Source: an uncultured virus (IMG/VR IMGVR_UViG_3300037507_003993) (taxonomy: Duplodnaviria > Heunggongvirae > Uroviricota > Caudoviricetes). Taken from it: 64,000 nt of DNA. The DNA lies in the IMG/VR virus record IMGVR_UViG_3300037507_003993; one strand, written 5' to 3'. Position 1 is the first letter of the stretch, and every line of letters begins with the position of its first letter. The notes beneath the pieces are model-generated. The model was not told the origin of the DNA. It saw only the letters and a program-made list of their open reading frames with translations, and ran no database searches. Both the position numbers and the translations under genes were made by a program. Positions 1 through 64,000 of the stretch are shown here, in pieces.

Positions 1-246
1 GCCAAAGAAACGGAGCGCCAGAGAAAAACACGCGACTCCATTCACGAAACGATTCGCTCTATTTACATAAACGACCGAAACGCTGCCAAGTTCGGATTTA
101 ATGCCTGGTCGACGTACAACGCTGTTGTCGAGTACTTGGATTTCTATCGTTCTGTAGACAATGCTTCAAGTGCAGTTGCGTCAATGGATGACACATCAGC
201 AATTACGCAAAAGAAGTTGCTCGCACATCGCGTGGTGATATCCTAG
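1..246 (+). CDS. C-terminal fragment of a DUF932-like phage protein (partial, runs off left edge)
   Basis: Frame 1 is open from base 1 to TAG at 244-246; translation contains GFNAWSTYNAVVEYLDF, resembling the W-x-x-Y-N-A-V-x-E-Y-x-D C-terminal motif of DUF932 proteins. Confidence 0.55.
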   Translation, partial: AKETERQRKTRDSIHETIRSIYINDRNAAKFGFNAWSTYNAVVEYLDFYRSVDNASSAVASMDDTSAITQKKLLAHRVVIS

Positions 247-250
247 TTGG

Positions 251-733
251 ATGGCATCCAATGATGATTACTCAGAGTGGGACGAAGAAGACATAGCAGG
301 GCTTGACGATGAGTCCTATGAACGAGATGGGGACGAAGATTCACCAATGTCCGAGTTGCAAAAAAGCATGTTTGAGAGTCGCGTTATTGGCACATTCGTA
401 AGAAATGCATATGAGTTCGGTGGGACCAATACATTGCTTGAGGTCTTATCGTGTGTTGAGCGCAAGATGGGCTGGCGAACTGAAATAATCGCCGACAAGA
501 ACGCTCTCGACGACTACATGTTTTATCGTCATGAAACATTCGATGAGGAGATATGGTCTTACTACGCGAACTCTGACCAGTACTCGGAGTTGATACACAA
601 AGTTGCTTTTCTATCAGAACATGCAATGAGTGATTTCGTGGAGCTTTATTCTAAGTCTGGAAGCCCGAAGAAGACATTCCGCAAACAACTGCGCAACATC
701 GCTTGGAAGGTTTTCAAGAAACTGTCTCAATAG
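251..733 (+). CDS. hypothetical protein, acidic N-terminus
   Basis: 160-aa ORF; TATCCT (239-244) 6 nt upstream of ATG. Confidence 0.7.
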   Translation: MASNDDYSEWDEEDIAGLDDESYERDGDEDSPMSELQKSMFESRVIGTFVRNAYEFGGTNTLLEVLSCVERKMGWRTEIIADKNALDDYMFYRHETFDEEIWSYYANSDQYSELIHKVAFLSEHAMSDFVELYSKSGSPKKTFRKQLRNIAWKVFKKLSQ

Positions 734-734
734 G

Positions 735-763
735 TTGACATGTCTTTCCCTTGGGGTTAGGAT
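735..763 (+). promoter_or_regulatory. sigma70/SigA-type promoter upstream of whiB and primase-helicase
   Basis: TTGACA (735-740), 17-nt spacer, TAGGAT (758-763); GGGGAG SD before ATG 788. Confidence 0.7.
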
Positions 764-787
764 ACCTAAACGCATCCAAGGGGGAGT

Positions 788-1183
788 ATGACAACAGACC
801 GCAAGACACTGATTAATCTGGTCAACAGCAATTGGCAACTGCCAGAGCCACTCGATGTTCCAGTATTTAAGAATGCAGCGTGTGCTGGTTTGCCAACAGA
901 GTGGTGGTTTCCTGAAAAGGATGGTGGCGCGTCAATCCGCAACAACACCGCGAGGGCAATAGAAATTTGCAATTCATGCGACGAGAAGCGCAAGTGTGGT
1001 GACTTTGCAATAGATAATCCGAGCGTTCACGGTATATGGGGTGGGCTTTCCGTTAAACGACGCAGCAGGGCTCGCACGGCTATCCAACGAGCGCATTCGA
1101 TGGAGCGAGCGCATATTCATCCTCCGTATTCGGAGATGCGCAAACAAATAGAATTAGGACCTCGTGGCCCTTTATCAATCTGA
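788..1183 (+). CDS. whiB: WhiB-family Fe-S transcription regulator
   Basis: Four Cys (AAC...ICNSC...KC), WFP motif and GIWGG turn followed by basic helix. Confidence 0.9.
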   Translation: MTTDRKTLINLVNSNWQLPEPLDVPVFKNAACAGLPTEWWFPEKDGGASIRNNTARAIEICNSCDEKRKCGDFAIDNPSVHGIWGGLSVKRRSRARTAIQRAHSMERAHIHPPYSEMRKQIELGPRGPLSI

Positions 1184-2996
1184 ACCAGTAGCAAAACTAC
1201 TTTCTCGTCTTAGCAATGTTCGAGAGGCCAACGGGCAGTGGATGGCGGCATGTCCTTGCAGAAACGATGACGATACTCCCTCGCTTGCAGTAAAAGTTGG
1301 CAACGATGACGAAGCACTTGTTTATTGCCATAAGGGCCTCTGTGATGCACAAAAGATATTCGAATCGTGCGGTCTTGACCTGGTCGATGGATTTGCAAAA
1401 GACCGCGACGACTACGAGCGCAAGGAAAAACCAGCCAAGCCATTTAAAGCCGCTAGTGTTTCACCCGTGTCGGCGCCAAAACAGAAACGAAAGCTCGTCA
1501 AGACCTATCAGTACCATGATGAAGATGGAAACGTTCTGTATGAAAAACTTCGCTATCAAACCGACGATGGTAAGAAGTCATTCGCGCATCGACGTCCTGA
1601 CCCTGATAATCCAGGCGAATACCTTTACAACCTAAACGACACCCGTAAGGTTCTGTATCGCCTTCCTGAGCTGTTAAAAGAAATTGCCAACAACGAAGAT
1701 GTATGGCTTGTTGAGGGCGAAAAAGACGCTGACACAATGCTTGAGAAGTTCGGTATACCAGCAACAACCATGACCAACGGAGCGAACGCTTGGCAGCCTG
1801 ACTACACGATGACCCTGGCTGCAGCTACTGCTGTTTGCATTATTGCCGATAATGACGACCCTGGCAAGCGACATGCGATTAGCGTTCGCGATGAAATCAA
1901 TGCCGCCGGTGGCAATGCAACTGTATTCGTATCCAAGCACGCAAAAGATATATCCGACCACGTCGCCATGGGGCACGCCATTGACATGGAGACCATGTTC
2001 AAACTTGAGTCGTATGTAAGCGATGAGCCCGACAAGGAAGTGGTCCAAGAAGAAATTGAACTGTCGGATGAAGAAAAGAATGAGGCCAGTGAGGCAAAAC
2101 CAGAGGACAAACTCCTGGAACAGATTCAAGAGATTGTCGCATCCGAGCGTTTGTCTTTGCAGCAGAAGCTCAGTCGAATTACGCATGCCGCAAGTAGCTT
2201 CACTACGGCCTCGTTTGAGGACTATGGGCGCACTGTTAACTGGCAGGAGTTCTTGCTTGAGGCAGAGGATGACTCTTACGAATGGATTATCCCAGGTTTG
2301 CTAGAGAAGCAAGAGCGCGTAATCGTTGTCGCCGCTGAGGGCGTAGGAAAGACGATGCTTGCGCGTCAAGTAGCAATAGCTTGTGCTGCCGGATTGCATC
2401 CATTTACATTCCAGCCAATGCCACCCGTGACGACGCTAACAATTGACCTAGAAAACCCTGCACGAATTATTCGTCGCACATCACGAACAATCATGGAGCA
2501 GTCAATTCGCCTGTCTCACGCCAAGACGGTTGACGCTCATCTACACATTCATCCTTCCGGTTTGGATTTGGCTTCAGCCAAGGACAGGGCGTTCGTTGAG
2601 CAACTCGTGGATAAAATCAAGCCAGGGCTAATTTGCCTTGGACCCTTGTACAAGGCGTATGTCGACAACGGCTCACTAACAAGCGAAGCTCTTGCTGTTG
2701 AGGTAGCAAAGTTCCTGGACCACATCCGCGACGTATACGGGTGCGCTCTATGGCTGGAACACCATGCGCCACTGGGTGCCACCAATTCAACACGTGAACT
2801 TCGTCCGTTTGGTTCTTCCGTATGGTCTCGTTGGCCGGAATTCGGTATCTCGATTACGCCAGACCCACTGAGTCCGGAAGGCTATGTTTATGATGTGAAG
2901 CATTTCCGTGGTGCCCGTGACAAGCGCGCATGGCCGACAAAGATGAAACGTAGCCTCCGCTTGCCATTTGAGGTTCTAGAATTTATGAAGGAGTAA
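1164..2996 (+). CDS. DNA primase-helicase (Zn-binding + TOPRIM + RecA-like/AAA_25 helicase)
   Basis: N-terminal CPC...CHKGLC; TOPRIM LVEGEKDAD and IADNDDPG; Walker A AAEGVGKT; C-terminal RPFGSS. Confidence 0.85.
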   Translation: MALYQSEPVAKLLSRLSNVREANGQWMAACPCRNDDDTPSLAVKVGNDDEALVYCHKGLCDAQKIFESCGLDLVDGFAKDRDDYERKEKPAKPFKAASVSPVSAPKQKRKLVKTYQYHDEDGNVLYEKLRYQTDDGKKSFAHRRPDPDNPGEYLYNLNDTRKVLYRLPELLKEIANNEDVWLVEGEKDADTMLEKFGIPATTMTNGANAWQPDYTMTLAAATAVCIIADNDDPGKRHAISVRDEINAAGGNATVFVSKHAKDISDHVAMGHAIDMETMFKLESYVSDEPDKEVVQEEIELSDEEKNEASEAKPEDKLLEQIQEIVASERLSLQQKLSRITHAASSFTTASFEDYGRTVNWQEFLLEAEDDSYEWIIPGLLEKQERVIVVAAEGVGKTMLARQVAIACAAGLHPFTFQPMPPVTTLTIDLENPARIIRRTSRTIMEQSIRLSHAKTVDAHLHIHPSGLDLASAKDRAFVEQLVDKIKPGLICLGPLYKAYVDNGSLTSEALAVEVAKFLDHIRDVYGCALWLEHHAPLGATNSTRELRPFGSSVWSRWPEFGISITPDPLSPEGYVYDVKHFRGARDKRAWPTKMKRSLRLPFEVLEFMKE

Positions 2997-2998
2997 TA

Positions 2999-3616
2999 AT
3001 GGCCACAGAAAAAAAGCCCTTAACGCGAGAATTCCTCGTAGAGAGGGATTTACGCATATTCAAGATGAGGCAAGCCGGTGTGGCTAGCAATGAGATTGCC
3101 AGAAGGTTTGGTATGACCACGTCTGCTGTAGGCGTGGCAATTCGTAGACAGCTAGAGAAGCTGAACAAGGAAGCCTTGATGGCTTACCCAGAAGTTCTCC
3201 GGATGGAGCTAGAGAGACTCGATGCATTGCAACAGTCGGTGTGGCCTTTAACGCAGTATCGAAAGGTGAAGGCCGACGATGGCACAGAGATACAGATTGA
3301 GCCAGACCTGAAGGCGGTTCAGACCATGCTTTCCATAATTGATAGACGTTCGCGCCTGCTTGGCATGGACCAAAACAACATCAACGTACAGATGGACGTG
3401 TCTGCAACTGCGCCAATTAGGGCAACCCTTGCTGGTGCCGTAGCAAACGACATCAAGACGCAGTTCTCCCCAGAAGCAGAAGCCCGTAAGTTGCTTGAGA
3501 TAATGGGGAATAGCGGCGTGCTCACAAAAGAGTACGTAGACGGTATTCTCGGGCAAGCCAAAGACATACCTGCTGCTATTGATGCCGAACTGATTGAACT
3601 AGAATCTGGGGAATGA
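2999..3616 (+). CDS. HTH protein, candidate terminase small subunit
   Basis: N-terminal HTH (SNEIARRFGMTTSAV) then ELERLDALQ...W and RRSRLLG segments, as seen in actinophage TerS-like proteins; no TerS next to TerL. Confidence 0.45.
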   Translation: MATEKKPLTREFLVERDLRIFKMRQAGVASNEIARRFGMTTSAVGVAIRRQLEKLNKEALMAYPEVLRMELERLDALQQSVWPLTQYRKVKADDGTEIQIEPDLKAVQTMLSIIDRRSRLLGMDQNNINVQMDVSATAPIRATLAGAVANDIKTQFSPEAEARKLLEIMGNSGVLTKEYVDGILGQAKDIPAAIDAELIELESGE

Positions 3617-4380
3617 TACATCCATCAATCAAGAAGCTGGCGATGTCTATCGACTCGCTGCTCCCACTCGAAGGCAACCCACGCAGAGGTGATGTCGACG
3701 CGATTGCGGCATCCTATTCAGAGTTTGGGCAGGTTAAGCCAATCGTTGTGAAAGACAACGAGGATGGCACGTACACAGTCATCGCCGGTAACCACCAGCT
3801 ACAGGCCGCAAAGAAGCTTGGTTGGAATGAGATAGCTGCTGTTGTGTTGGATGGTGACGACCAGCGCGCTATAGCTTTTGCTCTTGCCGACAATAGAACC
3901 ATGGAACTCGGGAATACCGACCAGGGTCAGGTAATCGATATGATTGCGGAGCTTGGAAACGAGTATTCGGCACTGCTGGACGACTTAAAGTGGGATGACT
4001 TTGAGATGGCCGCCATGACTGAATGGCAAACCAAGAACAACGAAGAAGACGAGAACGAGCAAAGAGGCTATATTGCTCCTGTTATGCAGAACACTGTCAA
4101 TTTCGACAATGTCGAGATTGAAGAAGGTGCAGATGGCGAGCAGAGGTTCACTGCTAATTCAAACATAGATTCAGGAGATGCAGCAATCCGTGGTAGTGCA
4201 GCAGTTGGGGCAAGCACTTCATCGCAAGCGATTGTTCAATACACTCTTGTCTTTGATACCCCTGAACAGCAGAAGGACTGGTACCAGTTCATACGGTATC
4301 TGCGCAGTTCACCCGTGTACGCCGGGAATACAACTGCTGAGCGTCTTATGGATTTCGTACGCTCGCACGCTGACTACTAG
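3613..4380 (+). CDS. ParB/Srx N-terminal domain protein
   Basis: NPRRGDV..IAASYSEFGQVKPIVV...VIAGNHQLQAAKKLG...LADNR. Confidence 0.8.
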   Translation: MIHPSIKKLAMSIDSLLPLEGNPRRGDVDAIAASYSEFGQVKPIVVKDNEDGTYTVIAGNHQLQAAKKLGWNEIAAVVLDGDDQRAIAFALADNRTMELGNTDQGQVIDMIAELGNEYSALLDDLKWDDFEMAAMTEWQTKNNEEDENEQRGYIAPVMQNTVNFDNVEIEEGADGEQRFTANSNIDSGDAAIRGSAAVGASTSSQAIVQYTLVFDTPEQQKDWYQFIRYLRSSPVYAGNTTAERLMDFVRSHADY

Positions 4381-5216
4381 TACAGGCTCCTAACGAATCC
4401 AACGTCACCCATGGTTCTGGCTTTGCCCTTAGCTGCAAGGTCCACCCATACGCCTTTCTCGTTGTATCTGTCATCTGACAGGTCTCCGTCCACTAATGGA
4501 AGACCGTTGTATGAATCCATAGTCTTTTGCGTCTTGTGTCTATTGGTCACGATGGCTGCGGTTCCACCATTGCGTATGAATGACTGAACCTTGTCCATGT
4601 CGCTGTTCTCGTTGACGCTATAGACAACTCTGTAGCGACTTCCAACCATTCCGTCTCCGCTTAGAATCGCTGGGTTCTTGGTGTAGTCATATACAAATAC
4701 GTTGTCCATTCCGGCTTCGTTGTTGGCTAAAGACGTAAGAATGTTGTACCAACGCAAATCGCTATTTACGTTAAGTCTGACAAGCACCGTATCTTGTTCA
4801 TTGGAGTGCTTCTTAATCTCGGAACCAAGTATGCGCACAAAGTCCGTGGGATGCTTGGCTAGGAACTGGGTCTTTACATTGCGAGCTTTTTGCACACTGT
4901 TGTATCGCCCGTTGCCGTTGTCTAGAACGCAAACGCTTGTGCAATGGCCGCGCCAGGCACATGTCTCAATACCGGAAACATTGGCGTGCTGAATCGTCAG
5001 ACCAACTGTGTATATCTTTGACTTCTTTAGCTTGTGCTGAACACTGGGAAGAGTAAGGAGGTTGGCGTATGAGCCGAATTCGTTTTGCTGCCTGAACTTC
5101 AGCCAACTGGCCCGTGCCTCTTTTAGGCCTGTGCCTTGCACGCCATCAAGAAACGCGTTGTTTAACTCGCTTGCTCTTAACTGCAGCACGCTGGTGAGTA
5201 TTCGGTTTTCGTCCAT
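4377..5216 (-). CDS. GP88-like phage protein with Cys cluster
   Basis: CAWRGHCTSVC, VRLNVNSD, YDYTK, DGDLSDDR, LAAKG motifs. Confidence 0.6.
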   Translation of the reverse strand: MDENRILTSVLQLRASELNNAFLDGVQGTGLKEARASWLKFRQQNEFGSYANLLTLPSVQHKLKKSKIYTVGLTIQHANVSGIETCAWRGHCTSVCVLDNGNGRYNSVQKARNVKTQFLAKHPTDFVRILGSEIKKHSNEQDTVLVRLNVNSDLRWYNILTSLANNEAGMDNVFVYDYTKNPAILSGDGMVGSRYRVVYSVNENSDMDKVQSFIRNGGTAAIVTNRHKTQKTMDSYNGLPLVDGDLSDDRYNEKGVWVDLAAKGKARTMGDVGFVRSLY

Positions 5217-5315
5217 TATCCAAATCCTTTAGATAGCTATATCTATATATAAGCATACCTATAAGGACTCCATGGAAAAGACCTAATCCAAACCCGACGT
5301 AATACATCAGAGTGG

Positions 5316-5633
5316 TCACGACATGTATTCTTTTAGTTCTCTTTCAAGCTGGCTTTCGCCTCGTGCGCCCGTAAGTGTCTTGACTGGCGTGCCGTCCTTG
5401 AAAACTACGATAGTCGGAATACTGAAGATATTGAATATCTGGGCAATCTCTGGGTAATCGTCGATATTGACTGTTCCAGTCTTGAAGTGCATGGAGTGCT
5501 TTTTCCCAAATGACTCGAATTGCGGTTTCATGACGCTGCACGGACCACACCAGGGCGCCCAGAAGTCAATGATGACGTGCTTGTCGCCATCTAAGAAATC
5601 TGGAAGCGAATCGCTTGTTACTTTTTCGACCAT
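5316..5633 (-). CDS. trxA: thioredoxin
   Basis: DFWAPWCGPC active site and SIPT cis-Pro loop; start placed at MVEKVT (5633), clear of the RNR stop. Confidence 0.92.
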   Translation of the reverse strand: MVEKVTSDSLPDFLDGDKHVIIDFWAPWCGPCSVMKPQFESFGKKHSMHFKTGTVNIDDYPEIAQIFNIFSIPTIVVFKDGTPVKTLTGARGESQLERELKEYMS

Positions 5634-5638
5634 GACTA

Positions 5639-7564
5639 CTATCGTACCGGACAGGCGCCCGTACTGCAATCTCCCAGGTCCAACAGCTCCGACTGTGATG
5701 ATACGAGGGGGACGCTGAAGTCGATTTTGGAGACCATCTTTGTGTATTCATCTTTGGTTATCTCCTCGTATGGAGGGAGTGGGAAGTTGTGGTCACTGTG
5801 GAGAAGGAACGACACCGATTTTACACCTTTGTCATAGTTCTTGGACAACCATTCACGGATAGAGTCAAGCTCTTCCTTGCGGTAGTACACAGTTACCGAT
5901 ACGGCATTATCTGCCCATACGGTCTGCATCTTTTTGACCCATTCAAGCTGTTCGATAGCAGTCATGCTGGCTGCCAACACTGCGCCCTCTGGTGACTCGC
6001 ATGGGAACTCGACCACATACTTGGTGTGGTCTTCACGTCCATCTATGCCAATATCCCAGAGCACCTTGTACCCGCGAGCACGGCAACCTGCCACTAGCGG
6101 GTCGGCGGCACCGAAACGAACACGACGAATGTAGTACTGCGCAAATCCTGGGTGTATGCCAGGTGTATTGCCCGGGAGGAGGGCCAGCGTCCCTGATGGT
6201 TGGACCGTAGTCAAGCGTACTGATTCTGGCCATCCATTCTCCGCTGAGTACTTCTTGTCGAACTCACGGAGGTTCACATAGGCCTCATCAAGCCACTGAA
6301 TCTTTTCCTCTTCGACCTGGAGGATACCCGTAACGCTTTGACCAAGACGAGCGTTTTTACGAACAATCTCTGTGGTCTTTGCATACGGATAATCAAGACG
6401 AGTGATTTGCTTTTGAATCTTATAGAGGAGTGTCGAAATCTCCTTGAGTTGCTCTACTGATTCGACGTTTGGCAAGAAGATGGTAGAGAGGTTGCATGAC
6501 TCGCCATCAGCAAGAGCAATCTCCGCACAAGGGTTGAATCCCTCGATTGTGTTATCTGTCATCTTCTCGCCAAGGCGACCGTACGTGCGTGCAAGCTTGC
6601 GGTTAACGAGACCATATGGCTCACCTGAACCATCGTATCCCTTCCACAGTTCTGGCATGATTTCTTCGTAGGCGTCTGCATAGATGCTGTTGTTGGAGTT
6701 GGCGCGATATGCAGGGACAGTACCCGTAGACCAATTCTTGGCACGAAGGAAAAGCACGTCATCTGGGTCTCCGATTGCAATCTGCGCTGAACGGCGCGAC
6801 GAGCCAGACACGACAATGCGACCAATGATGTTGCAAATGTCAAGTACGTCAATGGAGCGAAGCTTCTTGCCTTCACGATTCTGCATCACCTTTGATATGT
6901 CTGCAATCCCTTCGATGAGTGCGCCTGGACCTGATGCTGTGCCACCGAATGTCTTGAGTGGTGCACCGAATTCACGAATAAGAATTGTGGAGTACGAGAA
7001 AGACTTGCCCGTGTCGAAATATGACTTCAACACCGAATGAAGAAGTCGCTTCCAACCTTGACGCGAATCTGGGACGATGATGTCTGCATCGTTGGAGCGT
7101 TCGTGAGTAACTGTTACGCCTGACTTAACCTTTGGCAAGTCGTGAATCTTGGAGCGCTCAACAGAGAATCCAACGCCACCACCAAGCATGAGGTACTCAA
7201 ACAGTAATTCAAAGTCTTCGATTGTTTCGATGTTGGTGAAGTAGCAGTTGTTCAGCGACGTCGCATTGAACTTCTTGACCAGTGGCGTTCCAAGTTGCCA
7301 AAGTGCTCGGCCGGAGAGTGAGCAGCGCAGATTGAACATGTGGTCGAATAGCGTTTCTGCTTCTTGTTGTGTGAGCGGTGTGCCAATTTCGACAGCACCG
7401 TTGATAGCCCGTACGACAGTTTCGGTCCAAGTCTCATTGCGATTCATCTCCTCGATTGGGCGACTGTATGTACGTAGATAAACGACTTCTCCAAGTCCAC
7501 CAAAACCCCAGGGTGTTTTCTTGTTGGCATAGCTTGCAATGAATTCTGGAGTGAGCAACGACAT
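5639..7564 (-). CDS. nrdJ: class II (adenosylcobalamin-dependent) ribonucleotide reductase, monomeric RTPR type
   Basis: YLRTYSR, NNCYF, RRSAQI, NPCAEI, ESCNL, TVQPSGT and C-terminal CSTGACPVR; no small subunit nearby. Confidence 0.9.
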   Translation of the reverse strand: MSLLTPEFIASYANKKTPWGFGGLGEVVYLRTYSRPIEEMNRNETWTETVVRAINGAVEIGTPLTQQEAETLFDHMFNLRCSLSGRALWQLGTPLVKKFNATSLNNCYFTNIETIEDFELLFEYLMLGGGVGFSVERSKIHDLPKVKSGVTVTHERSNDADIIVPDSRQGWKRLLHSVLKSYFDTGKSFSYSTILIREFGAPLKTFGGTASGPGALIEGIADISKVMQNREGKKLRSIDVLDICNIIGRIVVSGSSRRSAQIAIGDPDDVLFLRAKNWSTGTVPAYRANSNNSIYADAYEEIMPELWKGYDGSGEPYGLVNRKLARTYGRLGEKMTDNTIEGFNPCAEIALADGESCNLSTIFLPNVESVEQLKEISTLLYKIQKQITRLDYPYAKTTEIVRKNARLGQSVTGILQVEEEKIQWLDEAYVNLREFDKKYSAENGWPESVRLTTVQPSGTLALLPGNTPGIHPGFAQYYIRRVRFGAADPLVAGCRARGYKVLWDIGIDGREDHTKYVVEFPCESPEGAVLAASMTAIEQLEWVKKMQTVWADNAVSVTVYYRKEELDSIREWLSKNYDKGVKSVSFLLHSDHNFPLPPYEEITKDEYTKMVSKIDFSVPLVSSQSELLDLGDCSTGACPVR

Positions 7565-7631
7565 TATTAATTTCCTTTACGTAGGGATTGAGTGGGTTTA
7601 CAAGTTTATATGAGAAAACAAAGTCATGCGT

Positions 7632-7949
7632 CTAGTTGATTTCCATTCCCAACTCTTTAGCTTTTTCAAGCGTGACTTGTTGTCCCTTTCTTGCGAGCAG
7701 TACCCTAGCAGTCGTAAAAGGGGAAATCTGTCTTTCGCCCCAAATATCCTCGTCGACATATATCGTGCGAACTTCGTCAAGCGTTGTAGATTCGACTGAT
7801 GCGAATGCTATGTGGATATTCTGTGGATTGTGGTCTTCTGGTGTGCAGTCACCCGTAGGGTGTCCACAGACCAGGCAAGGTTCCCTGGTTGCTCTATGGA
7901 ATTGGATATCGCCATAGATTGTGTCTTGCGAATAGAACATGTCTGACAT
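7632..7949 (-). CDS. hypothetical protein (CxxC-H-C motif)
   Basis: 105 aa, CLVCGHPTGDC; TAGAAT 6 nt upstream of ATG. Confidence 0.7.
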   Translation of the reverse strand: MSDMFYSQDTIYGDIQFHRATREPCLVCGHPTGDCTPEDHNPQNIHIAFASVESTTLDEVRTIYVDEDIWGERQISPFTTARVLLARKGQQVTLEKAKELGMEIN

Positions 7950-8000
7950 TCAACAATTCTACACCTGTTGTGTTTCTGCAGGAAATTGATAAGCTGCAGT

Positions 8001-8351
8001 ATGACAAAGAGTCGCTCGAGATACATAATCTCAAAACCGAATCGATTGCCACACTTTAAGCCCGTAGTGTTTATTAAGCGAGGCTCTACACCAACCAAGT
8101 CAGTATTGCATTATTTGAAGATGAAGCGTGGCGTGCCTGCTACTGCAAAGCAAACAAAGGACATGTTCCCTCGATTCTTCAAGGGCCCCTCTGATGCAGC
8201 TCGAATCCTGAGGACTCTTGAGCGCAGGGGTTTTGCGGAAAGCGTATACGACGGAGCTTGGCGTATAACCAGCAACGGCCTACAAGCAGTCGACCTTCTT
8301 GCTCACAGAGACAAGAGGGACTTTGCTGAACTGGAAGATGATGAGTTCTAG
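8001..8351 (+). CDS. hypothetical, possible winged-helix DNA-binding protein
   Basis: DAARILRTLERRGFAE...WRITSNG; start moved to ATG 8001, 5 nt after TAAGCT. Confidence 0.55.
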   Translation: MTKSRSRYIISKPNRLPHFKPVVFIKRGSTPTKSVLHYLKMKRGVPATAKQTKDMFPRFFKGPSDAARILRTLERRGFAESVYDGAWRITSNGLQAVDLLAHRDKRDFAELEDDEF

Positions 8352-8579
8352 TTAGAACTTGAACCAGTTGAGGAAGCGACGCTTCGTCTTGGGGTTCTTC
8401 ACATCACCTGCGTAGATAACAACTGCTGGCTCTTGCTTGACGAGAGGCACAACAACGGTCTCTTCAACCTTGGCTGTATCTGGCTGCTTCTTCGCAGGAG
8501 TCTTCTTCTTGGCAGCAGCCTTCTTCTTTGGCGCTGCCTTCTTCGTTGTCTTCTTGCTGGATGTTTTCTTTGTTGTCAT
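8352..8579 (-). CDS. small Lys/Ala-rich (histone H1-like tail) protein
   Basis: MTTKKTSSKKTTKKAAPKKKAAAKKKTPAKK; TAGCGT 7 nt upstream. Confidence 0.7.
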   Translation of the reverse strand: MTTKKTSSKKTTKKAAPKKKAAAKKKTPAKKQPDTAKVEETVVVPLVKQEPAVVIYAGDVKNPKTKRRFLNWFKF

Positions 8580-8643
8580 GGCGTAAACGCTAGTACACCC
8601 GTAGGCACTTCTGGCGGAACCTTGACGTGATGTAGCGTTGAGT

Positions 8644-9276
8644 GTGAGGTTGGATTCATTCTATAATCGTCTTGACAAGATTGCTCTGGCTTTGATGTCT
8701 GGTGTTGAGGCAAAGAATGAGTCGGTCAAAGAGTTCGGCATAGGCGAGGACCTACCTATCAGTATCTTCTGCTGGAAGGACGACAGACTCAAGCTGATGA
8801 TGCAGCTGAGGGCTGACATACAGAAGGCAACACCAGAGCAACGCTTCGATGCTATAGCGACTGCTGCTTTGGTCACCCGTAAGGGCTGGGGCATCGACGA
8901 GTTTACTCTGGTATCCGAGGCGTACGTAAGCCATGACCCTTCATTGACAAAGGGTATCGAGTTAAAGAAGGCGTTCGTTGACCCTGAGTACAACGTGGGC
9001 GAGTGCCTGACGGTCATGCATGTGGACGTAGAACGTGTGACATTCGTAGTCAAGACCTACAAGTATGACGTGCCACGTATGGTCGTATGGGCTGATGAGG
9101 AGTACGAACCTGGCTCAACAATGGTGCGGTCACAGGACGGCAAGTATCCCAATATGTTTAGCAAAGTAATTAGTTCGATAGAGCAAGAGCAAGAACCATT
9201 CGATGCACAAGAGTTCTACAACACTTTGTCACACGGACTAATTGAGTCGGGCTTTTATTGTCAGATATTCGACTAA
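8644..9276 (+). CDS. hypothetical protein
   Basis: Long ORF; GTG at 8644 follows TAGCGT by 5 nt. Confidence 0.7.
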   Translation: MRLDSFYNRLDKIALALMSGVEAKNESVKEFGIGEDLPISIFCWKDDRLKLMMQLRADIQKATPEQRFDAIATAALVTRKGWGIDEFTLVSEAYVSHDPSLTKGIELKKAFVDPEYNVGECLTVMHVDVERVTFVVKTYKYDVPRMVVWADEEYEPGSTMVRSQDGKYPNMFSKVISSIEQEQEPFDAQEFYNTLSHGLIESGFYCQIFD

Positions 9277-9572
9277 CACAGCAGTAAGTCTGACGTTTGT
9301 ATATTTGGACAAAGCAACAGTCTGGCTATATGGTTTTCGTTTGTTATAGCAAAAACTAGCTTATATAGTCAGCAAAAATCTGGACAATATTCTGGATGAT
9401 GTTTTGTAAGTTGTTGCTTGCACTGTCAGGAATCTAAACGCAATAAACGCAACGGTCGGTAAGGCTGTTTGGTTGTCTCACCTGATAGCCCCGATTGCAA
9501 ACTTTCCGGCTGCCGGTTGGGTGGGGGGGAGCGCGCGTGAGATTTTTTTAGCTCACTTAGTTTCGGATAGAT

Positions 9573-9785
9573 TTATCCAATTGTCTGAGTGTTCGCTGAA
9601 TGTATATAGCGTCCATTCAAGGAGAAGTCGTGCTCTCTTTTGCGAACCCGCATTTCGATAGATGCCCTGTCGTGGAGCCTGGGGCTATTCTTCCGTTCTT
9701 TTCTGAGTGCAAGGATGAGTTCTGTGAGTGCAGACATGTGCGCGTTTCTTTCTTTTGTATTGAGCGCACTAGTGTATGGCTTCAC
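9573..9785 (-). CDS. hypothetical protein
   Basis: 70-aa ORF co-oriented with upstream minus-strand genes. Confidence 0.4.
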   Translation of the reverse strand: MKPYTSALNTKERNAHMSALTELILALRKERKNSPRLHDRASIEMRVRKREHDFSLNGRYIHSANTQTIG

Positions 9786-9825
9786 AAGTCACTATTGGCA
9801 TCACTTTTGATTAATTGACTGTTAA

Positions 9826-10035
9826 TTAGTTAGAGCAGTCCTTGAAGCGAAATGCTTGTGCGTCTCGTGCTTTAACGATGTGCTCACCCTGCAAAATTAG
9901 CCGGTCCAAATCTTCGTTGGATAGATTTATATGGTTTATCAGCATGTCTGTGGTATTCCGATGCATCACACAGCGTTCCTCATTAATAAACGAACTAAAT
10001 ATCTTTGAGACGTTTACGTTTATGCTTTCTTTCAT
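9826..10035 (-). CDS. hypothetical protein
   Basis: 69-aa ORF, ATGA overlap with upstream gene. Confidence 0.55.
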   Translation of the reverse strand: MKESINVNVSKIFSSFINEERCVMHRNTTDMLINHINLSNEDLDRLILQGEHIVKARDAQAFRFKDCSN

Positions 10036-10295
10036 TGTTTGTTTTCTGGAACAGAAGCCATCAGGATTGAACGTAGCGAGAAGGCAAGGGCGTTATTTGT
10101 TTCAAATGAGTCCCAGAGTACGTTGTGATTTATTTTTGAGTTCTCTGATTTGCTGCTAATTGCGGCGATGCTGGAATCAGCCATTTTCTCGTGATACAGG
10201 AAAGATTCGATGAGTTTTTCTATGGCCTTATCTTTGTCAATATCGTCAAGTGTTATTCCAAGATGCACTTGTAGTTCGGTGTTTTGATTAGTCAT
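10032..10295 (-). CDS. hypothetical protein
   Basis: 87-aa ORF, ATGA overlap, AGGAAGAG upstream. Confidence 0.6.
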   Translation of the reverse strand: MTNQNTELQVHLGITLDDIDKDKAIEKLIESFLYHEKMADSSIAAISSKSENSKINHNVLWDSFETNNALAFSLRSILMASVPENKQ

Positions 10296-10756
10296 TTCTC
10301 TTCCTTTTCGTCATAGTTGTGGTTGTAGAGCATATCCATTACATCCTCCGGATACAAGAGGAACCCCCTGGCTGGATTATCGGCGCCGCCCAGGTTGATT
10401 TTCTTCTCTTCGCAGAACTTATTACTATTTAACCGTAAAAAGCGCTTGAGTCGAGATACGTCTATCACCACGAATGCTCCTTGAGGTGCATATATATACA
10501 CCCACCATTTTGCTGTGGTGATATTGATTCCACTAAGTACCCAGATTGGGTTCCCGTTTTCGTCTTTTGCGGCCCGAGGATTTTGATTTGTTTCAATCAC
10601 CATTCGACCGTTCCTGTATCGGTCGCTTTTTACCTCGAAGTTCCCTCCAGACATAGCCTCAAGAAACTCACTTACGAGAGATTCTCCTTGGACGCCATAT
10701 TCCAGGTCTTTTTGGAAGTCAAACTGCCTTCCTGGAATATCGTAGAACTTGCTCAT
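10292..10756 (-). CDS. PD-(D/E)XK-like nuclease-fold protein
   Basis: DLEYGVQGE...FEVKSD...MVIE pattern; start at MSKFY, 7 nt after TAAATT. Confidence 0.55.
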   Translation of the reverse strand: MSKFYDIPGRQFDFQKDLEYGVQGESLVSEFLEAMSGGNFEVKSDRYRNGRMVIETNQNPRAAKDENGNPIWVLSGINITTAKWWVYIYAPQGAFVVIDVSRLKRFLRLNSNKFCEEKKINLGGADNPARGFLLYPEDVMDMLYNHNYDEKEEK

Positions 10757-10944
10757 GTGGATAAATTTATCTGAAAAAAATCGCTTTTGCAAGCCTGTTT
10801 ACAGATGTGTCATTTGTCTCTATGGGTCCAAAAATAATCAGCCGGCTATGAGCCGAAATAAATTTATCCAAAGAGGTTGCATTGCTGGTAGCCATCGGTT
10901 AGAGTGGCTATCGCTAGAAGGTACACCTAACCAAGGAGCAATAA

Positions 10945-11184
10945 ATGACTAGCAAATACCAGCAATTGAAGAAAGCAGGCCTCATTAGCCGAGGTCGTAG
11001 CAAGAAGAAGATGACCAAGGAGGAAATCAAGGACCGCGAAGAGCGTGCCAAGATTGCCAACCGTCAACGCCAGGAAGCCCGCCGTCGTGCGTCCATCATC
11101 CTCCAGAAGTCCTACAAGGACGAGTTTGATGACCTCTATCAGCGTGAGCTTGAAGAGTTGAAGTCTGCCCCAGAGCAGAACTGA
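10945..11184 (+). CDS. small basic helical protein
   Basis: 79-aa ORF with AAGGAG SD. Confidence 0.7.
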   Translation: MTSKYQQLKKAGLISRGRSKKKMTKEEIKDREERAKIANRQRQEARRRASIILQKSYKDEFDDLYQRELEELKSAPEQN

Positions 11185-11190
11185 TGGGAT

Positions 11191-11787
11191 ATGGACTACT
11201 GGGGGGACGGTTACCTTTTATTGGAAGGTGCCGTCCCCCAGTCTGTTCTGGATGAATATCTGGGGAGACTAATTCCTGGGGAAAACCATGGACCAAATTC
11301 GTATCTGAAAAACAGAAGCGATTACGTAAATCCAGATTTATCCCGGGTATACAGGCATGTCGACGCGGCAATTAGCGATATCGGCCTTGCTCCAATGCTT
11401 GCAGAAGCGCGTATGTATAGCTCTCGCATCTTTTGGCACAGAGATTGCAACCAGAACGACAAAGAATCCGGCGATTCATACTGTGGTGCAATTTTTGCCC
11501 TTGAGGACATGGAGGATGGCTCGGGCGAATTTGAGTACATCCCTGGCTCTCATCTTTGGGAGATTGACCCGATTGTCATAAACGAGGTTACGATTAAGAC
11601 ACAGCAGGCGGAATGTTTTCACTACTACCAACGCCTGGTTGATGCCAGACAGCCAGAAATCAAGCGCTTTAGGCATAGGGCGGGTGATGTAATGATTTGG
11701 CACGGACATTTGCTTCACCGCGGAGCCGAACCTACGAACTATTCAGCCAGGAGACATTCCCTGACTATTCACTACTCGAAAAGCTAG
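11191..11787 (+). CDS. PhyH-like 2OG-Fe(II) dioxygenase
   Basis: WHRD, ALED...GEFEYIPGSH, AGDVMIWHGHLLHRG...R. Confidence 0.8.
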   Translation: MDYWGDGYLLLEGAVPQSVLDEYLGRLIPGENHGPNSYLKNRSDYVNPDLSRVYRHVDAAISDIGLAPMLAEARMYSSRIFWHRDCNQNDKESGDSYCGAIFALEDMEDGSGEFEYIPGSHLWEIDPIVINEVTIKTQQAECFHYYQRLVDARQPEIKRFRHRAGDVMIWHGHLLHRGAEPTNYSARRHSLTIHYSKS

Positions 11788-11983
11788 GCGCCTTTTCTTC
11801 CGTTGTTCCCCATCATGTCGCCAATTGTTGGCAGGTACTTGTCACTCATGGTTTTGATTCGGAGTGCGTCAGTGCGAAGGATTTTTTGCGCAGCTTCAAT
11901 TTTCGCATTTTTTAGCTTAAGCAGATTGACTTCCGTAATGAGGTCGTTAATAAGCTTTTTCATTTCTACGATTTCTTCTTCCA
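11784..11983 (-). CDS. small coiled-coil protein (start approximate)
   Basis: MEEEIVEMKK... preceded by GGAGG SD. Confidence 0.55.
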
Positions 11984-12037
11984 TGCCACCTCCTATGAGC
12001 GATTTCAAATCATAGCGGACACTAGCCGCCGTGGTGA

Positions 12038-12406
12038 TTAGCGTTTGGCAACTACTCCGTCGGGAATGATGGCAAAACGACAGTATCCATCTGGCTCAAC
12101 GTTCATGGAAATTATTGAGCACGAGGAGCCGCCCTGATACAGGACGCAATTGGAGCATTTGACACCGATTCTCTTGTTGTCATTCTCTTTTGCTGGCGTA
12201 TAGCCGGCCCAGATTCCGGTTCGGTCTTCATTGAATTTGCCGTACTTTTTCGCAATCATCAAGAGGGCATTCGCCAGGTCTCTTTCTTCATCTACAAGCT
12301 GGCCCATCTTGTCGCCGGGCTTTTCAACCACGAGTTTGGCGCCATTTGTGAGCACTGCTATGAGCTTTTCGAATCCATGATTATTCATATGTATATATTG
12401 TGGCAT
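12038..12406 (-). CDS. protein with C-terminal HiPIP-like four-Cys motif
   Basis: KCSNCVLYQGGSSCSIISMNVEPDGYCRF. Confidence 0.55.
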   Translation of the reverse strand: MPQYIHMNNHGFEKLIAVLTNGAKLVVEKPGDKMGQLVDEERDLANALLMIAKKYGKFNEDRTGIWAGYTPAKENDNKRIGVKCSNCVLYQGGSSCSIISMNVEPDGYCRFAIIPDGVVAKR

Positions 12407-12420
12407 AGATTACAAGGTCT

Positions 12421-12963
12421 CTAGCCAACGCTGACAAGGTCGACGATTAGGTGAATTCTGTCAGTTGTGCCACCGTTGATAACGGAGTGGTACTTGTTTG
12501 TATTGTCTATTGCCCATGCCTGGCCGGCTGGTATATTCATTGATTCTTCAGCCACTGAAAACAGGCATAATTCGTTTGTTTTTACAGCTAAGTGAACTCT
12601 ATGGGATTTCGCCGTTATTGGCCCCATGTCTCTGTGTCGCTTTATTTCCACCCCTGCCCTGAGGTTTGTTAGCATTGACTGCCTCACGGAGGTTTCGCCA
12701 AAAATTGGAATAGACAGAATACGAAGCTCCTCTATGTATTTTGAAATCGCATTATGTATTTCGTGGTGGATAAGTTTATCCGCGGATGGATTCGGATTAT
12801 AAATTATCGGTATCGTATCGGTTTTCTCGGCTGCAGCACCACCTCTAATTTTTCTGTCTTTATATCTGCGCCAATCTTCGTCACTGAATGATTCAACTAG
12901 TTTGAGGAGTTCGTCAAATGAAGGAAGAAATCCAACATATTTAAAAGAAAAATCTTCTCTCAT
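12421..12963 (-). CDS. Asp/Asn beta-hydroxylase-like 2OG-Fe(II) oxygenase
   Basis: IKRHRD, RVHLAV, IDNTNKYHSVINGGTTDRIHLIVD. Confidence 0.8.
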   Translation of the reverse strand: MREDFSFKYVGFLPSFDELLKLVESFSDEDWRRYKDRKIRGGAAAEKTDTIPIIYNPNPSADKLIHHEIHNAISKYIEELRILSIPIFGETSVRQSMLTNLRAGVEIKRHRDMGPITAKSHRVHLAVKTNELCLFSVAEESMNIPAGQAWAIDNTNKYHSVINGGTTDRIHLIVDLVSVG

Positions 12964-12971
12964 ATCTCCCC

Positions 12972-13017
12972 AAAAATACGAAAGGCCCCACCTAGGCTTT
13001 TCAGCTTTGGTGGGGCC
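12972..13017 (-). terminator. intrinsic terminator after major capsid gene
   Basis: Minus strand GGCCCCACC...GGTGGGGCC stem followed by TTTCGTATTTTT. Confidence 0.75.
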
Positions 13018-13044
13018 CCTCGCGGGTTATTAATCAGTTAAGGC

Positions 13045-14385
13045 TTAGGCCTCTGGTGCACTGTCGAACGTGACCTTCACGAACGCTTCTGGTCGCTTGA
13101 CAGCAAGAGCAAGTCTTTGCTCTGCCAAGATGACAATTGCGTTGCGGATGAAGAAGTCCGAGTGCTGTTCGCTGATTCGGATGCTTGCTTGCTCACGGTC
13201 GTAGAGCTGAGCACCGGTACCGAAGGCGCCGACGAGAGCTGTGCCCTCGGTCATTGCTGGGGTATCGATAACTGGCATTCTCCACACTCGTGGCTCGCCA
13301 CCCATTGCCACTGATACAGCGACCAGGTACTGGCCGTTTGCATCCTTGGTCAATTCGATGTCTTCCCAATCGTTCGGGTGAAGAACGATGCCCGTTGGCT
13401 CATAGTAAGCCAAGAAGGACAAGGTTGCCGCGCGACGAAGTGCATCTGCCTTGGTGTCTGCAACCGGAGTTGAAGCACCAGCTGACCAGTCGTAGTCTTG
13501 GATGCCAGCTGTCTGAAGAACGCCGGTCAGGTTTTCGCCCGAGCCGTTGCCGTTCAGAATCTGGTTGTCCTCGAGGAGACGGAGGCCGTACATCAACTCA
13601 TTGTCGATGATGCTGCGAAGCTGCGGCTCATCGGCAAGAACGTTACGGTGTGCTGCTTCCCAGTGCGCGAGAGTGCGAACTGGAGCCTGCTCACCAACGA
13701 ACTGGAACGACGACTGTGGCTTGAGGCCAAACGTTGCTGAAGCTGAACGCTCGGCAACTGCAGCCGCATTGTTTGTGCCACCGCCCGAGAGGGTTGTGAA
13801 GCCCAATTGGCGGAAGTACTCAATGACGGCAGCCGATGTCGTGCGAACTGGGAACAGGTCGCGGACGCGCTTCGTGCGGGTTGGAGGAGTGACGATTGGG
13901 TCTCTCTGGATTGTGCCGAACGAACCAGGTGTACCTGATGGCAAAGCCGAATAGACGTCCTTGACGTTGTACGAGGTCATCGATGCGGCAATCTGCCATG
14001 GTGCAACCATGTTTGCGCCGTTACGACCACCAGCCAATGACTTGAACTCATTTGACTCGACGAACATCTGACCAATGGTCTTGATTTCGCGCGATGTCAG
14101 CTGATTGATGTCAGCAGCGCCAGCAGCGTGAGCCTGAGCAATCGATGATGTGGACTCTGAGTTGCCCCAGCTTGACACTTCATTCATTTGCTCAAGACCC
14201 TCAATGAGGCCCTTGATTTCGCGGATATCAGACATGTTCTTATCGAACGCAGTCTTTTGTTCTGAAGACACAACTACGGTGCCTTCCTCGACCTTGAACG
14301 AATCGGCAATTGCCTTGTTCTCAGCCATTTTTGTGCGGAGTGCTGTTTGCAGCTCCTTCACTCTTGATTCATCGTGCGATGACAT
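13045..14385 (-). CDS. HK97-fold major capsid protein with N-terminal delta/scaffold domain
   Basis: Coiled-coil N-terminus, RVRDLFP, EDNQILNGNG, LHPNDW, DANGQY, FIRNAIVILAEQRL...VKRPEAFV; AAGGAGAG SD. Confidence 0.93.
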   Translation of the reverse strand: MSSHDESRVKELQTALRTKMAENKAIADSFKVEEGTVVVSSEQKTAFDKNMSDIREIKGLIEGLEQMNEVSSWGNSESTSSIAQAHAAGAADINQLTSREIKTIGQMFVESNEFKSLAGGRNGANMVAPWQIAASMTSYNVKDVYSALPSGTPGSFGTIQRDPIVTPPTRTKRVRDLFPVRTTSAAVIEYFRQLGFTTLSGGGTNNAAAVAERSASATFGLKPQSSFQFVGEQAPVRTLAHWEAAHRNVLADEPQLRSIIDNELMYGLRLLEDNQILNGNGSGENLTGVLQTAGIQDYDWSAGASTPVADTKADALRRAATLSFLAYYEPTGIVLHPNDWEDIELTKDANGQYLVAVSVAMGGEPRVWRMPVIDTPAMTEGTALVGAFGTGAQLYDREQASIRISEQHSDFFIRNAIVILAEQRLALAVKRPEAFVKVTFDSAPEA

Positions 14386-14533
14386 TTTAACTCTCCTTGT
14401 TTTAGAGTCTTGAAGTTGGTTTGGAATTCATAACACTTCGACTCAGGTGAGCACCCAGCCTTATATGTCTAGTACCTACAGTATCAAACTAATTGTTGTG
14501 TGTAGTGGATGTTTTGATAACTACCACATAAAT

Positions 14534-14728
14534 TCAGTTTGGTAAAATAACCCCTTGACCAGAGTTTCTAATTTCCGTAACTTGGTTTTTTATTCTTCTG
14601 TACAAAGCCATGTTTTTAGGAGACGGGTCCACCCCAACTTCTTCGAGTGTTTTGTATGTGGACGCCGCAAAAATGATTGCATCCATTGGGTTATTTGAGT
14701 CGTCTGGATTTTTTGATTTTTTTGCCAT
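14534..14728 (-). CDS. small hypothetical protein
   Basis: 64-aa ORF starting 2 nt after the giant gene stop. Confidence 0.6.
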   Translation of the reverse strand: MAKKSKNPDDSNNPMDAIIFAASTYKTLEEVGVDPSPKNMALYRRIKNQVTEIRNSGQGVILPN

Positions 14729-14730
14729 GA

Positions 14731-17700
14731 CTATTTTCCTTTGCCTTTTGGACCAAGTTTAGTGCGTTTTACTGACTTTTCCTTAGCAATGCGCATGTCA
14801 AGAATTATTTCTTCCTCGCTGCGACGTGTCAAATAAGCAAATACTTCTTCCTTGGCAACCTGAAGCTCTTCTAAAATTATGTCGTCTTCGTCTCTGGCAA
14901 ACCTGCGCGCAAACCATTCAGCCACGTCCTTGCTAGTACTCCATGACATACCGAATTCTTCCGGGTCACCACTTGAGTACCCACGATACACGGTGAATTT
15001 GTTGGGAAGTTTGCCAAGCTCCGCTCGCTCGTCATCGTTCATGAAGAAATCACGGGAGCCACGATTGCTCTGGAGAAGCTCAAGCCATCTGTCAGATTCC
15101 GTTCCGATGCTTTCACTATCAACCCAGATGCTTGAAAGATTTTCCCAATATTGCTCATCTGTCATTTCGTCCATCACGTCTTCGAAAGCTTGTATTCTGT
15201 AAGCCCTTTCATGAAGGTATATATACTTGCTCCAATTTTTATCTTTATATGCTTCTTCTGTTCCTTTGCGTTTTGCATCAATACCATTGTTTAGGTAGTC
15301 AATCATGTTTGGCGCAACTGGACCAATCCAGAAAAGGAGAGGATGTTTTATCGCTTTCCCAAATAGGTCATCGTCAACCATGTAGTCTTTGAGCTCATCA
15401 TCAAGGTCGTCAAGACTCTTCCAGGTGCTCGGGTCTCCAAACGGATTTTTGGAATTCATTGCTCCGGTTATGGTTCCTTTTCTATTGAACTTTGCCTGCG
15501 CGCTCTTCATGAAGTCCATTGGAATACCGTATTCCCAAGCAAACTTTCGTCCAATTGGGTCGGTTGCAGTAACTCCAACTGCAGACATTTCGGTAAATGC
15601 TTGTTCTAGTTTTTTGACAATTGCATCACCAAGTACGCCTTCTGCGTATTCCGTGATTTCGTTGTCGTTTAGTGTCCCGATTTTCTCATCATCAAAGGGC
15701 CATACTGCCGACAAACTGCTTTTTTCACGGTAAGCCCAAGTAGCAAAAATATGATTAGTGCGCATATTTTTAAGTCCATCTACCAGTTCTTTGTCTGATA
15801 TTCCGTCTCGCAAATAAGACGAGATAAGTTTTCTAAACGGAGTTGATTCTTTTGCATACTTGAACATTGTGGTTAGCTGTTCGTTGGATTTAGCAACTTC
15901 GGCCAGAATGCCAGATGATTTATAGCGGGTCAGGTCAGGAGCTGGGTCGCCAACAGACATTGGCGGCACACCATCAATTGGTATGAGAGGCCTATCACTT
16001 CGGCCTCGGCCCGGGATTGGCATATCGTCTTCGTCTGTGGGCGAGTCATCCCAAAATGATTTGTAGTAATCTTCCTCGGCATCACGGATGTCCTCATCCG
16101 TATACAATGGGTCCTCGGTAATGTCGTCTTCTTGATAGATTGGGCGAGGTGGGCCATCTGGCTCACGTGGAGACCTTGGGCGGAATGGACTGTCCCAGCT
16201 ATACGCCGTGCCAGGCGCGCCCACTACATTCTCTTCTGTCAAGGTTTTGAAAATACTTGACTTTCGTATTTTAAGTTCTTTGGCAATTTCTGAAACAGTA
16301 GCTCCTCTTTTAAACATTTTGTGAGCGTCATACACCCAGGATGACGGAAATTCCAAATCTCTACGATTAGGGAACAAACTCAAGTCAGGCCTATCCACCA
16401 ATGGATGGTCACCGTAATCTTCGAAGAAGTCTGCATGCGCAAATGCGCGCGGGTCCAAAATTTCAAGTGTTTTTCCCTTTTCTTTTTGGGCCAGCAATAC
16501 TTTTTTATTTCCGTCCCAACCCCATAAGTAAAATTCGTCCGACTTTTGGGCAACTTCTGGAATTATATAGAAATTTCTGGCCATGGTGGCGCTGATTATG
16601 TGTCTGGGAAGTTTTCTGGGGTCGGTCAACTGCCTCATGTCGATACGTTCTTGAAGAAATTCTTCCGGCGCAACAACATAATGCGCAGTTATTTCGTAGC
16701 CTGCCGCCTTGGCGTAATCCAGGGTTCCATATCCCCTGTTGTATTGGCCCGTAGAGTCATAAACAACATCTTTGTCCCTATCTAAAGCAACTCGAAGCGC
16801 CATATCGGAAATAACTCTCGATTCCTCGTGGGCAACTGTTCCCCACTCGGTGTCTCCGGCGGCGTGCGCAGCTACGGCCTCTGGGATTACGGTTTTAATT
16901 TCGTCAGCGTCAACGTGAACTGCGGAATCGACATCGGGGATTCCAGCTTCTCCTGATTTCCTCATTGTTGATTTTCCACTACCAGGAGCTCCACCGACAG
17001 AAATGAATCGCTTTGGCTCCCCCGGCTTGCGGTTCTTTTTTACAGCTTCAGACATTCCGACGGCAACTTTTGTATATAGGTCAAAGAAACGTTCGTCTGT
17101 TACTTTTGTTGTTCCCTGTCCGAATGTGTTTGGTACTTCGATTCCTTCGTTTCGTTTTTCTGGTCGGTGATTTCGCATCGAGTCCCATAGATTTGGGTCG
17201 TGCTTAATTGATGGGGGAACATATCCAATTCTGTCACTGAGAGTTTTGTCGATTGGGGGCAGGGCAGCGCCACTTCGTGGATTTGGATAGGGCGGTCTTG
17301 GCGGAGCCTGTCTGGTTGGTCTTGTTTCCGATGGCTCTTCTTGAGGTGCTTGATTATCTCTTTGCGAAGTGAATCCGAATGGAAAATCAGGGCGCTGATT
17401 TCCCTGGTTTTGATTCTGTTGCGCACGACGCTCTATTTCTGGGTAGAAATTATTATCGTAGTCACTTCTCTGTCGAGCATCTGAGAGAATCTCCCATGCC
17501 TCACTTGCCGCCCTAAATCGCGCTGCGGCAGAAACATCACCTTTGTTTCTATCCGGGTGATATTTTTTTGCTAAGTCTCTAAACTTCTTTTTTAGAACAG
17601 CCAGGGAGTCATTTTTATCTGCCTCTAAATCTTTATAAAAGTCTCTTCCCGACCACTGTTTCCTGGGAATCGCCATCCGGCCCACAACGGACACATCAAA

Positions 17701-20700
17701 AACCCCATCCGGCATATCTCTAACAATTCTTTTTGCCCGTTCATTTGTCAGCTCGCGTCGACTAGATGTTCTATCCTGTGTTGCTATTTCAAGAATTTCT
17801 TTTCTCACATCGTTGAATTTTTTACGCGTGGACAAAATGCTATTACCCAAAAGCGACACATCACCATTTCTATCAATTGCATTTCTCCGACCGTTTATGA
17901 CAGGAACCAGTGAGTTTTTTATTGGGAACCCAACAAATTTTTTAGATTCCTGTCTGGATGCGCGACGTTGGTTATCTGGCGTATTCGACTCGTCTGCTTC
18001 GCGAATTGCTCTTTGGGCATCCCTGAATCGTTTTTGTCTTTCAGAAATAGACATCTTTTCTCTCGGCATCCAGTCAAGGTCACCATTGTTCCACTTTTTG
18101 TTTGAAGTTGGCATCGATGATTGTGGGAGAATTGCATCAAGGCGAGCAGCGGCAATTCTCAATTCCGGTATGTTGTAGAAGTTATTTATGTCGCGTTCTG
18201 TTGTTTTGTTAAACCAGCCATCACGGCCGACTCCCCAAAATGGATACCATCTTCCTGGTTCAACATTGCTTTTGCCGCCACGACCAGAACTCATGTAAAA
18301 CGGAACATTTATTTCGTCGTAGAATCTAACGACAACCACCGGTCTCTGTGCAAGAGTTAAAATTCCTGAATTGTAAAGTTCTCCGTCTGGCCCAGAAAAC
18401 TCAAATTCGTAAGCCTTGGCCATCGGAAGAAGTTCGGTCTGTCTAAGATTTTGGGATGCACTTTCTATAAGTTGCATATCTGATTCGCTTGGTCGCGAAT
18501 CAAATGGATATCTCCTGTTGTCGTCTTTCAGGCTATTGGTAGTCCGTTTAACAAAATCGCGAGGAGGTCTGCTCTGAATTTGGCCACTGATAACATCATT
18601 CCGAATGCGACCAGCTATTGCATTTGATGCAGACCGATTAGAGATTTTTTTTTTGCCCGCTGACGTTACCCCGGATACCGGGGAGCCAAAATTTAACGCT
18701 CTTGCTGTGCTTGAGCCCCTCGGCAGTCCGCCGTATCTGTCACCGACGTAATCCGGGCTCGACGGGTCATCAAATTTGGGAATATAACTTTGCCTCTTGC
18801 CGACTATTAATCCTTCTTCATCGAAAATGAATCGGTCGTCTCCACTTGCTCGCGCTATTTCCGCTTCGCGCTGCAGGTTGTCCCATTCTCTTGTCCCAGG
18901 CATTGGTCTACGGTAATACATGTCGCTGATGCCAAGGTCTCGCTTGGAGTCGTTTATATCAAACCCAAGAAAACCGTCGTCGATGTCATCAGTTATTTCA
19001 TCAGAGCCAAGATGATGCGGCATCTTAACAAAGTTGTCATACTGTCTGTATTCTCCAAGTATTGCATCTGCGACCCATGGCGGACGAACCTTATTTGTTG
19101 ATGGCTCAACATACTGAGACATTGGCCAAGAGTCAAATAATCTGTCAAGCTCTGGAAGCTCCGATAGGTCGTCGTTGTTGTCAAAGTCGAAGTTGTCGTA
19201 CGACTCTCTGGCTGCAGGGTTGGACAAAACCTTGTAGGCCTCCGAGATTGTGTACAAGCGGTCAACAGAGTTTGGCTCATTCTTCATCGCCCTGGACATA
19301 ATGCCAGAAACTTCAAAAGTAAAAGCATCGTCAATCTCGCGCTGGGACGCCAATTCCTCAACTCCTAGCTCTCTGTAAAGATTTCGCGAGTCAATATTTC
19401 TGACACCCTTCATTGCGCCGCTTATTCCATCGGAGTTGTTCAACTTGGACATAACAGCAATCTGTCGAGCTCTCACGGACTCTGAGGGAACCTCAAAATA
19501 CCTAGCGATATCGTCGATGGAGGCACCGTCATTACGCATATTAATAAAATCAATGTCCGCACCACTCAGAGAGGAATTATTCGTCGCGAGGACGCGCCGA
19601 AGCGCTTTGTGTTTGAATGTGTCAGTTTTTTCAATTGCTGAAGAGTAAGAGTTGATTGATTGACGCACAGCATCCTCTGACATCCCGAATCTTGAGGCAA
19701 TATCCCTCACAGAAGACCCCATATGCTGATTCATTACGTAAATGTCTTTGTCGTTATTTCGGAAGTCTCTAAGGTCCCTTGCGTTGAAATAAACGCCATC
19801 TCCCTCAATATCGGTCATACCGCCAACCATGTAGTTCATGCTTGGAGTTCTTCTGTGGTTGATTACGTCGAGTTCGCGCTTGACTCCCATAAATTCATCA
19901 GAATTGTTTCTGCGAAGTTTATAAAGAGCTCGCTGCTCTATGGTCTTTACTCGTCCATTGTCCATTTTTGTGACTTCAGATATATCAGAAATCGAAAGAC
20001 CATCGAGTCTCATTCTTGTAATTTGCTCTTCGTCTCGGGAAAGCACATCTGCTTCGATATCGGTTAGCGCTTTACGGTAGATGGCGTGGTGCTCCGGCTG
20101 CAGCGATTCCACGTTATCCCTGTATGACTCAACCGATTCTCTAACCTCTGATTCGGGAAGTTTGTACTTTCTAGATATTTCCGAAAGAGACATTCGCTTA
20201 TATATTGAATCTACATACAATGCTTTTTGATTTGGAGACTGCTCATAGCGACGGATTACATCACGCATGTCTCCAGTAGTTGTCGAGCCATCTTTTTCTT
20301 GCATGCCCAGTCGACGAAGAGTTTTTCCGACCCTGGCTGAAGAAATATCCAAGAAGTCGGCTATCTCTGGCGTGGACATTCCCTCAAGAGCGAGTATCAT
20401 TACGTCTTTTGCAGCATCGTTTCTTTGCTTAGTAAATTCATCCTGTGGCTCCACCCTGCGAAGCGCAGGTCCGGTGTGCCGCGGATTTCCGGCAATACTG
20501 AGTTTTCTTTCCGAGATTATTCTAAAAATAAGTTCATCCGTTGGGGCTAAGCCGGCAAGCTCATTGCCCCTGCCTGCCTGTGAATTATGACCCCTAACGA
20601 GGTCTTTGGGTTCTGGCGAATTTCCATTGTTGCGGACTGCGAATTCAAGCGCTGCTTTATCTGACATGAATTTAGCAATTGAGTACTTGTCCATACCGGT

Positions 20701-23700
20701 CATACGCAAGTTGATTACATCATCAATAAACTTTCTTGCAGCTGGGTTATCTCTTCCGTTGGGAAGACGACTTACCTTGTCAAATTCGTCAGGGCCCATT
20801 TCGGTCATTGCTGCACGCATCGAACCAGACACTGCCCCAGGCGGTATTTGTGGGAAATTTCTCTTGGTTCTCCTTGGTGGCAATCCACGCTTGGCTCTCT
20901 CTGTGTTAATCAGAGCGTCTAGATGAGCATGTGTTTCTTTGATGATTCTTGCCACTCTCGGTTTGGATATTGCATCAAACTCCGAACCAGTTGGCCTCCA
21001 GCCCCCATTTGTTGTGTCTGGAAGTTCTGTTGGAAAAAGTTTTAGGCGTGGATTTTCTTGGTCGAATAAAGTCAGGTCTCGCTCAAGTCTTTCGGCGTTG
21101 TAGGCCACGCGCAATTCGTTAGCGTCTCGTATTATTCTCTGTTGACGTTGTCTTGCCAACCAGTTGAGGTGGGAGAATTTTTCTCCCAGGGACGATAATT
21201 CCGGGTCCTCATGGGCGGAAAAAGCTGCATCGAACCACGCTGCGTGTCCAAATCCAAGTGGAATATCTCCACTGGCAAGGTCTACCAGTGGAACGAATCG
21301 AGCTGATTCTGCATCATCGCCAGCTGTTGGTTCCCAAGTGGATGGAACTTCCACGAGAACTGCAGAAACTTCTATGCCTTCGGCAAAACGAGGGTCCCAG
21401 TCTGGAGAGTCTATTGTTCCTAGCTTCTGGGAAGAAATTAAGTCTTCTGGTCGAAGTCCTGTTTCTTCAAGTGCCTCACGTAGTGCAGAATCAAACAAAT
21501 CTGCGTCACCTTTTGTCGGGTCAAACATTCCACCAGGAAGAGCAACGGTTCCTTCACCATCTTTCCTATGCGGGCCAAAACCTCGTTCGATGACCAATGC
21601 CTCGAGCTCGCCAGTAGATGGGTTCTTTCTAAGAATTAATGCGTCTCCTGCCCTTTGCTTGGGGAGTTTATCAACAGCAAATATGTATTTGTTTTTTGTT
21701 CCGTCAGCCTTGATTGGCGCAATGTCTGCAAGGTTTTGACGGTGAACCGAGGCAGCTCGATAGCCACTTTGTCTGAGTCCAAGGCGCGCAGCTTCCCACT
21801 CAGCTGTGTTCTGTGGAAGCTCTTGGCCACGTTGCTGTTCTCTAAATTTTCTCCCAAGAACCAGGCTCGCCTTGTAGGCGGCGTCTTCGTTTGGATAAGA
21901 CTCTGGTGACATTATTTCACCATGCCTATTGACCATGTACCAGCGACCGTCTTCTAGTTCTTCTGGCGCAACTTCCAGAAACCCACCAAGCTTGAGTTTG
22001 TCTTTACCACCAAAATTTTTAATTCTTTCGTTGCGAGAAGTGCCTTCCATTCTGCCCGTTATGCCGGATTTGTAAAATTCTGTTGGTCTTTTATTTACGA
22101 ATGGAGTTACATATCTTGGCGTTCGTACGCTCGGGTTTGAGCCAGTTTGACCGACGCGACCCGTTCGTTGACGCAAGCGAGTGGGGTTTTCTTCATTACC
22201 AAATAGCCTTGGCGTATTGTTCACAGCCTCTAGCAGTCTCATGTAAGACTTTTCATTCTGATTAAGTCGATTAAACGCTGGGGAATTCTCCATGCTTTGA
22301 TTGTTATTCCGAATTGCCTCTTGTATCTCCCGATTAAACCGCTTGTTAAACCCCGATGCGTTTCCAAGCATGGGTTTGGTTACATCGAATCCCGCGCGGT
22401 CATACCTCTTGAGAATTCGAGGGTCTGCAAATCCGAATCTTCCTTCAGCGGCCCTACGGGCACCTCTGCGAGCAGAATCTTCAGCTCGTCCAAGCGCCCC
22501 AGCACCCTTCATGAATCCAGTAATTCCCTGACTTCGCGCCTGTTGCGATAGTGATTGCAATTCTCCCTTGAATCGCTCGAGCTCTTGTTTTCTTTGTCGT
22601 GCACGATTAAAAATTGCGGTTGTAGATGACGAACCAGCCGGGTCTCCAGTCTGAAGAGCGAGCGAGCGCTCATAATTGACCAGAATGCGCAAGAGTCCAG
22701 GCTTTTCCTCGCCTGTTCTCCTATCGACATAGCCAAACATTTCTTCGTTCCACTTATAGATGCGGTTCATATACCTGAGGAGCGGTTCTTTTGCCCTGTT
22801 CCAACCGGTCTGGCCAAATCTATTTCGTTGATTTGGATTTTTGGGGTCGACCTCGAACAATCCCGGTCTCGTTTTTAGCAGGGAAGAAATCATGCCGTGA
22901 AGCATCTGTTTCGTTCTTCTAAACTGGTCGTATTCAATTCCAATCTTCTTTATTGTTTCGTCAAGATATGTAATTGCCCTATCGATTGTGTTCTGAAGGT
23001 CACTAGCTGTAGCCCTGGTGGAAACATTTGGGTTTGAAAGTCTTGCTATTTCGCGTATACCTTCAATTAGTTTTTTTGTCTTGGCTTTTTCGAATGCCGC
23101 TCTTCTTGTCTGAAAGGCCGTTCTTGCCACTCCATCGAGATTGGTCCTGTTTGCACTCGGTATACTGTTATCAACCTCGTGCATATGCAATGCCTGGACA
23201 ACAGTGTTTACGTCTCGAATTTCTTCCTGAAAAGCAATTTCTTCTGGTGTTAAAGTTCCTACCTCAAATAGGTTCCAAAGCTTCGCGCGTTCTTTTGCGG
23301 CAGCTTTCGTAGAACCCAAATACTGCTCATTTTGCTTTAAGCGCTCATCCTTTGCGAGTTCACCAAGCAATCTTCTGTATTGCGGTCCGCTGGTATCAAT
23401 AATCTCTCCAGACGCATCAGTCACTCGTCCTGCTCTTGCCGAGAATGATGCCCCACCATAATTCTGCAGACCAAGTTGTTGAGCAAGATTATCGAGTGTC
23501 TCACCAACAACCTCGCCAGTTTTCGGGTCTTTGCGGAATAGCTCAGGGTTTGTCTGCTGAAGTACATCGATTAGTTTGTCCCACCGAATATTGGGGTCAA
23601 TCAACGCTGGGTCTGCGCCCTCTTCGAACTCGCCGTTGTAACGACTAAGTTCTTCCGGCACGTCCGTATATCGTGCAATTATGTGACTGTTGTGTATGTC

Positions 23701-26700
23701 TGACCATTCTTGTGCATAGTTTCCAGCCAGATACTCGTTCCACAAATTTTTATCTACTTGGTATTCTTTTGAATTAAGACCAACCTCCTTACCGTCGGCG
23801 TCAGTTACCTTGTTTAGGGGGTGATTTTTGTCGCCATCATAGGGACCAAATCTTTCCCAATATTCATCAGTGTCTGGAGCTGCAGTGGTTGGTTCTTGGT
23901 TTTTCTTGATGGAGGATATTGTGTCGCGTATATTTTTCACATCATCCTTGGTGAACTCATCGCCAACTTCAGGGCGATTTTGTAGGCGCTCCGCCTGGGA
24001 GTCGAGGATGTCTTGGTTTGCTTGCTGCATTTCCTCAATCGACGGAGGGTCTGGCTGCATGCCTCCTTCTTCTCCTTCTTCTTCTTCGCCATCAAGCAGG
24101 TCTCCGGGCGGTAGCTCAAATTCGTCTTCGTCGTCTTCTGCCAAATCAGCTAGCGCATTAATCAGCCTTTCGTTGAAAGCTCCAAGCTTGTTAAAGTCGG
24201 AAAGGATTGATGGCCCTATCTTGTTCTCTATTTCTCTGCGTTGCAATGCAAGGTTTAAGAGAACTTCTGCCAGTTCTGCGTCTGTGAATGGTTTTTTTGT
24301 AGCTGGGTTGTCGTACATGCGAAACAATTTGAATGCCCCAGACTCAATCCATTCGCGCAACGTATACGGTTTGCCGGTTGATATGTTTATCGGCAGAAGG
24401 CTTTCGTCGGGAACTTTTGTAGGGTCGTTTAGGAATGTCTCAAGAGCCATTGCTTCATTTAGGAGAGAAGATATGCCGTTTATCTGTTGCAATTCATTAA
24501 ACATTTCAGGGTCGAAATTTTCCTGAATTACTTCAATCGCCTCAGATACGGCGTCAATCTGGTCTCGCAGTTCTTGTTCTGTGTAAGGTTCGTTTGTATC
24601 CGGATTGATTGGGATTTTCTTCACTGCCTTTACTGGCTTCCCACCATTGAGCCAAGTGGTTAGCTGTTCGTTGAAATTGTCTAAGTCTTTTTGCTCTGAT
24701 TCATCGAGAAATCTTTGAAGAGCTGCGTCGAATTCTGGTGTATCAACGTCGTACCCCTCTTCGGCAAGCACCTTGCGACCGACCTTCATTCTGTATTCAA
24801 GAGTTTGAAATGATGACGGTAGCGCCGCCAATAGTCTTTCTGCATCTGACAGTCTTGCTTGGGTTGGAAGAAGTTGTGCTGCCTGCTCGACGTCCTGCAC
24901 AGAAGGTGAGCCCGTGTTTGTTAGCTCTGGCAAAACAAAAGTATTGAAGAATGACTGAATATCACCATCACTCATTGCGTCGATATCCAGGCCGGCAATT
25001 ATGCCACCTGCATTAAACTTTTTGTACTCATCAACAAACGCTTTAACTAGCGGTCTCTTAACTGATGCGGCAAGAGCAAGCTCCCGCGGAGACAGTGGCG
25101 CATTCTTTGCTTGATATGCAGGAACGGACATCCCAGGGACCGAAGATATATCTCCAATTGTAGATGTCCATAAATTATCCAATTGGGTATCGTCAAGAGC
25201 ATCAAGCGCCTCTATAGACTTGGTTACGTCTCTACCAGCAAGAACTGCGTTTAATGAAGGGAATTTCGTAGAAGCATTCGGGTCGATGGCAAATCCTTTG
25301 AGTTGCTGGCGCTTCCATTCCTTCCTTTTCCACTCTTGCTCCTGTTTTGGCGTCATTGAGCCTGACATCTTGCCGGTGATTGTGTAACCACCAGCCATTG
25401 CGTCTGCAATCAAGTCGTCTCTTCTGTACGAACGCGGAGTGCGCTGTTCAAAGGAAGCCGCAGAAGTAGTTCTCTTTGGCTGAACCTCGAACTGGTCGAG
25501 ACCGCGGAATCCTGGTCGCGGTTTGCGTGAGTCGGAGAAAGTTTTTACAAGTCTCTTGTCATCTTCTCTGACACTTGGCACATAGCCAAGACTTATATTG
25601 CTTGAACGGTCCGGGTTCTTTCCTGTCTTGAATGTGTCGAACAGGTCTTGAACCATATTGTCGCGATTTTTTGATGAATCAGGATTTCTAAAGACGTATT
25701 GAACCATGGAGTCCCAGTCTCGGAACCTGCCTTCGGATATTGCTTCCGTGAATGCGTTTCTGGAGTTGGAAAACTTTTCAATTGCTCTGGTTAATCGTGG
25801 ATTGTTGTTTGTGAATTTATTCCGGTTCGATTTTCTTAACTTTTTATGTTGGTTAATCGCTTGTTGTATTTCGTCCCTAACGACATCAAATCGGTCTGCA
25901 ATTTCGGCAACAGTTGATTCACCAGTGATGAACTGTCTGTATATTTCTGGACGACTATCCCTAATGCTTCGAACTGCGTCACGCTCGTACTTAGGTGGGT
26001 ATAGCTTCGGCTCCGGTTTTGCATCACGCACTGCCGCACGGATTTCCGTTGTTGGCTTGGTCTCTGGGCGCTTTGACTGACGTATTTTTTTCGGCTTGGT
26101 TTCTTCGATGCGTCTAGTCTGTGTAGAACCTCTTCGAATTTTTCTCGGTGAAGGCTGTGTCCGCGCAATACTAGAAGGAAGCGTTGTCGCGTATCTTCCG
26201 TCGGCAAGCCGTTCAGCTCTACCAAAAGCACGTGCTTCATCAACCTGTGGTTGACGTCGTATTCTTCCAATGTTGTCTGGGGTGCTTGCGGCAGCTCTCT
26301 GTGCAGCCTGGGCGATTCTCGCACCAATACGTCGCTCTTGAATAGTTCCTTCCTGGACAACGCTGTCTCCGTCTGCGTCTATTGCATTGGGGTCGAAGGT
26401 GGCGAATGCACCGCGAAGTTTTCCACCTATTCTTCTAGCTGCCCGCCCACCAGTAGATGAGCCAAAATTTCTTCTTCTTGTTACTTTTCCTATCCGTGAG
26501 CCAATTGCCTTAAATTCGAAATCCTCGTAAAACTCGATGTGTTTTTGCCCGCGGGTCGAACGCTTGCGTGCACGCTTCGCTGCTTCTGTGTTTTCAACGA
26601 ACTGACGCCCCTCTCTGCTTCCTTGAATTTTTTTTCTATTCGTTGCAGCTCGTTGGCCTACAGTTAGACGGTTCCATGCTGCTGCGGGTAGATAGCGTCG

Positions 26701-27258
26701 CGTCACGTTTCCACGACGAGCAGGTTTGCCGTCAGAAGTGCGCCACTTTTGTTTTGTCCACTTCGAAAGTGAACGTTGTTTTTTTGTCTTTCCACCCTTG
26801 TAGCCACCACCAGCTTTTCTGTATGCGATTGCAAGTAGCTGAGCTTTTCTTGCACTCCACTGACCCGGGTTTCCACCCTTTGAGCCAGCCATAATTCTTT
26901 TCTTTAAAGTTTCTCGAACTTCTGGTTTTGTGTAGTTTGCGCTCTTGGAGTCAACTTTTCGACCACCACGACCGCCGATTACCCTGCGTACCTCGCGCTC
27001 AATTTCTTGTCTTCTAAATCTTCTACCTGAGTGGCCGATGCCAGATACCCTTCTGTAGTCAGATTCGTTTGTGCATGGCATCCATGATGCGGCTCCACTT
27101 CGGTTGTTGTACCTTCTGATACCAATGCAACCGATTTGTCTCGCTCTAACTCTGGCTGAATCCGGGTTGTCAAACACGTCGGGGTCAGATGGATTCACGA
27201 CGCGAGCGCCGAATATCACCTTTTCTTCTATGTTTTGCATTTCTGCGGAATCATCCAT
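14731..27258 (-). CDS. giant multidomain (polyvalent) protein, 4175 aa: Nudix, tandem HTHs, two J-domains, zeta-toxin-like kinase, C-terminal ADP-ribosyltransferase-like domain
   Basis: Uninterrupted 12.5-kb ORF; Nudix box LPGG...ALREALEETGL; KKYHPDRN; GGAPGSGKS/VDADEIK/HEES/YDST; VYRG...SWSTS...EEEII. Confidence 0.85.
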   Translation of the reverse strand: MDDSAEMQNIEEKVIFGARVVNPSDPDVFDNPDSARVRARQIGCIGIRRYNNRSGAASWMPCTNESDYRRVSGIGHSGRRFRRQEIEREVRRVIGGRGGRKVDSKSANYTKPEVRETLKKRIMAGSKGGNPGQWSARKAQLLAIAYRKAGGGYKGGKTKKQRSLSKWTKQKWRTSDGKPARRGNVTRRYLPAAAWNRLTVGQRAATNRKKIQGSREGRQFVENTEAAKRARKRSTRGQKHIEFYEDFEFKAIGSRIGKVTRRRNFGSSTGGRAARRIGGKLRGAFATFDPNAIDADGDSVVQEGTIQERRIGARIAQAAQRAAASTPDNIGRIRRQPQVDEARAFGRAERLADGRYATTLPSSIARTQPSPRKIRRGSTQTRRIEETKPKKIRQSKRPETKPTTEIRAAVRDAKPEPKLYPPKYERDAVRSIRDSRPEIYRQFITGESTVAEIADRFDVVRDEIQQAINQHKKLRKSNRNKFTNNNPRLTRAIEKFSNSRNAFTEAISEGRFRDWDSMVQYVFRNPDSSKNRDNMVQDLFDTFKTGKNPDRSSNISLGYVPSVREDDKRLVKTFSDSRKPRPGFRGLDQFEVQPKRTTSAASFEQRTPRSYRRDDLIADAMAGGYTITGKMSGSMTPKQEQEWKRKEWKRQQLKGFAIDPNASTKFPSLNAVLAGRDVTKSIEALDALDDTQLDNLWTSTIGDISSVPGMSVPAYQAKNAPLSPRELALAASVKRPLVKAFVDEYKKFNAGGIIAGLDIDAMSDGDIQSFFNTFVLPELTNTGSPSVQDVEQAAQLLPTQARLSDAERLLAALPSSFQTLEYRMKVGRKVLAEEGYDVDTPEFDAALQRFLDESEQKDLDNFNEQLTTWLNGGKPVKAVKKIPINPDTNEPYTEQELRDQIDAVSEAIEVIQENFDPEMFNELQQINGISSLLNEAMALETFLNDPTKVPDESLLPINISTGKPYTLREWIESGAFKLFRMYDNPATKKPFTDAELAEVLLNLALQRREIENKIGPSILSDFNKLGAFNERLINALADLAEDDEDEFELPPGDLLDGEEEEGEEGGMQPDPPSIEEMQQANQDILDSQAERLQNRPEVGDEFTKDDVKNIRDTISSIKKNQEPTTAAPDTDEYWERFGPYDGDKNHPLNKVTDADGKEVGLNSKEYQVDKNLWNEYLAGNYAQEWSDIHNSHIIARYTDVPEELSRYNGEFEEGADPALIDPNIRWDKLIDVLQQTNPELFRKDPKTGEVVGETLDNLAQQLGLQNYGGASFSARAGRVTDASGEIIDTSGPQYRRLLGELAKDERLKQNEQYLGSTKAAAKERAKLWNLFEVGTLTPEEIAFQEEIRDVNTVVQALHMHEVDNSIPSANRTNLDGVARTAFQTRRAAFEKAKTKKLIEGIREIARLSNPNVSTRATASDLQNTIDRAITYLDETIKKIGIEYDQFRRTKQMLHGMISSLLKTRPGLFEVDPKNPNQRNRFGQTGWNRAKEPLLRYMNRIYKWNEEMFGYVDRRTGEEKPGLLRILVNYERSLALQTGDPAGSSSTTAIFNRARQRKQELERFKGELQSLSQQARSQGITGFMKGAGALGRAEDSARRGARRAAEGRFGFADPRILKRYDRAGFDVTKPMLGNASGFNKRFNREIQEAIRNNNQSMENSPAFNRLNQNEKSYMRLLEAVNNTPRLFGNEENPTRLRQRTGRVGQTGSNPSVRTPRYVTPFVNKRPTEFYKSGITGRMEGTSRNERIKNFGGKDKLKLGGFLEVAPEELEDGRWYMVNRHGEIMSPESYPNEDAAYKASLVLGRKFREQQRGQELPQNTAEWEAARLGLRQSGYRAASVHRQNLADIAPIKADGTKNKYIFAVDKLPKQRAGDALILRKNPSTGELEALVIERGFGPHRKDGEGTVALPGGMFDPTKGDADLFDSALREALEETGLRPEDLISSQKLGTIDSPDWDPRFAEGIEVSAVLVEVPSTWEPTAGDDAESARFVPLVDLASGDIPLGFGHAAWFDAAFSAHEDPELSSLGEKFSHLNWLARQRQQRIIRDANELRVAYNAERLERDLTLFDQENPRLKLFPTELPDTTNGGWRPTGSEFDAISKPRVARIIKETHAHLDALINTERAKRGLPPRRTKRNFPQIPPGAVSGSMRAAMTEMGPDEFDKVSRLPNGRDNPAARKFIDDVINLRMTGMDKYSIAKFMSDKAALEFAVRNNGNSPEPKDLVRGHNSQAGRGNELAGLAPTDELIFRIISERKLSIAGNPRHTGPALRRVEPQDEFTKQRNDAAKDVMILALEGMSTPEIADFLDISSARVGKTLRRLGMQEKDGSTTTGDMRDVIRRYEQSPNQKALYVDSIYKRMSLSEISRKYKLPESEVRESVESYRDNVESLQPEHHAIYRKALTDIEADVLSRDEEQITRMRLDGLSISDISEVTKMDNGRVKTIEQRALYKLRRNNSDEFMGVKRELDVINHRRTPSMNYMVGGMTDIEGDGVYFNARDLRDFRNNDKDIYVMNQHMGSSVRDIASRFGMSEDAVRQSINSYSSAIEKTDTFKHKALRRVLATNNSSLSGADIDFINMRNDGASIDDIARYFEVPSESVRARQIAVMSKLNNSDGISGAMKGVRNIDSRNLYRELGVEELASQREIDDAFTFEVSGIMSRAMKNEPNSVDRLYTISEAYKVLSNPAARESYDNFDFDNNDDLSELPELDRLFDSWPMSQYVEPSTNKVRPPWVADAILGEYRQYDNFVKMPHHLGSDEITDDIDDGFLGFDINDSKRDLGISDMYYRRPMPGTREWDNLQREAEIARASGDDRFIFDEEGLIVGKRQSYIPKFDDPSSPDYVGDRYGGLPRGSSTARALNFGSPVSGVTSAGKKKISNRSASNAIAGRIRNDVISGQIQSRPPRDFVKRTTNSLKDDNRRYPFDSRPSESDMQLIESASQNLRQTELLPMAKAYEFEFSGPDGELYNSGILTLAQRPVVVVRFYDEINVPFYMSSGRGGKSNVEPGRWYPFWGVGRDGWFNKTTERDINNFYNIPELRIAAARLDAILPQSSMPTSNKKWNNGDLDWMPREKMSISERQKRFRDAQRAIREADESNTPDNQRRASRQESKKFVGFPIKNSLVPVINGRRNAIDRNGDVSLLGNSILSTRKKFNDVRKEILEIATQDRTSSRRELTNERAKRIVRDMPDGVFDVSVVGRMAIPRKQWSGRDFYKDLEADKNDSLAVLKKKFRDLAKKYHPDRNKGDVSAAARFRAASEAWEILSDARQRSDYDNNFYPEIERRAQQNQNQGNQRPDFPFGFTSQRDNQAPQEEPSETRPTRQAPPRPPYPNPRSGAALPPIDKTLSDRIGYVPPSIKHDPNLWDSMRNHRPEKRNEGIEVPNTFGQGTTKVTDERFFDLYTKVAVGMSEAVKKNRKPGEPKRFISVGGAPGSGKSTMRKSGEAGIPDVDSAVHVDADEIKTVIPEAVAAHAAGDTEWGTVAHEESRVISDMALRVALDRDKDVVYDSTGQYNRGYGTLDYAKAAGYEITAHYVVAPEEFLQERIDMRQLTDPRKLPRHIISATMARNFYIIPEVAQKSDEFYLWGWDGNKKVLLAQKEKGKTLEILDPRAFAHADFFEDYGDHPLVDRPDLSLFPNRRDLEFPSSWVYDAHKMFKRGATVSEIAKELKIRKSSIFKTLTEENVVGAPGTAYSWDSPFRPRSPREPDGPPRPIYQEDDITEDPLYTDEDIRDAEEDYYKSFWDDSPTDEDDMPIPGRGRSDRPLIPIDGVPPMSVGDPAPDLTRYKSSGILAEVAKSNEQLTTMFKYAKESTPFRKLISSYLRDGISDKELVDGLKNMRTNHIFATWAYREKSSLSAVWPFDDEKIGTLNDNEITEYAEGVLGDAIVKKLEQAFTEMSAVGVTATDPIGRKFAWEYGIPMDFMKSAQAKFNRKGTITGAMNSKNPFGDPSTWKSLDDLDDELKDYMVDDDLFGKAIKHPLLFWIGPVAPNMIDYLNNGIDAKRKGTEEAYKDKNWSKYIYLHERAYRIQAFEDVMDEMTDEQYWENLSSIWVDSESIGTESDRWLELLQSNRGSRDFFMNDDERAELGKLPNKFTVYRGYSSGDPEEFGMSWSTSKDVAEWFARRFARDEDDIILEELQVAKEEVFAYLTRRSEEEIILDMRIAKEKSVKRTKLGPKGKGK

Positions 27259-27380
27259 GGAGGCTCGTTAATTTTCTCGAATATCGCTGATTTGCGATAG
27301 AAGCAGATGAAACAATCTTACTTTACTAGTACTCGACGGCGGGAGTACTAAAAGCCGGGTGTCAACCATTGACATTTTTA

Positions 27381-29789
27381 TCATACGCCCGATAATGGAT
27401 TTTCGTCGTCTGTTCGCCGTCCCAGTAACCGTCGCATATTTTCTACTATTTCCATACGTTGCCTATCTCTCTCCTCCTGAATCATTTCCTCTGTGAACTC
27501 TTTTTCCGGGAAAAAAGAAAGCTTGAGTTCCTTGGGGCTCAAGTTTTCATTACCAGGATAAGACAAAACAATCTCCATCATTTCCACCAGCCCTCTCCTC
27601 TTGTTTGCGTCCAGGTCGTCAGCGAGGCTTCGACGTAGAAAGTTTGGATTTGAATTCAGCGTGCGCTTTAGGTATCCAGGCTGGTTTCTTTTGAGGTATT
27701 CCTCGAACCATGTCGACGTAATTGGCGCCAAATTATCGATGCTCTGTGGATTGCTAACCGACATGTACTCAATAAGTTCTTTTCTCAACGCTTCAACCGT
27801 TGGTGCTTGGTACATGGGGAGGTCTGGGGAATTAATCAACGCATTCATCTGATTTCGGATGTACTCCAAAACATCTTCTTGCGAGAAGTTGTCTATTTTT
27901 TCGTGTTCAGGCAAGGGGATAAATGGTTTATCTGCCGGGTTGTAACCAAACCCCTCCGCAAATGCTTCATATAGCCGAGTTATTCTTTTGTTGAATTCCG
28001 CTATAAGCTTTTCTCTGTCATCATTGTAGAACAGGCGTACGCCAACTTCATTTCCATTTGCGCCACGCATCGTTGAGAACGGGTTTCTCAGCCATGACTC
28101 GAATCTCGTCCAGTATTCCCTCGGGTTTACGGTTGGAGCAAAATGCCCGAGAAGGTCACGAGCTTGCTCCCCAGCCGCAGAATCCGGGTTGTCGGCAGTT
28201 AGTGAATGAGTAAAAAGTGTTCCATACTGGTCCCTAAATCCCGGATAGCCGTTCTTGCCAATTGCGGGGGTCCAGTGCACACCGAGATTTGAGATTAGGT
28301 CAAGGTTGTCCTTTAGTACTTCACCCAATCCCTTTTTACTGGAAGATGAGTGTTTCCGCCCTGGTGAAATAAGCTTGCCGAAATTTGCAAATCCGGATGT
28401 TATCGACCCCGACCAAATTTTTTCAATTATATCCCTTCTGGAATTATCGTTTTTCCAATCGAATGTGAGGTCTCCTCGGGAATCGTCGCCAATCACGTTC
28501 CTTTCATCCCTGCCGTTCCAGAGGATGCGGAATTGAGTATTCGTAGCTGGATTAAATTCGCGCGGAGAACCCTTAAACACGGTTGGCTGCAAGGAAATAC
28601 CAGCCATTCTTCCAGCAACGCCATCAGAATCTTTAAAACGAGACCTTGGTGTGTATTTGCTCGGGTTTGCCCAGTATTCGTCGTTGCCTACGCGCACTCC
28701 ATTGGACTTTAGGGTCTCTACTAGATGCCGCACGGAATTAAAAGAATCTCGTAACTCGTGTATCTGAAGCGACCGTCCTATTTTAAACAAACGCTGTTGA
28801 TTTATGTTCCCGTTAGGTTTTTGGTCTGGTCTTGGATTTGGAATCCACCACCCGGTTCTCATGTTCCATCCAAGGCTTTCCATGTAGGCGGAAGCTGCAT
28901 CTCGAATCGATGCAAGATAACTCTGGTTTTGTTTAAGCCTTTCAAGTGGCTCGCCGCTGACGTCGTACATAAATCCGTACGGTCCAGAGCCTTTGTCTAT
29001 TGGGAATGTCCACCAGTCGTAATGCTCAATGTGGAAATTTTTCCAATCGTCATTCTGCTTCCAGCGCAAAAATTTTTGCGTTTGGTTTGCCTGCTCTTCA
29101 ATCAGTTTTTCGTCACCGATGTACGGTGTTTCATTTCTGAGCGGGCCCGACCCCATTGCTCCGCTAATTGTTACTTTTTTCCCAGACTTAGGACCAGTTG
29201 AAGCGTAGGCTCTGAATTTATTTCCATTGTAAGAAGTTTTTATATCCCTGGTTCCCGGTCTGTTCCAGTAGTGAACCCGGCCGCGCAGTTGCATTGCCGT
29301 GATTCTGTCTTCAATTTCTACTTCCAGAGAGTCGATTCCTCCAGTAGCCAATCTCATCACGTGGTTTTCCATATCCGAAAGAAACTTTCGCCGTTTTTGA
29401 CCTAGAGACTCTTCTGGGGTTATTGGTTTTATTGCACTAGCGGCAGTTGCGACTGGTTTTTTTATTGGGTTATATGGCAAATCATCTTCACCCGTAAGGG
29501 GGTTCGTCCATTTCCCATCGCCGTCACCATCTCGTGAAACTTTTTGGAATTTTCTTCTTGCAGCCCTACCTATTGAGCCCAATCTGCGGCCGACCCGTGG
29601 CACTCCCTTTCCGGAAATACCGCCGACATTAACCCCTGTTATTCCACCACCAGGGCTTGCATCTATTCTGACAACGCCACGTTCCCCCAAATTTTCCCAT
29701 CCGTCACGATGTTCTCCAGCAGAACGCTTACGTGTGCGTTTTTTCTTTTTAGAGAAAAGCTCAGGGACCAACTCTTCTTCATTTTTCAT
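27381..29789 (-). CDS. 802-aa multidomain protein with central OGFr-N-like domain
   Basis: HYDWWTFP and NQQRLFKIGRSL resemble the H..IQW.FP and N.LRITRI..SL motifs of OGFr-like domains. Confidence 0.7.
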   Translation of the reverse strand: MKNEEELVPELFSKKKKRTRKRSAGEHRDGWENLGERGVVRIDASPGGGITGVNVGGISGKGVPRVGRRLGSIGRAARRKFQKVSRDGDGDGKWTNPLTGEDDLPYNPIKKPVATAASAIKPITPEESLGQKRRKFLSDMENHVMRLATGGIDSLEVEIEDRITAMQLRGRVHYWNRPGTRDIKTSYNGNKFRAYASTGPKSGKKVTISGAMGSGPLRNETPYIGDEKLIEEQANQTQKFLRWKQNDDWKNFHIEHYDWWTFPIDKGSGPYGFMYDVSGEPLERLKQNQSYLASIRDAASAYMESLGWNMRTGWWIPNPRPDQKPNGNINQQRLFKIGRSLQIHELRDSFNSVRHLVETLKSNGVRVGNDEYWANPSKYTPRSRFKDSDGVAGRMAGISLQPTVFKGSPREFNPATNTQFRILWNGRDERNVIGDDSRGDLTFDWKNDNSRRDIIEKIWSGSITSGFANFGKLISPGRKHSSSSKKGLGEVLKDNLDLISNLGVHWTPAIGKNGYPGFRDQYGTLFTHSLTADNPDSAAGEQARDLLGHFAPTVNPREYWTRFESWLRNPFSTMRGANGNEVGVRLFYNDDREKLIAEFNKRITRLYEAFAEGFGYNPADKPFIPLPEHEKIDNFSQEDVLEYIRNQMNALINSPDLPMYQAPTVEALRKELIEYMSVSNPQSIDNLAPITSTWFEEYLKRNQPGYLKRTLNSNPNFLRRSLADDLDANKRRGLVEMMEIVLSYPGNENLSPKELKLSFFPEKEFTEEMIQEERDRQRMEIVENMRRLLGRRTDDENPLSGV

Positions 29790-30169
29790 TACGGTCTCTT
29801 TTGTTGCTTCATGTACTCCGACTCGTGAAGTTCACCATTTTCTTTTGCATACAAATCCAAGGCCAATCGGTGGTTGTCGTTTGTTGCACTTCTAAATTTC
29901 TTTGCTTCATCTATTTCTTTTTTGAATTTAGATTCAAATTCAGAAAATGGTTTTGCATCACCGGTGATGAAATCTACTATAGGTAATGATAATCCATCAA
30001 TATACGCTTCTTTGAGAGCCATTTCATATTCATCTGCGACAAGGTCTTTGCCTGCGATGAACATAGGTGGGAAATTCAAGTTTTCGAACAGGTCAAAGTA
30101 TTTGTCTATAAATTTTCCGCGATTGTACTGATATCTTGCATCGTCTGAGTCGATGTTTGCATTGCTCAT
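29789..30169 (-). CDS. hypothetical protein
   Basis: 126-aa ORF, stop overlaps next start. Confidence 0.65.
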   Translation of the reverse strand: MSNANIDSDDARYQYNRGKFIDKYFDLFENLNFPPMFIAGKDLVADEYEMALKEAYIDGLSLPIVDFITGDAKPFSEFESKFKKEIDEAKKFRSATNDNHRLALDLYAKENGELHESEYMKQQKRP

Positions 30170-30174
30170 GAACG

Positions 30175-33100
30175 TTACCAGTTTCTATCTTTTATAGGTG
30201 AGTATGCGGTTCCGTTTGGGCTTTGGACCTGCAGATTCCTCAGGTGATTTGTAATAGCGGTATAGTGCTTTATTCCTGTCCTCAGCATAATCATACCTGA
30301 GCGATTCATCATAAGCACCCTGTCCCCGGCCGGATTATCAGGCCTGCTGATAGCTTGAAATAATTCTGATGGAAGCACCGTTTGAACCACATCGGGAATC
30401 AATGCGTCAACCCCCAACATCGATGCGCGAGATTCTGCCCCCAAGTACAGAATGCTTCGCATGGCTGAATTGAGTCTTGTATTGTGTTTTTTTGCATCTA
30501 TGCCTGCTTGCCCAGGTTGTGATTCATCTTGGCGCATCTGCGCGAGCTGCACGAACCAGCTGAGATGTTGAGCGTACCAAGCGTTAACTTTTTGACGCAA
30601 TGCTTTTGTCTCTTCGATTATTCGGATATTCTCCGGTGTGTCGGGTTTTAATCTAACGTCCCTAAACATATCTTCCCATGCAGACTGCGACATGCCTCGG
30701 TTCGGCGGCCGAGTACCCAGTGGACTGTCCCTGTATAGTCCCTCCAGGGTGAATGCTCCCCATGCATCTGATATATCAAGTGCTTTCAACTTTGACCTAC
30801 TTGACTTTCTTACGGTGAGGTCTGGGCCGATAGCGGTGAGTTGTTGAACTACGTCTTCAAGTTGTGCAATTTGAGTTGCGGTGAATTGTCCGGTATTCGC
30901 GTCTGGGAGAACACTGTTCGGCGCCAGCAATCTTGCTACCTGCTGTCCGTGAGATGCATTGACTCCAGTCGAATCAGGAGCGCCAATTGCATTATAGATT
31001 CCCCACAGATTTTCGTATAGTTGCCCTGAATTACCAGAAAACAAAGCATGAAAAACGTCTTTGTGGAATATTTCCGATTGGTCGGTTATTACGGCAATCA
31101 TCGTTCCGCCGTGTCCTCCATGATATGAGGACCAACCACCACCAGGATTAAATGTCCAATACTCGCCGTGTCCCTCTGCCTTTCCGCCGGCTCCCGGGAC
31201 AAATCTGTCTCCACGGAGAGCCATGTTTACCCACTCTTCTTCCTGTGCCGTTTTTTCCGCTGTCGTTCCGGTTGGTGCCTTAACGCCGCGCGTTATCACG
31301 AGTGCGCGCCTATTACCTGAAGAATCCACAGAGGTTAAAATTTCGTCTAATTCTTCTTGATTTACCAGCACCGGCAAGCTGCTAGAACCGTTGTAATACC
31401 AAAAGTGAGCAACCTGCACGTCGGCTAGCTGTGTGTAGTTGAAATCCGCACCGTACATAGGCGTATTTTCCATGCCGGTAAATTTGCTTGTGTCGCTACC
31501 ATCCCCATTACCCCGCATGGCATCTGCGGCTTTTTTCTGTAGTACATCCATTGCGACGAGTGCATCAATTTGCTCTTCTGCCAACTGAGCGATACCTTGA
31601 GTTGGGTCGTCATACAGGCCCTCGGCTCGATGCTGCGCCCTCACGGCGAGGATGTCATCCAGAGAGCGAGGCTGTAACGGAGGAGTCGCCGTTCCCCATG
31701 GGTCAAGAAGTTCTGGTGTTGCGTCAAAGGCTCCCTCATTGCGAGGAATTCCTTTATTCGCCCTTGCTTTCACCCTGTCGAGCATCGCGCGTTTACGCTG
31801 ATTTCTAGATTTTGCCATTCCTTCAAGTTCGGCACGCTTCATCGCCGTAATTGCGTCCAAAGCCACCTGATTTGATGTTATATGTCTATCAAGCAGCATC
31901 TTCGCTGCTTCTGCTCTTGCGCCCATCTGCAAATACATACTCATGGCAGATTTATTCTTGGGGTTATCGCTGAGTATCGCGAGGGCATCGTTCCGAGCTG
32001 TTGCCGCATCCCTGTAAGACGTGGATAAAGTTTTTGATGCCTGCTGCCAGGCGTCATTTGCCTCGTCTTGTAGTTGTTGTAGCTTGGCAGCCTTGGCATC
32101 CGAGAATGAACCAGAGAGGGAAGCACGCTGCAGGTCGGCGGCATTTTGAAGCTGCAATGCTCTGTTTATGTCGACAAGCATCTCGTTTATGTCGTTGCCT
32201 TTTACGGACTCAGAAGGGATATAAAAGAGTGATGGTTCCAAATCCATATCTAGACCTAAGCCATCAATGAAGGAAGTTCTGAAAACATCCTCAAATGCCC
32301 TCTTCCCAGCTATCGAACCAAGTTCTGCATTGGGGCTAACTGAAGAAAATGTTAGACCCAAGTCGGTTATGCTTGAATCTGGATTTGATTCAATTGAGCT
32401 ATTTGCAAGAGCCTGCATTTCAGCAAACGTGAGTTGACCAAGTGTCGGAGGCACAGACAAGACAGGGTCGCCGTTCATCTTCGTGGGCTTGTATCCTCTC
32501 GCGTCAACTCGAGCAAGTATGTTTGCCCTAAGCGACTCGGCTTCGACATTTCTTCCAAGTATTCTGTCGACTGCCGCTGCGGCTGGGTCCGTCTTCGCTT
32601 TTCCAGTGAGCACCCGAGATGATATGTAAGCTTCGATTGCGTCCTTGAATGTTCTTGTGGCAACGTCGCCAGGTTTAATCGCATCGCCGTCCGGATTCAC
32701 TTCTGGAGCCAATGTTGCGAATCTGGTTGGGAATACCCCAGCTGGGGTAATCGAAACTCGTGGGTACGTTTTTGTCTCATCAGGAAGAACCGGGTCGTAG
32801 ATTGCCGTTTGCTCAATTGGGAGTTTTGAGTAGTCTTCTATGTATTCGAGACTGACGGAATCCTTGTAGAGACCAGTGCTCGCCTCGTATTCAATGCCTA
32901 GCTGGGCATTTCCAACTCCTGGAGTTAAGTCAGGACCAGTGCCCACGGTCGATGGGTCCGGAGCAAGGGATGATTCTGAAACCATGAGTGGAGCCTTCTG
33001 CGGCAATTTTGTTACTTTTTTCGCTGCTTCCGGCTTACCCTGGTGTGGAACAACGTCGTATCTCTTTGGGCTGTCTCCACCCACTTGTAAATACGAAGAC

Positions 33101-36100
33101 CAAACGTTCTCTAGAATTTTGTTTCGCAATGCAGGCTTTAGGTCGTTTATGTAAATGATGTCATTTGATTCCCTGGCTCGGGAAAGGGCAATCATGTTAT
33201 GCAAGTCTGTTTCTAGGACTCCCGCAAACCTTGGAGATGTTTTGCGGACTTCTTCGATTCTGGCAACAGCATCAACTGTGGAAATTGGCTGATTCAAGTC
33301 TGGGTAGCCAAGCCTATTGCGCAGATTGTTTTCAAGAATGTCCAAATTCTGGTCAATCAACTTATTTATTTCTTCCAGCTCTGACCCCGTCATTGCTTCC
33401 TGGGCTCTTGAAGTTAGGCGGCGACCAGTAGATGTTTTGCCAAAAAACAAACCAACCGGCTTTCCATTATCGAAACCAATATCTAGTCTATTTTTTGCTT
33501 TTGCTTGTTCTACTGGTTTGCTAAGTGAAGCAGTTCTTCGTCTATTTCTACCGGTTAGTTTTGCCATTCGTTCCGAAACTGTTGGACGCATTTTTGTTCT
33601 TGCGATTTGTTCCAAAGCCGCGGAGCCGCCAATGAATCTAACTTTTCCTGGCTCGTCCGAGTCATCCCGCGATGTCACAATCGACATCAGGTGCCTTCCA
33701 TCTGGAGTCATAAGGTGAGCGACTTGCGCTTCCGTGTCTTCCACATAAACCACAGGGCGTCCATTGAATTGGTTTGCTCGGAGAACGATTCTGTCCCCTA
33801 CCGCGTCTAGCGTGCGCTGGGAGTCTGCGATGTCATCTGCATCTTCTGTAGTTGCAAATTTCCATGCCACATCCAGGTCTCTGGTAAGAAATCCTGGCTC
33901 ACCAGGAACAACCCATGATACTGATGTCTGCTCTGTGAGTCCCATGTTTGATGGAGAGCCCGGTTGTGGGTCCGCGTCTGGGTCGTTGAATGAGCGCAGC
34001 CAGTCGTTGTAAATCTTTTTAAGTTCACCTTGATTCTCCATGTCATATGGAGTCAGGGCAGACTCTCGCAGTCTGGCGATTGCGGCATGATTTACTTCTG
34101 CTTGAAAAAATCTATCTAGGTCGTCAAGGCCCTTAATGGTGTTTTCGTTTACATCTCCACTAGCGGAAAAATGCGGCTCCATGTCGCGCAGAATTATGTC
34201 AACTTTTGGTCGACCCTCTCCGGAAGGCTTGGTCATCCAGCGTGCGCGCGCACGGCTTCTTGTGCGCTCGGGTGGCGCTGGCTCCGTGAATTCATTGAGC
34301 TTTCGTTTTCCGCCAACAGGTTCTGGTCTGTTTATTTTGAGCTGCTCGTAGTCTGCATAATCCTCGAACGTGACCAACTCCCCAGACTGCTCTTTTGCTC
34401 GTCTCCTCTGGCGTCGAGCAATTCTTTCGCGCAATTCGGTCGTACTGCGAGGAGTCTTCCCTCTAAGTTCTCTTTCAAGAGTTCGTTGTTCTTTGTCGCG
34501 CGAAGGACTTAGTCCACGCATAAAACGCTCCACGATAGAACGCGATGGTGTTATTTCGGTTTCTCTGTTGGGTGTTTTCTTTGGAGAGTTCCACGCGGTT
34601 GAGCCATAAAATTTATTATGCAAAAACTTACGCAAGTCTCTTGCGTGATTGCCTTTTAGTCCATTGACCACAACTTCTCGCGCCGCCACGGAAAATTTCG
34701 ATTCATCAGCGCGAAGCTGCCTGTAGTAATCACCGAAAACATCCCCTTGTTCGTCGGAATAAAACTCGCCGAGCATAGAGAGTGTCTGGTCTTTGTCTGG
34801 ACCTTTTGTGTCTATGTCAAGAAAACCAAGAGTGGCGTAGGCATTATTTAGCTCTGTTAATTCTTCTGGTGTACGAAGCTCAAACTCACCGACCGAACGC
34901 CCATCAATCCACAGCTCCGGAAATACATCTGCTTGTCCAGAAGGTTTTTTCAATCTTGGAATATAATCAGCAATCAAATTTCCATCGGAATTGTACAGGG
35001 ACCCCCTATCTACTTGATAGTTGTATGTCCCCCATAGCTTGAATAATTGTGAAAATCTTCCCCACTGTTGTTCGGCAAATGGCCTATCTGGGTTTTCTTT
35101 TAGCTGACGCAGGGCTCTTTCAATTGTCCGAACATCGTTATCGTCAAAGTCGTCTTTTGTGTAGTTTCTGACGGATTGAAATCCCAACCCGTCGGTTTTT
35201 TCTCCAGCCCAATTAGTCAATTGTTTCACCGCGGAATTCACAACACCAGCAAGATACTCTCTGCCTGAATCTTTTTGCTTGAGTATCCCGAGGATTGAAT
35301 CAATTTGTTTTGTGGCAACTCTATTGCTGCGCTCTATTTCCGCTTCATTGAGTTGTGGTGAGTTTTTTGTCTGTTTTCGTTCCGATTTTTTTTGTCGTCT
35401 TGCAAAACGTCGACCTTCGTAAATGTCTTGTGCTGTTGTTCTCAGTTTTTCCGCAATCTGAGCCCTTCGCTCTGGGCTCATGGCGCCAGTTATGGTGTCG
35501 TCATTTGAGAAGGTTTCAGTATTATTTGTTGGTGTTTTTCTTGTGGGGATGCCTTGTCTGCGAGTGCGTCTCCTGGCTTCAGAAACAAAACCTCTGGTTG
35601 CCTGGTCATCGGCAACGTCTCTGGCGGTTTGAGAGGCGGCTATTAGGACCCTGTTGCGTCTACTTACTGTTGGCCCAAGCGATTCATATCTTTGTCTAAA
35701 CGTTGGGCGAGATTCTTTTAGCATCCGACGAGCTTGTTCTTTTTTGAGCTGGTCAGCCCTCCTCATCGCTCTGCGGCTGTATTTTTTCCCTGTTCTTTCT
35801 TTAAGTTTTTCTCCAACCTCGTCTAGTTTCTTTCCAGCCCTGTAGACGCTCGGAAAGGCCACCTCATCATCATCAAAACCCTTTGCAATGTCCTTCAGGG
35901 AGGCAGTCATCAATGCCCTGCCTATTCTGCGTATTGCCCCAAATGTGCACCCACGACCAAGTCTGTTGGTGAACTGGCCACCATTTACTGTTTCGTCAGG
36001 GCATCTCCATCCACCCCCGCCAGGCATGTTTGGGTCCCACATGGCTCTTACACCCTTAACTTGCAGCAACATTGAGCTGCGTTTTGAATCAAGGTTGAAA

Positions 36101-36555
36101 GCCTTTGCTTTGTAGTCAAGAGCATTTTGTTTATAGGCAACATCGATGGTCGCAATCGCAGCATCCACCACTGGCCATCTGTCTACGAGTTCCTCCTCGT
36201 TATCCTCGTTCATCTGCTCATATTTTGCAGGCTCCTCTCCGGCAAGGGATTTTACTTTTTCGATGACCAGCAACGCCTTTTTGGAGATGGTGAATTTAAG
36301 TTCGTTTAAGTCGGCAAGTTCAAAAGTGCTCTCGAGTGAGTTTATAAATTCATCGGTTAGTTCAACATCTTTTTCAACGGTAAGAGACACATCGAGATTG
36401 TCGAGCGCTCCGCTACTGGACGACATCGCCCAGTCGGCCCATAGTCTCCCTTGGCCTGATGAGCCGAATGCAACTGGTTTCTTTCCATCGGATGGAAGAA
36501 GTATTGCAAAAGGCTGACCAGAGAGCTTGTCTCTAATTACCGTTGCTTTTTTCAT
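30175..36555 (-). CDS. giant protein, 2126 aa, mostly unrecognised; RCP...C motif near N-terminus
   Basis: Uninterrupted ORF, ATGA-coupled to upstream gene. Confidence 0.8.
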   Translation of the reverse strand: MKKATVIRDKLSGQPFAILLPSDGKKPVAFGSSGQGRLWADWAMSSSSGALDNLDVSLTVEKDVELTDEFINSLESTFELADLNELKFTISKKALLVIEKVKSLAGEEPAKYEQMNEDNEEELVDRWPVVDAAIATIDVAYKQNALDYKAKAFNLDSKRSSMLLQVKGVRAMWDPNMPGGGGWRCPDETVNGGQFTNRLGRGCTFGAIRRIGRALMTASLKDIAKGFDDDEVAFPSVYRAGKKLDEVGEKLKERTGKKYSRRAMRRADQLKKEQARRMLKESRPTFRQRYESLGPTVSRRNRVLIAASQTARDVADDQATRGFVSEARRRTRRQGIPTRKTPTNNTETFSNDDTITGAMSPERRAQIAEKLRTTAQDIYEGRRFARRQKKSERKQTKNSPQLNEAEIERSNRVATKQIDSILGILKQKDSGREYLAGVVNSAVKQLTNWAGEKTDGLGFQSVRNYTKDDFDDNDVRTIERALRQLKENPDRPFAEQQWGRFSQLFKLWGTYNYQVDRGSLYNSDGNLIADYIPRLKKPSGQADVFPELWIDGRSVGEFELRTPEELTELNNAYATLGFLDIDTKGPDKDQTLSMLGEFYSDEQGDVFGDYYRQLRADESKFSVAAREVVVNGLKGNHARDLRKFLHNKFYGSTAWNSPKKTPNRETEITPSRSIVERFMRGLSPSRDKEQRTLERELRGKTPRSTTELRERIARRQRRRAKEQSGELVTFEDYADYEQLKINRPEPVGGKRKLNEFTEPAPPERTRSRARARWMTKPSGEGRPKVDIILRDMEPHFSASGDVNENTIKGLDDLDRFFQAEVNHAAIARLRESALTPYDMENQGELKKIYNDWLRSFNDPDADPQPGSPSNMGLTEQTSVSWVVPGEPGFLTRDLDVAWKFATTEDADDIADSQRTLDAVGDRIVLRANQFNGRPVVYVEDTEAQVAHLMTPDGRHLMSIVTSRDDSDEPGKVRFIGGSAALEQIARTKMRPTVSERMAKLTGRNRRRTASLSKPVEQAKAKNRLDIGFDNGKPVGLFFGKTSTGRRLTSRAQEAMTGSELEEINKLIDQNLDILENNLRNRLGYPDLNQPISTVDAVARIEEVRKTSPRFAGVLETDLHNMIALSRARESNDIIYINDLKPALRNKILENVWSSYLQVGGDSPKRYDVVPHQGKPEAAKKVTKLPQKAPLMVSESSLAPDPSTVGTGPDLTPGVGNAQLGIEYEASTGLYKDSVSLEYIEDYSKLPIEQTAIYDPVLPDETKTYPRVSITPAGVFPTRFATLAPEVNPDGDAIKPGDVATRTFKDAIEAYISSRVLTGKAKTDPAAAAVDRILGRNVEAESLRANILARVDARGYKPTKMNGDPVLSVPPTLGQLTFAEMQALANSSIESNPDSSITDLGLTFSSVSPNAELGSIAGKRAFEDVFRTSFIDGLGLDMDLEPSLFYIPSESVKGNDINEMLVDINRALQLQNAADLQRASLSGSFSDAKAAKLQQLQDEANDAWQQASKTLSTSYRDAATARNDALAILSDNPKNKSAMSMYLQMGARAEAAKMLLDRHITSNQVALDAITAMKRAELEGMAKSRNQRKRAMLDRVKARANKGIPRNEGAFDATPELLDPWGTATPPLQPRSLDDILAVRAQHRAEGLYDDPTQGIAQLAEEQIDALVAMDVLQKKAADAMRGNGDGSDTSKFTGMENTPMYGADFNYTQLADVQVAHFWYYNGSSSLPVLVNQEELDEILTSVDSSGNRRALVITRGVKAPTGTTAEKTAQEEEWVNMALRGDRFVPGAGGKAEGHGEYWTFNPGGGWSSYHGGHGGTMIAVITDQSEIFHKDVFHALFSGNSGQLYENLWGIYNAIGAPDSTGVNASHGQQVARLLAPNSVLPDANTGQFTATQIAQLEDVVQQLTAIGPDLTVRKSSRSKLKALDISDAWGAFTLEGLYRDSPLGTRPPNRGMSQSAWEDMFRDVRLKPDTPENIRIIEETKALRQKVNAWYAQHLSWFVQLAQMRQDESQPGQAGIDAKKHNTRLNSAMRSILYLGAESRASMLGVDALIPDVVQTVLPSELFQAISRPDNPAGDRVLMMNRSGMIMLRTGIKHYTAITNHLRNLQVQSPNGTAYSPIKDRNW

Positions 36556-38603
36556 CTAATCGATAAGCCAATCAGTTTCTTGAAATTTCCAGATGATGAT
36601 TTAAGTATGTTGACACGCTGTTCAAATATTTTTTCGACAATTCCAAGATGTAGTAATTCTGCTTCAGAAAGCTGTCCATCTATTGAGAGCATTTGTCTAA
36701 ATCGCTTAAAATCAAATTCTCCTGCTTGTTCGAGCAGCTTATCAAACAGCATTAACGCCCTCTTGCGCTGCTGGGCCTGAAGTTTTTCAAAATATTCAGC
36801 GTATATTCTCTGCTGCTTCTTCTTGAAGAAATCGTTTACTTGCATTTGTCGTCTTCCGCGTATTTCCGTCGAGGTCATACCCGAGAGACCAGCACTTCCA
36901 TTCAAAGAAGCAACTGCACGCATTCTGCCACCGACGCGTATTGGCGCAATCGTGGAAGGGTTTCTATCCCTGGTATCGGTGAGATAGTCGGACATTAGAA
37001 TTCCGACAACGTCCTCCGAGGGGAGGTCAGCAATGTCCATTGTCCTATCTTGAACGCCAAACATTTCTGCATCCTGAGCTTCTCCAAGCATATAGTTGCG
37101 CTTTTTTCCAGCACCAGCCAAACGAACCTTTGGCGCAATAAGACCCATTGAGCGCTGTAGTTCTGATGCCAGTGCGGCACCCAGATGTTCAAAGTTCTCA
37201 TCAGGTGTTATTTCAAACACCGTTTGTCCATCGGCACGCTCGTGAATCAATACACCATTTCGTATTTTTCCAGTCTTGTACATTGCGCTACGACTGACAG
37301 CCTCCGACCGAACATTCGATGAAATATTCTCAATCGAACCACCATTATTAAGGTGACGGACCGCAGAAGCAAGGTCTTTAATTTTATCGTCTTCGGGAAT
37401 TGCTTCTAGCTCTGTAGAGCGAGCGGACTGCTTTGACTTCTTTTTCTTTCGGTAGAAAGTCTCATAATGCCACCTGCGCATTGTTCGCTTGCCAGCACCT
37501 GCTGGGAGGTTGACTTTAATGACTTCATTCGGGTTTTTCATTCCTTTAAATTCTTCTTCATAAGATATTCCATCGCCCATTTCCTCTGCGATGAATTTTA
37601 ATTTTTGAACCGGGTCATCATTGGCGCGCAGCTTCTCCGCCGTGGCCACAGTTCTACCAAGCTTGCGTCGTTCTCCAACTGTTAGCGGACGAGCTTTCCC
37701 GATGGAAACAGTTGAACCTCCAGATAGGACATAGGATATTTTTTCAATGCCGGTATTTGAAAGCATTCCAAGTTCTTCTCCACCAATTGAATCTGACGTC
37801 AAAGCATTCATCAGGAATGTTGCGCCTTCCATATCCCTGTTGTCGGGGATTGTCCTAAGAACTGCAGGAGAAACTACCGGCTCCAAGATGAAGCCGTCGC
37901 GCCGCACCATTCTCATGTAGGCTTCATTTACCTGCGACATCTGTCCGACTATGTCATCGACGGAGCGATTTCTGCGCTGTCTGTTAGCACCAGTAACTTT
38001 TGGAATTTGTGGCGCGCGCGACTGGATTACGTCACCAGCCACAGACACTGGCTTAACACGTGTGCCACCGACATCCTGGAAGGATGGGCTACGACGAGAG
38101 CCACGCAAAACAGAGGCGATTGTTGCGCCTATGATTCCAGGAAGGTCGAATAGTTGTTTTCCACATGTAGAAAAACGCGAGTCCGTAAATCTTCCACCGA
38201 ATTGATACCCTTCTGGGCATCTGTATCCACGCTCTGGCTTGAGTGCGCCAAATCCACCAGGAACTCCTCGACCACCACCCGGGGTGAGAGCTGAGTAAAT
38301 TCGTGACCTAACAGGACTTCGCACGTTGGAAAAGTTTCCAGGAGTAACGGCAGAACCAAGTCCCTGGAGAGTTTGAAGAATTCTGCTGTCCGAGCCAGTA
38401 GCTCCGACTTTTACTTCGTAAGCACTTTTTACTCCTCTGCGCTGCATTGCGCATTTGAAATCAATAATTGATTTTCTTTCGTTGACAGAATAAATTGGCG
38501 CTGTAAAAAGGTTAGTTCTAGATAGTGCGAAAGACGGAGAAATATGTCTAACTTTTACAATCTCCTGGGACGGGCAGCAATCAGAACTCAATATTGTTCG
38601 CAT
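36552..38603 (-). CDS. 683-aa protein with RCP...C motif and C-terminal HipA/PI3K-like (probably degenerate) kinase fold
   Basis: LASELQRSMGLIAPKV...DYLTDTRDRNPST. Confidence 0.65.
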   Translation of the reverse strand: MRTILSSDCCPSQEIVKVRHISPSFALSRTNLFTAPIYSVNERKSIIDFKCAMQRRGVKSAYEVKVGATGSDSRILQTLQGLGSAVTPGNFSNVRSPVRSRIYSALTPGGGRGVPGGFGALKPERGYRCPEGYQFGGRFTDSRFSTCGKQLFDLPGIIGATIASVLRGSRRSPSFQDVGGTRVKPVSVAGDVIQSRAPQIPKVTGANRQRRNRSVDDIVGQMSQVNEAYMRMVRRDGFILEPVVSPAVLRTIPDNRDMEGATFLMNALTSDSIGGEELGMLSNTGIEKISYVLSGGSTVSIGKARPLTVGERRKLGRTVATAEKLRANDDPVQKLKFIAEEMGDGISYEEEFKGMKNPNEVIKVNLPAGAGKRTMRRWHYETFYRKKKKSKQSARSTELEAIPEDDKIKDLASAVRHLNNGGSIENISSNVRSEAVSRSAMYKTGKIRNGVLIHERADGQTVFEITPDENFEHLGAALASELQRSMGLIAPKVRLAGAGKKRNYMLGEAQDAEMFGVQDRTMDIADLPSEDVVGILMSDYLTDTRDRNPSTIAPIRVGGRMRAVASLNGSAGLSGMTSTEIRGRRQMQVNDFFKKKQQRIYAEYFEKLQAQQRKRALMLFDKLLEQAGEFDFKRFRQMLSIDGQLSEAELLHLGIVEKIFEQRVNILKSSSGNFKKLIGLSIR

Positions 38604-39240
38604 CTAGCGACTCCAATTCGTTTTTATCGATAACATACCCATCGACGTGTTCCCAGTTTTTTTCGTCTTCCACGTACTTAACGAAGTCCGGTTCCATGTC
38701 TATGAAATCTTGTAAGACTTTCACTGCATGGGTCCAATCATCCTGCGTGATGACTGGGGAAAAGGGCTCATCAACCGAGCGTATACCTGTAAATTCTACA
38801 GCCTTCCTGCCACTGCGTGATGTCAGTTTGCGCATTCTATTGTTGAATTCCTGGTCAGAGTAGAGTGAGCCACGAACAACCCCGCGCATCTTCTTGCGAC
38901 AGTTTTTCATTCCTGGGTGGTGGCACCCTTCATTTGGCCACAGACCAGTTGTTTCGTGATGCAACCAGGCGCATATTCTTTCAAGTGGGTAAAGCTCTGG
39001 GTGGTCGGCAAGAATTACTCGGCATCTCCTGAACCCGCCAGGCTTGCGCATAATTGGTCTCCAGTAACGAAGGAGGCGCTCAAGATTGCCCCTGCGCGGT
39101 CCATACCCTCTGAGTACATCACCGGTAATATTTTCTTGAGGTATTATGGCGCCAGCAGGTCCTGCTGCTTTTGTGTCGACGGCAATTTGGACATCGCCAT
39201 TCATAATTTTGTTGACCAGACTCATTTGGTCTCCTTGCAA
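38581..39240 (-). CDS. hypothetical head-locus protein with Cys/His motifs
   Basis: LLRYW...PGGFRRC...CAWLHHETTGLWP; true start may be MSLVNK. Confidence 0.7.
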   Translation of the reverse strand: MQGDQMSLVNKIMNGDVQIAVDTKAAGPAGAIIPQENITGDVLRGYGPRRGNLERLLRYWRPIMRKPGGFRRCRVILADHPELYPLERICAWLHHETTGLWPNEGCHHPGMKNCRKKMRGVVRGSLYSDQEFNNRMRKLTSRSGRKAVEFTGIRSVDEPFSPVITQDDWTHAVKVLQDFIDMEPDFVKYVEDEKNWEHVDGYVIDKNELESLDANNIEF

Positions 39241-39297
39241 CCAGTGAATAAACCCCTGAATTTAATTGTACGCAAAATACTGTGATTTAAATACATG

Positions 39298-39642
39298 TCA
39301 ACTAGATTTCCGAAATTCTGGCCTGCGGACTGGCTGAATTTCCTCTAGCTGGTCGTAAAAGTCTAAAGCTTTTTTGTTGTAGGGGTTCTTTGATGTTTTT
39401 CCAGGGTTTTCCGTGTTGTGCCTAGTGGACCAGTCGCTATCCCTGAAGTCTAGCTTCCAGAAACGTTTCTGTCTGTTGGTCTTCATAACTGGGAAGATGT
39501 CATTACGTCGTTCAATAAAAGAAAACAGCGGAACTGGGGATAATCTCTTGCCGTCAACAAACAGGCCGTTATACCTGTCGCCATCTGGAACAAAATAGAG
39601 ATTCCCAGTTTTTCCGACTTTGGCGATTAGGTACTTTTTCAC
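39298..39642 (-). CDS. hypothetical protein
   Basis: 114-aa ORF overlapping upstream stop. Confidence 0.6.
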   Translation of the reverse strand: MKKYLIAKVGKTGNLYFVPDGDRYNGLFVDGKRLSPVPLFSFIERRNDIFPVMKTNRQKRFWKLDFRDSDWSTRHNTENPGKTSKNPYNKKALDFYDQLEEIQPVRRPEFRKSS

Positions 39643-42600
39643 TTTTCATTCCTGCCGTCTGTGAGTTTATCAAACTCTTCCTGTATCTTTTCCAGTCTGC
39701 TTCTGGAGTCAGAAATATTTTTAATGTTTTTGAACTTTGCCTGACGCATTGACTCAACAAGTTCTTCTATCTGCTTGTCTATTTTTGCCTCAATAACTTC
39801 TTTTGATGTTTTTGACTTGGGAGCCTTACTTGAGAATGAGCGCCCATCAAATACGTCCAATCCGTAGTCATTGGTTACTGCAAGATTAAAACCTCTTGCT
39901 TTCGCTAATCTCTGAAGTCTTTCGGCTTCTTCAATTCTTCTTAGATTTCTAAAGTCGTCTGATATTTTCCTGTATTCGTTAACGTTGTCAATTCGTATGG
40001 CTAAATTTTTGGGTATCGCATTAATTGGCTCCACCCCAGACAAAATATCTTCGATTATTTTTTGCTCTTCTTTTGTGGCCGCAAAACTCCGTTTCATTTT
40101 TTCTTGAATTTTAGAAATTTCTTCGTCTGTCATGTTGTTGTCAGGGTCACCTGGCGGCGGCGGCGGTGGTGCTCCTGCGCCGGAGGAAGCAATCGCAGGG
40201 CCTTCGTCTACATACTCCGTAACGGGTAAGTACTTAAGTTCTCTTGGTTTTTTTGCAAATTCTTCCGGCGTAGTTGAGTTTGTAATATCTAGAGAATTAA
40301 ACGGAACCCTCACCTCTTCGATGTCGCCCGGCTCTATTCCACCCATAATCAGGGCGTCCCTATTTCCCCATGCTCCGCTTATCTGGGGACGAGTTTGACC
40401 ATTATCTTTTCTGTAGGCATTGAAATCATTTTTAAACTTACCATAGAGAAGTTCGATGGAATTTGATTCACGTTCGTCAAATCTTCCGTTAGGGTCAATG
40501 AGTGCGCGACCTATTTCGTCAGAATCTGTTGAGTTTGCCAGGACGGGAAATATGTGATTATCAAGGGCGTCACCGTTGCCGTAAGCTGTCCTTTGGCCGG
40601 TTTCTGGTTTTAGAATTATTTCAGCATCACCAAAAATAGAATTGAAACCATTGTTGCGATTTTCGTTACTTGACTTAAAAAGGTCAAACTTATAACGTGG
40701 AGAATTGACATCAACTTTATTAGAAAACTCCCTAAATGAAGCCTCTTGTTCAGCGAAGTCGCCATCGGAATGCACCATGTATCCAGTTATTGGGCGTTCT
40801 GCGTCGGGAAGGTCTGGGGAAATTCCAATGTCTGCTTCGTAGGCTTTTACTCTCTCTGACAGACGTCGCGGTTTGCCTGAATCGTCTCTTCGTAGCCCAT
40901 TTTCCATTAGGCTCGAAAGTTCTGCAGTGTTTACGTTTATACGTGGTCTCTGGTCGATGCCAGCATGAAATTCAACTGCTGCCTGACGAAGGTCTGCCAG
41001 AATCTCGCGGTCTTCGGTATTGCGCATGTAGTTAGCAAATTCTGGGTCAAGTCCATTCATTGCAGACATGTATTTTGCGTCGCCATCGCCAGACTCTATG
41101 AATCCTTTGATGTCTTTGATTATTTCTTGTCTTTTCGCAATTCGTGATGGTTCGCTTTGCTCGAGAGTTTCCGGTCTCCATAATTTGCTGTTTGGTACCG
41201 AGCTATAGAACTCACGAGACTGTCTTCTGCCAAACTGTGGAGCAGAGCGCAAAGCAGGTGATGACGACATCTTTCCCGACACTCCATCACCTAAGTACTT
41301 TGCAAGCTCGGACTCCCATTCTTTTACATCTGAGTCAAAATCGTCTTGTGTTTTTTTGACGTACGCACTTCGCTTGGCTCTATCCAGAGCGTCTTTTGAC
41401 CAATTCTTTTCAATTGCACCATCAATCAAAAGACGCATTGATTCCGCTGTTGCTTCAGCGTCTTTGTCTGCTCTATGATGCTCTTTGCCAAGAGGGACCC
41501 CGAGGTATCTTGTTATGTCCGCAAGTCCATTGGATGGTGATTTTGTTCCATCTTTATTTGTCTTATGTGGTCCATCCGGATTTTCATCTGTGTACCTTGG
41601 GAGTGTCATGCCGGCCATATCTTTGAGGTCAATCCAGCCCCTTGCTTGCCATTCAATTCCCGCTTCACGGAGAGTGTCTTCAAGTACGTTCTTGTCGTAT
41701 GCGGCGTTTTGAACACCCATAATTGCATTCGGTCCAGCAAATTCAACAAGTTTTTTGTGCCCAGACTCCAAAGACTCAGCCCCCTGTAGGTATTGGTCAG
41801 TGAGGGGGTTTCCGTCTGCGTCGCGCAAGTTGTCTTTAGACCATTGCTGCAGAGGCTTTCCCGGATTGACAAATGTGTTGAATCTGTCTATTACTTGTCC
41901 GTTTTTCACTTTTATTGCGCCTATTTCTACCGGATTTCCGTTTTCCGTAGCGCGACCATATTTGTCGAATACTAAACCAGTTGTTTCATAATCAAGAAAG
42001 ACTATTTCCTGGTCATTATATCTCTGTTTAAATTCTTCCCAAGAATTAACTCCAGCAAAAATATTTTCTGTTTCACCGAGCATCGGACCGTAGGTTGGCG
42101 TCCGTGGGTACTGAGGCACACCGTCTTTGTTTTTCTTGATTCTGCTCTGTCCTGCTTGTGGGGTCGAGCCGCTTCTCATAAAGCCGGTGATTGGGGCTGG
42201 TTTCGCATCGCTCCAGAAGTTTGAATCACCAAGTCTTTGGCGATGGTTTTTGCTCATTCCGGCCACCCAACTAGGCGGAAGCGTCACTTCAGCGCTACCA
42301 CCACTTCCAGCCTGGCGAATCAAATACTGCTCGACCTGTCCGCTTGGGATGTTTGCGTGCAATCCCGATTGGGTTCTCAGCTGCCTGGCTATTTTGCCGA
42401 CTGCTAAATCCTGTGCGTCAGTTGAAGACTCTGCTGATTCTGCTTTAAAAATCTTTGTTGCACCCATTTCGTTTAGCTGCTGACGAACAGCCTCTTCTGT
42501 TGCTTCTTTGTCTGGTGTACCAGTGAGTCTTCGGAAGCTTCCTGATTTGAGCTTTATCCCCTCACCAGGTTTTGGTGTAAGAACAGTATCAAGCGTATAT

Positions 42601-45600
42601 AGATTGTCGAGTGAATCTGGATTGTCTCTTAGCACCTGAGACAGTGGCGCTATTAAGATAGTCGTATCTTTTTCTGAGCGCTGCCTAAATATATGTCCAC
42701 CAACAAGGTGATTTAATGCGAAGTGAATCGTATGGCGAGGAACCCTCACCTTCTTTCCGGATTCAGTTGTTTCCTCAAAGTTAGAACGAGGAGAGATGCT
42801 TATGTCTCCATTTTCATCAATTTCTGGCTCGTAACTTGTTTCATGTACAACATACAAGTCATCTAGGCTCAAATCTTCAAGACCAGCTCGGGTTATTGTT
42901 CTTTCCTGGTATTCATCAAGTTCGATGGGTTCATACAATTTTCCTTCTGCTTCAGAGACTCGCTTGCTTCCTTTTTCCGCTAAACCATCGAATTCCTTTG
43001 CTGCCTCCGTGTCACCGCGTGATGCTCGATACAGAAGGGCGTCGACATCATTCGAATCCATGTCTCCTTTGCCTAGATGGGCATTGAGCCACTTCTCTGA
43101 ATATTCGCGACCTTCCTTACTGGTTCTGGATTTTCCGGTTATCTCAAATGGATTTTTAGGAATAATTTTTATTGATGAGTCATCGATTGATATTGCGTCA
43201 GGATTATCAAATACTATTTTTTCGCCGTTTATTTCGTGGACCTTGATGTTGACATCACCAGACCTGCTGCCATCGAAACGATTCCTAACACCCGTGACCG
43301 TTGTTGGCACCAGCGGGGACATTCTCCCAACGATTGGTGTAGATGATTGCTGAGTTCCCAATGCTGATTGCAGCATTCCCGGCAGCGATTGACGCTCTTC
43401 GGTGAATGGCCTGTTTGTGTTTATTGAACTTATCGTGTCTTGATTTTTCCAGTCGCGAGAAGAAGTGGTTCTCCGCTGTAATGAGGATGACCTCATAGCT
43501 CCAGTAACAGCCGAGGAACTCCTATTCCTATTGCTTCGTGGATAGTTTTGGTCCACAGCTCTTCTGACGGCCTGCGTTTTAAGTGTTGGCCTTTGTTGTG
43601 GCAATCCAGAACCAGCCATGCGACCACTAATATTCCATGCGTTTCCGGGAACACTAAAAACATTCTGTCCAATGTCGTCCATCTGGGAACGGTATTGTGC
43701 CTGCGTCTGTGTGGCTCCCTGGGCTGCGGCCATTGTTCGCGCGAACTCATCAACCGTAGATGGGATTCCTGTTTGCCCACCTGTTAGTACCGGGTCTCCA
43801 AACAGTCTTCGGGATGCGAAGAACTCTGCGCGGGCTTCTATGTTTGATGTTGCCGCATAAACACCACCAGAAAACTGTCTCATCAACTCCTGGTCGTCAG
43901 CATCATCGGTGATGTTGTTTTCAATTGCCTCAGCTAGCGCATTGTGAAAATTGTTTAAATCGGTCTCCAGGTCTTGCCTTGTGTACCCGGTCGAACCTCC
44001 CCAACTTCCAGAGCGAAGATATTGCCTTCTGCTTAGATTGTTTGCTGAGTCGATTAACAGCTGAATACTTCTGTTTCCTGTTGGATTCGCAGCTTGCCTA
44101 AAGTCAATCATCCATGCATTGACTTGTTTCTGTCTTTGCCACTGGGGACCACCCTGCTGTGGTTTTACAAGTGTTTGCGCAAGCGGGTACCTCTGAAGAT
44201 TTTGCGTTTGGAATCCAAGTGTCTCCATGACATTAGAGAAGTGCGCAACATGACCCCACTCATGGTTGGCCAAATAGTGCATGTCACCCTCAACAGAATC
44301 AGCGACTCCATTTGCTCGACCATTTCTGTCAAAGCCCGAGCGATTTACCTGTGACCACATTTCCCATGGATTCATAACAAGGGAGAACTGAAGTCCACCC
44401 TGTTCTGCGGTTCTTCCCTGAGCCGCGTTTGATGCTGCTTGGCTTATTCTTCTTCCACCGGTGGAGGGAGAGGGAGCAAATGCATCAAATCTAACTTCGA
44501 ACGCTGACCCCATTTCCGTATCTATCGCGAAAGAGGTTACCCATTTTGCCTGCTCTGGATTTGCAATTGCATTTTCCATCCAGGAGTACCAGTATTGAAT
44601 CAAAGATGCCTTCAGTTTTGACCTTTCCATCCTGCTCAAGCTCATTGGAATTGCTTGGTCAAACATTTCTTCTATTTCTGCTTGTGGAACGTGTGGAAAT
44701 AGTTCGGCCATTGCGGAAACGAATTGAGCCTTTTGGCTTATGTCGCCGATTGGTCTACCGGCCGGGAAGTTCTGACTCGGTGGGAGTCTTAGTCCGTCTG
44801 GTCGGTTTGGGTTGTTGATTCTATCCCGCAAGTCGCGAGCAAGTTCGGTGGCTCTTCTGCCTCTCCAGACTTGTTCTTTCAATCCAAGTTGCCACACATT
44901 ATTGCCGACGCCCTTCGGTGCTCCACGCTGCTTGCCTCCAGTTCTAGCTGAAGGGTTTGGTATGAGACCAAACCTCGTAGCCCTCATGGCTCCCGAGACT
45001 GTATCGCTAACCATTTGTGGAGTGGGCGCAATTCTGCCACCGTACCCCATTGCTTCTTGAACTCTTTCAAAACCAAGTTCTCTAATTTGTTCAGCGTTTG
45101 CTCTAGCTACATCGAATCCACTAGCAACTCTTCCGCCAACCTGGGTTGACATCTGGGTGGCGCCAGCTGTTGCTCTACGCACTGCACGAGCTCCACTTTG
45201 TGCGGCAGTTCTTGGTGACGGTATGAAGCAGTTAGAGCCAGTTATGTCTGTAAATTGGTTTGCAGCTGGTGTTCCCGGAGGGCAGCGAAGCTTGTTTTTA
45301 TCGTCAACCCATAAGCCTCTTGTTTTGGCTGCTCTTCGCAGCAGCGAGTCAAGGCTGTCCTTTAGTTTCCTTCCAAGGACCTTGTACTCGATGTCATCCA
45401 GTTCACCCGATTTAAATTTCGTCGGAGAGGAATGTTTGTGTGTTGACCTAAAAAATGTTGAATCTGTATCCAGCATATTTGGGTTGAAAGTGCAAAAATG
45501 CATTCTCTTCCCTGGTGGAACAAGCGGTATTACATCGCCTGGTTCCCATGTTTTTATATATTCCTCATACGGGTTGGAATATTTTACTGGAGGCTTATTT

Positions 45601-45716
45601 ACTTCTGGTTTTTCGGCCTTGGTCTCTATTTTGGGAATGAAACCTATTTCTAATTCGCCATTCTTGGACAGGTTGTTTATCCTGCGTTCTGCGAAATTGG
45701 AATATGAATTAGCCAC
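39639..45716 (-). CDS. giant multidomain protein, 2025 aa: HExxH metallopeptidase, DEDDh (DnaQ-like) exonuclease, C-terminal DUF3626/ART-like domain
   Basis: HEWGH + EARAEFF; LDYETTG/QNAAYD/HRADKDA; FGDAEIILKP...RTAYGNGD...IMGG...DIEEV; AGGAG SD. Confidence 0.85.
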   Translation of the reverse strand: MANSYSNFAERRINNLSKNGELEIGFIPKIETKAEKPEVNKPPVKYSNPYEEYIKTWEPGDVIPLVPPGKRMHFCTFNPNMLDTDSTFFRSTHKHSSPTKFKSGELDDIEYKVLGRKLKDSLDSLLRRAAKTRGLWVDDKNKLRCPPGTPAANQFTDITGSNCFIPSPRTAAQSGARAVRRATAGATQMSTQVGGRVASGFDVARANAEQIRELGFERVQEAMGYGGRIAPTPQMVSDTVSGAMRATRFGLIPNPSARTGGKQRGAPKGVGNNVWQLGLKEQVWRGRRATELARDLRDRINNPNRPDGLRLPPSQNFPAGRPIGDISQKAQFVSAMAELFPHVPQAEIEEMFDQAIPMSLSRMERSKLKASLIQYWYSWMENAIANPEQAKWVTSFAIDTEMGSAFEVRFDAFAPSPSTGGRRISQAASNAAQGRTAEQGGLQFSLVMNPWEMWSQVNRSGFDRNGRANGVADSVEGDMHYLANHEWGHVAHFSNVMETLGFQTQNLQRYPLAQTLVKPQQGGPQWQRQKQVNAWMIDFRQAANPTGNRSIQLLIDSANNLSRRQYLRSGSWGGSTGYTRQDLETDLNNFHNALAEAIENNITDDADDQELMRQFSGGVYAATSNIEARAEFFASRRLFGDPVLTGGQTGIPSTVDEFARTMAAAQGATQTQAQYRSQMDDIGQNVFSVPGNAWNISGRMAGSGLPQQRPTLKTQAVRRAVDQNYPRSNRNRSSSAVTGAMRSSSLQRRTTSSRDWKNQDTISSINTNRPFTEERQSLPGMLQSALGTQQSSTPIVGRMSPLVPTTVTGVRNRFDGSRSGDVNIKVHEINGEKIVFDNPDAISIDDSSIKIIPKNPFEITGKSRTSKEGREYSEKWLNAHLGKGDMDSNDVDALLYRASRGDTEAAKEFDGLAEKGSKRVSEAEGKLYEPIELDEYQERTITRAGLEDLSLDDLYVVHETSYEPEIDENGDISISPRSNFEETTESGKKVRVPRHTIHFALNHLVGGHIFRQRSEKDTTILIAPLSQVLRDNPDSLDNLYTLDTVLTPKPGEGIKLKSGSFRRLTGTPDKEATEEAVRQQLNEMGATKIFKAESAESSTDAQDLAVGKIARQLRTQSGLHANIPSGQVEQYLIRQAGSGGSAEVTLPPSWVAGMSKNHRQRLGDSNFWSDAKPAPITGFMRSGSTPQAGQSRIKKNKDGVPQYPRTPTYGPMLGETENIFAGVNSWEEFKQRYNDQEIVFLDYETTGLVFDKYGRATENGNPVEIGAIKVKNGQVIDRFNTFVNPGKPLQQWSKDNLRDADGNPLTDQYLQGAESLESGHKKLVEFAGPNAIMGVQNAAYDKNVLEDTLREAGIEWQARGWIDLKDMAGMTLPRYTDENPDGPHKTNKDGTKSPSNGLADITRYLGVPLGKEHHRADKDAEATAESMRLLIDGAIEKNWSKDALDRAKRSAYVKKTQDDFDSDVKEWESELAKYLGDGVSGKMSSSPALRSAPQFGRRQSREFYSSVPNSKLWRPETLEQSEPSRIAKRQEIIKDIKGFIESGDGDAKYMSAMNGLDPEFANYMRNTEDREILADLRQAAVEFHAGIDQRPRINVNTAELSSLMENGLRRDDSGKPRRLSERVKAYEADIGISPDLPDAERPITGYMVHSDGDFAEQEASFREFSNKVDVNSPRYKFDLFKSSNENRNNGFNSIFGDAEIILKPETGQRTAYGNGDALDNHIFPVLANSTDSDEIGRALIDPNGRFDERESNSIELLYGKFKNDFNAYRKDNGQTRPQISGAWGNRDALIMGGIEPGDIEEVRVPFNSLDITNSTTPEEFAKKPRELKYLPVTEYVDEGPAIASSGAGAPPPPPPGDPDNNMTDEEISKIQEKMKRSFAATKEEQKIIEDILSGVEPINAIPKNLAIRIDNVNEYRKISDDFRNLRRIEEAERLQRLAKARGFNLAVTNDYGLDVFDGRSFSSKAPKSKTSKEVIEAKIDKQIEELVESMRQAKFKNIKNISDSRSRLEKIQEEFDKLTDGRNEK

Positions 45717-45786
45717 TTGTTGCTCCTAGGCGGCAAACAGATACCGCAATCACCTAACGAAGTTATGGAACAACAACCATATTAGC

Positions 45787-47298
45787 CTATTCAGGTTTTG
45801 GTTCGTTGATTTCCTCTTCGATGGAAAGCATTTCGAATTCCATCAAGTTTGACAAGAAATCCGTCACTTCTGACTTTTCTTCAGCGGCGTAGTCCTTTTT
45901 GGCTTTGTCCATATCTTCCTTGGAGACCCAGCTCAAAGGAATCATTTCCTCCATGCCAAGGTCAACAGCTCTCTTCATGATGTGAGCTTTTGCTGCTGTC
46001 TTGTCTTTTGCGCGACCGTAAGCCTGGATTGCATTCTTCAGGTCTGCTTCATCCTTGATTGGGAATGAACCATCTGCAAGAGCCTGCCCGGCTTGAGCCA
46101 TTGATGTGCGCGAATCTTCCGAGTAGGCACGCTTCAGCGCAATTTCCGCCGCTTCGGCTTCAATCTCTGAAGCTTCTTCTTGCGTATATTCATCGTATCC
46201 AAGCACTTCACCATCGAGCCCAACAAACACGTCATACGACTTGCCATTGAGGCCCTCGATTTCCACTGCGTAAACATCAAATCCCTCAAAAACGTCTGGT
46301 TCAACAGCAATGATGTCACCTTCAACTGATTTAACAGCAATATCTGCTGCTTCACCAAAGCTAATCATCACCTTGTTTTGCAGCGCAGACTTAACCTGCA
46401 CGACATCCTGAGTGAGCATGTGCCATCCCATGACTTCGCCGGTTGAACCATCGAAGAACACCTCGACTGGCTTTCCGTCTTTTCTCTCAACATCAACTAT
46501 AAACAGGTCTGCTTCATCTGAATATCCAGAATCGAGAACCTTGCCTCTAAACATGTCTTCTGCCATGCCTTCAATTTCAATCAGGGCTGGCATTCCCTTT
46601 TCGGAAACACAACCGCCTGGGCAGCTATCGCAGACATTTGCGCCGCCTGGGTAGACCTTGCGGTCGAATCCACAAACGAATGCGTTGTCGTCAAAATCTG
46701 CTGACTTGTACCCCATTGTTCCGAGTCTGCGTCTGCGCATCTTTTTGCGAACTGAAGATTCATCTGAGTACATGCCATCCATGTCTTTTTCGTCTTCGTC
46801 TAGTTCTACTTCAGCGTCTGGCCCCATCATCATGGCGCCTTTCTTTTTCTTCTTTGGCGCAGAACGACGGACGAACATTTCGTCTACTGATTCATCATCA
46901 TACATTTTGCCGTCAAGGTCTTCCATGTCTTCGTCTTCTTCGTCGTCATCATCTGCGGCCATGTCTTCTTCGTCGTCTTCTTCGTCCATGTCCTCTTCGT
47001 CCATGTCCTCTTCGTCATCAACGAGCTCCATGTCTTCCACGTCGTCATCTTTTTCTTCATCTTCCATGGACATTTCTTCATCCAGGTCAGAGTCCATTGC
47101 GGCCATGTTCAGCATGTTCTTCTTGACGGCCTTAACGTCAACATCTTCTTTCTTCTTTACAGAGACAGCCATTGCTCCGCACTTTCCACAAACTTTTGCG
47201 CCTGGCGTGTATCCACACTCATCCGAGCCAAGGCCCTTGGCGCAGCCAACAACTTCGCCGTCAGCATTCAATTTTACGACTGCTGCTTTTTCGCTCAT
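45787..47298 (-). CDS. acidic head-associated protein (Cys motifs, D/E/M tract, PepSY-like repeats)
   Basis: Start MSEKAA with AAGGAG SD; CGKC; long DEEDM tract; YAVEIEG..GKSYDVFVGLDGEVL; GSFPIKDEADLKNAIQAYGRAKD. Confidence 0.7.
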   Translation of the reverse strand: MSEKAAVVKLNADGEVVGCAKGLGSDECGYTPGAKVCGKCGAMAVSVKKKEDVDVKAVKKNMLNMAAMDSDLDEEMSMEDEEKDDDVEDMELVDDEEDMDEEDMDEEDDEEDMAADDDDEEDEDMEDLDGKMYDDESVDEMFVRRSAPKKKKKGAMMMGPDAEVELDEDEKDMDGMYSDESSVRKKMRRRRLGTMGYKSADFDDNAFVCGFDRKVYPGGANVCDSCPGGCVSEKGMPALIEIEGMAEDMFRGKVLDSGYSDEADLFIVDVERKDGKPVEVFFDGSTGEVMGWHMLTQDVVQVKSALQNKVMISFGEAADIAVKSVEGDIIAVEPDVFEGFDVYAVEIEGLNGKSYDVFVGLDGEVLGYDEYTQEEASEIEAEAAEIALKRAYSEDSRTSMAQAGQALADGSFPIKDEADLKNAIQAYGRAKDKTAAKAHIMKRAVDLGMEEMIPLSWVSKEDMDKAKKDYAAEEKSEVTDFLSNLMEFEMLSIEEEINEPKPE

Positions 47299-47666
47299 GC
47301 TTGGTGCTCCTTGTACTGCATTGAATTGGAAATACAACCTTGTACGTTACTACAGCCAGCGCATGGATTCATGCGCTTTTCTCCGGTAACCATGCAGTTG
47401 TATTTACTTAAAATCCGTTGATTATGTATAGGTTTAGCATAACCCATAGAAGAGGATTCACGGCTGACGTTTGGTCTCCGCTTGCTAACAGTGAAGCGAG
47501 ATGACTTCTTTTTTGCAATTCGAGGAGCAATCGAATTTTCCTGTTTTTTGCTAAGTTCCAAAAAGTCGTCGATTGCATCATTATATTTATTGACAGACTT
47601 CATGTCGTGATTCACTATGGCGCTGTCGCGCAATCGAGCAAGGTGACTTAAAAAATCTGAAGCCAT
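47295..47666 (-). CDS. hypothetical protein with C-terminal four-Cys motif
   Basis: CMVTG...CAGC...C. Confidence 0.65.
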   Translation of the reverse strand: MASDFLSHLARLRDSAIVNHDMKSVNKYNDAIDDFLELSKKQENSIAPRIAKKKSSRFTVSKRRPNVSRESSSMGYAKPIHNQRILSKYNCMVTGEKRMNPCAGCSNVQGCISNSMQYKEHQA

Positions 47667-47669
47667 GAA

Positions 47670-50525
47670 TTATCTCTTCGAGAAAATTCTGTCCATTTCG
47701 ATGTCTTCAATATTGCTATCCACATACGACGCATATATCGCGCGAGAAATAGCCTCAATCGAGTCATCATTCAATTCATGCGCTCCGAATACGTTAATTC
47801 CATTTTCGGCACGAGAAATATGTACGCCGTGGTATTCAGCAACAGTGTCAACCGCTTGTTTTACTTGCGATATGAGCTGAGGCTCAACCTTGATGAGAAT
47901 GGAATCATGAATCGTGCTTTGCAGAGCAGTTTTGACGGAAATGTCATTGCCTTCCGAAACTGAAACATATACAGAAGAGAGTGACTTTCTCCTATTTCTA
48001 AGCTGATTGGCAGCGGTTCTCATTCTTTCTGCCGCTAGTTCTTGTCTTATTGCCCGTCTGGCTTGAGCCACTGTCATTTCGTTTACTTCAGCCACCCTTT
48101 GAATTGCCCGTTCTTTGGCTCTTTCTGGGGCTCCAGAAGGGCTGTTTGGGTCATTTTCCATATCTCTCAACATGCTCAAAACCGTTCTTCTTCTGGTTCC
48201 CCTGGAAGACAGCGGTCCGCCTACTTTCATGGCGGGCTCTATTAATCTGTTTATGGTTGCTGCAATCTTTTCTGCTTCTTCATTGGTGACTCCGTTGTTG
48301 AGCGCAAGTCGAGTTAGCTCAGCGTCCATTTCTCTGCCGAGTTCCAAATCTTTCTTGGTCTGTTTTTTGGACACAGGGCCTTTTCTTGCGGAAATTCTTT
48401 CTTGAGCCGTGGCCATTAGTGTCGATATTTTGGCAGATGTTCGTTTTCTTTCTTGAGCCATATGGCGCTGTTCGGCTCGACGGATGTCAATTCTTTCTAC
48501 GCCGTATTTTTTTGCTACATCCTCAAGGGATGCTCCAGTCATTCTTTCTTTGTATATGGCTGCGTCAAATTTGCCGTTTCTCACATCGTTTGCCTTACCC
48601 ATGCGACCTGTGATGGTTGCAGGAACACCGGGTCTTTCCGGAACCCTCGTTGGGACCGACGGAGCGGGGGCTGGTGCGGGAGCCGGCTGTGGTGCTGGTG
48701 CTGGTCGAGGGATTTCATTTGGCTTAGGGATTCTGAGTGGTTTTTCTTCTCGTTCTGGAACTTCTTGAGGAACGGTTCGTGGTGGCATCATCTTTGGTGC
48801 CTTTGGCTTCTTGTATGGAACATTATCCCTACCATCGCGCCCAGTTCTGAATCCGTCACCATCTCCATCGAACTCTGATGGATTAACCATTCTCCTTGCC
48901 GAACGGCCAATACCACGAGCGCTGCGCGCGGCTCTTGCAATGGCCTTTTGTTCAACGTTCTCAATTGCTGTTATCACAGCATTTCGCGCGTCTTTTTCGT
49001 ACCAATCGATGTTTGGAACAACAAATCCATCGGCGAGTAGCTCGACGTCAAAACCGTGATACTCAGAAACGTTATTCGCTACTTCGTACATCTCCATGTT
49101 TTCTGTCTTGATGAAAAGATGGACACCCGGGTTGTTGTTCTTGAACTCTTCCCAACTTGAAAATGGGTCGGACTTTCCACCGCACGCTCCACCACATCCG
49201 CACCCTCCCGGCTTCGGCGCAGCGAGCATGTTCGGACTTTTTGGTATTGGTGCTCCAGATGTTTCTCCGTTTGAATCAACTGGAAGATAAATTGTTTCGA
49301 CTCTAACCTTTTGGGCTGGGCCAAACATGAAATCTGACTCATTTGGTGTGTGGTACGCAGCGCGCATTGTCTCAACCATTCCGTCTTTCATGAGGTCAAA
49401 CACAACGTTGTTGCTGTCTGCTTCGCGGACGGCGACTTCACCACCAAAGTGAGTTGAAATTGCTTTTGCGATTGAACCCATTCTTCCCATTGTTGGATTT
49501 TCGGATGGGTTCGCGATGGAATAGATTGAAATATTTTTTTCTTCCATCTCAACCTCACTTGACTTCTTCTTTGAATTCTCATAACGCTCAAGCATGCGAC
49601 GTCCTTTCGCTGCGAGTTTTGCTGCATCAGAAGCATCCTGTGGTACCGGCTCACCCCATGCGGCTGCAGAAAGCGCAAGGCGTGTTGGGCGACCCTTTTC
49701 ATCCTTCATTGGCCCAGATGGATTAGTGAAGAAGCGAGTTAGGAAAGAACCTTTTCTGCGCATTTTTTCTGGCGTATTTGCTGCTCCCTTAACTCCTGGC
49801 TTCAGATTTGCCCCTTCGGTGCGCTTGAAGTGTGCGCGACCAGCAGCAGTAAGGCCGCCCTTTGGGTCCCTGAGCTTTTCTCCTTTTTCCTCAATGGGAA
49901 CACAGTTTGGAACCATATTTCCATTCTTGCCCCTCTTCATCCCAACCTGCTTGTAGCCATCCCAACAAGGTCCGCCCTTGACTTCTTCGTTTTGCTTATC
50001 TGACTTGATTGAAATTGTTCCTGTGAGCTGATTTGCTCCATGCAATACAGGGCTGACTTCGTATAGTTCAACTTCTTTGAGCATGTTGGCTTGCTTTGTT
50101 GTGTCGAATACTGCGTCCAAAGTCTTGTACCCAATTGACCACTCTTGCTCTTCACCAAAAAATTTTACGTTTGCGAATGCTTCGCGACCACGTTCTGAAG
50201 CAAGGTTGAACTGTACTTTGGCAAACAAACCACCAATACCATTGGCTTTCATCTTCGCTGGAAGACGTGGGTCGTTTGGTCCAACTTCGTAAATTTCAAG
50301 AACTTTTCCAATTGGTTCGTTCCAGTTGTGGCCCCATACAACGCGAGGCTTGCGTCGTCCAAGAGAGCCATTGAAGCAACCAGGTAGGCATATGTCCCCT
50401 ACGCTGTCCTTATTGCCAATGCCCGCAACAAAACACTCAACTATTCCCTTTGATTCAATCGTGTTGATTTGCCCAGGAATCGCTTTGTATTGAGTTTCAG
50501 TAAAGTCATTGGCAATATTGCTCAT
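47670..50525 (-). CDS. HK97-family prohead protease with ~770-aa C-terminal extension
   Basis: GNKDSVGD, VWGHNW...PIG, WSIGY, LYEVSPVLHGAN; directly follows portal; start at MSNIAN. Confidence 0.88.
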   Translation of the reverse strand: MSNIANDFTETQYKAIPGQINTIESKGIVECFVAGIGNKDSVGDICLPGCFNGSLGRRKPRVVWGHNWNEPIGKVLEIYEVGPNDPRLPAKMKANGIGGLFAKVQFNLASERGREAFANVKFFGEEQEWSIGYKTLDAVFDTTKQANMLKEVELYEVSPVLHGANQLTGTISIKSDKQNEEVKGGPCWDGYKQVGMKRGKNGNMVPNCVPIEEKGEKLRDPKGGLTAAGRAHFKRTEGANLKPGVKGAANTPEKMRRKGSFLTRFFTNPSGPMKDEKGRPTRLALSAAAWGEPVPQDASDAAKLAAKGRRMLERYENSKKKSSEVEMEEKNISIYSIANPSENPTMGRMGSIAKAISTHFGGEVAVREADSNNVVFDLMKDGMVETMRAAYHTPNESDFMFGPAQKVRVETIYLPVDSNGETSGAPIPKSPNMLAAPKPGGCGCGGACGGKSDPFSSWEEFKNNNPGVHLFIKTENMEMYEVANNVSEYHGFDVELLADGFVVPNIDWYEKDARNAVITAIENVEQKAIARAARSARGIGRSARRMVNPSEFDGDGDGFRTGRDGRDNVPYKKPKAPKMMPPRTVPQEVPEREEKPLRIPKPNEIPRPAPAPQPAPAPAPAPSVPTRVPERPGVPATITGRMGKANDVRNGKFDAAIYKERMTGASLEDVAKKYGVERIDIRRAEQRHMAQERKRTSAKISTLMATAQERISARKGPVSKKQTKKDLELGREMDAELTRLALNNGVTNEEAEKIAATINRLIEPAMKVGGPLSSRGTRRRTVLSMLRDMENDPNSPSGAPERAKERAIQRVAEVNEMTVAQARRAIRQELAAERMRTAANQLRNRRKSLSSVYVSVSEGNDISVKTALQSTIHDSILIKVEPQLISQVKQAVDTVAEYHGVHISRAENGINVFGAHELNDDSIEAISRAIYASYVDSNIEDIEMDRIFSKR

Positions 50526-50609
50526 GTTGTGGCGCTTTCCATAGTGTTTATCCAATGATAAACAATTATGAGACAGTTCTGGCGAAACTATTCTCGAGTT
50601 TTAGTAAAG

Positions 50610-52898
50610 TCAGATTGAGAACGACAGTCTGCACCTGCAGTTAATTGTTAGGTGCGGCGGAGCCAGTGGGTCTCCTGGGAATCTAATGTCCTTGCCTGAA
50701 ACACTAAACGCCGAATCAATCGATGTTGTATTTCCGTCGAGCAATCTATGTTCCGGCCTGACCTGAGCATCCTTATTTGCAATCCAGGTCTTCGTCGATG
50801 CGCCTATCCCTTTGGCAGCATGATAAACGCCAGAGTTATAGGCAGTTTGGGACTCATGTTCCGCGATTATCCTGCGGCGCTTCGAAAGCAGGTTCATGAA
50901 TATTGCGAGCAAGGCTGCTTTCAACATTCCAACCCTATCCTCGTCATCGGCAAGAGCAAGAGCGATAAGAATTGCTGAAGCTATTTCATCTTTGGTTGTT
51001 GAATTTATTTTCTTCATTCGCTCCATCTGCGATTCGATATCTTGTTGCATCTCTTCTGAGTTTTCGTCCGCGGGCATTCCTGCTTGTTCGCTCACCAATC
51101 GCGTGGCATCAGCAGAAATACCTGCGATAACTGGCTTTACATCTTCTTCAAGCTGCTTATTCCAGACCTGCTCATCAAAGATGTTTTCTACAGTCAAGGT
51201 GCCAGAGGTGATTAGTTTTTTTGATTTTGCTCCAGAAGCTTTTTCCATCACGACACGCTGCTGTCGCTCCATGAATCTTTCAACATTTCTATCAAGAATT
51301 TCAACCCATCGGTCCGCGTTTTCAACGGCTTTTTGCTCCCACTCAGAAAGTTCTTTATTGGCAGACTTGAACTGCATTCCGTTATCAAACGCTGATAGTG
51401 CGGTCGGCGAAGCCATCACTGGTTGCTGCTGCCCCTGTCCTTCTGCGGCAAGCGCTTCAGTCATGGTGCTCGGTTTTTCATTAAAATTAACTAATTGAGC
51501 AGGTATCTCACCTGGCGCAGCCGGCTGTTCTGGTTGCCCTGTGGGTTCTTGTCCGGGTGCTGGTGGTTGTCCATCTGGAACCATTCCTGCCGCCGCAACA
51601 CCGGGCATTCCCGGCTGCGCGCCACCCGCAGCCGCCATTTGTGCTGCCTGTTGTGTTGAATCAAACTTCTTATCGGTGTATCCAATCGGCGTGAGGTTTG
51701 GATTGGCAAGCATTGCTTGCATTAGGTCGGAATCAATTTTCTTTCGACCCGTTTCTCTTCTGTATTCATTTCCACTAATGAGACCGTTCTGAAATTCATC
51801 AAGCAAATAACGTTCTCTTTCTTGCTTGTAAAGAACAAGAATTGGAACTTCCGAAGTGTCAAAGTCAATGTAGTACTCATCATCTAGCTCATCTAGGCCG
51901 CGCCCAATCAGCTCCATGTGCGGCAGCATTGTTTCATTCCAAAACACTCGATGCTCTTCTGCGGCATTACTGAAAGTTCTTCCTGATGCATTGCCGATGA
52001 CTGACTCTGGAACTCCGAAGGAAGCAAGAATTTCTTCTTTGGTGATTTGTCGCATCTGGATATAGTTGGCGTCACGAGGATTTGAGCCAGTGTCCACATA
52101 GTCGACACCTTCGTCTGATGAGACAACAGTCACTGCACCGGCGCGATTTATATTTCCACGGAAACGACTACGCAATTCATCTTTGTCGTCGTCATCTATT
52201 TCCCCTCGCACAACAAGCAAACCACCCGGCCTGCCGTCGTTGAGCAGGAAATTCCTGTTATAAATTTTTGAAAGATTTTCTATTTCAATAGCGACACCAG
52301 CTGATTCAAGTGGAGTCAGTGACAGATATGGGTCTAGGGGGTGAGGCTTGCGAATCCATATGACATCTTGCGGTTTTAGAATTGCTTTAGTGCCGTTCCG
52401 CATGTCCACTTCAAAACCTGCAATGAAATTTTTTGCATCTGGAATTGGGGATGTGTGTTGCGGTGGAAGAAGGTGTAGCGCTATGACTCCACCATTTCTC
52501 CCTCTGACCTTCTCAATAAATGCACCCCTGGTTGACATGAGTAGCTGAGAAGAAAGCCTGTATCTGAATACAAAAGAGTTTTCGCCAATATTTGCTTTAG
52601 TGTTTAGCAAATTGAGAATTTTATGGTCTCTGTTATTTTTTACAATTTTTCCGTCTGGAGAATTGTCTTCGCGGAGTATTGCTGGAAGTCTTGCTTGGTT
52701 TCCTGCTATTGCGTCAATACACCTATTAACCCATGTGACCTTCTGCATTCCCTCTCTGTATGCACGTTCGATATCCCAAGAGTCCCTATAGGGTTTGCCT
52801 TGAAGACCGGTGTTGTATGCAACTGGGGCGCCAGGTCCAATAGCGGACTTTTGCCCTGACGATGAAGCAGATTTGTTATTGGTTGAGTTCCAAGCCAT
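50610..52898 (-). CDS. HK97-family portal protein fused to C-terminal MuF-like (minor head) domain
   Basis: Portal motifs VNRCIDAIA, GLLVV, ILASFGVP, NEYRR; C-terminal KTW...VRPEH..LDG...FPGDP...INCRC. Confidence 0.88.
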   Translation of the reverse strand: MAWNSTNNKSASSSGQKSAIGPGAPVAYNTGLQGKPYRDSWDIERAYREGMQKVTWVNRCIDAIAGNQARLPAILREDNSPDGKIVKNNRDHKILNLLNTKANIGENSFVFRYRLSSQLLMSTRGAFIEKVRGRNGGVIALHLLPPQHTSPIPDAKNFIAGFEVDMRNGTKAILKPQDVIWIRKPHPLDPYLSLTPLESAGVAIEIENLSKIYNRNFLLNDGRPGGLLVVRGEIDDDDKDELRSRFRGNINRAGAVTVVSSDEGVDYVDTGSNPRDANYIQMRQITKEEILASFGVPESVIGNASGRTFSNAAEEHRVFWNETMLPHMELIGRGLDELDDEYYIDFDTSEVPILVLYKQERERYLLDEFQNGLISGNEYRRETGRKKIDSDLMQAMLANPNLTPIGYTDKKFDSTQQAAQMAAAGGAQPGMPGVAAAGMVPDGQPPAPGQEPTGQPEQPAAPGEIPAQLVNFNEKPSTMTEALAAEGQGQQQPVMASPTALSAFDNGMQFKSANKELSEWEQKAVENADRWVEILDRNVERFMERQQRVVMEKASGAKSKKLITSGTLTVENIFDEQVWNKQLEEDVKPVIAGISADATRLVSEQAGMPADENSEEMQQDIESQMERMKKINSTTKDEIASAILIALALADDEDRVGMLKAALLAIFMNLLSKRRRIIAEHESQTAYNSGVYHAAKGIGASTKTWIANKDAQVRPEHRLLDGNTTSIDSAFSVSGKDIRFPGDPLAPPHLTINCRCRLSFSI

Positions 52899-52907
52899 GT
52901 TTTATGA

Positions 52908-53072
52908 TTAATCCAGTCCGAGCAGCAGGCCAACAGCCCCACAGCACACGCCAGCCACTACGAATCCGACCGGAATGCTAAAAATAAACGCACCTGTTGT
53001 AGTCATAATTATAAATGACCCCATAAGGAGATTGGCAGCTCTTGCCCTAGTAAACCATTGTACTATTTTCAT
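52908..53072 (-). CDS. small membrane protein (54 aa, two hydrophobic segments) upstream of portal
   Basis: Not in ORF track; MKIVQWFTRARAANLLMGSFIIMTTTGAFIFSIPVGFVVAGVCCGAVGLLLGLD*; GAGGAG SD. Confidence 0.75.
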   Translation of the reverse strand: MKIVQWFTRARAANLLMGSFIIMTTTGAFIFSIPVGFVVAGVCCGAVGLLLGLD

Positions 53073-53151
53073 GTCTCCTCATCAAAAACAGAACATTGCA
53101 TAATTTAATACTAGTATGGTTTATCATTCTCGGCAGAGAGCAGGCTTATAA

Positions 53152-54456
53152 ATGACGAATTGGGACAAAGTTCTCGAATATCTAAAACCGAAGGAACCGC
53201 TTTATTGTCCTGAGGCGCCATCCATAACTCAGAAAGTATTTTTGCGTTCTTACTCCATAGAGGCATTATTCGGTGGGGCTGCTGGCGGAGGCAAGAGTTC
53301 AGCCCTACTCATGTCGGCCCTGCAATACGTTGACATCCCTGGGTATTCAGCGATTCTCTTCAGAAAGACTTACGCAGACCTCGCGCTCCCCGGCGCCCTA
53401 ATGGACCGATTCCGCTCATGGATTTCAAATTATGACGAAGTCCATTGGAATGGCAGCACCTATGTGGCCACCTTTCCGTCTGGGGCTCGAATATCATTCG
53501 GGTATCTGAACAACACCAATGACTACCTTCGATATAAAGGTTCGGAATTTCAATTTATTGGAATGGATGAGGTGACCGAAATCAGGGAATCTGATTATCG
53601 ATACCTGTTCTCTCGCTTGCGCCGACCAGCAACAGGCGAGCTTTCCAAGGTTCCGCTGAGGATGAGGGCGGCTTCAAACCCAGCACCCAACTGGGTCAGA
53701 CAAAGATTCATCGTGGAGGGAGCGGATTCTGGGAGGATTTTCGTTCCGTCGATGCTTACTGACAACCCCGGAATCGATGCTGACTCATATCGTCAGGCCC
53801 TGTCCGCCCTGGACCCGATTGAGCGCAGAAGGCTCGAGATGGGCGACTGGTGGGCTACTACTTTAGGAACTCTTTTTGATAGAACTAATTTTGTTGTTAT
53901 TGATTCCTCTGAAGTTCCACAGGTGTTGTCATCTGCGCGTGCCGTAAGATTCTGGGACTTGGCGGCCACCGAACCATCGTCTAGCAATCCAAACCCCGAC
54001 TACACCGTTGGAACACTGATGCTTTTCGACCAGGGCATTGCCTATGTTCTGGATGTGCGCAGACAGAGAGTTAAAAACGAAAAAGTAGAACAGCTAATTG
54101 CACAAACAGCTTATGAAGATGGTCACTCTGTTGCAATCAGGATGGAGCAAGAACCGGGTTCGTCTGGAAAGGCCCTAGTTGACCAATATGCCCGATATGT
54201 CGTTCCTGGGTATGATTTTCAAGGAATACGCTCCACTGGAGACAAGCTAACCCGTTCCCGACCCTTTTCCGCAGCGGTTGCAAATGGCAATGTCCGTGTC
54301 GTGCGAGGCTCATGGCTAACCGACTGGTTCGACGAATTTTCATCCTTCCCTGAGGCCTGTGACCACGACGACCAGGTGGACTCGGCGGTTGGAGCTTTTT
54401 CATTTTTAGCTGGTTTGGGGTTGCCGCAGCGGCGTCCGGTGTCTATAATCATCTGA
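53152..54456 (+). CDS. terL: terminase large subunit
   Basis: Walker A GGAAGGGKS, Walker B FIGMDE, ASNP coupling motif, nuclease WDLA...DY and HDDQVDS. Confidence 0.92.
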   Translation: MTNWDKVLEYLKPKEPLYCPEAPSITQKVFLRSYSIEALFGGAAGGGKSSALLMSALQYVDIPGYSAILFRKTYADLALPGALMDRFRSWISNYDEVHWNGSTYVATFPSGARISFGYLNNTNDYLRYKGSEFQFIGMDEVTEIRESDYRYLFSRLRRPATGELSKVPLRMRAASNPAPNWVRQRFIVEGADSGRIFVPSMLTDNPGIDADSYRQALSALDPIERRRLEMGDWWATTLGTLFDRTNFVVIDSSEVPQVLSSARAVRFWDLAATEPSSSNPNPDYTVGTLMLFDQGIAYVLDVRRQRVKNEKVEQLIAQTAYEDGHSVAIRMEQEPGSSGKALVDQYARYVVPGYDFQGIRSTGDKLTRSRPFSAAVANGNVRVVRGSWLTDWFDEFSSFPEACDHDDQVDSAVGAFSFLAGLGLPQRRPVSIII

Positions 54457-54485
54457 CAAAGTATCAACTAGAGCAAGGGGTATAT

Positions 54486-55004
54486 ATGAGTAACGAAAAC
54501 ATCACTACGTCCGAGTTTAAAGAACTTGTCGCAAAAATGACAGAGGACTTCATGACTTTGGATAAATTGTTCAAGGAAATGTGTTTGAGCGATGAACCGC
54601 TTTCCGAAGTTGCGGATGCAATGGTGAGCGTTCATGCTCTTAAGGCAGAAATGTCAGTTATGTACGACTCGGTTTGTCATTCCATGATTGGCAAAATGGC
54701 CAACGTCCCAGAAGTGTCATCTAGCGACGGAAGTTTAATCGAGAAAAAGGGTGGTTCTGACAGGAAGAAGTGGGACCACGAAGGCCTTGCAAAGAATGTT
54801 GCTAGTCGAATCAATGACATGGCGGTTGACCTTGATACTGGAGAGGTAATCATGACCCCACAGGACATGATGGTAAAGATGCTCGACTTTGCAGCAGTTT
54901 CATACTGGCGAATAAAAGAACTTGCCAAAATTGGAGTATCTGCAGATAGCTTTTGTGAAGTGAGCGAATCCAAAACAAGCATTATCGTACGAAAGGCAAA
55001 ATAA
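54486..55004 (+). CDS. hypothetical protein
   Basis: 172-aa ORF in recombination cluster. Confidence 0.7.
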   Translation: MSNENITTSEFKELVAKMTEDFMTLDKLFKEMCLSDEPLSEVADAMVSVHALKAEMSVMYDSVCHSMIGKMANVPEVSSSDGSLIEKKGGSDRKKWDHEGLAKNVASRINDMAVDLDTGEVIMTPQDMMVKMLDFAAVSYWRIKELAKIGVSADSFCEVSESKTSIIVRKAK

Positions 55005-55006
55005 CA

Positions 55007-55663
55007 ATGACAAACATCTACTCCCAACTAACCGAGCCATTTCCACAAGAAATGGAGCGCTCCCTCAATAAGGGTGGTGCCAATCTCGCATACATTCCGG
55101 TGAGCGAAGTTATTAATCGCATGAACAAAATCTTAGGAGTTGAAAACTGGTCGTTCACTGTAAAGAACTGGCAACAACTTGGTAATTCGATTGTCGCTCA
55201 TGTTTCTGTCGTGACAACTATTTCTGGCAACACCGTAACGCGTGATGGTGTTGGGGGACAAAAAATCAAGATGACCAAGCAGGGCGAACCAGTGGATATT
55301 GGCGACGAGGTCAAGGGCGCTGTTTCTGATGCCCTTAAAAAAGCCGTGCAGACAATGGGTGTGGGTCTTTACCTTGCTCGCAGTCAAGACGCCATCGAAA
55401 TTGAACAGGTAATGGAGGCCGAGATAGTTACTGCCTCGGAGCCACCTTCGCCATCAAAGATGACCTGGGAAAGCTTCATGTCTGTAAGTAAGGGTTTGAG
55501 CAAAGACCAAAAGGAACAGTTGCGTTCTGCGTGGACACAGTGGAGCGACGGCAAGCCAACACCCACAAAAGACACCGTTACCGAAGAACAGGCAAATTTT
55601 CTCCTTACAGAAGCAACTCGTTTAACATTTGGTGGGACAATCATAGAAACGCCTGCCAAGTGA
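55007..55663 (+). CDS. Rad52/22-like (Sak-type) single-strand annealing protein
   Basis: LAYIPVSEVINRMNKILG..NWSF...KGAVSDALKKA...GVGLYL. Confidence 0.8.
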   Translation: MTNIYSQLTEPFPQEMERSLNKGGANLAYIPVSEVINRMNKILGVENWSFTVKNWQQLGNSIVAHVSVVTTISGNTVTRDGVGGQKIKMTKQGEPVDIGDEVKGAVSDALKKAVQTMGVGLYLARSQDAIEIEQVMEAEIVTASEPPSPSKMTWESFMSVSKGLSKDQKEQLRSAWTQWSDGKPTPTKDTVTEEQANFLLTEATRLTFGGTIIETPAK

Positions 55664-56445
55664 GCGATGTAAAACCAGAGCTTCCAGCACACCTTTCAGC
55701 TTCGTCAATTCAAACGTACATTCAGTGTCCGCTGAAGTTTAAGCTGTCTCGTGTCGACAAAATTCAAGAGCCGCCAACGATGCAGACATTGTTGGGAAAT
55801 TTCGTACACGATGTGCTGGAGCATTTCTACGTCGCCTATCAGCCGGAAGAGAGGACTGTTGTGTCTGCTCGACACGCATGTACTCACGTATGGTCCAGTG
55901 GCGGTTGGGCAGACAGGGTTGCCCCTTATCTGAAGAGAACGCCAATCAACGATTTTCGATGGAGCGCATGGTGGTGCGTGGAGAACATTTTCCTTCTTGA
56001 AAACCCGTCTCTGGTTCAGCCATCTGGAATCGAATACGAAGTCCTTGGCGAGATAGATGGCGTTCTTATTAAGGGATTCATCGACAGGTGGACGGAAATC
56101 GATGGGGTTGTGACAATCACGGACTACAAAACCGGAAAAACTCCAGCGCCTAAGTACATGGCGGATAAATGGTTTCAGCTCAGCCTTTACGCGATTCTTC
56201 TTGCCGAATTAGAGAATAAGCAATCATTCAACCTGGAGCTCTTATACCTAAAAGACGGTGTTGCGAAAAAACATTTGCCAACTGCAGATGATTTTTCAAG
56301 CACGAGAAATACAATAACAACAACAAAGAAGGAGATAGTAAATTCTTATGACAATTCAACATGGACAGCGATTCCATCAAACCTCTGCAATTGGTGTCAC
56401 TTCAAGTCAAATCTCTGTACATATTGGAACCCAAAAGATGAATGA
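55660..56445 (+). CDS. RecB/Cas4-like PD-(D/E)XK exonuclease
   Basis: LSASSI...CP, GFIDR, DYKTGK, QLSLY, LCNWCHF; GTG start overlapping upstream stop. Confidence 0.85.
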   Translation: MSDVKPELPAHLSASSIQTYIQCPLKFKLSRVDKIQEPPTMQTLLGNFVHDVLEHFYVAYQPEERTVVSARHACTHVWSSGGWADRVAPYLKRTPINDFRWSAWWCVENIFLLENPSLVQPSGIEYEVLGEIDGVLIKGFIDRWTEIDGVVTITDYKTGKTPAPKYMADKWFQLSLYAILLAELENKQSFNLELLYLKDGVAKKHLPTADDFSSTRNTITTTKKEIVNSYDNSTWTAIPSNLCNWCHFKSNLCTYWNPKDE

Positions 56446-56923
56446 TGATATGTTTGCTCGCCTTGTTGCAGAGGATGTCAAAAATCGAGTGTCGGACACA
56501 CAGAGCGAATACATTCATTTGCCTCAAAATCGTGAGCGATGGAAGAGAGCCCTTCTCGCATTGGTGCGAAATCTTGATGAGCAAATTGCCGACATCAAAG
56601 ACGATAAAGAACTTGATTCCCAGAGATACGCAGATTTGGGTTCTGACGGCACGGTACTCCTAGCCGAAGCAATGCAGTCCTACGATGGCAGGCTGACGAA
56701 AATTGAACGCTTCAGATTCTTTGTCAATAAGCGTCTTGATTACGTTGTTTCCCTGGGTGAAGATGAGGGTGCAATCTCTCGTGCGAATTTCCTTGAGTCC
56801 GCAATCCTAAAACACAAGTCACTTATGGATGAGTTCGACATGGAGCCAACCGACATCGATGTCGCCTTGTGGGCATCGTTAGAAAATAAATGGCAGTTCG
56901 ACGATGTAATATCTCCTGAGTGA
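56438..56923 (+). CDS. hypothetical coiled-coil protein
   Basis: Start at MNDDMF overlapping upstream gene end. Confidence 0.7.
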   Translation: MNDDMFARLVAEDVKNRVSDTQSEYIHLPQNRERWKRALLALVRNLDEQIADIKDDKELDSQRYADLGSDGTVLLAEAMQSYDGRLTKIERFRFFVNKRLDYVVSLGEDEGAISRANFLESAILKHKSLMDEFDMEPTDIDVALWASLENKWQFDDVISPE

Positions 56924-57222
56924 GATATCGTTCAAAAAAGAAACAAAAAGAGTATTTGCTTAGGCGTCCACTCGTAGAAAAACTTCTGTCAGAAAAACCA
57001 TTTTGTGAAGCATGTCCTGTGTTTGCTGAACATGATGAGAAGTTGACATATGTTCGTAACAGAAGTTGCGACATTCACGAAATAATTAGACGCTCTCAGG
57101 GTGGGTCGATACTCGATGAGGAAAATCTTCTTGCGGTATGCAGGCCATGTCACAATCGAATTGGAAACTATCCGCAGCTTGCTTTTGATTTAGGTTTAGC
57201 CAAGCACGGCTGGGAACGTTAA
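56920..57222 (+). CDS. HNH endonuclease
   Basis: CEAC...DIHE...GGS...NLLAVCRPCHN. Confidence 0.85.
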   Translation: MRYRSKKKQKEYLLRRPLVEKLLSEKPFCEACPVFAEHDEKLTYVRNRSCDIHEIIRRSQGGSILDEENLLAVCRPCHNRIGNYPQLAFDLGLAKHGWER

Positions 57223-57290
57223 AACATTACTTGCGTTTACAACACGAAAGACATTTCAGTTGTAGAATTAATATCCTTAGGACCGTTATA

Positions 57291-57350
57291 GGCGCGAGGG
57301 CCGGGGGCACAGGGCAACGTGCAGCCCCCGGTTCTTGCGTCTCTTTTTTT
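57291..57350 (+). terminator. long GC-rich hairpin plus T-tract (terminator, possibly 3' end of a small RNA)
   Basis: GGCGCGAGGGCCGGGGGC (57291-57308) pairs with GCCCCCGGTTCTTGCGTC (57324-57341), 18 bp with 4 G-U; then T7. Confidence 0.7.
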
Positions 57351-57503
57351 ATGTGCGCGCCAACATCTCTTTACCTGAGCTAATAATTTTGTAATGGTAC
57401 TCTAAGGTCTTACAGCCGTTTCTGAGAAAAGAAAGGCAGGTGGTCCAAGGTCTAGTGGTGAATAACTACGCAAAGTAGACATGGACGTCTGTCTGTGTTA
57501 ATT

Positions 57504-57536
57504 CCCGTCGGGATTACACCCGGCGGGTCTTTGTTT
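57504..57536 (+). terminator. second hairpin plus T-rich tract
   Basis: CCCGTCGGG-ATTACA-CCCGGCGGG followed by TCTTTGTTT. Confidence 0.6.
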
Positions 57537-57553
57537 GTGGGGTAGAGTTTTGC

Positions 57554-58084
57554 GTGCCCATGAACATCCTAGGTCTCGACCTATCACTTACATCCACTGG
57601 GTATTGCCATGCTGGAGAAGCTGGTTATCTTTCTTTTGATTTATCTGGAGCTGAAAGATTGAGGAAAATAGCCAGCGAAATTGGCAATATTGCGGTTTCC
57701 AACAAAATACAATTGGTAGCCATAGAGGGTTATTCTTTTGCATCAAGAAATTCTCAGGCTCACTCAATCGGGGAGCTTGGCGGTGTCGTCAGGGTTGCCT
57801 TGCTAAATCTTGATATTCCATACATAATCGTGCCTCCTACCTGTCGAGCAAAATTTGCCACAGGCAAAGGGAACGCTGGCAAGTCAGAAGTCATATCTGC
57901 AATATCAGCTATTACGGGAATAGTTTGGAAAGGGGGGCATGCTGATGATATGTGCGATGCGTGGGTTCTTGAAGAAATGGTTTTGGCAAAAATTGGAAAT
58001 GCAAAATATAAGTGGTCAAACATTTCTCTCTCGGCGCTAGAGAAGATAGACTGGTCCCCACTCGAAGGGATAGAAAATGAATAG
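57554..58084 (+). CDS. RuvC-like Holliday junction resolvase
   Basis: LGLDLSLTSTG, IEGY, KFATGKGNAGKSEV, DDMCDA. Confidence 0.85.
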   Translation: MPMNILGLDLSLTSTGYCHAGEAGYLSFDLSGAERLRKIASEIGNIAVSNKIQLVAIEGYSFASRNSQAHSIGELGGVVRVALLNLDIPYIIVPPTCRAKFATGKGNAGKSEVISAISAITGIVWKGGHADDMCDAWVLEEMVLAKIGNAKYKWSNISLSALEKIDWSPLEGIENE

Positions 58085-58427
58085 AAGTCAACCAATCAGC
58101 CAGGTGGACATTGAGCGAGAAATGATGAGATTGCTCGACCTGCTCGAAAAAGAAACTGAAAACTTTGAAATACTCGCCGTGGACGCGGCAAAAAAGGACG
58201 CCAGGTACAAGGCGGAATGGGCAAAAGAATATCTAGGAGCTGCTGGTAAGGGGCACAGAACAATCACCGACAGAGAGCAATGGTCTCATTACAAGATGGA
58301 ACAAATGAAAGAGGATTACGAAATCGCGGAAGCACTAGTTAGGGCAAAGCGAGAAAAACTTCTTTCACTCAGGACGAGTATTGATGCCTTGCGAACCCTC
58401 AACGCCAATGTCCGCGCCCAGGTTTAG
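58077..58427 (+). CDS. hypothetical coiled-coil protein
   Basis: 116-aa ORF overlapping the resolvase end. Confidence 0.7.
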   Translation: MNRSQPISQVDIEREMMRLLDLLEKETENFEILAVDAAKKDARYKAEWAKEYLGAAGKGHRTITDREQWSHYKMEQMKEDYEIAEALVRAKREKLLSLRTSIDALRTLNANVRAQV

Positions 58428-58429
58428 AA

Positions 58430-58984
58430 GTGAATAACACAGAAACATCTTTAATTAATCCTTCTTTGCTGAAGCCGGCTACATGGAGGGCAAATTATAT
58501 TCTCAAGCCTGACCTTAAAGTGCTTATTTCTTCAATCGAAAAATACGGACTTTTAAGCCCAATCATTGTGCAGAAAAAATCAAACGTGATAATTGATGGC
58601 CATCAAAGAGTGATTGCAATATCTCAATCCAAGGCGCTGACTAAGCAGTACTCAAAATCAATCACCTGCATCGAATTGGACATATCAGATTTGGACGCAA
58701 TGATTCTCCACGTCCAAATAAATCGCGGTCGAGGTTCGGTTGTTGCTAAACGGATGTCCGACATTGTCAAGAAGATACATCAAAGTAGAGTTTATTCGAT
58801 GGATGAACTAGACGAGATTTTTAATATGACCGTTCAGGAATCCGACATGATGCTCGACGGTTCACTGGTTAAAATGCGCAAGGTTAAAGAACACGCCTAC
58901 TCGAGTGCGTGGGTTCCAATCGAAGCACCTGCAAAATCATCTGACAAAATCGTGTTAGAGAAGCCACCAAACCAGGACCGTTGA
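58430..58984 (+). CDS. ParB-like N-terminal domain protein (IbrB-like)
   Basis: LISSIEKYGLLSPIIV...IIDGHQR...INRGRG. Confidence 0.75.
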   Translation: MNNTETSLINPSLLKPATWRANYILKPDLKVLISSIEKYGLLSPIIVQKKSNVIIDGHQRVIAISQSKALTKQYSKSITCIELDISDLDAMILHVQINRGRGSVVAKRMSDIVKKIHQSRVYSMDELDEIFNMTVQESDMMLDGSLVKMRKVKEHAYSSAWVPIEAPAKSSDKIVLEKPPNQDR

Positions 58985-59036
58985 CACACCTAGAATCCAA
59001 TGGTGTAAACTTTAGTCAAACGCTGAAGAGGTAGCC

Positions 59037-59252
59037 ATGGAACAGAACACCGTCAGAGATAGAGAAATCGGTGCATTGACAAGAAGAAATCCGATAACCG
59101 GAGGTAATCGTCCTGCATGGTGGCGTCGGGCCACAGCCTACGGCTTGAATCGTCTTGCTGACGCCGTGTCTGGTCAAAGAACAACGCAGTCCGGCACCGG
59201 TCGAGCGCTTTTGAGGGAAAGACGAAGGCTGAATCTGGCAAGAGCCACGTGA
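59037..59252 (+). CDS. small basic protein
   Basis: 71 aa, GAGG SD; TTGACA at 58981 and TAAACT upstream. Confidence 0.6.
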   Translation: MEQNTVRDREIGALTRRNPITGGNRPAWWRRATAYGLNRLADAVSGQRTTQSGTGRALLRERRRLNLARAT

Positions 59253-59259
59253 GGTCTTA

Positions 59260-60114
59260 ATGCTTGTTACTGCTTCTGATTTAGCAATTTACATGGACGT
59301 CAAGTTCAGTTTGCGGCAACTTGATGCTGCTGAATTTGTGCTGAATGGTCTCCAGAGTGAGCTTGAGGCTTTTTTGCGTAGGCCGGTAGAAGTTGCCGAG
59401 CATACGGAGCAACATGTAATACCAAGTTATTTTCAAGGAGTTCCAGCCACTTCTTTTTTCTACGACCAATCGCTGGACACTACGGACAGTGGATTGAACT
59501 ATATTCAGCCTTCGATTGTTCTTAGCTTAAGAAACACACCTGTCGTAACCATAAAAAGTGTTTCGATTGGAAATCTTTCACAAGTGCCAATATTCATGGC
59601 CGAAGCAAAGATGCGTACAGCGACAATAACCGGTGCATCACAGTCTGGAACGGTGGTCACATTTAGCGCTGCAAATACTTTCACGAAGGGTCAGAGAGTT
59701 GTTGTTACAGGAGTAACTCCAAACTCATACAATAAATCTTCATTTGAAATTACCGCAGTAACAAGTACAACTTTTTCTGTTGGCGGTTATCAGAGCGGGT
59801 TGTCCGCTTATGTATCTGGCGGAACCGTAACTGCAACCGGAAACGACTACACAGTTCATAGATACGGAATTGAGTTGTACAGAGGTTTTCCTAACGACGT
59901 TGTTGAAATTGTCTACACCGGCGGCCTTGATGGTGAAGCGATTCAGATGTTTAAACTATTTATTCTTCGTGCTGCCACAAGAGAAATGCAAAATATGCAC
60001 GATGACGTTGTTGGAGTTAAAGACTTAACGACAAGAAATGTTGCCCCTCTTGAAACTGGTTTTTCAGAGAGAGAACTTCTTGCTCTACGTAGGTGGAGAA
60101 GGCGACGCATTTAA
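59260..60114 (+). CDS. head-tail adaptor with inserted Thr/Gly-rich beta domain
   Basis: LVTASDLAIY N-terminus, VEIVYTGG, C-terminal ELLALRRWRR; position before neck and tail genes. Confidence 0.65.
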   Translation: MLVTASDLAIYMDVKFSLRQLDAAEFVLNGLQSELEAFLRRPVEVAEHTEQHVIPSYFQGVPATSFFYDQSLDTTDSGLNYIQPSIVLSLRNTPVVTIKSVSIGNLSQVPIFMAEAKMRTATITGASQSGTVVTFSAANTFTKGQRVVVTGVTPNSYNKSSFEITAVTSTTFSVGGYQSGLSAYVSGGTVTATGNDYTVHRYGIELYRGFPNDVVEIVYTGGLDGEAIQMFKLFILRAATREMQNMHDDVVGVKDLTTRNVAPLETGFSERELLALRRWRRRRI

Positions 60115-60575
60115 TGGACATTGAAATAGGCGTAAGTACCAGGGGAATGGGGTCCGCCATTGCCAGGCTTGGGGCCATGTATTCTCGCGCCCAAGTGCTC
60201 ACTCCGGTGTTGATAAAAGCAAAACAAGAAGTGCGTATGGCAAATGCTGCAAACTTTACAAGTAATGGTCTCCTGGTTGGCGGGTGGAGACCGCTTGATG
60301 CTCAATATGCATCGTGGAAGATGACTCGATTCCCCGGTATGCCACCGATGATAAGGACTGGAAAATTATTCGCATCTCTTTCTGGTGCCAACGGCTCGAT
60401 TGACACAATGACGAATACATCTTTTTCTACTGGAACGTCTGTGGAATATGCAAAGTTTCATCAGTATGGAACTACAAAAATGCCAAAAAGAAAAATTGTA
60501 TTTGAGCCACCGCTGTTTGCCAAAAAGCTCGGCGGCGATACTGTTTCATACATTGCAAACGGCGAGGTGTTCTGA
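60114..60575 (+). CDS. phage virion morphogenesis (Mu gpG-like neck) protein
   Basis: WRPL...IRTGKL..SL...GTSVEYAKFHQYGT.KMPKR. Confidence 0.75.
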   Translation: MDIEIGVSTRGMGSAIARLGAMYSRAQVLTPVLIKAKQEVRMANAANFTSNGLLVGGWRPLDAQYASWKMTRFPGMPPMIRTGKLFASLSGANGSIDTMTNTSFSTGTSVEYAKFHQYGTTKMPKRKIVFEPPLFAKKLGGDTVSYIANGEVF

Positions 60576-61210
60576 TGCCAGCAGAATTAATGTACGGAGC
60601 TCAATTTGCAAAGTCATTCGTAAACGACTATTTAACCGACGACATTCCGCGCAGATTGATTAGGTATAGAAATGGTTGGAATTTATCCGAGGATGAACTT
60701 CCAAGCCCAGCAGAGTATCTAACATATGAACCGGTTGCTCTCGACTCTTGGCCAACGATAATTACTGTTGCCATATCTACGCGTTCGTTCAATCGTGTCG
60801 GGTATGGTATAGGGGCTGACCCGGTATATAAAGTGAATTACTCAATGAGAACATATATTTGGGTAAGAACCGATGGCTCAAAAGAAACCACCGAGATGCG
60901 AGACAGACTCACCACCGTTGTCCGCTCTGCTCTTTTGGATTACCCATGTCTGCAGCGGGAGGGCGCAGAGAGGGAGGCTCGCATAGAGGAAACCACCGTG
61001 GTTGAAGAGTTCTCCGACCTTACGATGTTAAAGGGCGACCGAGTTCTTGCTGGAGCCTACATAGGGTATGACTTATCTATTGACGAAGTTATAGCTCGCG
61101 ACAATATTGCTGATGAGGTTATTGAATTCGGCTTAACTGTTGGTCAAAACCCACTAACTGCACTTATTTCTAATTTTACAAACGCGGCAAGCATTTCAAT
61201 AGGCGAGTAA
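60575..61210 (+). CDS. probable tail completion/terminator protein
   Basis: Position between neck gene and sheath; 211 aa. Confidence 0.5.
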   Translation: MPAELMYGAQFAKSFVNDYLTDDIPRRLIRYRNGWNLSEDELPSPAEYLTYEPVALDSWPTIITVAISTRSFNRVGYGIGADPVYKVNYSMRTYIWVRTDGSKETTEMRDRLTTVVRSALLDYPCLQREGAEREARIEETTVVEEFSDLTMLKGDRVLAGAYIGYDLSIDEVIARDNIADEVIEFGLTVGQNPLTALISNFTNAASISIGE

Positions 61211-61214
61211 AATC

Positions 61215-61577
61215 GTGAGTGGTGAAATCGACTTTGTTGGTCTTGGGGAAAAAATAAACGAAATACCTGTTGAATATGCAGGATTTATGCAAATTCAAAA
61301 CCTTTCCCCAAAAATGCTCAAAGTAACCAACGACGCCTATTTGCTAAGCCGGGCGTCTGCTTTGGTGAAAGCCGACAACGAAAAAGTATTAATTTTAATT
61401 GACAAAGGTTTGGTTCTCCTGGTTGAAACCCCAGCTGCAAAAGAAGCAAAACATGTCGAGAAACCAAAATCTCGCAAAAAAGTCAAAAAAGAAATAGAAG
61501 CGCACCAAGACCACGTACTTGAAAACTTAAGTCATCTTTTTGAGGGTTCAGACAAAAACGTACGCCAAACACCTTGA
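61215..61577 (+). CDS. hypothetical protein
   Basis: 120-aa ORF before sheath. Confidence 0.6.
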   Translation: MSGEIDFVGLGEKINEIPVEYAGFMQIQNLSPKMLKVTNDAYLLSRASALVKADNEKVLILIDKGLVLLVETPAAKEAKHVEKPKSRKKVKKEIEAHQDHVLENLSHLFEGSDKNVRQTP

Positions 61578-61643
61578 GTAACCACCTATAATTTCAGTAG
61601 TCTCATACGAAATAGTTCCTGAAAGAAATGGGACGGAGGAAAA

Positions 61644-63101
61644 ATGCCAGGTATAGTTGTTACAACGGCGGTCCGCACTGGTCCAACCAATACGCAAACC
61701 GCGCCAACAGCGACGTTGTTTGTTGCTGGAGTAACGGAGAGGGGCCCAGACGGCACTTCACACCTCGTTACCAGCCTTTCGGACTTCGAAGATATTTTTG
61801 GCGGGTACACATCATCGGGTTACACGCACCAGACGATTGAAACATTCTTTGAAGAGGGCGGCGCACGTGCTTATGTTTCACGCGTCGTCGACGAATCGGC
61901 CGCTGAGGCAAGCCTTGCTCTTGCCGATTCCTCTGCTGCAACATGCATAAACCTTCTTGCCTCCGGAACTGGCACTTGGGCTAACAGCGGTGGATTGACT
62001 GCTCAAGTTGAGCAACCAACTGCGAGCGTGAATTTCAGAATTAAAGTTCGCGTTAACGGAACCCTGGTTTACACGACAGAAAATCACACAAGCCCAGCAA
62101 ATGCTGTTAATGAAATCAATAACAGCGCAACAGCTGCCCTGTACTTAACGGCCACGACTGGTGCATCAACGAATATTCCTGCTGTTGTTGCCGCAACAAA
62201 CTTTACTGGTGGCACAAATGGAAGCTCGTTAGTTGCAGCAGACCTAGAAGATGCGTTGGACACATTCACCAACAATCTTGGACCAGGTGCAGTTGCTGCT
62301 CCGGGCTTCTACGCAGAGGCAATGAGAGATTTGGTATTTGCTCACGCAGCTTCCAATAACAGAATCGCTTTGACATCATTCGATGAGGGCACGTCTGTTG
62401 CTACAGCAATCTCCGAGGCTGCAAATCACACTGGCGACGATAATGCGCCATATGGTGCGTTTTTCTACCCATGGGTAAAGATTCCAAACGGAACACTCAC
62501 AATGATGGTTCCACCAGAAGGTTATGTTGCTGCCAAGAGAGCACGCGTACATAATCTTTACGGTCCGTGGAACCCTTATGCAGGTGAAAGAACAGAAGCT
62601 ACATTTGTGACTGGCCTTGAGACATCGCTCTCAAAGACAGATTCAGACAACCTTGATGAGAACTTTATCAACGCGATTAAAATCATCAATGGCAGTGCGA
62701 GAATCTACGGAGCTCGTTCCGCCTCTGACGACACAGCAAACTTTAGATTCATCATCTCTCGCGAGGTTCTGAATCAGATTGTCTATGAAGCAGAGAGCGC
62801 ACTTGAGGCTCTCCTCTTCTTGCCAATCGACGGAAGACAGTCGACATTCTCACGAGTTCGCGCAACACTGACAGCCATCATGGAAAGAATCCGTTTGGCT
62901 GGCGGTCTGTACGAGGCGTTTGATGCAAACGGTAAGCAGCTTGACCCTGGCTACACAGTTCAGGTGAACAATGCAAACAACCCGCTTACTCAGTTGGCAA
63001 CTGGCGTAATCAAGGCCAAGGTTGGCGCTCGAGTTTCTTCAATCGGTGACACGATTGAGGTCGAGATTACAAAGTCAAACCTGACTTCAACATTGGTCTA
63101 A
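61644..63101 (+). CDS. contractile tail sheath protein
   Basis: MPGIVV, GVTERGP, FFEEGGARAYVSRV, FTGGTNG, FYPWV, PPEG, INAI...IYGARS. Confidence 0.9.
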   Translation: MPGIVVTTAVRTGPTNTQTAPTATLFVAGVTERGPDGTSHLVTSLSDFEDIFGGYTSSGYTHQTIETFFEEGGARAYVSRVVDESAAEASLALADSSAATCINLLASGTGTWANSGGLTAQVEQPTASVNFRIKVRVNGTLVYTTENHTSPANAVNEINNSATAALYLTATTGASTNIPAVVAATNFTGGTNGSSLVAADLEDALDTFTNNLGPGAVAAPGFYAEAMRDLVFAHAASNNRIALTSFDEGTSVATAISEAANHTGDDNAPYGAFFYPWVKIPNGTLTMMVPPEGYVAAKRARVHNLYGPWNPYAGERTEATFVTGLETSLSKTDSDNLDENFINAIKIINGSARIYGARSASDDTANFRFIISREVLNQIVYEAESALEALLFLPIDGRQSTFSRVRATLTAIMERIRLAGGLYEAFDANGKQLDPGYTVQVNNANNPLTQLATGVIKAKVGARVSSIGDTIEVEITKSNLTSTLV

Positions 63102-63129
63102 GAAAATAAAGTAAAGACACGGAGGAATT

Positions 63130-63579
63130 ATGGCAATTTCCACAAAATTGGCACAGCGACAAATCATCGCAGAAATCACGCCAGTTAGCGGCGCGGTTAC
63201 TGGGCCGACCCTTTCGGGGTATTTCGCTCAGGTGTCCGGTGGAGAAATCACAGCCGCTGTAGAAAAAATTTACATCGGTGGGCAGGCTTTCCCGGAAGTT
63301 CTTTGCGCCCCATCAGAAGTAGGCGACGTCACACTAACCAAGCATTATGATGCCGACATGCGCGTCCTAATCAACCAGGTTCGTCCTGTTGTTGGTCGTG
63401 CTTACTATGACATCAAGATTTACGACACTGACTGCGACCTGAAGAATCTTCAGTCGGAGCGTGTTTATGCAGGTGCCTTGCTTGTTGGCTTATCGGAGCC
63501 AGAAGGTGATGCCTCATCTGGTGCGCCAGCGACGATTGCTCTTACGTTTGCAATCTCCGGTGTTCCTGCTCAGGCATAA
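63130..63579 (+). CDS. tail tube protein
   Basis: Follows sheath; FAQVSGG...GDVTLTK...PEGDASS; GGAGG SD. Confidence 0.75.
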   Translation: MAISTKLAQRQIIAEITPVSGAVTGPTLSGYFAQVSGGEITAAVEKIYIGGQAFPEVLCAPSEVGDVTLTKHYDADMRVLINQVRPVVGRAYYDIKIYDTDCDLKNLQSERVYAGALLVGLSEPEGDASSGAPATIALTFAISGVPAQA

Positions 63580-63636
63580 TCAAAATATCTAATTGACATC
63601 CACTACTGGCCTGGTGCCAGTGCTAGTGTTTGCAAC

Positions 63637-64000
63637 ATGACAAACTCATTTTACTCAGAAGACTCAAATTCCTCTTTAGATTCTGGCGTGTCTGGTGAAG
63701 ATTCAGATAACGTTCTGGAGCAACTCACAGCCGTGATTAGCAAGAAGGTTTCGCGACCCGATGTATTCATCAATGTCCCAGAGCGACCAGGCGTAACTCT
63801 GCTCATCAGCCCAAACATCACGCAGCAGCAAGTTAAAGCATGGCAAAAGAATGCTGGTTCTGATTCAAAGACTGGTCTTGACGCAACAAGATTTGCATGT
63901 CAAGTCATTGGTCACACCACAAGAGGAATTTACTTCAACAGTGAAGAGGTTCTAGAGAATGGGAAATCTCTTGGATTTGCTTCTCCGGCAATTCTTAAAA
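63637..64000 (+). CDS. probable tail assembly chaperone (partial, runs off right edge)
   Basis: ORF MTNSFYSED... open to window end; follows tube; TAGTGT 7 nt upstream. Confidence 0.5.
   Translation, partial: MTNSFYSEDSNSSLDSGVSGEDSDNVLEQLTAVISKKVSRPDVFINVPERPGVTLLISPNITQQQVKAWQKNAGSDSKTGLDATRFACQVIGHTTRGIYFNSEEVLENGKSLGFASPAILK

Follow-up and report, generated by a model that had tools for sequence, protein, structure and literature searches.

A short motif is enriched in the giant proteins of the head locus

The head locus of this uncultured tailed phage encodes giant proteins in which the word [IV]-[TSAV]-G-x-M keeps returning, and we asked what this word does and, if it marks places where the chains are cut, which enzyme would cut them. 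Within the window, as we call the whole 64,000-nucleotide stretch analysed here, ten genes separate the prohead protease gene from the capsid gene, and five of these encode large multi-domain proteins of 683 to 4175 aa, in which disordered linkers connect the folded modules and carry the motif; all genes and sites given below are on the minus strand. A regular-expression search returned 20 copies in six head-locus proteins (10,772 aa), the prohead protease ORF included, and none in the other 39 of the 45 translated ORFs, as a preliminary description of this DNA had claimed. All 19 copies listed in that description proved correctly placed, although a twentieth strict copy, ITGYM (40776-40790), had been overlooked, and the two variants it had placed within 18577-18618 were found at 18604-18618 (IAGRI) and 18577-18591 (ISGQI).

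When the six proteins were shuffled 2000 times each, chance copies averaged 0.53 (sd 0.73, maximum 5) compared with the 20 real ones, in line with the earlier estimate of fewer than one. A complete 160-kb near-relative (G007) served as genome-wide control: its head-locus ORFs (12,024 aa) held 20 copies where 0.71 were expected, while all its remaining ORFs (38,469 aa) held 2 where 2.03 were expected. The enrichment of the motif in head-locus proteins is confirmed. All four glycine codons are in use, as had been stated (GGA 9, GGC 7, GGT 3, GGG 1), at frequencies near the background of these genes, and serine is encoded by both TCN and AGY; as judged from the DNA, this variety of synonymous codons shows that the motif is conserved at the protein level. 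Internal translation starts at the motif methionine were considered and rejected, since no Shine-Dalgarno-like bias was found upstream, where the varying third base of codon 2 leaves no AGGA-like ribosome-binding site, and since Met-free motifs occur in sister lineages.

Distribution of the sites among five giant chains

The 2025-aa polyvalent protein (39639..45716) has 43 homologues of 1125-3239 aa and consists of a conserved N-terminal module, a zincin signature, an uncharacterised domain, a DEDDh exonuclease and C-terminal domains, in that order. The signature, HEWGH at aa 485 (44250-44264), was recognised by its HExxH pattern only, and no Pfam peptidase family matched the region around it, whereas the exonuclease (aa 1239-1425, 41442-42002) matches Pfam RNase_T. 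The first joint, VSGAM at aa 240 (44985..44999), reads ISGAM, IAGSM and IVGAM in relatives at 83%, 58% and 35% identity. The next three, ISGRM at aa 696 (43617..43631), VTGAM at aa 737 (43494..43508) and IVGRM at aa 795 (43320..43334), fall in segments with predicted pLDDT<50 and are strict in 19, 19 and 17 of 22 homologues, respectively, VTGAM in 12 different spellings. Two further joints with pLDDT<50 bracket the exonuclease: ITGFM at aa 1176 (42177..42191), just N-terminal of it (model residues 521-541), is strict in 15 of 22 homologues and relaxed in 4, and VSGKM at aa 1479 (41268..41282) is strict in 16 of 22 and relaxed in 3, occupying model residues 830-834 directly after the last exonuclease helix ends at 829. 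By our reading of the sequences, other lineages have LSGSM, GLASST, RLASGR or LSSG at the ITGFM spot.

The 4175-aa polyvalent protein (14731..27258) matches Pfam families for NUDIX, an HTH array (Sigma70_r4), two DnaJ domains and Zeta toxin. Its joints are ITGKM (25366-25380), ITGFM (22510-22524), ITGRM (22048-22062), VSGSM (20818-20832), ISGAM (19411-19425), VVGRM (17674-17688) and ITGAM (15457-15471), and the motif is strict in 18/18, 18/18, 13/18 and 14/18 homologues at the sites at aa 1579, 1733, 2143 and 2612. Each of the two DnaJ domains begins 12-13 aa past a motif glycine, consistent with the earlier statement that the J-domains follow a motif. In both the 4175-aa and the 2025-aa protein, the number of catalytic or DNA-binding domains unrelated to one another falls within the range of 2-15 per chain that defines polyvalent proteins. 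Pfam thus bore out the Nudix, HTH array, exonuclease and J-domain labels of the preliminary description, while its metallopeptidase label is backed by the HExxH pattern only, and its OGFr-like and ART-like regions had neither a Pfam match at E<=0.5 nor a significant PDB sequence match. Of the two C-terminal ART-like fragments, one (243 aa) reached a PDB E value of 0.26 or weaker and the other only a spurious galectin match, and the assignment was dropped.

The remaining three chains match no Pfam family, such matches being confined to two of the five giants. In the 802-aa protein (27381..29789), ISGAM at aa 208 (29154-29168) and VAGRM at aa 391 (28605-28619) correspond to ISGAM and VVGRM at the same places in relative L017. 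The 683-aa protein (36552..38603), which has no Pfam family, carries IVGQM at aa 218 (37938-37952), retained in relatives at 99% and 83% identity, and the variant VGGRM at aa 557 (36921-36935), which in L035 reads VSGKM beside the same 'MRAV' context. The 2126-aa protein (30175..36555), likewise with no Pfam family, has a single copy, ITGAM at aa 355 (35479-35493), that is retained only in the relative at 99% identity; the copy in L014 lies at a different position, and the L035 counterpart, a 2116-aa ORF, has none.

Most modelled motif copies lie in linkers, and modules come and go between motifs

Structure prediction placed eight of the ten modelled copies in linkers with pLDDT<50, as the preliminary description had proposed, and a ninth two residues beyond such a segment. 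The tenth, VSGIM of the 4175-aa protein (19297-19311), falls within a J-domain, in a helix that AF2 predicts with confidence, and is kept in only 1 of 18 homologues. ITGYM of the 2025-aa protein (aa 1643) belongs to a conserved block that, among three aligned relatives, keeps ITGYM in the one at 83% identity and reads ITGYV at 58% and ISGHV at 35%. These two copies are probably due to chance, and ITGYM is probably not a site. The motif linkers are abundant in Ser, Gly, Thr, Pro and Asn, and bulky hydrophobic residues are depleted in the motif flanks (Mann-Whitney p 8e-5).

At nine sites, 13-19 of 18-22 homologues, some as distant as 24% identity, have the strict motif, and conservation in these alignments is 78-100% at Gly and Met compared with 31-56% in the flanks; in one linker, the motif is displaced by 8 columns in two relatives. 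Relatives also differ by whole modules, which had been suggested as a check on domain swapping: in three of four compared pairs, what is gained or lost (407, 384 and 125 aa) runs exactly from one motif to the next, and in the remaining pair a J-domain cassette of the window (124 aa) begins 3 aa past VVGRM. The linker location, the persistence of the motif while its flanks drift and the module borders are evidence, from alignments and predicted models, that the copies are functional joints.

It is very improbable, by comparison, that the copies are a functionless by-product of linker composition or of descent from duplicated linkers. The linker composition described above does raise the odds of small-residue words, and two of the 20 copies do resemble chance, but composition-preserving shuffles yielded 0.53 copies rather than 20, Gly and Met are conserved within linkers that otherwise drift, synonymous codons vary, and other lineages have a different word at the same joints. 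Descent from homologous linkers was rejected because the flanks show no homology between sites and all-against-all BLASTP of the head-locus proteins gave one 55-aa similarity, outside the motif. The shuffles, the site conservation and the G007 control contradict the by-product explanation, which on these comparisons appears close to refuted.

The motif occurs in the prohead protease ORF and is absent from the capsid protein

The prohead protease ORF (47670..50555), 961 aa as listed with the Met at aa 11 as the likelier start, matches Pfam Peptidase_S78 at aa 38-182 and DUF6321 at aa 229-300, as well as the PHROG head maturation protease (E 1e-26). Its HK97-type S78 serine protease domain (50010..50444; PF04586, E 2e-10) is the candidate cutting enzyme. 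In an alignment of 10 protease ORFs, S78 and DUF6321 are followed by a variant site, a ~70-aa repeated domain, a Pro-rich linker, a strict site, a variable insert and the second repeated domain, the two repeats spanning aa 470-544 and 878-940. The variant site, TMGRM (aa 355-359, 49479..49493), falls in a column that reads NP-I-[STAN]-G-[RK]-M-G in relatives (ISGRM in L093, ITGKM in L035, IAGRM in L014). The strict site, ITGRM at aa 648 (48600..48614), lies directly past the Pro-rich linker and is a candidate self-processing site; its column reads VAGRM, ISGRM, VSGQM, VTGAM and VTGAM in five relatives and ITGRT in L023, and is not kept in L014. An N-terminal Arg-rich DGDGDG module (aa ~60-112) of the 802-aa protein also occurs in the protease ORF (40% identity over 55 aa) and is confined to these two window proteins. 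The nearest record, G001, is without the protease.

Neither the portal (762 aa, 50610..52898; Pfam Phage_portal E 5e-51, with a C-terminal Mu F-like domain, Phage_Mu_F E 8e-11; PHROG portal) nor the major capsid protein (446 aa, 13045..14385; PHROG major head protein E 2.5e-66), which closes the block, carries a copy of the motif. Capsid proteins are 72-83% identical across lineages, and when 7 of them, representing six motif classes, were aligned, no lineage-specific motif was found, so the capsid protein was dropped as a substrate bearing the lineage's motif.

Related lineages use other motifs at their joints

Homologous giant proteins of related phages have recurrent joint motifs of other kinds, namely LSSG, LASGR, GLASST, GMRS and xGSKSTT. 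A de novo motif search of 44 non-redundant related loci found a joint-type motif in 33 (LSSG-type in 24, IxGxM in 3, GLASST in 2, GMRS in 2, LASGR in 1 and SKSTT in 1). The motif of the ORF's own lineage occurs downstream of the S78 domain in 13 of 15 S78-bearing ORFs, the motif-free ones being that of L023, with its ITGRT, and a 491-aa ORF of L090. In five lineages, S78 is fused N-terminally to chains of 4740, 3661, 2947, 3381 and 3723 aa. Between lineages with very unlike motifs, the S78 domains share 71-78% identity, so that a change of specificity would have to rest on few residues.

No cultured relative carrying these genes was found in the phage collection searched. In Gordonia phage ChisanaKitsune, from among the nearest cultured relatives, the motif is absent from 17 of 18 CDS examined and occurs once, in the tape measure protein; the host of the motif-bearing phage is probably an actinobacterium, a WhiB gene pointing to freshwater Actinobacteria as candidates.

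The copies could also act uncut, as a linear recognition signal by which the chains dock for capsid targeting or are bound by a chaperone or a modifying enzyme, which we consider improbable. The evidence above concerns conservation and position rather than cleavage, motifs in disordered linkers are frequently docking sites, J-domains within the chains would suit a chaperone, and the motif classes are rich in Ser, Thr and Gly, as modification sites often are. Docking, however, has no need for a single copy at each joint, for module borders that run exactly from motif to motif, or for copies in the protease's own extension, all of which suit a polyprotein, and it is difficult to imagine how chains of 2,947-4,740 aa, with the maturation protease among their parts, could function uncut. 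A capsid-targeting domain shared by all giant proteins was sought and rejected, because an HMM of the ~70-aa domain of the protease ORF matched that ORF only, and a comparison of the N- and C-termini of the chains revealed nothing common that could serve as a targeting sequence.

Proposed cleavage between modules and the candidate enzymes

We consider it somewhat probable that the motif marks polyprotein cleavage sites between modules, with the S78 prohead protease as the most likely cutter. The protease-site and polyprotein claim of the preliminary description thereby gains partial support, in that every indirect test run (linker position, conservation, module borders, copies in the protease ORF and lineage motif classes) was consistent with it. 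The giant chains would enter the procapsid along with the S78 (HK97/assemblin-type) protease, which would cut its own C-terminal extension and the linkers of the giant proteins. About 25 pieces would be freed, among them exonuclease, NUDIX, HTH/sigma-like, J-domain and zeta-kinase modules, and would remain in the head and then pass into the host with the DNA. We infer each of these elements, from packaging through the act of cutting, the responsible enzyme and the scissile bond to injection. The bond may be the one after Gly, by analogy with assemblin, which the common core of the motif classes (aliphatic-small-Gly/Ser) resembles; the earlier proposal of a cut before Met is unsupported, as the sister-lineage motifs LSSG, LASGR and GLASST have no Met. 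Against this explanation stand the absence of the motif from capsid protein and portal, the high identity of S78 across motif classes, the two protease ORFs that lack the motif, and the conservation of the 2126-aa and 683-aa sites in close relatives only. An uncontrolled prediction of a complex between S78 and a 43-aa linker scored 0.00, which weighs neither for nor against a cut.

The chief competitor to the prohead protease as cutter is the putative zincin-like metallopeptidase embedded in the 2025-aa protein (HEWGH), which, or else another phage or host protease, would cut the same sites in the head or after injection; we regard this as rather unlikely, if less so than an uncut signal. Zincins often prefer a hydrophobic P1' residue, and every motif class contains one aliphatic or Met residue. 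In each lineage checked, one or more HExxH peptidases occur within giant proteins, so an alternative enzyme is available; the peptidase regions vary far more between lineages than S78 does, as a co-evolving enzyme might, and the lack of the motif in the capsid protein would fit as well. In addition, autoproteolytic release of domains by embedded metallopeptidases is proposed in the available text of PMC5512222. In the window, however, only one of the six motif-bearing proteins has HExxH, so that this enzyme would have to work in trans and cut the prohead protease ORF as well, and in G005 a chain of 3661 aa led by S78 holds 15 copies of GMRS and lacks HExxH. The HExxH regions are, moreover, visibly different sequence types at different positions across lineages.

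We give even chances to a polyprotein strategy common to a large clade of uncultured dsDNA phages, in which accessory enzymes are made as giant chains and cut at a code that each lineage has rewritten, while the joints stay fixed and the modules move as cassettes. The codes would be IxGxM, LSSG, LASGR, GLASST, GMRS and xGSKSTT, with the protease leading the chain in some lineages; each genome would encode accessory enzymes totalling as many as about 10,800 residues, in phages probably of freshwater actinobacteria. If so, protease and substrates would co-evolve, a lock with dozens of keys, and the protease-substrate code would have switched several times among related phages, dozens of sites with it.

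Comparison with known processing systems

The prohead proteases of T4, phiKZ and SPN3US are of the T4 gp21 type, whereas the protease here matches Pfam S78. The motif here is aliphatic-small-Gly-x-Met rather than Ala-x-Glu, and phages of the T4 and phiKZ types process their capsid protein, too, at that consensus, whereas here capsid protein and portal lack the motif. The likeness lies in one protease and one short motif spread over head proteins and the protease itself (T4 gp21; phiKZ/SPN3US gp175/gp245). According to the available text of PMC10052503, the SPN3US protease cuts head and ejection proteins, and itself, at one common motif, and T4-type prohead proteases share an AXE-type motif in head and ejection proteins. 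Of 14 mapped cuts of this type described there, 13 remove an N-terminal propeptide, in contrast with up to seven internal joints per chain here. The processed cargo of these phages is thought to enter the host, as far as the accounts available in PMC10052503, PMC5694885 and PMC7411985 go. For the giant proteins here, the position of their genes between protease and capsid genes and the Mu F portal speak for entry with the DNA. If the favored explanation is true, cargo processing by a prohead protease extends from the T4/phiKZ type to the HK97 type (S78), with internal cuts between domains.

Consensus (V/L/I)-X-A|S describes the release and maturation sites of herpesvirus assemblin and its scaffold, an enzyme which we take to share the broad fold class of the S78 protease. 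In both cases a protease lies upstream of an extension with aliphatic-small-tiny sites, as far as the sequences indicate; the assemblin consensus itself does not apply here, Gly standing in place of Ala and being followed by x-Met, so that the aliphatic-x-tiny pattern alone is shared. The assemblin substrate is a scaffold alone, whereas here enzyme modules amounting to thousands of residues would be cut. Eukaryotic RNA viruses likewise make polyproteins with a protease in or leading a long chain that is cut at a repeated, lineage-specific short motif; the phage here is a dsDNA tailed phage, its products would be packaged accessory enzymes rather than the replication machinery, and no homology is involved.

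Like the proteins here, the polyvalent proteins of Iyer, Burroughs, Anand, de Souza and Aravind (2017, PMC5512222) are many-domain chains encoded beside virion genes, and the available part of that paper predicts that they travel with the DNA and are processed in the manner of polyproteins. Zincin-like metallopeptidases are their hub domain, and one chain here has a zincin-type signature by pattern only; embedded metallopeptidases are proposed there as the processing enzyme, with no linker motif ('linker' occurs 0 times in the available text). Assemblin-like peptidases are C-terminal in the polyvalent proteins treated there, whereas S78 lies at the N-terminus or in an upstream gene both in this phage and in five related lineages. 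Our literature search found nothing on this motif or on an S78-type phage with this motif at inter-domain joints, and no usable consensus for S78 cleavage specificity. The novelty claimed for a shared cleavage code accordingly stands for this motif, as far as found, and is preceded by the AXE code (PMC10052503) and by the proposed processing of polyvalent proteins (PMC5512222), in the parts of both papers available.

If the joints are cut, the motif is a map, readable from sequence, of the mature products of otherwise unannotatable giants, and offers a rule for locating where modules end across thousands of metagenomic phage proteins. A short, portable cut site with a cognate small protease would also serve the loading and release of proteins in phage capsids.

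A motif confined to head-block proteins

The window is phage DNA with a head block on the minus strand, in which a portal gene with a Mu F-like domain (50610-52898) comes first, followed by an S78 (HK97-type serine) prohead protease ORF with a long extension (47670-50555), ten more ORFs of 114 to 4175 aa, and, last, the major capsid protein gene (13045-14385). The large terminase gene (53152-54456) is divergent from this block, and a primase/helicase, a ribonucleotide reductase and a WhiB-like regulator (788-1183, away from the head block) are also encoded outside it. WhiB points to actinobacterial hosts, so this gene indicates such a host. The same link is stated in passages of PMC6802176 and PMC10914622.

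When 45 translated ORFs were searched by regular expression, [IV]-[TSAV]-G-x-M was matched strictly 20 times, always within six head-block proteins (the protease ORF and the 2025-, 683-, 2126-, 802- and 4175-aa proteins), while the remaining 39 ORFs held none. Every copy coordinate in the preliminary description was exact, and the only copy absent from its list was ITGYM (40776-40790). With 2000 shuffles per protein, the six proteins gave a mean of 0.53 copies and a maximum of 5 compared to the 20 observed, bearing out the enrichment over shuffled sequence. The flanks of the copies were dissimilar to each other, and all-against-all BLASTP of the head proteins returned a single similarity, of 55 aa and unrelated to the motif, indicating a short linear motif rather than a repeated domain. 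Conservation at the protein level also held up: in the copies, the four Gly codons are used roughly in line with background, Ser is encoded from both of its codon families, and no purine-rich bias precedes the ATG.

As a genome-wide control, two complete relatives were read end to end. In G007, a near-relative with the same motif (160,282 bp), [IV][TSAV]G.M occurred 20 times in the 12,024 residues of the head locus (0.71 expected from shuffles) and twice in the 38,469 residues of all other ORFs (2.03 expected). In G008, an LSSG-type genome of 158,714 bp with terminal repeats, [LFM]SSG occurred 20 times in three ORFs of >2000 aa (10,264 residues, 0.55 expected from shuffles) and 3 times in all other ORFs (38,823 residues, 2.40 expected). 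The motif observation is confirmed. Away from the head block, each genome also encodes a protein of ~1640 aa, the two being homologous (G007 44934-49877, which is L114:4934-9877, minus strand; G008 149410-154296); each has 2 copies of its own lineage's motif, one of them near aa 580 within a Gly/Ala/Ser-rich stretch. This count is within genome-wide chance expectation, and no PHROG function was found for these proteins.

Conservation, linker location and exchange of modules

Respectively 7, 6 and 5 copies were retained in homologues 83%, 58% and 35% identical to the 2025-aa protein. In site alignments of 22 homologues (down to 30% identity) and 18 homologues (down to 24%), the strict motif was present at five sites in 19, 19, 17, 15 and 16 of the 22 and at four further sites in 18, 18, 13 and 14 of the 18. 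Up to 12 different spellings occurred per site, and Gly and Met were 78-100% conserved at these nine sites compared to 31-56% for the flanks. In one linker the motif was displaced by 8 columns in two relatives, so the copy is conserved and its position is not. VSGIM, retained in 1 of 18 homologues, and ITGYM, which reads ITGYV or ISGHV in two more distant relatives, are probably chance copies. The sites of the 2126- and 683-aa proteins were retained in close relatives only; in more distant relatives, the homologous ORFs have a copy elsewhere or none. Two proteins of one contig and one lineage, P0012 and P0050, have Leu or Met in first place (LSGKM, LTGRM, MTGKM), so the strict expression finds 0 and 2 copies in them.

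Bulky hydrophobic residues were rarer in the 30 residues flanking the 20 copies than in the same proteins overall (0.205 vs 0.272; Mann-Whitney p 8e-5), and Ser, Gly, Pro, Thr and Asn were commoner. Two AlphaFold2 models were built, each from an alignment of homologues. The first covers residues 650-1500 of the 2025-aa protein with a mean pLDDT of 72; there, all five copies fell within segments of pLDDT<50, which comprise 173 of 851 residues, and one copy starts at the residue immediately past the final exonuclease-domain helix. The second covers residues 1540-2700 of the 4175-aa protein with a mean pLDDT of 68; three copies fell within segments of this kind and another is 2 residues beyond one, whereas VSGIM is within a confident helix of a J-domain. 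The proposed location in linkers rather than folded domains is therefore supported for eight modelled copies, nearly so for a ninth, and contradicted for VSGIM. As had been described, the NUDIX, HTH array and exonuclease domains (Pfam) and the HExxH region, a zincin signature, each lie between two copies, and both J-domains follow one, with DnaJ starting 12-13 residues past the Gly of a copy (Pfam).

Exchange of modules at the motif was borne out in three of four aligned pairs of homologues, in which indels of 407, 384 and 125 aa span exactly motif to motif and the junction in the shorter protein is a single motif. In the fourth pair, which matches the 4175-aa protein with a 3911-aa relative, a J-domain cassette of 124 aa starts 3 residues past VVGRM, but its right border lacks a motif. 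One additional difference among the four pairs, of 83 aa at the C-terminus, had no motif. The last 226 aa of the 4175-aa protein, starting after ITGAM, reappear in a 2241-aa ORF from a different phage; the rest of that ORF is unrelated, and DSGAM precedes the shared part.

Joint motifs of related lineages

For the exonuclease domain of the 2025-aa protein, 43 giant homologous proteins (1125-3239 aa) were found, and a relative of it is encoded in 142 stretches of the viral contig collection. In an unbiased search of 44 non-redundant loci for over-represented 5-letter patterns (top four, Poisson p<=1e-6 per pattern, uncorrected for the number tried, most below 1e-13), a joint-type motif was found in 33 loci: LSSG-type in 24, IxGxM in 3, GLASST in 2, GMRS in 2, LASGR in 1 and SKSTT in 1. 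At least five of the other 11 belong to the IxGxM lineage and were missed because its degenerate motif escapes exact-letter patterns; the remainder are mostly short fragments. Read by eye, the joint directly ahead of the exonuclease domain is ITGFM, LSGSM, VSGKM, GLASST, RLASGR or LSSG, depending on the lineage. Common to the classes is an aliphatic residue or Met, then small residues, with Gly or Ser in third place, and most copies in the SKSTT lineage have [IVL]-x-G ahead of the word. The giant proteins of two LSSG-lineage loci, L073 and L079, also hold a pentapeptide-like ANLxG repeat run of 11-12 copies.

The protease ORF and candidate cutting enzymes

In the window's protease ORF, ITGRM directly follows a Pro-rich linker, and a variant, TMGRM, lies ~55 residues past DUF6321; the motif is present in relatives at both positions. 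The own lineage's motif occurs downstream of the protease domain in 13 of 15 S78-bearing ORFs. It is found in 7 of 8 from the IxGxM lineage, and other S78 ORFs carry 2 copies (GLASST lineage), 15 (GMRS) and 4, 5, 10 and 21 (LSSG). The two ORFs without it are an SKSTT-lineage ORF of 491 aa and that of L023, which reads ITGRT. S78 is N-terminal in a single open frame of 2947-4740 aa, with 4-21 own-motif copies, in five related lineages (L029 (G002), 4740 aa; L130 (G005), 3661; L131 (G006), 2947; L132 (G009), 3723; L133 (G008), 3381). HExxH is absent from the S78-led GMRS chain.

Enrichment, linkers, conservation and cassettes give the earlier reading of the copies as protease sites good indirect support, and we consider it likely that they are cut. 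Several results count against the prohead protease as the enzyme: the capsid protein and portal hold no motif copy, capsid proteins sampled across six motif classes share 72-83% identity and lack any lineage-specific motif, and the S78 domain is 71-78% identical across classes. An embedded HExxH metallopeptidase could process the chains instead, as Iyer et al. propose for polyvalent proteins in a passage of PMC5512222, and one or more giant proteins with an HExxH signature occur in each of the lineages examined. Given these findings, the S78 protease is put forward with less assurance than cleavage, as the somewhat favored cutting enzyme.

Comparison with known systems

For T4-type proteases, it is established that head and ejection proteins share a prohead-protease motif; in SPN3US, 14 gp245 sites have been mapped across nine proteins, all cut after AXE, and 13 of these cuts remove N-terminal propeptides (both from sections of PMC10052503). 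Polyvalent proteins and their polyprotein likeness are described in parts of PMC5512222 that give no linker motif and use the word "linker" 0 times, and sections of the freshwater actinophage papers PMC6802176 and PMC10914622 make no mention of giant polyproteins. This motif system was not found in print in the open literature, subscription journals lying outside the search. The window system can be viewed as a combination of prohead-protease-processed head cargo and polyvalent proteins; its internal joints, cassette exchange at joints and code differing between related lineages are unusual.

By capsid protein and protease, the nearest cultured phages are Gordonia phages (capsid identity 48-49%), in which no giant-protein homologues were found; 17 of 18 CDS of Gordonia phage ChisanaKitsune (L015) lack a motif copy. 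In the portal-protease interval (8339-13304 in ChisanaKitsune), these nearest cultured relatives encode an RNA ligase, a VIP2-like ADP-ribosyltransferase and an HNH protein of 970 aa, each as a gene of its own, which may be an unfused counterpart of the cargo block.

Additional features of the head proteins

The L023 protease ORF (L023:1796-4483, same gene in L007/G007; 94-96% identical) has lost the Met of its post-Pro-rich-linker site, ITGRT, and ~100 residues beyond it are swapped for a shorter sequence. An Arg-rich stretch followed by DGDGDG...TG..D..PY is common to the protease extension (48795-48950, aa ~536-587) and the N-terminus of the 802-aa protein (29454-29618, aa ~58-112), at 40% over 55 aa. 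LSSG-lineage giant proteins have a similar D-x-DGDGW...PVWVG module at aa ~75-90, just ahead of the first joint; a targeting or anchoring signal is possible. The protease ORF holds two copies of a ~70-aa domain with an EYHG signature, one on either side of the strict motif (48923-49147, aa 470-544; 47735-47923, aa 878-940); an HMM built on this domain found no match in the other head proteins.

The capsid protein starts with ~100 residues (aa 1-103, 14077-14385) resembling a delta region or a scaffold-like one, helical in character. They end at [KR]-[ST]-I-G-x-x-F, which reads KTIGQMF here, a conserved sequence that is constant whatever the lineage motif. The 516-aa ORF next after the protease (45787-47337) is kept across lineages, never with the motif, and its aa 402-470 resemble the C-terminal part of the Gordonia phages' capsid maturation protease gene product (61% over 69 aa).
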